DNA of 64,000 nucleotides from Gracilinanus agilis. Lineage: Eukaryota. Every line of letters begins with the position of its first letter. The stretch's first letter is position 1. Below the pieces are notes generated by a model that worked only from the letters and a program-made list of their open reading frames with translations, was not told the DNA's origin and ran no database searches. A program made the position numbers and the translations under genes. Positions 1 through 64,000 of this stretch are shown piece by piece. Where the stretch lies: positions 92,022,595 to 92,086,594 of the forward strand of contig NC_058130.1 of assembly GCF_016433145.1 (NCBI RefSeq), written 5' to 3'.

Positions 1-560
1 CCCACTCCACCCCTCCCCCCCGCCCTCCCCTCCTCTCCCTTCCCCGCCCTCTGCTACCCCCTTCGACCACCCCCTCATAAGTCCCTCCACAGTTATAGCT
101 CCCCACCCACAACTCCCCTATTCTTACATCCTGTCGGGTCCTTCCACCCCAACCCCCAACGACCCCCAGGTTTCCTGCCCCTCCCACCTTCTCCTTTATC
201 CCCCTTATCACACCCTTTTCACGCATACAATTCAGACACCCTCGGAGCTAGATCTTCCTGCTGACCCCATACCTTGAAGCACTTGGATTCCCAGTTTATA
301 CATATTTCTCTATTTTTTACTCTTCCATTGCCCTCTTTACCCCAGACTCCCCTGGCCACCTCCTTCTCTTCTTCATCCTTATTCCCATTCCCATCGCCAC
401 TCTCATTCTATCTCTATCCATTCCTACCCCTTTCCCCGCCCTCTTCCCCATCTTTGTGCTCATCTCCATCCATACCCTCATGCCCCTCCCCACCCTCATC
501 TTCATTCCCATCTGTTCTTGAACCCTACCTTACCAAGGTCCCTCTACTGACAAAACACAG
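1..560. repeat. C/T-rich low-complexity tract
   Basis: Runs of C and CT/CCT with few purines; G-rich on the minus strand. Confidence 0.8.
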
Positions 561-667
561 ATATCTCAGCTTCCTATCATATTCTACATGCTTCAGTCTT
601 GGAGCTCTCTATAGCCTCAGGTTTCTTCTCTCAGTAAGCCATATATTCATCAAGGCCACACCCCCTC

Positions 668-693
668 CAAAACAAAACAAAACAAAACAACAA
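668..693. repeat. (CAAAA)n microsatellite
   Basis: caaaacaaaacaaaacaaaacaacaa. Confidence 0.85.
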
Positions 694-1885
694 CTTGGGC
701 CTGGCATCTTTCTCATTTACTTTTCTTATGGGCTTTCTGAATCCTAACCCCACCCCACCCCCAGCTGCTCACCTGTGGAGCTTCTCAAATCCATGGACCT
801 TCAGAGCATCCACAGTCTTTCTTGAGTTTCCACTCAGGAGCTTCCTGCTTCCTCATCCCAAAGGATTCCTTCCTAATCTCCTCAACCTTCTCCCAGTTCT
901 GCCTTTGTATGACCTTGGGCAAAGAAATAACTTTCCCTTTCCAAGCCTCAGTTTTCCCATCTGTATAGTATAGTGTTTGAAGGCTCTATCCTGCTCTAAA
1001 TCTGGGTTTCTTAATTTCCCTTCTAGGATTCTGTGATCCCTTCATTGGTTCTAACCTATTTTAGATCCCTATCTCTGTGCCCTGGCACATGTTCACACCT
1101 CTGAGTGCTCTCTTCTCTTTTTGAGCCTATGGGAAAATGCAGATCTAGTTGAAAGGCCTTAGGTACCCGAAGTGTCTTGGAGCTTATGATAGCTTAGGCT
1201 TCTGGAAAGCCAGGGTCCTCTCCAAACAACCAGAGTGGGAAGATGCTGGTTTAGGATATTTCAGATGGAACTGACTCTCAGGGCAAAGGTCAGGCAGACA
1301 AAACACCCCCTGCAGGCCCTAGACTTACTCCCTCCCCCCCTACCTTCCTCCATGTGCCCAGCCCTAGGACCCTGAACCTTTCCTTTTTTTCCACTTCCAA
1401 ATTCAGATCCAATAAAGGGCTAAGGTCCTGTGAAGGAAAAAAAGATTGTTTGTGGTTTAATGGGGGTGGGGGTAGGGTGGGGTGTCACTATCACTGGCTC
1501 AGCCTGCTGCTGCCTGAGCCTAAAGGAATGTTTCTAAACAAGAGGTGACAATTGCTGCTTCTGGGAATAAGATAATCTACCCAGAGTTTTCAAATTGCTA
1601 CCTGAGCCCATTAGGACTATGGGAAGTGTATGTGTGTGTGCTGGAGAGACAGCTCCTAGTGTTGGTGTGCATAGGGAATACTACTTAGTTAGGGCTCTGC
1701 CTGGGGTCCCACAGCACTAAGCTGCTACTGATCTTTTAATGACTTAGTTGCAGCTGGGGAGGCTGCTCCTGTCCCTGGGTCCTTAGGCCCCTGGGAGCAG
1801 TGGTATTACACAAATACTTCCCCTTCTTTCCTTTTCTGACGGAAGCTATGTCTGTTTGTGGTCAGTGCTGGATAAGTTAGCCACT

Positions 1886-2005
1886 CCTAACAGTGCCCAG
1901 ACCACAGGCTACCTATCATTGGTAGGTGGGGAATCCCTTTTGCCCCCTAACAGTGCCTAGATAGCAGGCTACCTACCATTGGTAGGTGGGGAACCCCTTT
2001 TGCCC
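1886..2005. repeat. Tandem duplication, 2 x 60 bp
   Basis: cctaacagtgcc...ggtaggtggggaa(t/c)ccc...tttgccc repeated with period 60 (1886 and 1946). Confidence 0.9.
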
Positions 2006-3879
2006 CCAGGAACTGCCGGTGCTTATCTGGATGGATGATTGGTGATAATGCAAGCTGTCAGAGGAGTTGCAGAAGTCAGGAAACATTTCCTATTTGCTAA
2101 GGAAAAAGAAATCCTCAATCTGACTACACTATCCCAACCACTCTGGGCCCAAGGAGGCTCTTCTGCAAAAGATATTGGGCCAAGTTCAGACCCAGGGCTT
2201 TCTGCCAGACTTTGAAAGGCCTGCCCTTTGATTGTCTCCCTGACTGAATTTGCCCTGGAAGAGGATGGGGGTGCCTCTCTTTGGGAAGGAACCTGTGAAT
2301 GAGATAGATTGTAGTTCTCTTGCCTACTGGCTTCCTTGGGAGGAATGGGGTGGCAGTTTCCCTGGGTACCGTCAAAAGAGAGGGATGAAAAGGCAAAAGG
2401 TGGTCTTAGGCTAGGGGCCCTTCCCGTTGTCAGGCAGAAGTGCTAGGGTAGCTTATTCCTCAGTTTCTTCCTAATTTGAAAGAATGTCTTATCTTTTCAC
2501 TCATTCTATAAGTAATTTTATGCCCTTAAGGATGAGAAAGCCGTGATTTTACACTCCTTTTGGCCAGGTTCTGGAAAACCCAGGTACTGGGACTTGGAGA
2601 CCTGCTTAATGGCCAAACAGAGAAGTCTAGAATTTGGATCCCAGCTCTTTGCTTGATATTTGCATGATCCTACACAAGTTACTTGACCTTGTTGGGCCTT
2701 GGTTTCCTCATTTGTAAAAGAATGATATTGACTTAGATGATTTTTGATGTTTCCAAATCTAAATTATTATGCTTTGAACCCTTCTGACTAGTTTACTTTT
2801 CCAGAAATCATTCAGCTCAACCCTTTCATTGTACCAGGAGGAAAAAACCCTTGGTCAAGCAGCTTCTTTGAAATCACTCAGGTTTTAACTAACAGAACTG
2901 ATATTTCTGATTTTCCTTCCTGCTTCAAGTCCTATGATCTTCTAGATTGCTTCCCCTCCATGGGGCTCCACTTCCGTTCTGCAAAAAAGGAAAGAGTTGA
3001 ACTTGGTGGTTCCTAAGGACCCTTCTAGCTTTCAGTCCACTGATTCCTTGAGATCATTCTTGTAGGAGCAAACAAAAGAATCTGGCCCGTCATTAGGCCT
3101 CTTTCCTCCTCTGTCACATGGGGATAATTGTCCTAATGTTATATACCTCACAGAGATAATGTGAGGATAAATTTGAGACATAGAAATAGCTGTGCTTTGA
3201 ATCAGGAATAAGGAAACACAGATTTAAACCTTGACTATCTGATGGCAAGTTATTTTTCTCTGAACCTCAATTTTCTCATCATTAAAATGGGGATAATAAC
3301 ATACCACCTATTTCCCAGGGTCATTGTAAGGAAAGTACTTTGAAGATTTAAAGTGGCATATAAATGAGTTATAGTTACAGATTTGAGACCCTCAGAGGGG
3401 AAATGACTCGACTAATGCCATACAGCTAAGTATACACAGCCTGGGAGATACCTCTGGTCAAGTTCCCTTATGGACCTTTCAAGATTGCATTAGTTAGCAT
3501 CCATATTGGCAGAGGCAAGATTCACACCCACTTCTTTGTCTAGATGCCCTTTTCTAGCACACAGCACTTTGGAAAGGTGACTTTCCTCCATATTCCCTCT
3601 TTGTTTACCCCTGAGACCTGAGCCCAAATCTCTTGCCCTGACTAAAAGTCAAGTAGGCCCATTACCTAAACTCTTGACTCCTCTTACATTCTTCCCTCCA
3701 TGTACTTCCAGGCATGATTTTTCTTGGGTTGACAGAAGGTGAACAGCTTTTTCATGCTGTAACCTCTTCCCAGGACCTAACTCACCCATTGCCATTCATT
3801 CACCCTTCTGTTAGGCACTTCTTTTCATTCTCATGACTCCAGAGTCAACTTTGACTCTTCCTTCTTATGCCCCAAGACC

Positions 3880-5560
3880 ATTCAGAAAACATTTATTAAA
3901 TGTTTACTGTGTGCCTGGTACTGTGCTAGGTGTTAGGGATACAAAGACAAAAACACAGTCTCTGCCCTCCAAGAGCCTATATTACAGTGGGAGTAAATAA
4001 CCTGGACCCAGATGAGTAATATCAAAATATATAAAGTAAGTACAAAGCAGTTTTCAAGGGAGGAGGGCTGGAGTTGGGGTCAGGGTCAGGAAAGGTCCTG
4101 TGTACAAGGTGGTACTTAAACTGTAGACTGGCTATTCAAAGGCACTGAGGTGGGGTTAACAAGGAGGTCAGTTTGCCTGGAACAAAGAGTAGGTGATAAT
4201 GGCTTCTTACAAATGAGGAAAGCTAGGGTGCAGCTAGACTGTGAAGGGATTTAAATGCCAAAATGATGAGTTCATATTTGATCGTAGAGGAAATAGGGAG
4301 CCATTAGGGTTTCTTGAGCAGGGGTTCAACATGGATTCTTCCAGGTGGTTCCAAGGAGAAAGTTAATTCCTGATATGGGAGACCACATGCAGAAGAGAAA
4401 TGGAAGGTCATATACAAGAGATGAGCTACTAGGCTAGTTTGCCTGGAGTGTGGAAAGTTCATGAAGGGGAGTACCATAAAATAATACCGGAAAGGTAGGC
4501 AGGATCTAGATTTTTAGGACTTTAAAATGCCAGGCTGAAAAGTTTCTGTTTTATCCTATAAGCAATAGGGAACCACTTCTCTAAGGTCTTTTGAGTAGAG
4601 AGAGATAAGGTTAGATAAATGTTTTAGGAATATCAATTAGCCACTCTGAAGGATAGTTTGGAAAGGACAGAGACTAGGGTGAGGGAGAGCTATTAGGAAG
4701 TTTGTGAGATGGTCTGGGTTAGAAGTGACCAGTGCTTCAATTAGGATGGAGGCTGTGTGAATAGAGAGGAGATTGATGTAGCATATATGGTGCAGGTAGA
4801 ATTAATAACCCTTGGCATCTGATTAGATACAGGGTGTGAGGAAGAAAGAAGAATCAAGGGACAAGAAGGCCGGTGATGCCCTTAATAGAAATAGGGAAAT
4901 TTTGAGACAGGATGTGTTTGAGGAAATAGACTTCTATGGTGGAAGTATGTGATTGCTGGAAGAAAGAAAAGAGAGTCACCGAGGTATATATATTTTAAAC
5001 TGAGGAAAAGAGAACAGAAAGACAGCTAAAAAGAAGGCAAAACAAGCAGGTTGAATTATAGTCTAAAAAAGAAAAGAAAAGCAAGCTGTATATATTAGAG
5101 ATCTTCAGGTTTCATGTACAGTGTTCTTTTGGTGTTCTACTCATATGTGGAAATCCCCGTTTCATTTGGTCTTTAATTTCAGAATAAACATAAAAAAAAA
5201 AACCCTTAACTCTAGTTTTATTATGAAGACTGGAGTTGAGGAAAGAGATTAGGCCTAAATATACAGATTTGGGAATCATTTGCATAGAAATGAAAATTGA
5301 AGCCATGGTGCAGATGAGATCACTAAGGGGCAAGTGTAAAGAGAGAAGAGGGCCCTGGACAGAGTCATGAGTAATGTTTAGAGTGCACTGGACAAGACTG
5401 ATGATCCAGCAGAGACTAAGAGCAGCTATCAGACAGGTAGGACAAAAACCAGGAGAGCAGCATTAAGGAAGCTAAAGGAGGAAAATATTCTGAAGGAAGG
5501 TGATCAGCAGGGTTAGAACTGGCCAAGGATATTAAGTAGAATAAAGACTAAGTAATTGGG
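3880..5560. mobile_element. Decayed L2 (LINE-2) fragments
   Basis: L2-like 3' motif catttattaaatgtttactgtgtgcctggtactgtgctagg... followed by purine-rich L2-like body; boundaries approximate. Confidence 0.55.
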
Positions 5561-5837
5561 TTTTGGAAATAAGATCATAGTTTCATAGATTTAAAATTCA
5601 AAAGGACTTTAGAGGCTAATGAATCTAGACCCCTCATTTTACAGATGAGGAAACTGAGGCAGAGAGGTTAAGTCACACAGTAAATTCTGAGATGGAATTT
5701 GAGTTGAGGCTGTTGGGGACTTTGGAGATATGGACATTTTATATCAAGCATTTAAAACCTTTTAAGTGCCTATTGTGTCAGACACTGGGGGAGAGTGACA
5801 GAGAGGCAGTCTCTGCCTTCAAAAAGTAGGCATTCTA

Positions 5838-6020
5838 GGGGGCAGCTGGGTAGCTCAGTGGAGTGAGAGTCAGGCCTAGAGACAGGAGGACCCAAGTTCA
5901 AACCCGGCCTCAGCCACTTCCCAGCTGTGTGACCCTGGGCAAGTCACTTGACCCCCATTGCCCACCCTTACCAATCTTCCACCTATGAGACAATACACCA
6001 AAGTACAAGGGTTAAAAAAA
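5838..6020 (+). mobile_element. Young marsupial SINE (SINE-1_MD-like, variant tail)
   Basis: ggggcagctgggtagctcagtgg head, CORE, A-tail; perfect 17-bp TSD AAAAAGTAGGCATTCTA at 5821-5837 and 6021-6037. Confidence 0.9.
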
Positions 6021-6124
6021 AAAAAGTAGGCATTCTATTGGGAATTTCCACAAATTTATGCATAGAAGATAATTATTAAATAAATACATAGTAATTGGGG
6101 GATGGCAGAGGGAATTGGGGAAGA

Positions 6125-6331
6125 TTTTTTTTTTTTACCCTTACCTTTTGGTCTTAGAATCAATACTATGTATTGGCTCCAAAGCAGAAGAGTGGTAAGG
6201 GCTAGGCAATGGGGGTTAAGTGACTTGCCCAGGTGACTTACATAGCTAGGAAGTATCTGAGGCCACATTTGAACCTAGGACCTCCCATCTCTAGGCCTGG
6301 CTCTCAATCCACTGAGCCACCCACCTGCCCC
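6125..6331 (-). mobile_element. Marsupial SINE (SINE-1_MD-like)
   Basis: T-run, acccttacc..., aagtgacttgcccagg, ends ccactgagccacc...tgcccc. Confidence 0.9.
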
Positions 6332-6619
6332 CTAGGGACGATCTTAAACAAGGTGACACTTGGCCCGAGCTGGGGGTTCAAAGAGGAAAAGGTGAGAAAG
6401 GAGAGCCCTTCAGGCCTACAGACATAGGATTTACTCTCCCCAGCCCTCCCCTGTCAAGAATGTAAGCTCCTCAAGGGCAGGGCCTGTATCAGTTTTCATC
6501 TTTCTATCCCTAGGGCTGAGCCTAGCACATGATAGACACTTAATACATGTTTAAAATGAATTATCCTCTGAAGACATCCTTTCTGAAGGCTACACTAAGG
6601 GTGATTGTGTTGTCCTTAA

Positions 6620-7819
<1,200 letters not shown>

Positions 7820-10072
7820 TTGACTCAAGGTCCAGTCCAGGGCCCATTTCCCTCTGACCCAGCCAGTTCACACACCACTGCCCCCCTCCCTTCCACTCAT
7901 CCACCCTCCCCTGTGGAAAGGGGGAGTGAGAGACTTTGATTCTCCTGTCGGTGGCTGGAGCAGCAGGGGTGTTGGGTGACAGTGTTAGCTGATACCTGCA
8001 GACTCTGGGCAGCTTGCTCCATTCCTGTTTCAGGCTCTGGCCACCAGACCCCCTGGGACTGCCTAATGAGCTCTGAGCCACATTCAGAAATGCAGGGAGA
8101 TGCCTCCCCCATCCTAAGGGAAAGAGCAGGGTCTTACTACCTGCTCTCAAAGAGCCACTTATGGCCTCACCCCAACAGACCTTCCCCAAACCCTTGGGGG
8201 AGGCAGTTTTGTCATGACGTGATGCACTGTGATTTGTTATTTTCCAAGCTCTATGTTTACTGATTTCATTTTGATCAAGTTTTATATCTTTATATGCCCC
8301 CTTTACCCCCACCCCAGGCTCTGTCTCTTCCATCAAGCTCAGAACTTGGGGTTTCTTCCCTCTTTTCAGAATGCATCTACAATTCCTCTTGTTTTGGGTC
8401 CTCTCCATGCTTCTAGGAAAGTTCTTGCCACTGAAAGAGTGGCAAGTGGATTGATTTCAGGAACAGATTCATTGACAGCCCTGGCTCTTTCCTTCTACAT
8501 TAGTGCCAGGGGACAGGTCTGTTGCCTGCCTACCTGGTGACCATCACCTCGAGTCCATTGATCTCAGTGAGGCATTTCCTAAGTGCTGTTGGGGGTGCAG
8601 CAGAGGGAGCCAGCTTGTAAACTGGCAGGTGATACAATGTTTGGGATTTGTTCTAACTTCCTTTGGGTGTTTATGGGTGTCTGCCTTCTTGGAGTTTGCT
8701 TCTCTGGGTAGATTTGGGCAGAGACCAGCCCATTCCTCCTGTCCTGAGACTACCTGGGCTTGAGCCTTGTGAGCAAAAAAGAGAATCAGGTGGCCAGGCC
8801 ATTCTTTCTGTAAGATCCTAGGGGAGCCTGCCAGGTGAGTAAGTATAAGGTTGTGACCCTTGAGCTGCTATCTCTGCCAAGAGAAGAAAAGAGGAATTTT
8901 TTTTTTTTTTGGTCTACTTTTTCCCTGGGGACAGAACCAGACAGTGACTCCTTGTCTCCCATCCTTGCACACCATGAGTCTGTGGGCAACCATCCAGAGC
9001 TTCAAGGCCTTTCCTCAGGGCTGCTGTTTCCCTCCTGGCTGCTACTTTTCCCCCCCAGGGCCTTATCTCTAAATCCCTGCAGCTAGACCTTGAGGAATTG
9101 TGGCTATCTAGCCCCAGCCTTCCCACCCACCCCCACCCCCCCTTTCCCTTCATCCTTCCCAAGAATCTGGTCTCCTCCTCCCCTCCTTTCAACTACTCTA
9201 GAGTCTTGGCCCTGAGAGTGTGTGTTGAGGGAGAGGGGAGAGTGGGAAGAGATCTGTTCTGTCTCTTCCCACTGGGAACAAAAGGATAGTTGGAGGCAGG
9301 AGTGGCCTGGAGGACCAATGGTCATTGTGTCTCAGGACCAAGACTTTGAGGCCTTAATCCACCTCAGACCCCATTGTGGGCCTGTGGAACAGAGCCGGAA
9401 GCGATTGAGCCAGGTCAAGCCATGCCCCTTCCCAGTTAGGGGAGTATTCTGTTTCCAGGTTGGCCTCTGGCGCCAATCAGGCAATGATGGCTGCAAAGAA
9501 AGCTTCTGGGTTTGGGGCCTGTGGGAGAAGTTCTCCACTAGCTTCACATTCATACAAGTTGGGGAGACTAGGGTAATGACTGAAAGGTTTAGTCACCTCC
9601 TTGGCAACAGAAAGTATTTCCCAGCTGGACCCCAGACTCTCAGATGGGGGGCTGAGCTGGCACTCCCCCCCTCAAATTTGAATCCAAACAGTGTCCCCTT
9701 CTCCCTTCATCCTGCCCTCAAGTCATCCACCCTGTCCTTGCCCTCTGCTATCTATGGGTCCCTCAGAGTCCATAGTGGCCATGGTGGGGGTGGAGCCTAG
9801 AAGGCAGGTTACCATTCCTTTCCTGGTTGGTGTCCTTTGTGACTTTGGGAAACTCAAGGACCAGACCCTTATCCCTGCTGCGTGTTCATTGGTTTGTTTG
9901 TGACGTCTCCACGGATGCGGATCTGTGATGTTCGGTATGCAGTTGTGGCCTGTGAAGAGTGCAACTGACTTCAGGGGAAGGCCCTCAGGCCCCTGAGGTC
10001 TGGGGTCTCACTGGTGTTTTAAGTTAAATGGGAATTATTGACCACTTGCAGGCCACTTGTTCTGCTGTCCTC

Positions 10073-10078
10073 AGTAAA
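10073..10078 (+). terminator. Candidate non-canonical poly(A) signal (AGTAAA) for CCDC71
   Basis: I found no AATAAA or ATTAAA between 7819 and the LAMB2L 5' region. This AGTAAA is followed by GU/U-rich tgtgtctgagtcctttttcc. Confidence 0.3.
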
Positions 10079-10619
10079 TGGTGCTTCATCCTCTGCATCT
10101 GTGTCTGAGTCCTTTTTCCCCCAGACCTTCCCAGTGAGGAGCTGGCATCTGAGGGGATTGAAGGTTGGGGTATAGGGTGGGACCACCCCTGATGGAGGTA
10201 AGAAGTAAGAATGCAGACGTGGAGAATTTAGGAATATTCCCTTCAGTTTATCTTCTGGGACTACTTAAAGCTGGAAGATTTTAGGAGAAAGATGAGAGGC
10301 CCTTATTTCTCTTTCTCCCTGGAAGAATGGCGGGCGAATCCCCTTGGATTGACCCATTAGAGGCACCCAGAGAAATGGGGGAGGGGGTGTCATAGATTGT
10401 TTTGCAAGGTCTACTGCATGTGCTAACTTTTGGGTCATAGGGGAAAGTTTCAGTGAATCTAAGGCAAAAATACTCTAGCCCTTTCTCTATTTTTCTGACA
10501 CTCTCCCCCTCTTCCTCCCATCTCCACCTAGACACTAGCTCTTTCCAAGAGAGGGTTTAAGAATTTCCCTGGCTCCTATACCCTTGTCTGGCCCCAGACC
10601 TCTTTACTGTTCAGCTTCC

Positions 10620-10888
10620 CTCCCCTCCCCTGGGCCCCGAGCTCTGAATGACATTCCCCAGAGGTGCCTGGAGACGCTGCTTTCCCGGGCTGGATGGGGA
10701 GGGGGTTAATTTGAATGAGAATTTGCTCCTTTCAACCCAAAGGGCTGGGGCGGGGTGATGGGGAGTGGCAGAGTGTGAGAAGCCTCCAGCACCTGCCTTG
10801 ACCAACACTGGTGTCTGCAGTCTCATCCTCTATAGATCTACACAAATATACTTTAGGATCTGACAGTGGTGGGCTCCAAAATGTGAGT
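10620..10888 (+). promoter_or_regulatory. Candidate LAMB2L promoter and non-coding first exon
   Basis: GC box GGGGCGGGG at 10747-10755; strong donor aaat|GTGAGT at 10883; matching acceptor tttttctaccacccatctcctag at 11243, just upstream of ATG 11266. Confidence 0.45.
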
Positions 10889-11265
10889 ATGGTATGGGGG
10901 GATGGAAAGAAAGTGGACTCAGAGTGGGGGGGGTGGTTTAGCACTCTGCCCCCACCTGTTCAAGCCCAGGGATGAGTAGAGTAAGTCTTTTCCCCTACCT
11001 CTGGATCTTTGTTGGCCTCAAGAGGTGTGAAGGAGTTTGCAGTGCTGGGGAACAGCCTGGATTAGGGTTGGGCTGGGGAGTCTGGTATAGCGGTAAGTCT
11101 TGTTTGTCTCCTCTGCCTTGTGTTCTCTGCTTACCCCACTTCTCCTTACTGGTCTCCAAGATGTGAATTGAGGTGGGTGGGGAAAAGGTTGGGTTGAAAG
11201 GAGACTGCCTGGTGGTGGTCTTTTTCTACCACCCATCTCCTAGAGGAGCCTAGGAATTAGGTAGT

Positions 11266-11404
11266 ATGGAGAAACTTCCCTCACTCCTTCCCCCCAGGCC
11301 TAGCAGGGGAGCAGGGAGCCTGAGCCATCTGTACTGGATAACCGATACTCCCCATCTCTCAGCCACAAACCAAGCTGGCCACTGCTTCATCCTGCTGCTG
11401 CTAA
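11266..11404 (+). CDS. LAMB2L: LAMB2L coding exon 1 (leader / signal peptide start)
   Basis: agtATGG Kozak; MEKLP...GHCFILLLL; phase-1 donor A|gtaaag at the same position as in LAMB2 exon 1; an alternative start is possible. Confidence 0.55.
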
Positions 11405-14400
11405 GTAAAGAGGATGGGCCGGGAGGAAGTCAGAAGTGGGTGGGTTGTTTGTCCCTTATGTGGGGTGTTGTATTCCCTGGGGGGATGGTCCTTGGAATTT
11501 CTGTTTAGGGCTCTGCCTCCCCTCTGGTCCTCAGTACAGATAAACTATGCCTGTACCCATGAAGTGCCTGACCTTCTGCCCCGACCTGGCTGCTCTGGAG
11601 GAAGCTGTTACCCTCCCACTGGCAATCTAGTTGTAGGCAGGAGCCAGAGTCTCCATGCCTCATCCACCTGTGGTTTGAGTGGGCCTGAGCCCTACTGCAT
11701 TGTTAGCCACTTGCAGGTGTGTATTTTTCTTTGCTAGCAGCCCTTAAGAATGAGGTATGACTCCCAGAGGGAGAAGGACCAAAGTCTTCTAAGAGACCCT
11801 TGAGGATAATGGGTCCAGAACTTTGAGGGTGGAAGAACAGGGGTGAGAAGTTTCCACAGGAGATCCTGGGGAGTTTTCTCTTGGGAGGGGGAGTGAACTT
11901 AGGGGGTTTGATGAAGGGAAACTGTGGACCCTGACCCCCATCTTCTTCTATCCAGGACTCTGAGAAGTGCTTCTTCTGTGACTCAAGGGGCCAGGGAGGC
12001 CATAGAATCAAGAATGTGATCTCCTTAAGTGGACCTGATGGGGAAAGAACATGGTGGCAGGCAGAGAGTGGTGAGGGGATGAGGCATTTCAGGTGGCAGT
12101 GGAAGAAGGAAAGGGGAAAGAAGAGGAAAGGGGTGGGGGAGTCAGGAATGAAAAGCATGTGAGGCAATGGGGTCAAGAGCTGGGCTCTCAGTAGAGTTAT
12201 GGGATAGGTAACAGGGTAGTTCTGACTAGGTCCCTGTTGGTTCAAGGTGTGGAAAATGTCAGTATCCAGCTGGACTTGGAAGGCGAGTTCTACTTTACCC
12301 ACCTTATCATGACCTTCAAGGTACTGAACGTATACCCCTCTAGTTTTAGATGCCATTGTGTTTTTTTCTCATGTGAATCTTGACCCCTATGGATAGGGTG
12401 ACGGGTCTGGAGTCAGAAAAATGGCTTCAGATGCACATTAGCTATGTAACCCTAGGCAAGTCACTTCACCCCTGATTGGCCCAGTTTCCTCAAACTGGAG
12501 ATAATAATGTTTACCTCCCACTGTTGTTATGATGATCAAATGAGATAATAATTGTAAAGCAAATACTTAGCACAATCCTTGGCTCATACATGTTAGCTAT
12601 TATTTCCCATTCCAAGGGTCCTAACCTTGGTGATTCTTTGTCCTGTGCCTCCAAGTCCAGTTACTTCCTAACCTCTGACCCTGTAGTGACTTCCAACCAT
12701 AGAAACACCTTATTCATTCAGCCTGTGCCCCTCACTCTGATACACTTTCCCCCCAGACTTTTCGCCCAGCTGGTCTACTCATTGAGCGTTCAGCAGATGG
12801 AGGTCATTCCTGGCGAGTTTACCGATACTTTGCTCACAACTGCTCTGGCCTCTTCCCTGGGGTACCCCTTACACCTGGCCACAAAGTCAGTGACCTCGTT
12901 TGTGATCAGCGATACTCAAACATTGAACCATCAAGTCAGGGTGAGGTCAGTCCTCTTGTAGAAAGGAAGGATGAGAAATGGGTGGAGGTTGTCAAGGGCT
13001 AGAGTTCAGTGGTCAGAATTTCAGGTCCTATTTCTTGCCCTTATCAGGTAATTTTTAAAGTTCTGGACCCAGCTATTCCTGTGGCAGATCCCTATAGTCC
13101 AGAGATCCAAGGTAAGCGACCTTTCTGATGCCCAGGCCATAAACCTTAGGTACCTCTACCCCTGAGACTCTTCCCCACACCTCTCATACTTTGAGACTCC
13201 CTACCCCCACAGATGCTGAGGCCCAGGGTGAGTGCCCCCTGTAGTTCCTTGTGACCTCCCTTAGAGGAGCATGAATCAAGTCAGAGCCATCTAGTCTGAA
13301 AGAGGTTTCCTTGACAACAACATCATTCCGTAGCTGCTTTCCCTCAATCAATGCTTCCCTCCAGGCATTAGCATTTTACAATGTTTTTGACACAGTATAT
13401 TTTTTTCTTTCTTCCCTAAAGCAAAGGCATCTAATGAAATGATAGAGCAAGCTGAGCATATTTCTTAAAGGGGCCTCATCTTTTCCTTCTCTGAACATCT
13501 TAATTGTTTCTCAGAAAACTATTAACAGCTTCTAAATAAGGGTACATAGTGGTGCCTTCACAGAAAGATTAGGCATGTGGATTCATTGATTTTTAGAACT
13601 GGAGGGGATGGGTTGTTAGAGACTATTTACTCTAAACCCCATAAAGGAGGAAACAGGAATTGAGAGGTAACAGGAATTAGCTTGGAACTAATTAATGGCA
13701 AAGCTGGAAGTCCAGCTTGGATCCAATACCCTTGCCAATGTACCATATTACCTTAGGAATAGATAGTATACAATTCTGGGAATAGCAAGTGACAGGGCTG
13801 GGCTGGTTAGCAAGAATGTGGAGTGATGGGGAAAGAACATGGCGGCAGGCAAAGTGTGGTGAGAAGCTGAGGGGTTAACAAAGGGATTAAGCTGTGCTTG
13901 GAATGATCTATTGGTATGATTCAGTTAGGCCTACCGTAGGAGGAGCCAAGATAAGCATTGTGGGCAAGGAAGAGTGAACAAAGAACGGGAGGCTGGACTG
14001 AGCTGAATGTATTGGGGAGGGGGGGAGGTGGACTTGATTGGAGCATAGGGTAGGAAAGGCCCTGTCAGGTCCCAGCTCTGCCATTTGTTCTATATCCAAT
14101 AACAAGTTATGGTTAAGAGACCAGTCAGGGTTATATGGTCGGATATGTGAGTCAGTATGTCAGAGACAGGACTTGAACTCATGTCTTCTTGGCTTTGAGG
14201 CCAGTTCTCTACTACAACAGGCTGCCTTTCCAGTTACAAAATAGGGATGCTAATATTCATACTCCTTATCTCTGTTTAGATTGTGAATGGTCTTAAATAC
14301 TTGACTAAGGAGTTTGGACCTTATCCTGTTGGTAGTGAAGAGTCATTGAAAATTTCTGAACAAGGGGGTACATAGTCACACCTCTGAATTATTTTGGTAT

Positions 14401-17400
14401 ATGTCTGAAGGATAGGTTGGAGAGAATAGGATAGGAGAGAAAGATGGGTTGGGGAGTCAGAGAGACAGAGAGAAAGATCTGAAGAGACAGAAGGAGAGAG
14501 ACTAGGAGAAACAGAGAAGGGGGGAGAGAGAGACAGACAGAAGCAATAGAGAAGGGGAGGGGGATGAAGGGAGAGAAACTGGAGGCAAGGAGACTAGGAA
14601 GCTATTGAAATAGTCCGTGTTACATAGAATAATAGGTACTTGAACTAAGGTAGCAGAATGAGGAGGTTAGCAAGAGTTGTGGATACAGTATGAACAAGAC
14701 TTGGCGACTGGTTGGATTGACTGGGGGGGGGGGGATGTGAGAGAGAAGAAGACTAAAAGATTGTTCCAAATGATATTTCAAGTCTGAATAAGAAATAAGT
14801 GGGAGGATGGTCATGAGAAAAATCAGGTTTCATGGGAAAGTTGATTACTTAAATATGGGTTATTTTAAGTTTGAAGTGCTGGTGAGATATTGACATGGAG
14901 ATGTCCAGCAGTGGTAGAAGACCAGGAGAATATTCTGTGACAGATACTTCCTTTGCACCCCACAGACCATGATGAGGTGGGGATGTCCAGACTGATGTCT
15001 CCATCCCACCCACCTTCACTACCCCACTTTCCCCAGAGTTGCTTCGAGTTACCAACCTGAGGGTGAATTTCTCCAAACTACACACGTTGGGAGATGGGCC
15101 CCTGGGGGGCTGGGGCCACCGCCATGGGCCTCACTACTACTATGCCTTGTATGAGCTTGTGGTCCGAGGAAGCTGCCTATGCCATGGACATGCCTCTGAA
15201 TGTGCACCTGCTCCTGGTGCCCCACCAAGTGTGGATGGCATGGTGAGTGAAGTCTGAGATCAGGGAGAGTCAGAGATAAAGGAGGAGTTTACTGTGTGTG
15301 GTGGGGGGAGGAGAGTTTCTTCCTGAGGACTGAGTCTCTGGAGTCTCCCTGGGAGTTGGATACCCAGGGTCTTCATGGAATTCAGATTCCTGTTAGTGTG
15401 TCTTAGTGTTTCCAAAGCCTCAACAGCTCTACCATTTATAGGTACATGGGCTTTGTGTGTGTCAGCACCGGACAGCTGGACCCCACTGTGAGCTCTGCCA
15501 GGACCTTCACCATGACCAACCCTGGCACCCAGCTGAGCCTGGGAATCCTCATGCCTGCCAGAGTATGTGTTGCTTGTTGTCTTCCATAATCTATATGCCT
15601 ACTCAGTATTCCCTGAGGATCTCCCAACCCACTAATTTCCCTTTCTTTTTCTCCAGAGTGTGAATGCCACCAGCATGCCAGGAGTTGCCACTTTGACATG
15701 GCTGTTTTTGTGGCCTCAGGCAATGTGAGTGGAGGTGTGTGTGATGCATGTCAGCACCACACAGCTGGGAGGCACTGTGAGATTTGCCGACCCTTCTACC
15801 ACCGGGACCCCCGTGAAGACCCCCGATCCCCAAATACCTGTAAACGTGAGTCCCTTGATGCTGAGTCCTGACTCCAACCATGAACCTGACTCTGATATTT
15901 GACACTCATACCCAGTCCTAACCTCTGGCTCCACCCATAATTTCTGACTATGATATTTGACCCCTTATTCCAAATCTGTTCCTATGTCCCCAGCATGTGA
16001 CTGTGACCCTTCAGGCACCTTGGATGGGGGTCTCTGTGACACACACACAGATGAGGTCCTGGGACTCCTCTCTGGACAGTGTCGTTGCAAAGCCCACGTG
16101 TGGGGCCCACGCTGTGATACCTGTCGTCCTGGTTACTATGGCCTGAGCCCAGCACTGCCTGAAGGTTGTTTATGTGAGTGACCTTGGATTCTCCATGACT
16201 GTGGATCCTAAAACCCTCAACTCAGAATACCTGGTCATGATAGCCTTAGCCTGATGGAGCCCAAAGCTGTCTTTTGACCCTTTACCCTGAGAACTCCAAA
16301 ACATGACCCTAAAAATTTAGGAAGCCCCAACCTCTATATCTCTTATACCCCTAATTACACAACTCAAGACTCTTGGACCCCATGACCCCAAAAACTATCA
16401 ATGCATGACACTCAGTCTCTGGTCTGAGAACAATTTGACCCAAGAGATCCTGTGTGAGTGGCCCCTAGCCCAGGGTTTCATAATGGTTGACCCAGGTTTC
16501 CATAATTTCCTGACTCCCAGAGTCCCAAAACTTGAATACCTAGTCACGACGACTAGCTGGATTTAAAGGCTCTCTGGGAACTCCTTCCCAGTCCAGGTCA
16601 CTATGATTGAGCCTAATTTATTGACTGTCTCTAACCCTCCCCTCCTCAGTTTTTCTCCAGACCATCCTTTCTATAACCTTTTGACACCCTCTTTGCTTCC
16701 TTAGCTTGCAGGTGTGATCCACGGGGCACAGTTCCAGGTGACACCCCCTGTGACCCCATCAGTGGTGACTGCTATTGTAAGCGTTTTGTCACTGGTCAGA
16801 ACTGTCACCAGTGCCTGGTGAGCTCTTACCTTGACCTCAGATTCTTTTTTTTCCGTTCTGATCCTGGTCCTTCCTAAAACCTAATTACCTAATTCCCAAC
16901 CTAGAATCCTGTCTTTGACCTTCAGCACTGAACTCTGAGCCATACTCCTTGTCCACAAGACCCTTAAACCCTTAACCATATGTACTAACTCAACACTGTT
17001 ACATTCACTTTTGTAATAGCTTTTAAAGTTTATTCTCGAAAATTCAACACAAATGAAGCTTTTCTGCTATGTCTCTAAGTCAGTTTACTTCTAAGTGTAA
17101 GCTTTCTTATCTATACAAATGAGAAGGTTGTACCCAGCAATCCCTGTGGGTCCTCTGACATTCTGCATTCATGTTTTTGGGTTCCTTTTAGCTCTGATAT
17201 ATGATGTCTTCTGTTCTTATATTCCTTCCAGATCTGAAATTCTTTATTCTGCACTCTGAGTATCCTTTTAAGCAGATGATTTTTAAGGTTCTATATAAGC
17301 TTCAGTTTTTTTCCCCAAGACACCTTGTCTTCCCAAGTGGCAGTAGGATGCCTTCCTGTGAATTATTATCATACAGAATACAAAATCCACTCAGAGAGGG

Positions 17401-20400
17401 GACTTAGCCAAGGTCACATGGCTAGTTTGTGGAAGAAACAGGTTTACAAACCAGATTTCTTGCTTCCAAATCTAGCATTCTTTCTGCTAAACCACACTGC
17501 TTCTAGGTTAGTTTATTTTCCCAATTACTATTTTAAAAATATTTTCCGTGTAGATCGTTTTATTGGAAAATTTGCTGAAAGATGAACAAGTATTTTAAGG
17601 AAGTGAAATTTAAGGTATCATCAGTACTATTATCACTAATCATCTTTTAATCTAACACTGGATTAACTCAGACCTGATTAGGAGATCTTATCACTTTGAA
17701 TTGGAAGAGATTTGGAGATCACTGAGTCCTACCCCCCTCATTCTATTGATAAGGAAACTGAGGCCCAGAAAGGGTGCATAATTTGGCCTTTGTCACATAA
17801 GGAGATCCAGGATTTGAACCTATGATCTCCCATCTCCAATGGATGCCAATTTTACTCTTTTAAAAATTACTCTGAACACTTACTTTTGAGTCTTACTCGT
17901 GATCTTGAGCACTTGGTTGGGAAAGAACTATGGATTCTCCATGAGTAAACCAAGGGGTTGTTCAAGATAATTTTTAAGGCTCTTCCCTTTGAGAGGCTAA
18001 TTGACATTGGCTGGTTCTAGGAAATCAGTCACTACTCCTAGGCCTGATTCTCTCTGTCTCTATCACAGACAGGGACTGACTAATTAGAAGACTGCTCAAA
18101 GGACCTTATTTATCTCTTGTCTCTGGATCAGCTAGATGGCCTTTCTGCTTCTGCCGATGCCTTGGAGTCTTCTCTCTTCCACCTTGCACAACCAGTGCCA
18201 ATAAGGCATTCTATCTGTTTTTCTCCTGATCATCCCTTACTCTCCCAAAGAACTAGCAGCACTTATCACAACACAGCTTTGTGTCTGTTAGCTTGAGATC
18301 ATGTTTAAAATTACCTATAACAGTTCTCATAGACCTTCAGTCTCATTATTTTTATAGCCTCTTCCAGAGGGACTGGATTTTTGGAGTAATTTGTAGTAGG
18401 TTGGAATAAGTCAGTCTAGTGCTCCCATAGGGGCTGGGAGAGAAACATAGGGAAGAAGCCCACAGCAGTGGCAAGTGATGGTGGCAGGGATGGTGATCTT
18501 TGAACTGCTATAGGATGAAAGTATGCTCTCTGCCATGTGGGCACCATGGGAAAAAGCCCTGGTTGCTTTACTTTACTTATAGCTTTGCATGGAAATAGAC
18601 TTTTTTTTAAAACCCTTACCTTCCGTCTTGGAATCAATACTGTGTACTGGTTCTAAGGCAGAAGAATGGTAAGGGCTAGGCAATGGGGGTCAAGTAACTT
18701 GCCCAGGGTCACACAGCTGAGACGTGTCTGAGGCCAGATTTGAACCTAGGACCTCCTGCCTCTAGGCCTAATTCTCAATCCACTGAGCTACTCAGCTACC
18801 CCCAAAATAGACATTTTTTATTGACAAATTTAGACAGAAAACTTCACAAGATTTTTCTGAATTAGCAACCTCTGAGTATCACCCTCTGATGTCAAAACTG
18901 CTGATCCCTGATCATCTTCAGACTTATAGACCTTGCTCCCTGGCTCCCAGAGAGGAGACAGCATGGTGTATTTGGTGCCAAATTCTTAGGTTTAGAGACA
19001 GGAGGTCCAGTTTTGACTTTGGATGTCCTGTGCAAATCATCTAACTTCCCTGAGCCACAGTGTCCTTGTCTATAAAATGGGGATACTCATAACCGTATTT
19101 TCTACTTGGAGGGGATGTTGTAGGGCTAGTTCTTTGTAAACTTTTAACTCTTTCAGAAATCTCAGTCAAATAATTTATGATTCTTCCCCTCCTTTCTCCC
19201 TGCAGCCAGAATTCTGGGGACTAAGCAATGACTTTACTGGTTGCCGGCCTTGTGATTGTGATTTTGGAGGAGCCTATAGCAACAGGTGGGGACTTGGTCA
19301 ATAGGGTTTGGCCAAGAGCCTATAAGCTAGAGGAAGGGGGGATTATAGGCAGTGCCAGGGCCAGCAATGGTAGATTCACTCTTTCCCTTTCCACTACACG
19401 GGTCACTAGGTGTTCGTCAGGGGAAGGCCTTTGTCCTTGCCGCCCTCACCTACAAGGCCGGAACTGCCTTGAGCTTCAGTCTGGTTACTTCTGTGCAGCC
19501 CTGGACCAAGCCATAGCTGAGGCAGAGCTTGGGCAGAGGCTCAAGCCCTTTGACCCACGGCTACCTGTGAGTATATGAGCTCCAAATGTTGGACCTGAGA
19601 GAGGGAGAGATGGCAGAGGAAAGGATCAATCAGAGAGGGCTTTTTGGATGAGGATCTTGAATAAAAGACAATGAGTTTCTCACCGTAGAAAGTCTCCAGA
19701 TGAATGGCCACCCATCAGGATGTTGTAGAAGTAATTCCTGTTCTTGTATAGACTCCCAGGTGCCGTTGGAAGACTCCACTGGCTTAGAGGTTTTGTGAGG
19801 CTCTGAGCTCAGGAATGGGAGAATTTGAAAAGAGGGTAAAGAGGTGAGGTTGTTGGTATTTTGGAGTAGTAGCTGGACAAAAGAGATAGAAGCAACTCTG
19901 GCAGTGATGTATACAAATAAGAGGAGACCTGGACCTTTAGCCCTGCTATCCTTCAGGGATCCCTTTTCCTTGATGCCACCCCCAACTGCCTGCCAACAAC
20001 AGGACCCATGCTGAAGAGGCTCAGACCCCGACTCCGACGACAACGTAGCATCCCCTGCCCTCTCCCTGTTACTCGTCGTGGACGTCAGAGCCACCAACTA
20101 TCCAAGGTGAATAGTTGATGGGAAAGCTCTGGGGATGAGAGAAGGTTGCAGGACAAGAATGTACTAAGGGAGCTTCCTAGGGTAATAGGAAAAGAAAAAA
20201 CCTAAGCTCTGCTCTTGGGGAGCTCCCAGTCTGTGGGGAGATAAAGCAAAGAGAGCCATATTTTCCCCTTGAGACCTCACAGTTTAGAGGGAGACATGTT
20301 ATTTCTGTCTCATTCCTAGGCTGCTGTGGAGCCTAGGCCTTGGGACAGGGCCCCTCATGCCTCATCCTGGACAGGCTCTGGGTTTGCCAGGATTGAAAAC

Positions 20401-23400
20401 AGGGCTGGTCTCATGCTCCAGGCCCCTCCAGTGCCACGAGCCATGGAATATGATATCGTGCTACGTTATGAAGCTCAGGTCAGGCCCAGGGACTGTTGGG
20501 GTGCTGGAGGAGCTGGGGAAATAGCGAGGGAATCTCTTTGACCCTTGGCCCTTTGACACTTTCAGGCCCCTGAGGACTGGGAGGCCCTTGTCAGTGTACG
20601 AGCCTACTCTCTGCCCAGCAGCACCCGTTGTGCCAATGTGTTGCCCTCAGAGCAGCTCTACCAGGTGGCCCTACCTCCCAGGCATAGGTATGAATTCAGT
20701 CAAGGGGGATCTAGAAAATTTGATGAATGCAAATATGGAAGACACTAAGTATCAAAGAACTGAAAGGGTGAAAATAGACATCAGCCTTGCATTAACATTC
20801 CTTTTCCTCCCTAGAGCTGTGGTTCTGTCTAGACCCTTCTGCTTTGAACCTGGAACCAGATACATGGTGACCTTGAGACTTCAGCGAGTGACAAGTGCAC
20901 GGGGCCTCCCCGGGGGAACCATTCTGCTAGACTCAGTGAGCCTTTTGAGACCCCTGCCTCCCAATATTTTAGGATCTCTAACATTTCTCTTCATTCTACA
21001 AGACTTCCTCTGAGCTCCACTGTTCCCAGTATTGGGTTCAGAGCACAGTTAGCAGTTTTGAGGTCTCCCACACAGAGGTGACAATTGAAGGAAGGCCCTG
21101 TGGGAGCCGGGCTATCAGACAAGGATTTATTTATAGCAAGTATAGACTCACAGATCCAGCGCTGGAAGGGACTTCCAAGGTCATGTAGTCCAACCTTCTC
21201 ATTTTACTGGAAACTGAGGCCCAGTCAGGTTTTTAGTATCAGTGCTGGGATTTCTTCCAAATCCTCTGACTCTTGTATACTTTGTATTCTACTGTGCTGC
21301 CTCTCATTTGGGCCATACAGGACAGCTAGGATTTGAAGATAAGAAGGGAGGTAACATTCTGGATAGGAGATTAAGGAGAGCAGGCAGAAATAAGCTTAGG
21401 ATGGGGCAAGAGAGAGATGCTGGGGAGTTAATACAAGGGCACTGAGTTCCAGGATGGGGAGTTCGGGCTTACCTAAGAGTCAGAGTAAGTCACATAAAAT
21501 TCTTGATCAGTGACAAGGTCTGACTTGTGCTTTGGATATCTGTTTTGATGAATCTGAGAATAGAGTGACTGTAGGCAGGGAGGCCAGTTAGGAGGCTTTT
21601 GTAATTATCCAGAAAGAGGCAGGGAGGACCTAGACTAGAATGATGGCTTCCCTGCATTTTGAGAAGAAGGGATGAATAGGAAAGTACTTTTCAGCCCTGG
21701 GCTTATTGATAAAAAGGCAGACATCTCTCTCTGAGCCTTCCCTGCAGACCTAGATACTTGTCTGTAGCTGTCAATCACTCTTCAGACCTATTGAAGAAAC
21801 AGTGAGAAATCCGAGAAGATGCTAAGAATATGTACATAGAATGAGCATATTTGTAAAGTGGAGAATTACAGTTGGAATGAGTGACTGGCGTTTATGACAG
21901 TGTCTTGGGGAGCCCCTGATTTGTATGTGGCTGTGAAATAGGAAAAATAAGTCTGTGAGTGGGAGATGAGAAAGGGGAAATGAGGTGAGAGTGAGCCAGA
22001 GGAAAGGAGAGGAGTCAATCTGAGTTAAGACTGGGCTTTTTAGCTGGGTCTTCATAGCAGAGAGTTGGCTTCTGTTCTAAATCCTAAATCTTACCTTTCA
22101 TATTGAGCAATGGCAGTATTGAGGAGTTGGGATGAGATGGCTTATCAGTTTTTATGTCAGAATGATATGTTTCTGAGCTCCCCTGTAGTCTCTGCAAAGG
22201 AAGAAAGGGAGCCCTTGAACCCTTGAGTCACAGGTTGATGGCTTGCCATTGAAAAGAACCTTAAGGTTAAGACTTAGGAAAAACTGATTGGTTGTGGGGG
22301 ATGATGGAGAATGATGAATCAGTAAGTACTCCGAGCGTTTGAGTTTAGATGAAAAAAGCCAGGGTGATTCCCTCAACTGAAATAGGGAGGCTGGGTGGAA
22401 GAGCAGGTTTGGGTTGGAAAATGACCAGTTCACTTTTGAACAAATTGAGTTTAAGGTCAAAGACACATCTAGGTGGAGAATCAATTTAATTCTTAAGTTA
22501 CCAAGTACCTACTACATGCAAAGCTTTCTACTTTGCACTGGGTATACAAGGAGTAAAAAGAAAGGAGAGGGGACAGGTAAGTGGCTTAGTGGATAGAAAG
22601 CCACACCTAAAGATGGAAGATCCTGTGATTCAGCTGTGAACTGTTGGACACTATTTAGCTATCTGACCCTGGGCAAGTCACAACCCCAGTTGCTTAAATC
22701 CTTAGTGTTCTTCTGCCTTGGAACCAATCCTTAGTATTGATGATTCTGAGATAGAAGGTAAGGGTGAAGAAGAAGAAAAGAGTACTGGGGAGATTCAGCA
22801 TATGCTTAAATAAATATAAGTCTAGGGAAAATGTAAAACAGATCAAAGCAAGATCCAAATAAAATTCTCCAGAAAATTGGATGAGGGAGAGATTGCTTTA
22901 AATTGTTAAATTGAAGGTAGTAAGTACATTTGAATTTGAAGTACCTAGACTGGAGATTCAAAGAAGAAAGGGCCAGGATGAAGACAGATGTTCTAGGAAT
23001 ATGTGGATTCATGGACATGAGAAGGGAGGTGGAGATTGAGGAGCCACTAGTGATTGGTCCAGTTTGGCTGGAATATAGAGTCCAAGTCTGAAAGTAGAAA
23101 TATGGGAATCATCTGCATAGAAGGGAGAATAGAAGCCATGGGTGTGGATGAGTCAAGAAATAAAAAAAAAAAAAATGCTGAGGCTAGTGCATCTTCCCAA
23201 GTCTCTTGGGATTCTTAGATTTCCTGTGACCCACCTGAAAGCCACCAGGCTCTTTCTCATTTCTCAGAGAGGCCTTCTGTCTTTAATCTAGAATGCTAGG
23301 ATCAAGGTCTGGCCAGTTGCCCTGTTCCCATGAATAGACAAACACTGTTCTCATAGACTACTCTTTTCCTAATGATCCCTTTTTCTCCATAGCTGGTACT

Positions 23401-26400
23401 CCTACCTCGAGTAGAGGAGCTTCCAGGCCTGAGAAGAGGGGACCCTGGGGCATCAGGGCGCCTGAGAGAACTCAGTCAAACTCAGTGCCTTGAGGCTGCA
23501 AGAACACCTCCATTTGGGCCCCCATCAGAATCTTGTGCCCGCTTGGTCTGTAGCATCTCTGCTTTACTATATGGTGGTGGCTTGGGTAAGTGACTCCGAG
23601 TGATTGAGACTGGAGAATGTTGGGTAAAGGGTCCTCAGGATTAGGGTGGCTCATGGGGTTGGGAGAGTAGCAATGGAGTCAATAAAGAAAGTGAGAGAAT
23701 GGATAAGGAATGCTTGGAGGAGATGAGAATAATAATAGCTAGCCTTTTTATTATGGTTTATATGGTATTTCATTTGGTCCTATCAACACTATATTAGGTA
23801 CTATTTTTATCCCCATTTTTAGTTATGGAAACTGAGGCAGAGAGGGAGGGTAAGTGACTCACTCAGGGTTACACAGCTAGGAAGTGTCTGAAATGGGATT
23901 TGAACTCAAGTCTTTCTGATTCCAAGGCCAGCCCTCTGTCCACTGAGCCATTTTCCTGCCTTAGAGATGCCAAGGAATTGACTGGGTCCTGACTAAAGGG
24001 ACCAGGGTAGTGACAGTGGGAGTCATCAGGTTGTTTCTGGAGCAAAACAAAAACATAACTGTAAAAGTGACCTTATGCATAGGGAGATAGGGTAAGAGAA
24101 ATTAGGGGGTTGAGGAAAGGACCAAAGAATGACTATGGTCACAGAAGAATGAAAAGATGACTAGGGAAATGAATGGAAGTATCTTTTATTAGGGCTAGAT
24201 CCAAAGATTGTTTCTGCCTCACCCAGACATTACCTTCCCACCTCTAGCCTGTGAATGCGACCCACAAGGTTCTCTGAGCTCTGAGTGTGCCCGTGTGGGT
24301 GGCCAGTGCCCATGCCGACCCCATGTCATTGGCCAGCGCTGTGACCAGTGTGAGCTCCAGACATATGGCTTTGGCCCAGCAGGTTGCAGTGGTAAGGCCT
24401 GAGATATTAGGCTAAGCACTGGTTGGGCATGGAGATGGAATTGGGGCAGACTCCCCTCTCTCACCCAGCCTGACCCTTCACTGTTTCCTTTAGAATGTCG
24501 TTGCTCTCCTGAGGGGTCCACCAGTTTGGCTTGTGATCCTATAAGTGGACAGTGCTTATGCAAGCCAGGCATCACAGGACGAAGGTGTGACCAATGCCTG
24601 CCTGGCCAATGGGGCTTCCCTCAGTGCCAGCCATGTGAATGTAATGGGCATGCAGAGCAGTGCCACCCCCACACAGGTGTATGCCACGCCTGTGGGGATG
24701 CCACCACTGGGCGTCACTGTGAAAGGTGAGTAAAGCCCCATCTTAAAATCTTATTTAAACAAGAAGGTAGAGCTCTCACCCCCAGGAAACCTTTAGGCCT
24801 TGCTGGGCAATGTTGAGAGTGGAGATAGGTGGCACACAGCCTGGTTATTAGCACCACGATCTATTCCCACAGGTGCCAGGATGGTTATTATGGAGACCCT
24901 GTCCTGGGCTCAGGACAGCAGTGCCGACCTTGTCCCTGCCCTGGGTTCCTAGGCTCTGGTAACTACCATGGGACCTCTTGTCAGGCGGATGGTAGTGGTG
25001 AACGAATTCTGTGTGTCTGTGCTCCTGGTTATGCAGGTAAGTGGTAACTGTGGGCATTAAAGGTACAGAACCAGTATCCAAACATATAAGCAACTCCCCC
25101 CCCAATAATATTAATTTCTATTTCTATGGCAGCTTTGGGTTTACAAAGCACTTTCCCTATAACAACCCTGGAAGTATTTTTTCTCCATTTTATTGATGGG
25201 GAAATTGAGGATTAGAGAAAGAAAATTACTTGCCCCAGGTAACATAACTAGTAAGTGCCAGATCTCTGGATTCCAAAGATGTACTTTTCCCACTACATCA
25301 TGCTGATTCTTTTCACAGTTGCTCCTATCCATGCACAGACCATGCACCTGTTGTCCTAGACCTGAACCATTTCACAAAGACAAAACTATAATGAAATACA
25401 AAAAACTGTCTTTTCTTTGGTAATTTGTCATAACTATTTTGATAATAATGTTGATGTTGGTGGCTATAGTGATGATGGTGATGCTGATAATAGCAACTCC
25501 TTCTAGCCTTTTTTTTTTAACCCTTCCCTTCAATCTTAGAATCAATACTAAGTATTTGTTCCAAGGCAGAAGAGCAGCAAGGGCTAGGCAATGGGGGTTA
25601 AGTGACTTGCCCAGGGTCATACAGCTAGGAAGTATCTAAGGTCATATTTGAACCCAGGACCTTTCAGGCTTCAGGCTTGGCTCTATCCACTGATCCACCT
25701 CACTGGCCCTTCCCAACAGCTTTAGTTTGCATGGAACAGTTCTTGCCATAATCCTCTATATACTAGGTAGCACAAGTGTTCTGTTATTGTTTCCAGTTTA
25801 TAAAATGAGGAAACCAAAACGTGGCAATAGGAAATGATTGAAGATGACAGATTTAGAGCTAAAAGAGGAGACCTTAAAGATTAACTAGTCCAAGCCCTTT
25901 ATTTTTACAGAAGGGTAAATGGAGGCCCAGGAAAAGGGAAGTGACTTGTTCACATAAATTATACAGGGCAAGAAAAATAGCTTACATTTATACAGCACTT
26001 AGAGGTTTTTTATATCATTAAGACTTTTCAAAAGTTTTATTATTGAATTTTGTTTTTATATCCTAAGGATTTTCAGATACACTCTCCTTTTTTCTCCTCC
26101 TTCCACAGTAAGCTATCTCTTGTGTCAAAGGGAAAAACAGGGGGCAGCTGGGTAGCTCAGTGGATTGAGAGCCAGGCCTGGAGATGGGAAGTCCTAAGTT
26201 CAAATCTGGCCTCAGACACTTCCCAGCTGTGTGTCCCTGGGCAAATCACTTGACCCCCATTGCCTACCCTTACCACTCTTCTGTCTTGGAGCCAATACAC
26301 AGTATTGACTCCAAGATGGAAGGTAAGGGTTTTAAAAAAAAAAAAAAAAGGGAAAAACAGTTAAAATTCTTCATCACATTATCTACATCTGATAGTATAT

Positions 26401-29400
26401 GCAAGACTGTAAACCCCTTTGTCCCATGAAAGGAGAGAAGTGAAGTCCTTTTCTGGGTCTTGAATTATACAGTGTTTTCAGTTTTATCTTACTTTTCTTT
26501 TCATTTATGGTATAATAGTCATGATTCGTATTGCTTTCCTGATTCTGATTATTTTTCCAAGCATTAGCATCATACAACTCTCTTCTTTTTTTTTTTTAAT
26601 TCCCCATATTGTTTTTCCAGGGTGATAGTATATTCCATTATATTTACCTACAACAGCGTGTTTGACTATTCTTTTCTCTGTGGGTGTCCATTTAGTTGCT
26701 ACTGTTAATATTTTTATAACTAGAGAGACTTTCTTTTTGTCATTCTTTTCAATGGAATGTGTGCTCTGTAGTGGAATCATTGGGTTGGAGGATAGGGATA
26801 GTTGAGTCACTTTTTTCATATAATTCTAGTTTGTTTTCCAACATGGATAGACTATCTCACATCCCCATCAACAGTGTTATTATACCTGACTTCTCAGAGC
26901 CCCTCCAGTGTTGATTATATCCATCTTTGCCATAAAGTGGGAACCTTAGAATTTTCATTTTCATTTTTCTTTTTATTAGTTATCTGGAGCTATCTTCCAC
27001 ACTCATATATTAATAGAACTAATAGATTGTGATTCTTCCCTTGGCCACTTATTTCTTGGGGACATTTGAAGATTTACAGAATGTTACCCCCCCCAACCCC
27101 CGACTGCTGTGAGAGGAGTACAAGAACTGGTATCTCATCTTTTTTGTCATAGCATCAAGATGGTTGCCCACAGTCACACAGAGCTCAGACTTCTGCCAGA
27201 TCTACTTAAGCTCTGGACAGGAGTTGATGAAATGGGTTTTTCCATTCTCTGCAGGTCCTCGCTGTGACCGCTGCTCTGCTGGCTATTTTGGGCGTCCTTG
27301 GCCAGAGGGAGTAGTAGGGGGGTCACTGTGCCGACCCTGCCAGTGCAACAACAACATCGATCCTAGTGATCCCATGGCCTGTGACCCCCATAGTGGGCAC
27401 TGTCAGCGCTGTTTACACCACACCCATGGGCCACACTGTTCACACTGCCAGCCTGGCTACTTTGGCAATGCCCTCCGACCACGAGGCTGCCGGCGTGAGT
27501 AGAGTTGATCTGGAGGGAGGCTCTTAGAGAGATGATGGGTGTCTTCCACCCCACCATCTCTGCCTGTGCCCTTCTGTCCCTGCCCCAGCTTTGACCTCCT
27601 TAGCCAAAGCTGAGTTCCTCTTTTAAGTCTTGACATTTCCCATTTCTTTTTACCCACTAGGCTGTAGCTGTGACCTACAAGGCACAGTGCCTTCCCGGTG
27701 CCTGCCTGGAAGTGGCATCTGCTTCTGTGATAGGCTCAGTGGGCACTGCCCCTGCCGCCCACATGTCCTAGGACGGCTCTGCGACCACTGCGCTCCCCAG
27801 TTCTGGAACCTGGGAGGGCCCCGGGGTTGTGAGCCCTGCACTTGTCATGCCCAGCACTCCCTGCAGCTCACCTGTCATCCAGTAAGGGAATACTTCAGGC
27901 TTGTCCATATATATGCACACATGCTCGAGTGGATGTTTGCATGTGACTGCCTGTCTGGGAGGCAGTGACTGTGTCTGTGGATGTGTTTGAGTGCTTGCCT
28001 GCATGGATGTGTGATTGGGTGGGTCCATGCTTGTATGTTCAACTATCTGTCTGCCTGCAGCTGTGTATATGGGTGACTGAGCAAGAGGGCCTGGGGAGAG
28101 GGAGGACACTGGGATGGCTGGGAGGACACAGGGGAGCAGTAGAGGTTTGAGAAGTCATGGCCAGATCATGGAGTACCTCAAATGTTAGAATATGGAGTTT
28201 GGACCAATAGTCCTAAAATCACAGCCAGCAAGACGTCCTGCATGTGTGGCAGTGAAAGTTGTGGGCATTTTGTCAGCATGGTGTAGTGTCAAGAATACAT
28301 GGTCTCTGGGGCTGCCAGGTGATTTAGTGGATGGAGTGCCAGACTTGATACTTAGTGTCAATTCTAAGACAGAAGGTAAGAGTTTAAAATAAAAGAATAC
28401 ATGAACTCCTGGGAATCAGGAGATTTGGTTTTAAATTTGGGCTTATTAACTCTGTGACCTAGTGTCTAGTGCCACCTGGGGAGCCATTATTTAAAGCTTG
28501 TTGAGCTTAGGCCTTAGTTTCTTCATATGTAAAAAAGATAATAATACTTGAACTTTCTGTGAATTAGAGTTTTAGTGGGACCCAGGATGTTGTTGTCAAG
28601 TTGTTCAGTTGTACCTGATTCCCTGTGACCCATTTGGGGGTTTTCTTGGCAAAGATAGTAGAGTGGTTTGCCATTTTCTTCTCTAGTTTTACATTCATTT
28701 TACAGATGAAGAAACTTTGACAGACTTGCCCAAAGTCACATAGCTAATAGATTTCTGAAGCCGTATTTGAACTCAGGAAGGTGAGTCTTCCTGACCCTAG
28801 GCCTGGCACTCTACTCACTGCACCATCTCACTGCCCTAGAACCTGGAATAAGAACTCTGAGCCCGAGTCCTGGCTCTGGCACTAGCCAGGTGTGTGATAG
28901 TAGACAAGTTACTTCTAGGCTATGTGGCACAGTGGAGATGAGCCCTGGATCCAGAGTCAGATGATCTAGGTCCCAACCCTTGCTTTGCTGAGTAGTACTT
29001 GTAGAACCAGGGGACTTCCCCTTTCTGGGCCTCTGTTTCCTTTTCTGTAAAATAAAGAGATTGTAATAGATAGTCTCAGGTTCTTTCTGTCCTCAAGTAG
29101 TTTCCATTCTACTTTAGTCACAGCTACCCTCTAAGATGAGCTATGCAAAAAAATTAAGCAGCATCCCCCCCCTTTCATAAAAAGAGCTAGAAGGACTTTA
29201 AGAGATAATTTAGGTTCATCCCCCTTCATCTTGCTGCTGAGGAATATTAAGACCCAGAGAAATGTGAGGACTGATTCACAATATTTCAGCCAGTGTGTGG
29301 AGGAGCCACAGTATGCTCCCAGGTGCCCCTCTGGGAGGATGAATGAACTCACTCATTCACAGCATGATATTGTGGACCAGATTGTGCCAGGCAGTAATGA

Positions 29401-32400
29401 TGACAGGGGAGGGGGAGTTCATAGAGAGAGAAATTTAGACCAAATGTCAGGGAAAATTTTCTTAATGAATGATGAAAACAGTCTCAGAATGGAATGGGCT
29501 GAATTCTCCATCATCACAGAAGTCTTCTACAGAAACTGGCTGCTAGCTTGTCAGATATGCTGTATGTATATTGAGGCCACTAGGTGGCACCATAGTGCAC
29601 AGAGCATCAGACCTGGGGTTGGGAGGACCCAAGACCAAATCCAGGCTCAGACACATAATTGGCTGTGTGACCCTAAGCAAGACACTCCATCCTGTTTGCC
29701 GTGGTTTCCTTTTGTAAAATGGGAGTAATAATAGCACCTACCTCCTAGGGTTGTTGTGAGTATCAAAAGGAAGTTAAAGTGCTTAGCACAGTGCCTGGCA
29801 CATAGTAATTAATTGCTATTTAAATGAATGTATAGATGATGTGTTTTATTTTAATAAAAATACTTTATTTTTGCCTATTATATGTAATAACAAATTTCCA
29901 CATAAGTTTTATGAAGTTAACATAAGTTTTATGAAGTTACATAATCCAAATCTTCTCCTCCCCGTCCCTGCGAGCTGGCACAATCAAAACAATTCGATCT
30001 GGGTTATACATCTTTTATCATGCAAANNNNNNNNNNNNNNNNNNNNNNNNNNNNNNNNNNNNNNNNNNNNNNNNNNNNNNNNNNNNNNNNNNNNNNNNNN
30101 NNNNNNNNNNNNNNNNNNNNNNNNNNNNNNNNNNNNNNNNNNNNNNNNNNNNNNNNNNNNAGATTCTTTGAAGGGCATAGGTGGGTTGGACTGCTAAAGG
30201 TCCTTTTTGTCTCTCAAATTCTGAGATGCTGGGATCATAGGCTCATAAGGGTTAGATCAAGAAAGGGCCTTAGCTTTTATATTATTGAATCTTCTAATTT
30301 TATAGAGAAGGGCCCTGAGTCCCAGAGAGGAGAAGTGATTTACATGGTTTGTATCAAAGCCAGGATCTGAATTAAGGAAAGTCTGGTTTAGGAGTGAGGA
30401 GACCCAAACATGTTTGTAGGCAGAGATAAAGGAGCCAGGGAAAGATTGAAGGTATATGAGAGTGAGTGAGGAGATCATCTATGACCTAAGAGATTGGTGG
30501 TGAACCTTTTAGAGACTGAGTACCCAAACTGTAACCCTCATGCAATATGTGAGCCTTTCTCCCACCCTACCTCCAGATGGGGAAGTGAGGAAATGCTTCC
30601 ATTGGGCTGCTGGGCAGAGGCTTGGGTGATGGGAGAAATGTCCTCAGGCTTGCATGTGGAGAGGGGGAGGGGAGCAGCCCCATCTGGCACACAAGCCATA
30701 GGTTTGCCAACATGGGCCTAAGGCCTTGGAGGAGATGGTGGGTAGAGATGAACTGAATTGTGAAGAAAGAGAGTAGCTTGGGGAAGGATCAGCCTTGGTC
30801 AGGAGAAGGGAGTTATAGGGAATAATCAAAAGACTGGATGAGAACTTTTGTGTATGTAGACTATGTCTCTGTCCTTCTAGGAGTCCTTGGTGAAGGGTTT
30901 CTTATAACTTGGACTGGGCTTTCCATTGGTCTCCTATCTCCACAGGTCACTGGTCAATGCCCATGCCAGGAAGGATTTGGAGGACGTACCTGCTCACAGT
31001 GCCAAGAAGGGTACTGGGGGGACCCAGAGAAGGAGTGCAGAGGTGAGGAGCAGTGTCTGCAGAGGGTGAGCTAAGGGTGAGAGGGACATTGGGGAGGCAG
31101 CTTGGTATGGTGGATAGAGTCTGGTTTTAGCAATAAAGGCCCTGGGTTTGAATCCCATTCTTGCTGTTTACTAGCTGTTGGCCTTGGACAACTCTCTTCT
31201 GAGTCTTTTATCTCATCTATAAAATAAAGAGGTTAGAGACTAGGTAGATCTGTAAGGACCTTCCGTCCTATAGTCCTAAGAAAAGCAAAGTATATGGGAG
31301 AAGGGTTGGATGAATTCAGGGACCAGGAAAATCAGTTACCCTTGCTGATCCCAACTTCTTTGTTTTTTCCCAGCCTGTGCCTGTGACCCTCAGGGCTCAG
31401 TCTCTCTGCATTGCCACCCTAGGACAGGGGTCTGCTCATGTCTCAATGGTATCTCAGGCCCTCAGTGCAAGGCCTGTGCCCGGGGTTCTCGGGGCAGTTT
31501 CCCCCACTGCCGGCCCTGCCCTACCTGCTTCTCTCACTGGGATAGCCGACTAGGTCTCCTCCAACAGCGGTTGGCCACATTGGCTCAGGGGAGGGATGCC
31601 CTGAGTGAGGCAGCCACTGACCGGAGCAGTGGGGGGCGGTTACTGTCCCTGGAGGCTGCCCTGGGACAGGTCCAAGGAATCTTGGTGTCCACCTACCCAC
31701 TGGTGGGGCCCTTGCAGCAGCTTTCAAAACAGCGGGATGGACTCAGGCAAGACAGCAACCTCAGTGGCTTGGAGAAGGACAGGGAGGGTCCAATTGGGGA
31801 ATTGGGTCCAGTCTATAGAGGCCATATCTTGAAGTCAAGTGTTCAACTTTGGCAACTTTTGGCAACTTCTGATGCCAAGGTTAGTCTGTCAGAGTCAAGA
31901 ATTAATCTTCATCCTTGAATGACTGTCCATTTTCTCTTTAGGAGGGAGGTATCCATGCTGAGTCGAGCACTTCGAGGGGTGGAGCGAAGTATGGCTATGA
32001 GTGGTCCCTGGGCTAGAGCTCAGCACGCCCGAATAGGCCAGCTGACACAAGAAATGGAACATCTTAATCACTTGGCCACCCAGCTCAGGGAGGCCCCTCG
32101 GGGAGCTCAGGGTATGGCCCAGAGGGAGGCTGGAGACACTTGTGGGGAGACTGTTGGTGAAGAAGCTGGTCCTCACATGCTGACCTGTTTCCCCAGATGC
32201 TGCTTCCCTGGTCTCCAAGGCTGTTCTCATCTCCCAGAAGTCCGAGTTTGGTATCATAGTCATGACTGCCCTGACAGACACAGAGAGTGCCCTGAGCCAA
32301 TCCCGTAATGTCCGGCACAGAACAGAGGGGCTGCTGCAAGAAATGAAGCCTCCCAGCAGAGCAGCTGTCTGGGGGGAGCAGCTCCAGGCACTTGTGAATG

Positions 32401-35400
32401 CCTCCTGGGCCCTGAGCCCCAGCCTGGCCCAGCTCAAGGTCAGAGCCTCTGGGACGGGAATGATAAGGATGTCTTATATTTGGGCTGGGGAGTTCTGGTG
32501 TCAAGAAAGATCTCTAGTGAAAAGAGATCTTGGGTGGGGTAAGGGGTAGGGTGGCACTCAGACATCACAGACAGGGTTTCTGGTTTAGAGGAGCCTGAAC
32601 TTAAGAGTCCTTTCCTTCCTACCTCTGCGATTTTGGGTGAGTTTCATCCCCTGTATTCTCATGGCCTAAGTTTCCTCCTCTATAAAATGACTAAGGTAAA
32701 CTAGATAGCCTCTCCATCCCCTTATAGTCTGGACATTCTGTGCTTGGGATTCTGTGACTGTGGGGCCAGGAATCTCTGGGATAACTGTGTCTTGCATTCC
32801 AGAGATACCGCTTTAGGCCCCTTGTATCTGTCCACAGGTCTGTGGGGGACCATGGGATGTGGGGAGGGCCTGTGCTCTCTCCCCCTGTGGGCCAGCCTCT
32901 TGTTCTGGAGCATTGCCCACTTCCTTGTGGGCGCTCAGGACGGCTCAAAACACATCCCATGCTTTGGGTACCACAAGTACCAGACTGGGGCGGCTACGTC
33001 GACGGGTAAGGAAGAACCACATTACGAGGCTAGAATTAGAAGTGTGGGAGAGATGGGCTGGGATGAGATTCTGCAGAGGAATGAGGGTAGAGCCAAGACA
33101 GTTAAGAAGGACCAGCCCCACTAATTGATCCCACTCCCCTAGCTACAACGGGTTGGGACCATGGCAGGGGCTGCCCACTCACAAGCTGAGGAAACACTGA
33201 GCCGAGCTCGAGCCACATGGCATGGGGCCAGCACTGCCTCCACGTTGGCCACTATCCAGAGGATCCGGGCCTTCCTCACAGGTAAGGATAAGGGTGAGGG
33301 GAATAAGATAATGTCCTCCCCTCCAGTCAGACCCTCAAGCAGGAGATTGAAGAGCTCTGACCTCAGGCTTAGCAGTCAAAGACATTTATCCTTTGCGATC
33401 AGGGTTCAGGCAGAGTCTAGGTCAGGAGTGAGGTTGGCAAGTCAGGGTTGTGGCAGGAGCTCCCAGGAAGTTAAAGGTTTGTGCCAGGGGTCACAGTTAG
33501 AGTGGGGAGAGGGCTCTGTCTCTCCTCATCCCCATGAAGGTGCAGATTTCCCTCACCCAGGAAAGCAGAATTTATGGTCATTTGGGGATGGGGGTGGGGT
33601 AAGGGGGTTGCTGAACTAAAAAGAATACTAGTTGAGTTCAGAAGACATGGATTTGAATCCTGTCCTCAGTACTTAGTAGTCATGTGACCTCAAATAAGTT
33701 GATTTCCATTTCTGAGCCTCAGTTTTCTTGTCTGTTAAATAGTTATTGTAATCTGCTATATATTCTCAGATATAGGTCATAGGGTTTAGATCTAGAAACA
33801 TCCTAGAGAACTTTATTCTGAGGAAAGTGTTTTGTAAACCTTAGAGCACTATAGAAATGGGAACTTTTGCTTATCTCATTTCCCTAGCCAACTAGGGGAT
33901 GCCATAGGGCCTGGAGTCAGGAAGACCTGAGTTCAAATTCACCCTCGCAGATTTACTAGCTGTGAGACTCTTGGCAAGTAACTTTACCTCAGTTCCTTGT
34001 TATAAAAATGGAGGTAATAAAAATACCTACCTCGAAGGGTTGTTGTGAAGATCAAATGAAATGTTTGTAAAGTGCTTAGCACATAGTAGGTGCTTTAAAA
34101 TGCCTGTTCTCTTCTCCTCTCCTTTTTCCTCTCCTCTCCCAATGAGGTTTAAGAATCAGAATCCATGTCAGTGGGCCTGATTTTAGTCCCCCGTCTTTCT
34201 CCTCCACTCCAGATGAGGGTGCAGACCCTGAGAGTGTAGAGCTGGTGGCCCAAAGGGTCCTGAAAATTCCTCTGCCTCAGGGGGGCCAGAGAGCTGTAGA
34301 ACAACTGTTGGAAGAGATCCGAGATGCCCTCCAAGTTCCAGATAGTATGGACTGGGCTCTGCCTTCAGCCCAGTACCTCCTTCAGCAAGCCCAATGGGCC
34401 AGGTAAGGACCTCCTCCCAGAGTTTAGAATATGGAGCTAGAAGGGAACTGAGAGATTATCTCTTCTCACTCTCACATTTTACAGAAAAAAAACCCAAAGC
34501 TTGGGATGGTTAAATGACTTTTCCCAGATCCCACAACATTCATTTAATGAGCATTTTTTAAAGTACTTATTGAGTGCCAGGCACTGTGATAGGTGCTCAG
34601 AATACAAAGAGAAGCAGGAGCATGACCCCTGCCCTCAAGGAGCTCCCATTCTAACAGGGGAGATGAGATACTTTCAGAGTATATGGAAGAGAATCTCAGA
34701 GGAGAAGGTGCTGGATGGGAATTGAGGAGAGAGCTCAGGAAAGGCTCTCCAGAGGGTAGAAGGGGATCTGAGGCTTCATGGAGGCAGTAGGCAGAAATGA
34801 GGAGGGAGAGCCTTCCAGGCATGGAAGACATCAAGCCAATGAAAAGGCACCCAGTCTCAGGGGCATAGTATATACTTAAGGGAGTAAGTGTTAGAGGACT
34901 GGAAAGGAGCCAGCTTGTGAAGGGGCTTTTATCTGTCAAACAGAAATCAATATTTGTGCCAGGTCTTGAAGCAGTGTTTTAGGACTCTGAATAGAGGTTG
35001 CTTTGCTTCCATAGAACATTAGGGATCACCAAATACAGAGCACTTGAGGGCATGGCTCTTTATTCCAAACACTTCCTCTTTTAGAGGAAGAAAATGATAT
35101 TGGAAAGAAAGAAGCAACTTACTCAAAATCATATGCCAGAGATGCTCCCATTTATCATGGGATTTGAAATGCAACACACCATCCACTATAGGTCACACTA
35201 TGCACTGCTAACAAAGCCCTTCCTGAGACCACTGAACACTGAGGGTGAGGGTCAGGGCCAACTGACGACCTCTGTACCTACAGGGAGGATGCAGGCAGAA
35301 CCCAGGAAAATGTGGTAAAGACCCAGAGAGTTCTAACTGAGGCCCAGAACAATGTAGGAAGAGCTGAGAAAGAGCTTCGGAAAACCAAGCAGACCCTGCG

Positions 35401-38400
35401 AAGCCTAGAGGTTCAGACACAGGAGGTGAGATCCCAGGGTGCTATCTTCCATAGGCCCCATATTGCCCAGAATCTCTAGATTGCCTCCAGATACCCCAAG
35501 CATTCAGCATCTTCCATTGCTCCAAGAAACCTTTACCCAAAGTCCATAGAACATTAGGGATCACCAGTTATAGAACAGTCATAGAAAGGCCTGTTCTTTT
35601 CTTGGTGCATGGATTTAGTATGAAACAGAACCTCCCATGACTTGTCAGAAGATATGACTAATATCTACTTCTGGTGATTCATATGGACATAAATGATATC
35701 ACCAGAAGGAACCTAGAAGTATTGCCAAAGATTACAAAGTCTTGGGCAAGAAAATGGAAACCAAACGGTCTCCACAAGTGGTATTTTTATCACTGCTACC
35801 TGCTGAAGGCAAGGGATGCAGGAGAGAACAGTTGATTAAGAAAATGATGCTTGTGAATGGAATTTGGATTTCTCTTGAAATAGAGGAACAACAGACCTCT
35901 GGACAGAGATGAAGCACACCTAACAAAAGTGGATAAGAGGGGGCAGCTAGGTGGCTCAGTGGATTGAGAGCCATGCCTAGAGGCAGGTTCAAATCTGGCC
36001 TCAAACACTTCCTAGCTGTGTGACCTTGGGCAAGTCACTTAACCCCCATTACCTAGCCGTTACTACTCTTCTGCCTTGGAACCATTGATTCTAAGATGGA
36101 AGGTAAGGGTTTAAAAAAAAAAAAGTAGGTAAAAATTTATTTGCCTGGTGTCATGCAAATCTAATCAGAAGGGCTTTAAACCAAAAATGATGGAAGAGGG
36201 AAAAACTTGCTGGCATATATTCAAGTTAAAGGCAATAGGAGTACCTAAATTGTAGGAAAAGAAATAGCAGTTTAAGATACCCTAAAGTCCACTGATGATA
36301 GAATCCAAGAGAAGAGCAAGTAGTAAATCACACAGACCTAAGTGACACAGATGCACAAAATGTAAGAAATAAGCAAATTAAACTAGAGGTTCTAACACAA
36401 GAAAATAATTTTGACCTCCTACTTCTCATTGAGACTTGGGATGAAGTCTGTGACTAAAAAAAAGATGCTGGATTGGTATTCCCCGTAGGAAAAAAACTGA
36501 GCAAGGTAAAACTGAGTAGTAGCATTGTATATTAAGAAGGCATTTTCCTGTGTGGTATTCAAGGAACCAGAAGATTTTGGCATTGGAATATACTACAGAT
36601 GATATGAGCAGGTTCCAGAAACAGATCACCATTCCACAACTAAAAGCAAAATATAGCAAGGAGGGGGGAGTCACCTGAATAGCTTTTGGCAGAAACTCTG
36701 CCTAAAGTAGAGCAGTTAGTATCTTCTTGACTTCTCTTTCCATCCTTCAAGAAGTGAAGAAACCAAGAAGGGGGGGGGGAATCTCTTCTGGATCTAATTC
36801 TCAATTACAAGGAAGAACTATGACTACTGGCTTTTAGAATTGGTGACTAAGAAGGACAGGAAACATTTCTTAGGTTTTTTCTTTTTTTTCTGAATTAAGA
36901 AAAAAACTCCTACCTTCCATCTTAAAACCAATACTTAGAATCAATATTGGCTCTAAGTCAGAAGAGTGGTGAAGGCTAGGCAATAAGTGTTAAATGACTT
37001 ACCCAGGTTCACATAGCTAGGAAGTATCTGAGGCCAGATTCGGACCCAGGATCTCCCTTCTCTAGGCCTGGGTTCTCAATTCACTGAACTATTTAGCTGT
37101 TCCCCCTAGATTTTCAGAAAGTAGATTTCAAAGGATTTAGAGGAAGGTTAGGTAGCATTTCATGGACTGAAATAAAATTCTATCTTGGAAGCAAGCCTGG
37201 GAGAGATGAGAGACTCTCAAGAATGAAATTCTGAAGAAACAAAAAGAAACCATTCTGACAAGGACGTAAAAGGGTAGTTGTTTGAAACGAACAAAGAAGA
37301 TACATAGAGAACATACTACCCAACATGGATTTTCAAAAGATAAGTATAAAAGACAGAAGCATGAGTAATAGGCATGGTTGGTAATAGGATAAATGCAAAC
37401 ACAGCAGAGTTCTGTGAAAATGGTGTCAATAGAGCTAAAGCTCAGAGTGAACAGAGAACTCTGAGGAAAGAGAAAGACCATTAATGAAAGAAAGGTGGGT
37501 TTTCAACAAATGAATTGGGGAAAGAAATCCAAGAAGCTAAAGCACTTGTGGGGTGGGACTAGAATGGTCATAATTGACCACTGAAAGAAGGCTGAGCTCA
37601 GCTCTCATCTGGTCTGTTTTCTATGCCAAACAAAACTTCCTGTGGACTGGAAAGGACAAGAAAGATGGCTGATGGGTAGTGGATAATCAGTCTAAGTAGA
37701 TAGTGGCTCTTGTTCATCAGTTAACAAGTATTAAAGTAAGTTGCAGAGCTACAAATTAAAAGAATACACATCCTCTTAAGGAGCTTACCTTCTACCATGG
37801 TGCAGACAACATGTAGATGTATATATAAATATGTACAGAATAAATACAAGGGAGCTGGTGAGGGAGGGCACTTCTAGTTGGGGAGAATAGGAAAGAGAGA
37901 GATTGAGGTTTTGAGATAAATGGGAGAAAGAGGAAACTTTCAGGTTGAGTCAAATGGCCTCGATTTCCTTAGAAGCTAAGTCTTAGAATTTGGAGGAGGG
38001 GAAGGTATGAGAGAGGAAACATAGGACTGGGGAAGGACAAATGTCCAGATTTTTGCAAAGGGAAGAGAATGGAGTATACAAACTGTAGACCAGTGAACTT
38101 GATATTAATTCCTGGGGAAATTCTAGAATGTATTATTAATGAAAGTTAATGAAAATCTAAATAAGAAATGGTGATCCAGGAATCTATATAACTGTATCAA
38201 AAATAAGTCATGCCAAACTAAGTTTATTTTTTTTTGGCAGGTTCACTAAACTGATAGATAAGGAGATTGTTATAGTTAAAGTTTATCAAGATTATCAAGT
38301 TAAAGATGATCAAGATAAAATATCTTATGTTCTTTTTACAGAAAAGATGGAGAGTTATATGTGTGAGACAGTATCATTAGCTGGATTTGGAATTTCATTA

Positions 38401-41211
38401 AATGACAGGACACAAAGAGTAGTTATTAAGGGTTCATTGTCAGCTTGGAAGGAGATCTCCAGGGGAGGGAGTGCACACAGAGCTGTGATTGGCCTTGTAT
38501 GTGATTCTTTCATGGACTCAAATGAAGGAATGAATGGCATATTTATTAAGTTTGTAGATGACACAGCTGGGAGAATTGGCTAACATACTGTACAAGAGAA
38601 TCAAGGTGCAAAAGATCTCGAAAAGTTAAAATATTTTTTTGGGCTCTTAATATGGAGACATTTAATAGGGATAAATGTGAAGTCCTACATTTGGGCTTAA
38701 GAAATTGACTCCACAACTACAAGATGGAGGAGAATGTTTAGGTAGTAGTTTGTCTGAAAAAGATCTTCATGTTTTAGTGGACTGCAAGCTCAACATGAAC
38801 TATATGGTAATAGAATCATAGGCTGTATTAAAACAAAACTCCCAAGAATCAAGAAGGGCCTGGTCCCACATCTGAAGGTTTGTGTCCAGTTCTGGCTAAT
38901 CCATTTTAGAAAGAACATTGAAAAGCTGGAGAGCATCTGAACGGTTGATTGAAGTAAGGATGTTTAAACTTCCTAAGAATGAGGCTGTGAAGACTTCATG
39001 CAACTCTGCCTCACTTAAATCAAATTCACTCTCAAACCATCACTCCATGTTGCCATTGATCCTCTTAGAAAATGAAGGATAAACAAAACTACACTCCAAG
39101 AAACCTCCATCAATGTCCTAGTGCACTAAACTACTCCTTAAAATTTCACCATTGTTTCCCTAAGGTTTCCCTAAAGCCTTCCCCAGTATCTCTTGTATCT
39201 CCAGTCCCCCTAGGAAATCTTCCTTAACTTTTCAAACTTCCCTCAATAGCCTATATATCCAAACACCACAGGAAACTGCACCCAATGACTCCTGTATCCT
39301 CCAGCACTTTATAAACCTACTTGAATTTACCCTAGGACTCTTAACATACCCAGGAAACCTCTCCCGTGTCCATTTTGTTCCCTAACCCTATTGACTGTCA
39401 GAATCCTAGGATCCCATCCTCCAGTGTCCTCTGTGCTCCTCAACATGCTTCATCCACCTCCAAATATTCTGTCAGACTGCCAACATCCCAGAAAACTTCC
39501 CTAGTGTCTTCCTTTGAGCCCCCAAATCCTGAAAGCCTCTCCTAACGCCCTTTAGGAATCCTAAACTCAGCCTTCTCTCAATCCCCCCCAAGACCCCAAA
39601 CCTCTTTCCTTTCTGTCCTAACCCCATTCTCCTGTTCTTTACATCTTATTTGGCCCCTGACCACAGGTGGCCTTAGGGCTAGTTCAGGTGGCACATGATC
39701 TGGATGTAGCTCCCACCCTGGACCAGCTCCTGGGGGCAGCTGATACTCTACAGGCCCAGGTGTCACAAAATAAACTACAGTTTCGGGAGGCCCAGGAGCA
39801 AGCAGAACAGGCATCAGACACAGCTGCAAACTTGGGCAAGGTGAGGCAGGGGCCTTCTTCCTGATTACTGCCAAGGTTTGCCAGGATCATGTGTCCTGGG
39901 ATACAGGGGCAGTACCCAGAAGAACAGAGGTCTCAAGACACCCTATTGTGGAAATTGATTCCCGGGTGGTTGGTTTCTGAATGGTGTGGCAGGAACACAA
40001 GGGAGAGAGGGGGAGAGGAGGATAGGAAAGGGATAGAATTCCAAGATGACTGGCCCTTTCTGGCCTTACCTCCCTCTTCCCTCCCTGGTTCTCCTTTGCC
40101 CCAAGGACCTGCAGACAGCCAAGCTACAGTTCTCAGAGCTGCAGTCTGGGATCAGTGGTCTTGGGGATGAAGTGAATGGGGCCAAAGATCGTTTGCAGCG
40201 AATTCAGACAGAAGCCAAGGAACTGCTGAAGAAAGCAAGCAGGAACCGAAACCGTCTAGAGGGTGAGGCTATGGATGTGTGTACCTGGTGGGATATCAAA
40301 AATTTGAGGATTTCATGAGAGCCTTGGGTGTTTTGGGGACTCAATGAACCCCAGAAAGCTCTAGTGTTTGGGGCAGATTTCTCGGGGAAATCTCATATGT
40401 TTAGAAGGGGTTCAGAACCCTGAGTGTCAAAGGGTTTCTGAAGTACTAAGAATTTGGAGGCCTTTCTCAGAGGTGTCCTAGATGCTAGGGGGTCCCCTAA
40501 AGCCATAAATATTGGAGGGCTCAGAATGGTTGGGGAAGGTCTTTGAGAGTAAGGTCTTAAGAAGATGTTGAAGTCCCAAGTACAGGGGTTTCTGAGCCAG
40601 GTAGTAGGGTTTTCTGAATATTGGAGATGGGTTTTCAGGAGGCCTTGGATGTTTGGTAGTCTTAGTGGTCCTTAGATGTTTAGGGTTCTTGGGTGAGAGA
40701 AGCCCAGGTATTTGTGGGTTACAAAAGCCTTTGCTGTTAGGGAAGCTCAGGGTGTATGAGATTTTCAGGAGACACTAAGTATTTGGGTTCATGAATACTG
40801 GGATCTTTTGGAGCCCTGGACACTTGGATTTTTTTATGAGGCCTAAAGTGTCTTGGGGTAGAGGGATGTTATTGGCCATGGGTGTTTGGGGCCTTGAATG
40901 TTAGAGATTACAGAGGACCTTGAATGTTGGGGGATCTCTGAATTGGTAGGGGTCCTGAAGTTCCAGAGGGCCTGGGGTGTCTGGGGATTTTAAGGGTTCC
41001 TGAGGATTGGGAGGTGATGGGGGCTAGGTTGGTGTTTGGGGCCCTGCCCTGCCTCAGCTTTGTGTTCGGTTTACCAGGCCTGGAGAAACGTTTTGCTCGG
41101 AATGAGCAGGCACTTGGAGAGAAGGCAGCTGAGCTTCAGGCCCTGGAGAGTAGAGCCTTGGGGCTGCTGGAGCAGCTGAGGCAGGAGGCCAGTGCCCACG
41201 CCACCTGCTGA
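11266..41211 (+). CDS. LAMB2L: Laminin beta-2-like chain, intact multi-exon gene (34 coding exons, 5541 nt, 1846 aa); positional counterpart of human pseudogene LAMB2P1
   Basis: join(11266-11404,11535-11716,11956-12070,12247-12320,12757-12945,13048-13111,15037-15242,15442-15562,15657-15845,15994-16173,16705-16817,19206-19285,19410-19566,19957-20106,20320-20478,20566-20687,20815-20935,23393-23585,24248-24391,24494-24725,24873-25036,27255-27494,27661-27881,30946-31042,31374-31746,31942-32111,32197-32438,32838-33005,33143-33281,34213-34402,35284-35425,39667-39840,40106-40262,41078-41211). No stops or frameshifts; intron phases match the neighbouring LAMB2. Confidence 0.9.
11535..11716 (+). CDS. 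LAMB2L: LAMB2L exon 2 (LN start)
   Basis: ctcag|ta; ...[19 protein letters not shown]...[12 protein letters not shown]; |gtgtgt. Confidence 0.9.
11956..12070 (+). CDS. LAMB2L: LAMB2L exon 3 (LN)
   Basis: tccag|[38 protein letters not shown]|gtgagg. Confidence 0.92.
12247..12320 (+). CDS. LAMB2L: LAMB2L exon 4 (LN)
   Basis: [25 protein letters not shown]; 74 nt as in LAMB2. Confidence 0.93.
12757..12945 (+). CDS. LAMB2L: LAMB2L exon 5 (LN)
   Basis: [29 protein letters not shown]...IEPSSQGE; 189 nt as in LAMB2. Confidence 0.93.
13048..13111 (+). CDS. LAMB2L: LAMB2L exon 6 (LN)
   Basis: [21 protein letters not shown]; 64 nt as in LAMB2. Confidence 0.93.
15037..15242 (+). CDS. LAMB2L: LAMB2L exon 7 (LN end, LE1 start)
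   Basis: [19 protein letters not shown]...[23 protein letters not shown]. Confidence 0.93.
15442..15562 (+). CDS. LAMB2L: LAMB2L exon 8 (LE1)
   Basis: [40 protein letters not shown]; 121 nt. Confidence 0.93.
15657..15845 (+). CDS. LAMB2L: LAMB2L exon 9 (LE2)
   Basis: [29 protein letters not shown]...; 189 nt. Confidence 0.93.
15994..16173 (+). CDS. LAMB2L: LAMB2L exon 10 (LE3)
   Basis: [15 protein letters not shown]...[14 protein letters not shown]; 180 nt. Confidence 0.93.
16705..16817 (+). CDS. LAMB2L: LAMB2L exon 11 (LE4)
   Basis: [37 protein letters not shown]; 113 nt. Confidence 0.93.
18601..18803 (-). mobile_element. Marsupial SINE (SINE-1_MD-like)
   Basis: Full-length antisense copy; aaatagac duplicated at both flanks. 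Confidence 0.9.
19206..19285 (+). CDS. LAMB2L: LAMB2L exon 12 (LE4/LE5)
   Basis: [26 protein letters not shown]; 80 nt. Confidence 0.93.
19410..19566 (+). CDS. LAMB2L: LAMB2L exon 13 (LE5, LF start)
   Basis: [52 protein letters not shown]|gtgagt; 8 codons longer than in LAMB2. Confidence 0.9.
19957..20106 (+). CDS. LAMB2L: LAMB2L exon 14: extra 150-nt phase 0-0 exon with no LAMB2 counterpart
   Basis: ccttcag|[50 protein letters not shown]|gtgaat; open frame; all 7 CpGs sit in Arg codons. Confidence 0.75.
20320..20478 (+). CDS. LAMB2L: LAMB2L exon 15 (LF)
   Basis: AAVEPRPW...[10 protein letters not shown]...[13 protein letters not shown]; 159 nt as LAMB2 exon 14. Confidence 0.92.
20566..20687 (+). 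CDS. LAMB2L: LAMB2L exon 16 (LF)
   Basis: [40 protein letters not shown]. Confidence 0.92.
20815..20935 (+). CDS. LAMB2L: LAMB2L exon 17 (LF)
   Basis: [24 protein letters not shown]...GGTILLDS. Confidence 0.92.
23393..23585 (+). CDS. LAMB2L: LAMB2L exon 18 (LF end)
   Basis: [34 protein letters not shown]...[18 protein letters not shown]; 193 nt as in LAMB2. Confidence 0.92.
24248..24391 (+). CDS. LAMB2L: LAMB2L exon 19 (LE)
   Basis: [24 protein letters not shown]...GFGPAGCS; 144 nt. Confidence 0.93.
24494..24725 (+). CDS. LAMB2L: LAMB2L exon 20 (LE)
   Basis: [20 protein letters not shown]...TTGRHCE; 232 nt. Confidence 0.93.
24873..25036 (+). CDS. LAMB2L: LAMB2L exon 21 (LE)
   Basis: [23 protein letters not shown]...CVCAPGYA; 164 nt. 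Confidence 0.93.
25509..25709 (-). mobile_element. Marsupial SINE (SINE-1_MD-like)
   Basis: Antisense copy with T-tail. Confidence 0.85.
26141..26347 (+). mobile_element. Young marsupial SINE (SINE-1_MD-like)
   Basis: Full length; 13-bp TSD AAGGGAAAAACAG at 26128-26140 and 26348-26360. Confidence 0.92.
27255..27494 (+). CDS. LAMB2L: LAMB2L exon 22 (LE)
   Basis: [14 protein letters not shown]...[17 protein letters not shown]...GCR. Confidence 0.93.
27661..27881 (+). CDS. LAMB2L: LAMB2L exon 23 (LE)
   Basis: [13 protein letters not shown]...[27 protein letters not shown]. Confidence 0.93.
28589..28835 (-). mobile_element. MAR1-like SINE
   Basis: ttttcttggcaaagatagtagagtggtttgccattttcttctc tail plus CORE; boundaries approximate. 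Confidence 0.7.
29843..30026 (-). mobile_element. L1 3' end fragment abutting the assembly gap
   Basis: ttacat/aataacaaatttccaca...gttacataatccaaat...gatctgggttatacat motif, recurring at 61037-61335. Confidence 0.55.
30027..30160. other. Assembly gap (134 N) in LAMB2L intron 23
   Basis: N run. Confidence 0.99.
30492..30715 (+). mobile_element. Non-autonomous hAT/Charlie-type DNA transposon (MITE)
   Basis: Ends gattggtggtgaacct...aggtttgccaacatgg approximate a 16-bp TIR CAGTGATGGCGAACCT; flanks acctaaga and gcctaagg resemble an 8-bp TSD. Confidence 0.65.
30946..31042 (+). CDS. LAMB2L: LAMB2L exon 24 (LE)
   Basis: [32 protein letters not shown]; 97 nt. Confidence 0.93.
31374..31746 (+). CDS. 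LAMB2L: LAMB2L exon 25 (last LE, coiled-coil start), ends at a GC donor
   Basis: CACDPQGS...[15 protein letters not shown]...RDGL; CAG|GCAAGA gives 373 nt, identical to LAMB2 exon 24. Confidence 0.88.
31942..32111 (+). CDS. LAMB2L: LAMB2L exon 26 (coiled coil)
   Basis: [15 protein letters not shown]...[13 protein letters not shown]; phase 2-1 as in LAMB2. Confidence 0.85.
32197..32438 (+). CDS. LAMB2L: LAMB2L exon 27 (coiled coil)
   Basis: [17 protein letters not shown]...[14 protein letters not shown]...SLAQLK; 242 nt as in LAMB2. Confidence 0.87.
32838..33005 (+). CDS. LAMB2L: LAMB2L exon 28 (L-beta knob)
   Basis: [26 protein letters not shown]...TRLGRLRRR|gtaagg. Confidence 0.87.
33143..33281 (+). 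CDS. LAMB2L: LAMB2L exon 29 (coiled coil)
   Basis: [22 protein letters not shown]...IQRIRAFLT|gtaagg. Confidence 0.85.
34213..34402 (+). CDS. LAMB2L: LAMB2L exon 30 (coiled coil)
   Basis: [22 protein letters not shown]...LLQQAQWA. Confidence 0.9.
35284..35425 (+). CDS. LAMB2L: LAMB2L exon 31 (coiled coil)
   Basis: [47 protein letters not shown]; 142 nt. Confidence 0.87.
35939..36120 (+). mobile_element. Marsupial SINE inserted in the CR1
   Basis: gggcagctaggtggctcagtgg head; imperfect TSD aaaagtggataa / aaaagtaggtaa. Confidence 0.85.
36900..37106 (-). mobile_element. Marsupial SINE inserted in the CR1
   Basis: Antisense SINE-1_MD-like body. Confidence 0.8.
39667..39840 (+). CDS. LAMB2L: LAMB2L exon 32 (coiled coil)
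   Basis: [12 protein letters not shown]...[28 protein letters not shown]. Confidence 0.87.
40106..40262 (+). CDS. LAMB2L: LAMB2L exon 33 (coiled coil)
   Basis: [15 protein letters not shown]...[27 protein letters not shown]. Confidence 0.88.
41078..41211 (+). CDS. LAMB2L: LAMB2L exon 34 (C-terminus)
   Basis: [44 protein letters not shown]. Confidence 0.9.
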
Positions 41212-41399
41212 TGCACCCAAGCCCAGCAAAACAAAGACACTCCCAAGATAGAGTCCCTCCAGGTTCTCCCTCCCACCCCCACCCCCCAAAGATGCCTCCT
41301 GCAGAGGGATCCCCTCTCTTTACTGCCCCGCATAGAGGAACCCAGGCCCCCTGCCCCACCGAAGCTCTGTAGCTCCTCCCGCTCCATCAGTCAGCCCTG

Positions 41400-41700
41400 C
41401 CTCTAAGTGCCCTCCGCTCCCGCTAGTCACTTAATCTTGCCGGAAAGCTATGGAACTATCACTCTCAGTTCTGCCCCTGAACCTCTCCTGCCCCTCCCCA
41501 AGTCCCGCCTCTGGAGCCCCCCGGGGGACAGGGCGGGGCGCGCCCTCCCTCGCGCTCCCGCCCTCGCTACGGGCTCGCGCATTCCGGGACCCTCGCCGCC
41601 GGCGCAGAGACTGCGCGCGCCCGGCCCACCACAAAGTCCGGAGCGGATCAGGCAGCAGCGGACCGCGGACGGAGCCGGGCCCATCAGCAGGCTCTTCTGA
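41400..41700. promoter_or_regulatory. CpG island, probable LAMB2 upstream promoter
   Basis: Dense CpG (cgcgctcccgccctcgctacgggctcgcgc...), GC box gggcggggcg at 41531-41540; about 2 kb upstream of the LAMB2 ATG. Confidence 0.7.
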
Positions 41701-43714
41701 TGCCTCAGCCTGGATTTCTGTTGTCTCTAGTTTTTGCATGGTTCTTTCTTCATTCCGTCCCCAGTAATCCTGCGTGCTGCACCCATTCCTCCACTGGGAA
41801 ACCGAAGAAACCTGTGCTGGTGCAGAATGGAAAGGATGGGCCTCTCCTCTCTTTGGATTCTCATCCCAGGGAAGAAGGAAAAGAGAACCCTGGCCAGCCT
41901 GGGCCTTGAGATTGAGAAGTGGATAATCTGAAGCATATGGACACCTACCTCCTCCAACCCCTAGCACTTGGTCATTTGGGGTCCCCTCAGAAATCCCCAA
42001 GCCTTCCTTGCCCCACCCACACTGAAGAGAATAGGCAGCCTTTCCTTTATGGCCTTATAGCTCTCCCTAGATATTCCCTTCTGCTTTAGCACTGAGCCAG
42101 GCCTGGACATAGGATATAACTTTGCAATCTGTTTTACTCAACATGAAGTATCTGCTGTGTGCAAAGTTCTGCTGGGCTTTGAGGGAAATAACAGTGGTTA
42201 GGTAAGATGGTCCAAGGCTGCCTGGAAGAAACCTCAGATTCACTGCCTTCATTTTAGAGGAGAAAACTGGGGCCCAGAGGAGTCTCATAGAACTTGTTAA
42301 AGATCACATAACTGATAAAAATTAAAGTCAAAGTTAGACCCCAATTCAGTACTCTTTCTACCATACCTGGGTGAAAAAAAATACACTAGCATGCTAAGTG
42401 CATCTTCACTTATAAAAAGGAACCTCTTCACTGGCCTCCCCAGCCTTTAATCTCATCCTTCTCTCCAATCTATCTTGCATAAAATGCTATCGTAATCCAT
42501 CTGATGCTTTACTCTGACCTTCCTCTGCTCTGAAACCTTCAGTGAATCCCCTTTGCCCACAGAATAAAAGCATATAATTCTAGATTCATAGGCCATCAAA
42601 TCCAAGAATATAGACTCCTACACTTTGCAGAAAGTGGATCTGACACCCTCAGAAAGCTGAAAGATTTACTAAGGCCACAGCTGGCCAATGACAGAGCCAG
42701 TACCAGGCTCCCAACTCTCCAGGCTACATATATTCCCCAGCGGTGAGAGTGTGAAGCAACCTCATTTCCTAATTCAATCTCTTCCCAGGCTTCAAGGCTT
42801 ATCTAGTTCCAGGAATCCTCTTAGATTGGTATCTCTTCCTATCTGTTTAGCCAGATTTTGACATTTTAAAACCTTTTCCCAATCCTTTCCCCATCCTTCA
42901 AGGATTATTTTAGGTCCCAGGAAGCTTCTGAACTTCCTCTGTCTCACCTCCTCAGCCAGATTTGCTAGTGAGAGCCAAACCTGACCCCGTTTCTCCCCAT
43001 TCCCCGCAGCCCCTTGCACTGACCTAGGCTAGGGGAAATAAACATAAAGCTAGTGACTCTGATTGGCCTCTGTGCTGTGTCCCATCCCTTTTTACTATAT
43101 AAGATCATAGAATTTCAAACCAGAGGATATTTTAGAGAAGATTTGGACCTTCACTTTAACTTTAAATATGGGGGGAAGGTTAAATGGTTTGCCCATGGTC
43201 AAGGAAATAAACATGAATCAACCTTGAATTTTTTTTTAACTTAAATTTTCTAATTCCAAATCCAATGATCTTTCCACTTTCCCATATCCCAGAACTGTGG
43301 AAAGGGGACAGGAAAAGGGAACCATCTCTCTGTCTCCTCCCCATGCCCTGTTAACCACTCATTCCTAGCTGGGAGAGCCAGGATAAAACTCCCTTGAAAG
43401 GGAAGTCATAGTTACCCCATCCCGGTTGGGCCTCGCCTGACTCCAGACCAGGCTTTTTCTCTAGCTGCTGCCCTTCCCAACTTTCTCCAAAGTCGGCCAG
43501 GAGAGATCCCGAGCTAAGTTAGGAACCCGGGATTGGGGCAGTTAGGAGCCCAGGGGCTAGGGCTGGAATTGGAGCCAGAGCCCTAAACCAAGGGGTAAAG
43601 AGTAGAGTTGGGGGTTGCCTAAGGGGCAAGAAAACCTCCACAGGGGCCAGGTCTGGAGCTCGGTTTGAAGTTGGGGGGAGGCATCCCAGGAACTGCCAAT
43701 CACTCCTGTAACGC

Positions 43715-43752
43715 ACCAGCCTCCCTCCCTAACTTCTTTCCTTGCCACCAAG
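43715..43752 (+). promoter_or_regulatory. Branch point, polypyrimidine tract and AG ending exactly at the LAMB2 ATG (5' UTR intron)
   Basis: ccctaac-ttctttccttgccaccaag|ATG; nearest candidate donor aa|GTTAGG at 43518. Confidence 0.5.

Positions 43753-64000
<20,248 letters not shown>

Follow-up and report, generated by a model that had tools for sequence, protein, structure and literature searches.

A stop-free LAMB2L gene under purifying selection between CCDC71 and LAMB2 in Gracilinanus agilis

The DNA under study was a stretch of 64,000 nucleotides from Gracilinanus agilis, referred to below as the window. Comparison of its translated plus strand with itself revealed two paralogous multi-exon genes, gene A at approximately 11.5-41.2 kb and gene B from approximately 44.2 kb to the window end. 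Gene B was identified as LAMB2 and gene A, hereafter LAMB2L, as an additional laminin beta gene. An intact beta gene of this kind, located between CCDC71 and LAMB2, had been proposed in an earlier note on this DNA, and was confirmed by the Pfam match of the upstream frame to CCDC71L and by the gene model. The order CCDC71, additional gene, LAMB2, all on the same strand, was found in the window as well as in Sarcophilus, Monodelphis and Dama (fallow deer).

The model of LAMB2L was built with a spliced protein-to-genome aligner written for this analysis, in which introns were allowed in three phases and stops and frameshifts were penalised but permitted. With the Sarcophilus orthologue (P0151) as guide protein, the raw alignment comprised 34 exons from 11278 to 41208, separated by 33 introns, with no stops, no frameshifts and a single one-residue gap. 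Its ends were extended to an ATG at 11266 and to the stop codon TGA at 41209-41211. The resulting 34 coding exons (11266-41211; 5541 nt, 1846 aa, only the terminal stop and no frameshift) reproduced exactly the open frame described before. With the same aligner, the Sarcophilus protein was recovered exactly from its own locus (L001), and stop-free 34-exon models were obtained for Monodelphis (L003) and fallow deer (L002), matching the deposited proteins except in the first exon. Coding exons 2-34 had identical lengths in the three marsupials (window, Sarcophilus, Monodelphis). All acceptors were AG and all donors GT, save for one GC donor after 31746. This GC donor (31747-31748, 3' of exon 25) was also seen in Sarcophilus, Monodelphis and Dama, and is thus present in four species. 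The features of the window are listed below; exons 2-34 were placed by spliced alignment, with further support given in brackets.

6620-7819, + strand: CCDC71 coding frame (Pfam PF15374, CCDC71L, E=4.6e-148)
10881-10882, + strand: AT of the probable true start, last two bases of a 5' exon (donor GTGAGT; split start identical in Monodelphis)
11266-11404, + strand: exon 1 as first drawn, putative n-region and h-region of the signal peptide (orthologue-supported start at 11298, after acceptor CCCCCCAG)
11535-11716, + strand: exon 2, end of signal peptide and start of LN (Pfam Laminin_N)
11956-12070, + strand: exon 3, LN
12247-12320, + strand: exon 4, LN
12757-12945, + strand: exon 5, LN (Pfam Laminin_N, E=5.8e-17)
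13048-13111, + strand: exon 6, LN
15037-15242, + strand: exon 7, end of LN (VTNLRVNF) and start of LEa1 (Pfam)
15442-15562, + strand: exon 8, LEa
15657-15845, + strand: exon 9, LEa (Pfam EGF_laminin)
15994-16173, + strand: exon 10, LEa
16705-16817, + strand: exon 11, LEa
19206-19285, + strand: exon 12, LEa
19410-19566, + strand: exon 13, LE5 and start of the LF insert
19957-20106, + strand: exon 14, polybasic segment of 150 nt (equivalents in Sarcophilus and Monodelphis, 150 nt, and Dama, 147 nt)
20320-20478, + strand: exon 15, LF, laminin IV type B (Pfam PF21199)
20566-20687, + strand: exon 16, LF
20815-20935, + strand: exon 17, LF (Pfam PF21199)
23393-23585, + strand: exon 18, end of LF (Pfam below cut-off)
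24248-24391, + strand: exon 19, LEb
24494-24725, + strand: exon 20, LEb (Pfam EGF_laminin, E=2.4e-20)
24873-25036, + strand: exon 21, LEb
27255-27494, + strand: exon 22, LEb (Pfam)
27661-27881, + strand: exon 23, LEb, ending in phase 0
30027-30160, no strand: assembly gap of 134 N in intron 23 (27882-30945), where paralogue and three orthologues predict no exon
30946-31042, + strand: exon 24, LEb (read in a shifted frame in RefSeq P0001)
31374-31746, + strand: exon 25, last LE and coiled-coil entry, followed by the GC donor
31942-32111, + strand: exon 26, coiled coil
32197-32438, + strand: exon 27, coiled coil
32838-33005, + strand: exon 28, shortened L-beta knob with 4 Cys against 6 (cysteine comparison)
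33143-33281, + strand: exon 29, coiled coil
34213-34402, + strand: exon 30, coiled coil
35284-35425, + strand: exon 31, coiled coil
39667-39840, + strand: exon 32, coiled coil
40106-40262, + strand: exon 33, coiled coil
41078-41211, + strand: exon 34, end of coiled coil, C-terminal AHATC and TGA stop
44243-64000, + strand: LAMB2 (gene B, downstream paralogue), cut by the window end (groups with syntenic LAMB2 of Sarcophilus and Dama)

The N run at 30027-30160 is the only one in the window. The LE repeat continues in frame from the phase-0 end of exon 23 into exon 24; the equivalents of both exons are consecutive in LAMB2, only about 270 nt apart, and the 221-nt and 97-nt exons are likewise adjacent in the Sarcophilus, Monodelphis and Dama loci. 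The reading frame is therefore independent of the gap. The corresponding intron is ungapped in Monodelphis and measures 2880 nt, as against 3064 nt in the window.

Several further observations were made on the non-coding parts. Intron 17 spans about 21 kb in Monodelphis (L003 19831-41250) and 2.5 kb here (20936-23392), a large size change within didelphids. Candidate polyadenylation signals for gene A are the AATAAA motifs on the plus strand at 42563, 43037 and 43206, which lie 1.35-2.0 kb past the stop and ahead of LAMB2. Introns of gene A and of LAMB2 also show short stretches of translated similarity (18601-18790, 25499-25704 and 26140-26340; also 57586-57651 and 62354-63003) that resemble shared interspersed repeats. 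The RNA-type sequencing runs listed were all labelled 'RNA?' and belonged to another organism; for positions 11200-16900, 23 of them, some of only 3-90 million letters, each contained 5-9% of the sampled words, an overlap more likely due to a shared repeat or to conserved exons of a relative than to expression in G. agilis. A Logan contig (L004, found from P0450) was considered as a transcript and rejected, as it was colinear with genomic DNA, introns included.

The 5' end of the coding region was compared with the marsupial protein models, of which those of Monodelphis, Notamacropus and Dromiciops start with MPSRG or MPGRG. In Monodelphis the initiating methionine codon is split by an intron (CAAAAT/GTGAGT at the donor, then CCCCCCAG/GCCTAGC at the acceptor), and identical sequences are present in the window at 10881-10882 and 11298. 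Splicing of AT (10881-10882) to 11298 yields ATG and a protein of 1836 aa beginning MPSRGAGS, equal in length to the Monodelphis model. The unspliced sequence has AGG at 11296-11298; the junction has the form AT/GTGAGT and CAG/G, as in Monodelphis. The ATG at 11266, which the earlier note had taken as the start, stands in good context and in frame in the window. It is out of frame in Monodelphis owing to an 11-nt indel. Translation probably begins at the split ATG, which gives the 1836-aa form, and probably not at 11266. The choice of start codon is nevertheless treated as uncertain. The two candidates differ in the first 11 residues only, and the hydrophobic core of the putative signal peptide, conserved among marsupials, lies downstream of both.

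For comparison, the exons of LAMB2 were mapped with a LAMB1 guide and a free end, since the gene is cut by the window end. Exon lengths (gene A/LAMB2) were 182/173, 115/133, 74/74, 189/189, 64/64, 206/203, 121/121, 189/189, 180/180, 113/113, 80/80, 157/133 and 150/none for exons 2-14, and 159/159, 122/128, 121/127, 193/193, 144/144, 232/232, 164/164, 240/225, 221/218, 97/97, 373/373, 170/185, 242/242, 168/204 and 139/145 for exons 15-29. The eleven length differences reported earlier (+9, -18, +3, +24, -6, -6, +15, +3, -15, -36, -6) were all found again and are all multiples of 3. Exon lengths agree modulo 3 between the two genes throughout, and so do the intron phases, which bears out the shared intron positions and phases claimed before. 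Domain order is also common to the two genes, with per-exon identities of about 35-80%. LAMB2 differs from LAMB2L in belonging to another ancient clade, in the absence of exon 14 and in its full six-cysteine knob. A PDB sequence search with the LF exon of LAMB2 returned a single match, 5LF2 (laminin beta-2), at modest identity.

The domain composition of gene A is that of a laminin beta chain. Pfam searches on its exons yielded Laminin_N, EGF_laminin and the beta-specific LAMININ_IV_B. The LN matches (PF00055) on exons 2, 5 and 7 covered profile positions 1-35, 103-169 and 195-233, and the domain aligned throughout with beta chains; LE repeats were matched by PF00053 and PF24973. For LF, PF21199 scored 38.8 bits on exon 15 and 28.2 bits on exon 17 (cut-off 27), and 20.3 bits, below cut-off, on exon 18. 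The coiled-coil entry motif CxxCxxCF..WD and the C-terminal ATC are present and align with other beta chains, so that the LN, LE, LF, coiled coil and terminal cysteine named in the earlier note were all recovered. Gene A retained 124 of the 126 cysteine columns conserved in non-mammalian vertebrate beta chains, both missing ones being outside the LE repeats; platypus LAMB2L keeps all 126. 'PYCIVSHLQ' and 'VTNLRVNF' are readable in the alignment of gene A, and the LN serine (YCIVS) and arginine (TNLRV) said to be kept are indeed there, in contexts that are common to LAMB2 and hold the Pierson-syndrome residues.

In the L-beta knob, gene A has four of the six cysteines, and the two lost ones fall within a 14-residue deletion common to all three aligned marsupials. 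This segment is retained in platypus, birds and fish. Eutherian LAMB2L lacks three to four knob cysteines, partly different ones, and platypus has all six; since the losses partly differ and the platypus knob is intact, the knob was eroded independently in marsupials and eutherians after the monotreme split. The polybasic segment of exon 14 occurs in all sequences of the LAMB2L clade, in a diverged form in LAMB4, and neither in LAMB1 nor in LAMB2; within LAMB2L the segment with R-L-R-R-Q-R is conserved from amphibians to mammals. The exon is constitutive in the Sarcophilus, Monodelphis and deer models. On the evidence of these alignments it is an ancestral trait of the LAMB2L/LAMB4 lineage and no new cassette. 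R-L-R-R-Q-R may be a proprotein-convertase site.

LAMB2L is not new to the public databases: RefSeq and Ensembl annotate it in G. agilis, where the RefSeq model is partial and garbled, as well as in nine or more further marsupials. Models of 1717-1894 aa were available for Monodelphis, Sarcophilus, Sminthopsis, Macrotis, Dromiciops (low quality), Notamacropus, Petaurus and Trichosurus, and a shorter one (1601 aa) for Vombatus; near-full-length models (1828-1894 aa) exist for at least seven marsupials besides G. agilis (Monodelphis, Sarcophilus, Sminthopsis, Notamacropus, Macrotis, Petaurus and Dromiciops). The orthologues of Monodelphis and Sarcophilus share 94.7% and 87% protein identity with gene A, along with the exon 2-34 lengths, the GC donor and the location between CCDC71 and LAMB2. 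Models of 1847-1848 aa are available for the two monotremes. Among eutherians, models of 1782-1923 aa were found for sheep, ibex, reindeer, white-tailed deer, Rhinolophus, Hipposideros, Phyllostomus and Echinops, and shorter, partial or low-quality models for goat, cattle, hippopotamus, Eptesicus, Molossus, Tenrec, elephant shrews and Sorex. The check at DNA level concerned the deer gene, the other eutherian entries being annotated protein models. At the fallow deer locus, a KLHDC8B-like Kelch-repeat gene on the minus strand is followed by CCDC71, a laminin of 1830 aa and LAMB2; its LAMB2L DNA comprises 34 stop-free exons (5490 nt) of the same pattern, with a 147-nt exon 14 and the GC donor. 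The best 120 protein matches included none from a primate, rodent or carnivore. In humans, the order is CCDC71-LAMB2P1-LAMB2, with LAMB2P1 (formerly LAMB2L) a unitary pseudogene; by this gene order it occupies the same chromosomal position as gene A, which differs in being intact and constrained. The earlier suggestion that the gene had been lost in eutherians, and that its heterotrimers might be absent from them, was not supported, as the deer copy is intact and the eutherian clade is sister to the marsupial one.

The nearest protein to gene A is the RefSeq entry P0001, 'laminin subunit beta-2-like [Gracilinanus agilis]', of 1498 aa; the full model of 34 or, with the split start, 35 exons was derived in the present analysis. 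P0001 is identical to our model wherever the exon structures agree, and departs from it in a first exon at 9318-9419 without signal peptide, in a shifted frame in exon 24, in internal splice sites in exons 25 and 26, and in ending after exon 29. In P0001, exon 24 (30946-31042) is misframed after a micro-exon and the frame is regained at an internal acceptor in exon 25 (31466 onward). Were LAMB2L expressed mainly as this product, lacking signal peptide and C-terminal coil, it would not supply a trimer-forming chain. We consider this very unlikely. If RNA data drove P0001, real splicing may differ from the 34-exon model. An out-of-frame exon 24, however, wrecks an otherwise conserved LE cysteine pattern, exons 30-34, omitted by P0001, are conserved with a dN/dS of 0.26, and the models of seven other marsupials reach 1828-1894 aa. 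The odd part moreover adjoins the gap-bearing intron, which fits an artefact, and the P0001 structure is probably an annotation artefact beside that intron.

Selection was estimated as dN/dS (omega) by the Nei-Gojobori method on codon alignments. Against Sarcophilus, dN was 0.069 and dS 0.44 (omega 0.158), with regional values of 0.05-0.08 for LE, 0.15 for LN, 0.20 for LF and 0.26 for the coil; against Monodelphis, omega was 0.208. A three-taxon estimate for the window's own branch gave dN 0.013, dS 0.053 and omega 0.25 (bootstrap 0.17-0.40). Over the same 640 N-terminal codons, omega was 0.062 for gene A and 0.052 for LAMB2. LAMB2L is under purifying selection, the window's own branch included. 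The dN/dS near 1 that the earlier note had named as refuting was not observed (0.158-0.25), and no disabling change was present in the Sarcophilus and Monodelphis models. Stops, frameshifts, lost splice sites and a dN/dS near 1, the marks of a unitary pseudogene, were all absent from gene A.

These values also weigh on the idea that LAMB2L is a silent or very recently silenced relic whose frame is still open for want of time. It draws on the orthologue being reported as a pseudogene in humans, on papers in which LAMB2P1 is handled as a lncRNA or pseudogene, and on the long mammalian branches and eroded L-beta knob. Such a relic is hard to reconcile with the omega of 0.25 at a dS of 0.053 on the window branch, with usable splice sites at all 33 introns and no stop in 5.5 kb, with a short arm constrained as in LAMB2 and with exon lengths equal to those of Monodelphis and Sarcophilus, and we regard it as very unlikely, somewhat more so than a mainly truncated product. 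The preferred reading is that of a functional gene, which LAMB2L very probably is.

The origin of LAMB2L was examined in two maximum-likelihood trees (46 and 38 rows, about 1830 columns, LG+G4), anchored by partial LAMB2 genes placed by synteny, LAMB1 of Bombina, fish genes named LAMB4 and the halves of fused models taken separately. A LAMB2L clade was recovered with 100% SH-aLRT in both trees, with gene A inside it and apart from LAMB1, LAMB2 and LAMB4; gene B, and not gene A, grouped with the syntenic LAMB2 genes. The clade comprised chimaera, shark, coelacanth, ray-finned fish, amphibians, sauropsids, platypus, marsupials and eutherians, roughly in species-tree order; its orthologues include the RefSeq models of Notamacropus, platypus, sheep, deer and bats as well as zebrafish lamb2l, in one well-supported clade. 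Its sister group was LAMB4 together with one lamprey gene (100%), and LAMB1, LAMB2 and the other cyclostome genes formed the opposite clade (95-99%). The mammalian and therian stem branches of LAMB2L were long (0.25-0.34 substitutions per site). Forcing LAMB2L and LAMB2 together cost 154 lnL units (AU p=2e-53); the constraint group was set after the first tree had been seen, the hypothesis itself having come from the gene name. Tandem duplication of LAMB2 within a single lineage, or homogenisation with LAMB2, as the name 'beta-2-like', the adjoining position in the same orientation and the shared intron positions and phases might suggest, is refuted by this AU test and is contradicted as well by the shark-to-mammal orthologues with LAMB4 as sister and by an exon 14 common to LAMB4 and missing from LAMB2. 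The description of the gene as an ancient paralogue rather than a new duplicate therefore stood, with the 100% clade reaching from shark to mammal, and its supposed LAMB2-like origin did not.

LAMB4 resembles LAMB2L as its sister family, in the basic segment between LE5 and LF and in lying directly upstream of a LAMB1/2-type gene. It is nevertheless a separate orthologous group: Danio aesculapii has both (P0377, P0262), identity to gene A is about 34% (Coregonus LAMB4 part), and the LN motif is GDL in LAMB4 and TGNL in gene A. A fusion model in pigeon has a LAMB4-type gene immediately upstream of LAMB1, and in a Polypterus fusion model and a swift model a LAMB2L-type half is joined to a LAMB2-type half. 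In teleosts, lamb2l-lamb2 and lamb4-lamb1a have been reported as tandem pairs (PMC9504374). The simplest reading would be that LAMB2L-LAMB2 and LAMB4-LAMB1 are the surviving copies of one ancestral tandem pair, duplicated as a block. Names in the databases were found to be inconsistent, as 'laminin, beta 2-like' of Esox (P0362) fell in the LAMB4 clade and 'laminin subunit beta-4' of Bombina and Xenopus (P0203/P0189) in the LAMB2L clade.

Taken together, we assign the region at 11.3-41.2 kb, with a probability of roughly 0.85, to the G. agilis orthologue of LAMB2L, a protein-coding gene under purifying selection that is predicted from its sequence to encode a complete laminin beta-type subunit. 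The predicted order is signal peptide, LN, LEa, polybasic segment, LF, LEb, coiled coil with a shortened L-beta knob, and C-terminal cysteine. By analogy with known laminin beta chains, the protein would be secreted, its coiled coil would join one alpha and one gamma chain, disulphide bonds forming at the coil entry and through the C-terminal cysteine, and its LN domain would take the beta position in the polymer node. In zebrafish, Lamb2l protein has been detected in skeletal ECM proteomics (PMC3946537). The ancestral function may in part be relaxed or altered, in view of the loss of two of the six knob cysteines in marsupials and of three to four in eutherians, and of the long mammalian and therian stems. 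LAMB2L has been lost or disabled in some eutherian lineages, as in humans, and not in all. A wider picture is offered tentatively and is rather less likely than not to hold in all its parts: LAMB2L might be a working LAMB4-type fifth beta chain in monotremes, marsupials and scattered eutherians (ruminants, bats, afrotheres), forming heterotrimers that humans lack, with a knob remodelled independently in marsupials and eutherians and with an RxRRQR loop next to LF that could permit proteolytic processing.

Reviews list four laminin beta chains in mammals. In the literature searched, LAMB2P1 appears only in expression lists, lamb2l almost only in fish papers, and no mammalian study of 'laminin subunit beta-2-like' was found; in one teleost paper, lamb2l is treated as an extra gene from the teleosts' own genome duplication (PMC9504374). 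LAMB2L is a member of a known family, is not specific to marsupials and bears a name that misleads as to its origin. As public annotation already lists it, no new gene has been discovered, nor is a new mechanism described; the value of the finding lies in a correction for comparative basement-membrane biology and for the annotation of G. agilis. In contrast to an origin in the teleost genome duplication, the present data point to a gene shared across jawed vertebrates, with LAMB2L and LAMB2 paired as LAMB4 and LAMB1 are. Among mammals, marsupials retain it intact and under constraint and fallow deer has an intact copy, with near-full-length models in monotremes, other ruminants, several bats and a tenrec. 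Since LAMB2L is retained in these other mammals, work in mouse and human would miss one beta chain.

What the first reader, a model, noticed from the sequence alone, without database searches (positions are those of the whole stretch)
19957..20106. Extra cassette-type exon inserts a Cys-bracketed polybasic furin-site loop between LE5 and LF
Seen: a 150-nt exon missed by the ORF track, with good splice sites (ccctgctatccttcag| and AAG|gtgaat), phase 0-0 and an open frame: [50 protein letters not shown]. All 7 CpGs occupy positions 1-2 of Arg codons, while the flanking introns are nearly CpG-free, which points to selection on the arginines. The matching LAMB2 intron is only 95 bp (49417-49511), so LAMB2 cannot hold this exon. 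Known: R-X-R-R (RLRR, 20029-20040) is the furin consensus, and RRQR and RRGR fit the minimal R-X-X-R; LN-LE fragments such as netrin-4 bind and disrupt laminin polymers. Inference: convertase cleavage could release, or leave disulfide-tethered, an LN-LE1-5 piece with a basic heparin-binding tail. Skipping the exon keeps the frame and would give an uncleavable isoform, a possible splice-controlled basement-membrane switch.
Basis: partly seen in the sequence, partly recalled or inferred. Interest (0 to 1): 0.85.

Follow-up and report, generated by a model that had tools for sequence, protein, structure and literature searches.

The report
Conserved arginine-rich exon in laminin beta2-like
The 150-base stretch is a genuine coding exon of the opossum's laminin beta-2-like gene, already in public annotation and conserved from fish to marsupials, and it adds a strongly positively charged loop of untested function to one globular domain of this basement-membrane protein.

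Summary

It is a real exon, not a chance ORF.
- It is already part of RefSeq XP_044532768.1 of Gracilinanus agilis, the window's source.
- An orthologous 147-153 nt exon with AG/GT is present in devil, another marsupial, platypus, bat, artiodactyl and pheasant DNA.
- The peptide is in LAMB2L/lamb2l proteins from teleosts to mammals, including cDNA-like contigs.
- In-frame dN/dS among marsupials is 0.35-0.53.
- The neighbouring LAMB2 lacks it.

- The insert is not between LE5 and LF. It lies in the beta1-beta2 loop inside LF, beside the Ca2+ site. Cleavage would therefore nick LF rather than free an LN-LE1-5 piece.
- The second Cys is found only in therians.
- Exact exon-skipping isoforms are annotated in seven bird species, but in none of the marsupial isoforms listed.

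Arginines at P6, P4 and P1 of R-x-R-R-Q-R|S, and a second R-R-x-R-Q motif, are conserved. They fit furin-type sites and heparin-binding motifs equally well.

Best reading: an exposed polycationic LF loop for polyanion binding or retention, possibly nicked by a convertase. The function is untested.

The parts
11299..41208 (+). LAMB2L (laminin beta-2-like) gene of Gracilinanus agilis. All coding exons are colinear with the 1836-aa Monodelphis LAMB2L, with no stop inside any aligned exon.
   Evidence: tblastn of P0094 against the window. The first-stage note s1-153767 says the same.
19409..19566 (+). Upstream exon: end of LE5 (..SGYF), the LAMB2L-specific Cys (TGT 19492-19494), LF strand beta1 with the Ca2+-ligand motif EAE, ending ..DPRLP.
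19567..19956 (+). Intron A, 390 nt, CpG o/e 0.11. 74% identical to the L001 marsupial contig, with 83 gap columns.
19957..20106 (+). The exon: 150 nt, phase 0-0, 50 residues, 9 Arg + 2 Lys against 1 Asp (net +10). It is residues 588-637 of RefSeq XP_044532768.1.
   Evidence: Orthologous exons.
19987..19989 (+). First Cys of the insert, invariant in all 78 distinct insert sequences aligned.
20023..20049 (+). Basic motif 1, R-P-R-L-R-R-Q-R-S. The Arg at P6, P4 and P1 (counting from R|S) are 94%, 88% and 94% conserved and are never Lys. They are kept as CGN codons with wobble changes in 7 species.
20056..20058 (+). Second Cys (TGC), present in all marsupials and eutherians sampled. It aligns with CGC (Arg) in platypus and pheasant.
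20071..20088 (+). Basic motif 2, T-R-R-G-R-Q (R-R-x-R-Q), conserved from teleosts to mammals.
20107..20319 (+). Intron B, 213 nt, no CpG.
20320..20478 (+). Downstream exon: LF strand beta2 region with the WTGSGF Ca2+-site motif. Matches Pfam LAMININ_IV_B profile positions 18-66.
49417..49511 (+). The 95-nt intron of the tandem paralogue LAMB2 at the matching exon junction. It has no room for the exon, and LAMB2 also lacks the GYF-Cys.

Best explanation
Shown: 19957-20106 is a genuine coding exon (about the 14th) of an intact LAMB2L gene. LAMB2L is a laminin beta chain that lies in tandem upstream of LAMB2. The exon is old, present at least since the bony-vertebrate ancestor, and is already in RefSeq models. 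It is specific to the LAMB2L/lamb2l paralogue.

Structural inference: the exon lengthens the beta1-beta2 loop of the LF (laminin IV type B) beta-sandwich by about 50 residues, between the residues that hold the LF calcium ion. The result is an exposed, arginine-rich (net +10) excursion. It is predicted to be a two-helix hairpin with the polybasic run at its tip in fish, and to be disordered in the opossum.

Inferred mechanism: the loop gives the beta short arm a polycationic site that binds polyanions such as heparan sulfate or heparin and tunes matrix retention. The site can be left out by exon skipping, at least in birds.

Also inferred: the conserved R-x-R-R-Q-R|S may in addition be nicked by furin-type convertases in the secretory pathway. 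If so, the nick would open the loop while the two halves stay together through the LF sheet and the LE5-LF-LE6 packing. It would not shed an LN-LE1-5 fragment.
For: Exon reality and age:
- An identical peptide is in XP_044532768.1 of G. agilis.
- A separate 147-153 nt phase 0-0 exon with conserved AG|G and AAG|gt is found in devil, a second marsupial contig, platypus, bat, artiodactyl and pheasant DNA.
- Between marsupials the exon shows one in-frame 3-nt indel, against 126 gap columns in the two flanking introns.
- dN/dS is 0.35-0.53 in frame, against 0.8-2.9 in the other two frames.
- Arg CGN codons are kept with synonymous wobble changes.
- The insert is in 223 of 255 LAMB2L-type proteins with a recognisable loop, from teleosts, sturgeon, gar, coelacanth, lungfish, caecilian, reptiles, birds, monotremes, marsupials, bats, artiodactyls and afrotherians.
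- Logan contigs of about 6 kb carrying an uninterrupted ORF of 1831-1864 aa include it. These are spliced mRNA.

Position in the fold:
- In the phmmer alignment to 5LF2, query 6-60 pairs with chain 4-58 and query 136-368 with chain 76-314. That puts 75 residues where beta2 has 17.
- The crystal paper places the Ca2+ ligands E573/E575 and 598/601 on either side of this point.
- Pfam LAMININ_IV_B is contiguous (1-210) in the chicken skip isoform and interrupted in the inclusion isoforms.
- The Danio model (pLDDT 81) matches 5LF2 with TM 0.86-0.89. The insert forms helices 86-97 and 102-119.
- In the opossum model the insert has pLDDT below 50.

Motifs and context:
- RX[KR]R occurs in 79% of 179 distinct loops, against 25% of shuffles.
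- XBBXBX occurs 1.32 times per loop, against 0.18 in shuffles.
- Skip and inclusion isoform pairs exist in seven bird species.
- Heparin binding of beta short arms is known to differ between chains and to matter for the glomerular basement membrane (PMC8026196).
Against: - No binding, cleavage or expression data exist for this loop. The heparin-binding reading rests on charge and motif pattern only.
- Strict Arg, never Lys, at three positions, together with the conserved Gln and Ser around them, looks more like a specific recognition site (protease or partner) than generic charge.
- In fish and lizards the second half (..RAALRRIRQLQQ..) is almost invariant and predicted helical. This hints at a specific protein contact.
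- The skip isoforms are Gnomon models whose read support I could not inspect, and none is listed for marsupials.
- Skipping would leave the LAMB2L-specific Cys after GYF without its most likely partner.
- The motif counts are not phylogenetically independent.
- The opossum structure model is poor overall (mean pLDDT 60).
Confidence: 0.6

Rival explanations
1. The loop is primarily a furin/proprotein-convertase site. Cleavage after RLRR or RRQR releases an LN-LE1-5 fragment with a basic tail that acts like netrin-4 on laminin polymers, or in therians leaves it disulfide-tethered. Exon skipping gives an uncleavable isoform.
For: - R-x-R-R-Q-R|S has Arg at P1, P4 and P6 at 88-94%, never Lys, with Ser at P1' in 79%.
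- At least one RX[KR]R is present in 79% of loops and an RXXR in 100%.
- The loop is predicted exposed, or in fish the motif sits at a hairpin tip.
- The protein is secretory: a signal-like hydrophobic stretch is present.
- Therians acquired a Cys four residues after the putative P1. With the first Cys it would bracket the site.
- Skip isoforms exist in birds.
- There is a laminin precedent: the alpha2 LG domain is furin-processed (reference 61 in PMC6744579).
Against: - The insert lies after LF strand beta1 and between the Ca2+ ligands. LE5 packs on LF helix alpha3 and on LE6, burying about 1600 A2. A cut would therefore not free LN-LE1-5.
- The second Cys is absent outside therians. With it, the region has an odd number of Cys.
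- P2 is a conserved Gln and P2' is often Pro, which is not the classical consensus.
- Some species weaken the site: artiodactyl RLWRQR, and woodpecker and macaw RPQHQR.
- No cleavage data exist.
- My estimate: some convertase cleavage in vivo about 0.35-0.4; release of a free fragment about 0.05.
Confidence: 0.2
2. The insert is a specific protein-protein interaction module: a helical hairpin that docks a defined partner, or packs back on LF or the neighbouring short arm. It is neither a generic polyanion binder nor a protease site. In mammals it is a decaying remnant.
For: - The segment ..QQxRAALRRIRQLQQ.. is nearly invariant across teleosts, amphibian-like and lizard sequences.
- Two helices are predicted at moderate confidence in the Danio model.
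- In therians the helices are broken by prolines.
- dN/dS rises to 0.35-0.53 in marsupials and 0.78 between eutherians.
Against: - pLDDT of the helices is only 57-70.
- No homologue of the insert exists in Pfam or the PDB.
- The arginines, not the helix, are what survives in birds and mammals.
Confidence: 0.15
3. Chance pseudo-exon or annotation artefact. An open AG...GT stretch in an intron that gene predictors copy from species to species, perhaps derived from a repeat, and not part of the mature mRNA.
For: 31 comparable open AG...GT segments occur in this window. Several Ensembl/UniProt and a few NCBI models omit it.
Against: - The frame, the splice sites and a length divisible by three are conserved from pheasant to opossum.
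- Peptide homology reaches teleosts.
- dN/dS is frame-specific.
- cDNA-like contigs with a full ORF include it.
- No other copy of the segment is found among the window's repeat families.
Confidence: 0.02

Closest known systems
Laminin beta2 LE5-LF-LE6 (PDB 5LF2; Pulido et al. 2017, PMC5338690)
   Same: Same domain arrangement and fold. The Danio LAMB2L model matches it with TM 0.86-0.89. The EAE and WTGxGF Ca2+-site motifs, the LF disulfide cysteines and the GYF packing pair are all present.
   Different: LAMB2L carries about 58 extra residues in the beta1-beta2 loop, 50 of them from this exon. It also has two extra cysteines, one right after GYF and one in the insert, that beta2 lacks.
Furin processing of the laminin alpha2 LG region (Smirnov et al. 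2002, cited in PMC6744579)
   Same: A laminin chain with a polybasic site in a surface loop of a globular domain. From general knowledge, the fragments remain associated after cleavage, which is what the LF topology predicts here.
   Different: That site is in the alpha chain's LG domains at the long-arm end and is shown experimentally. Here the site is in a beta-chain short-arm LF domain and cleavage is untested.
Alternatively spliced basic retention or heparin-binding exons of secreted proteins (VEGF-A exons 6/7, PDGF-A exon 6, agrin y insert); from general knowledge, not tested here
   Same: A short, phase-compatible, Arg/Lys-rich exon that can be included or skipped. It would add polyanion binding, and it carries convertase-type motifs.
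   Different: Those are C-terminal tails or small inserts with demonstrated binding. This one is an internal loop of a beta-sandwich domain, binding is not demonstrated, and skipping is seen only in annotated bird and a few eutherian models.
Netrin-4 and LaNt proteins (free LN-LE fragments that modulate laminin networks; PMC9788559; netrin-4 4WNX appears)
   Different: Those are separate gene products or splice products. The LF topology here argues against release of such a piece by a cut in this loop.

Membership tests
Laminin beta chain, LAMB2L/lamb2l paralogue | Beta-chain domain order LN, LE1-5, LF (Pfam LAMININ_IV_B), LE6-13, coiled coil | tested here: met
   Precomputed Pfam families of P0004 and its orthologues. 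LAMININ_IV_B E=1.7e-40. Colinear with the 1836-aa Monodelphis LAMB2L.
Laminin beta chain, LAMB2L/lamb2l paralogue | Tandem position next to LAMB2 | tested here: met
   LAMB2L at 11299-41208 and LAMB2 from 44263 onward, on the same strand. Teleost lamb2l and lamb2 are also neighbours (PMC9504374).
Laminin beta chain, LAMB2L/lamb2l paralogue | Insert plus extra Cys after GYF, shared by orthologues and absent from LAMB2 | tested here: met
   Both Cys columns are invariant in 35 LAMB2L sequences. The window's LAMB2 has GYFL and a 95-nt intron. LAMB1 and LAMB4 were not examined directly, only through the Pfam consensus.
Genuine coding exon | Frame, length class and splice sites conserved in orthologous DNA | tested here: met
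   Seven species, 147-153 nt, AG|G and AAG/AGG|gt.
Genuine coding exon | Purifying selection in the proposed frame only | tested here: met
   omega 0.35-0.53 in frame against 0.8-2.9 out of frame among marsupials. Not met between artiodactyl and bat (0.78).
Genuine coding exon | Presence in mature mRNA of this species | not testable with these tools
   Only the RefSeq model is available. mRNA-like contigs exist for fish and an amphibian-like species.
Cassette (alternatively skipped) exon | Skipping preserves the reading frame | tested here: met
   150 nt, phase 0-0. The skip form restores a contiguous LF profile.
Cassette (alternatively skipped) exon | Inclusion and skip transcripts in the same species | tested here: inconclusive
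   Annotated pairs in Gallus, Lagopus, Phasianus, Accipiter, Falco, Cuculus and Rissa. All listed marsupial isoforms include it. Read support was not inspected.
Furin / proprotein-convertase substrate | R-X-[K/R]-R or R-X-X-R motif with Arg at P1 and P4 | tested here: met
   RLRR, RRQR and RRGR in the window. P1, P4 and P6 Arg are 88-94% conserved. 79% of loops carry RX[KR]R.
Furin / proprotein-convertase substrate | Site exposed in a secretory protein | tested here: met
   Predicted disordered in opossum, hairpin tip in Danio. Signal-like N-terminus. These are predictions only.
Furin / proprotein-convertase substrate | Demonstrated cleavage | not testable with these tools
   No data were found in the literature searched.
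Heparin-binding (Cardin-Weintraub) site | XBBXBX / clustered basic residues | tested here: met
   LKRLRP, LRRQRS and TRRGRQ in the window. 1.32 motifs per loop against 0.18 in shuffles.
Heparin-binding (Cardin-Weintraub) site | Measured heparin or heparan sulfate binding | not testable with these tools
   None available.
Disulfide-bracketed loop | Two conserved Cys flanking the basic motif | tested here: inconclusive
   Both Cys are present in 13 of 13 therians. The second is absent in monotremes, sauropsids and fish. The pairing is unknown. The first Cys may instead pair with the Cys after GYF.

The most novel reading that the evidence does not exclude
The LAMB2L LF-loop exon is a conserved regulatory switch that has gone unnoticed because the gene is dead in humans and so unstudied in the usual mammalian models. 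In this reading it is an alternatively spliced, convertase-processed polybasic hairpin that controls heparan-sulfate binding or network behaviour of a fifth vertebrate laminin beta chain. It would be the first convertase-processed beta short arm, with a therian-specific disulfide tether.
Probability: 0.25. Interest if true: 0.7.

Novelty: new member of a known kind. Interest (0 to 1): 0.42.

Why it matters
LAMB2L is a full-length laminin beta chain kept by most vertebrates. From general knowledge it is reduced to a pseudogene (LAMB2P1) in humans, so it has hardly been studied. The papers found mention lamb2l only in gene lists.

Its one clear structural departure from beta1 and beta2 is this exon-encoded, arginine-rich loop in the LF domain, a domain whose function is still unknown (PMC5338690). 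The loop has three relevant properties. Specific arginines are conserved over more than 400 million years. It can be skipped in bird gene models. It fits both convertase and heparin-binding motifs. Together these give a concrete, testable handle on what LF domains and this extra beta chain do, in zebrafish, chicken or opossum.

The existence of the exon itself is not news, because gene predictors already include it.

Tried and rejected
- Chance ORF: comparable open AG...GT segments are common (31 in the window), so the ORF alone proves nothing. Conservation settled the question.
- Repeat or transposon origin: the all-against-all comparison of open stretches in the window found the SINE-like families but nothing overlapping 19957-20106.
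- Known domain or solved homologue of the insert: none in Pfam or the PDB.
- The profile search of 1.84 billion representatives gave only four hits: this species' own protein, a beluga fragment, and two multi-stretch hits that are probably low-complexity (P0005, P0007) and that I did not retrieve or follow up. The 50% clustering hides the orthologues. The region-restricted searches with full-length ids found them.
- Pseudogene in this species: rejected. All exons are intact, although the RefSeq model is truncated.
- Orthologous DNA for Monodelphis, wallaby and chicken could not be fetched. The files were too large or the isoform was not on record.
- Disulfide pairing: the structure tool returns no coordinates, and the opossum model is poor, so the Cys partners remain open.
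- The search of earlier findings gave no content beyond a first-reader note that the gene is intact.
- Literature: no paper in the searched library describes the insert. Older subscription papers on chick beta chains were not searchable.
Full report
**1. The observation**

It is 50 open codons, preceded by ...ccctgctatccttcag and followed by gtgaat. In that frame the stop-free stretch runs only from 19921 to 20115.

All seven CpGs are the first two bases of CGN arginine codons. CpG observed/expected is 0.61 in the segment. The upstream intron (390 nt) has 0.11, the downstream intron (213 nt) has 0, and the flanking laminin exons have 0.23-0.29. The LAMB2 intron at the matching junction is 49417-49511, 95 nt.

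On its own the pattern is not remarkable. The + strand of this window holds 31 open segments of at least 150 nt, phase 0-0, flanked by AG and GT with decent splice sites, some of them real exons. The question therefore had to be settled with other genomes.

**2. What it is**

A search with the ORF that contains the upstream exon found three useful hits:
- a Logan contig from another marsupial (L001);
- a metagenome contig of host DNA carrying a ruminant-type SINE (L002);
- a bat RefSeq fragment whose C-terminus continues from ..ADPRLP into a homologue of the candidate peptide.

Both contigs carry the orthologous segment as an open, AG/GT-flanked exon of 147 nt.

Between the window and L001 the exon differs by one in-frame 3-nt deletion. 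The two flanking introns carry 126 gap columns. dN/dS is 0.35 in the proposed frame, against 2.9 and 0.8 in the other two frames. It is 0.09 across the basic core.

A profile of the four peptides, run against 1.84 billion representative proteins, returned XP_044532768.1, 'laminin subunit beta-2-like [Gracilinanus agilis]'. Its residues 588-637 are identical to the window's exon. So the window comes from the agile gracile opossum, and public annotation already contains the exon.

Region-restricted searches with full-length proteins then showed the insert widely. It occurs in:
- marsupials: devil, dunnart, monito del monte, bilby, wallaby, glider, possum, wombat, Monodelphis;
- bats, artiodactyls and afrotherians;
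- both monotremes;
- turtles, lizards and many birds;
- a caecilian, a lungfish, the coelacanth, a sturgeon, a gar and about a hundred teleosts, including a Danio species.

Of 255 proteins with a recognisable loop, 223 carry the long form.

Several Logan contigs of about 6 kb hold an uninterrupted 1831-1864-aa ORF that includes the insert. They can only be spliced mRNA.

Genomic loci of devil, platypus, horseshoe bat and pheasant show it as a separate 147-153 nt exon. It is phase 0-0, with AG|G and AAG|gt conserved, and its CpG content stands above that of the upstream intron in every species.

The opossum gene itself is intact. All exons of the 1836-aa Monodelphis protein align colinearly at 11299-41208, and stops fall only in introns. 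The RefSeq model is shorter (1498 aa) and partly mis-spliced.

**3. Where it sits**

The crystal structure of mouse beta2 LE5-LF-LE6 (5LF2; PMC5338690) shows otherwise.
- The LF beta-sandwich begins directly after the GYF pair of LE5.
- A Ca2+ ion is held by Glu573 and Glu575 (the EAE motif, which lies before the insert), by the carbonyls of 598 and 601 (the WTGxGF region, which lies after it), and by Asp719.

In the sequence alignment to 5LF2, 75 residues of LAMB2L stand where beta2 has 17. Pfam's LAMININ_IV_B profile is matched contiguously (1-210) by a chicken isoform that skips the exon. In the inclusion isoforms of chicken and opossum the match starts only after the insert, at profile positions 24 and 13. 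The exon therefore extends the beta1-beta2 loop inside LF.

AlphaFold2 gives the following:
- With 72 orthologues, the Danio segment has mean pLDDT 81 and TM 0.86-0.89 to 5LF2.
- In that model the insert forms two helices (86-97 and 102-119, pLDDT 57-70).
- The RRHRRH run sits at the turn between them.
- In the opossum model the insert is below pLDDT 50, and the model as a whole is weak.

LE5 packs on LF helix alpha3 and on LE6, and strand beta1 is part of the sheet. A cut in this loop should therefore leave the two halves associated. Shedding of a netrin-4-like LN-LE1-5 fragment is unlikely.

**4. What is conserved in it**

In 78 distinct insert sequences, these are conserved:
- the first residue (Gly) and the first Cys are invariant;
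- in the motif R-x-R-[R/H]-Q-R-S, the arginines at P6, P4 and P1 (counting from R|S) are 94, 88 and 94% conserved and are never lysine;
- Gln at P2 is 81% and Ser at P1' is 79% conserved;
- a second motif, R-R-x-R-Q, is conserved from teleosts to mammals.

In seven species these arginines are CGN codons that differ at the wobble base.

The second Cys is present in all 13 therians examined. It aligns with Arg (CGC) in platypus and pheasant, the signature of a CpG transition fixed in the therian stem. The 'Cys bracket' is thus a therian feature.

LAMB2L has another paralogue-specific Cys immediately after GYF (19492-19494), which LAMB2 lacks. In non-therians it is the obvious partner for the insert Cys. 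In therians the count becomes odd, and the pairing is open.

RX[KR]R occurs in 79% of 179 distinct loops, against 25% of composition-matched shuffles. The Cardin-Weintraub pattern XBBXBX occurs 1.32 times per loop, against 0.18. The window's exon has three such patterns: LKRLRP, LRRQRS and TRRGRQ. These counts are descriptive, because the sequences are related to each other.

**5. Splicing**

Exact skip isoforms (..LP|PDVE..) are annotated alongside inclusion isoforms in Gallus, Lagopus, Phasianus, Accipiter, Falco, Cuculus and Rissa. Skip-only models exist for Amia, Polypterus, hippopotamus and three bats.

All listed marsupial isoforms include the exon. The wallaby also uses a downstream donor that adds 16 residues.

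I could not inspect read support. Ensembl-derived models with ragged junctions are not evidence of skipping.

**6. Mechanism**

Shown:
- the exon is real, ancient and paralogue-specific;
- specific arginines are under selection.

Inferred from structure and predictions:
- the exon encodes an exposed basic loop in LF.

Inferred, committing to one reading:
- The loop provides polyanion binding (heparan sulfate or heparin) and matrix retention for this beta short arm.
- This property can be removed by splicing in some lineages.
- Convertase nicking is a plausible additional layer, with probability about 0.35-0.4.
- The heparin behaviour of beta short arms is already known to differ between beta1 and beta2 and to matter in the glomerular basement membrane (PMC8026196).

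Between artiodactyl and bat the exon evolves near neutrality (omega 0.78). Artiodactyl models have also lost the WTG motif. This points to decay of the gene in some eutherians.

**7. Comparison and novelty**

The fold and domain order are those of laminin beta2 LE5-LF-LE6. The difference is the loop and two extra cysteines. Functionally the nearest analogies are two. One is furin processing of the laminin alpha2 LG region. The other is the alternatively spliced basic retention exons of VEGF-A and PDGF-A, cited from general knowledge.

No paper in the searchable library describes the insert. lamb2l appears only in gene lists and in one family survey (PMC9504374).

The exon itself is already annotated. 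Its conservation pattern, its true position in LF and the therian Cys gain appear undescribed in the literature searched. I rate it a new member of a known kind, of moderate interest.

Noticed in passing
window 11299-41208, especially 30922-31373 and 33143-34403: RefSeq model XP_044532768.1 (1498 aa) has an odd N-terminus. It also has a frame-shifted-looking stretch where the window encodes normal LE repeats, and it stops after the exon at 33143-33280. Yet the window holds every exon of an 1836-aa LAMB2L up to 41208.
   Followed up: partly
window 30027-30160: A run of 134 N lies in the intron between the exons ending at 27884 and starting at 30922. It was left as it is.
   Followed up: no
window 19492-19494: A Cys directly after the GYF pair of LE5 is invariant in 35 LAMB2L sequences from fish to mammals. 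It is absent from the window's LAMB2 (GYFL) and from mouse beta2. It is a likely disulfide partner of the insert's first Cys, and exon skipping would leave it unpaired.
   Followed up: partly
window 6686-6901 (+): An open exon-like segment whose translation (..[30 protein letters not shown]..) resembles, from memory, the N-terminus of CCDC71. That is the gene next to LAMB2P1/LAMB2 in humans, which would mean conserved synteny.
   Followed up: no
window about 5800-6350, 18590-18800, 25400-26350, 35900-37070, 49700-49940, 55520-55770, 57250-57690, 62250-63030: Many copies, in both orientations, of a short interspersed repeat family lie in the introns of both laminin genes. None overlaps the exon.
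   Followed up: no
P0009/P0090 (wallaby), P0012 (Molossus): An alternative donor downstream of the exon adds 16 residues in wallaby isoforms and 7 in a Molossus model. In the opossum window the read-through hits a stop after three codons.
   Followed up: no
P0015, P0108, P0109 (artiodactyls); L002/L005: Artiodactyl LAMB2L models keep the exon but have lost the WTGxGF Ca2+-site motif (..LGRGSDF..). The exon evolves at omega 0.78 between artiodactyl and bat. The gene seems to be decaying in some eutherians.
   Followed up: partly
P0056 (Megalops cyprinoides): A second tarpon lamb2l-like protein has the insert but lacks the first polybasic run, and its second motif is altered (..RCINH..). It is a natural variant lacking the first polybasic run and with an altered second motif.
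   Followed up: no
window 19630-20097 (-): A 155-codon antisense ORF overlaps the exon. There is no evidence that it is anything but a by-product of the sense-strand composition.
   Followed up: no
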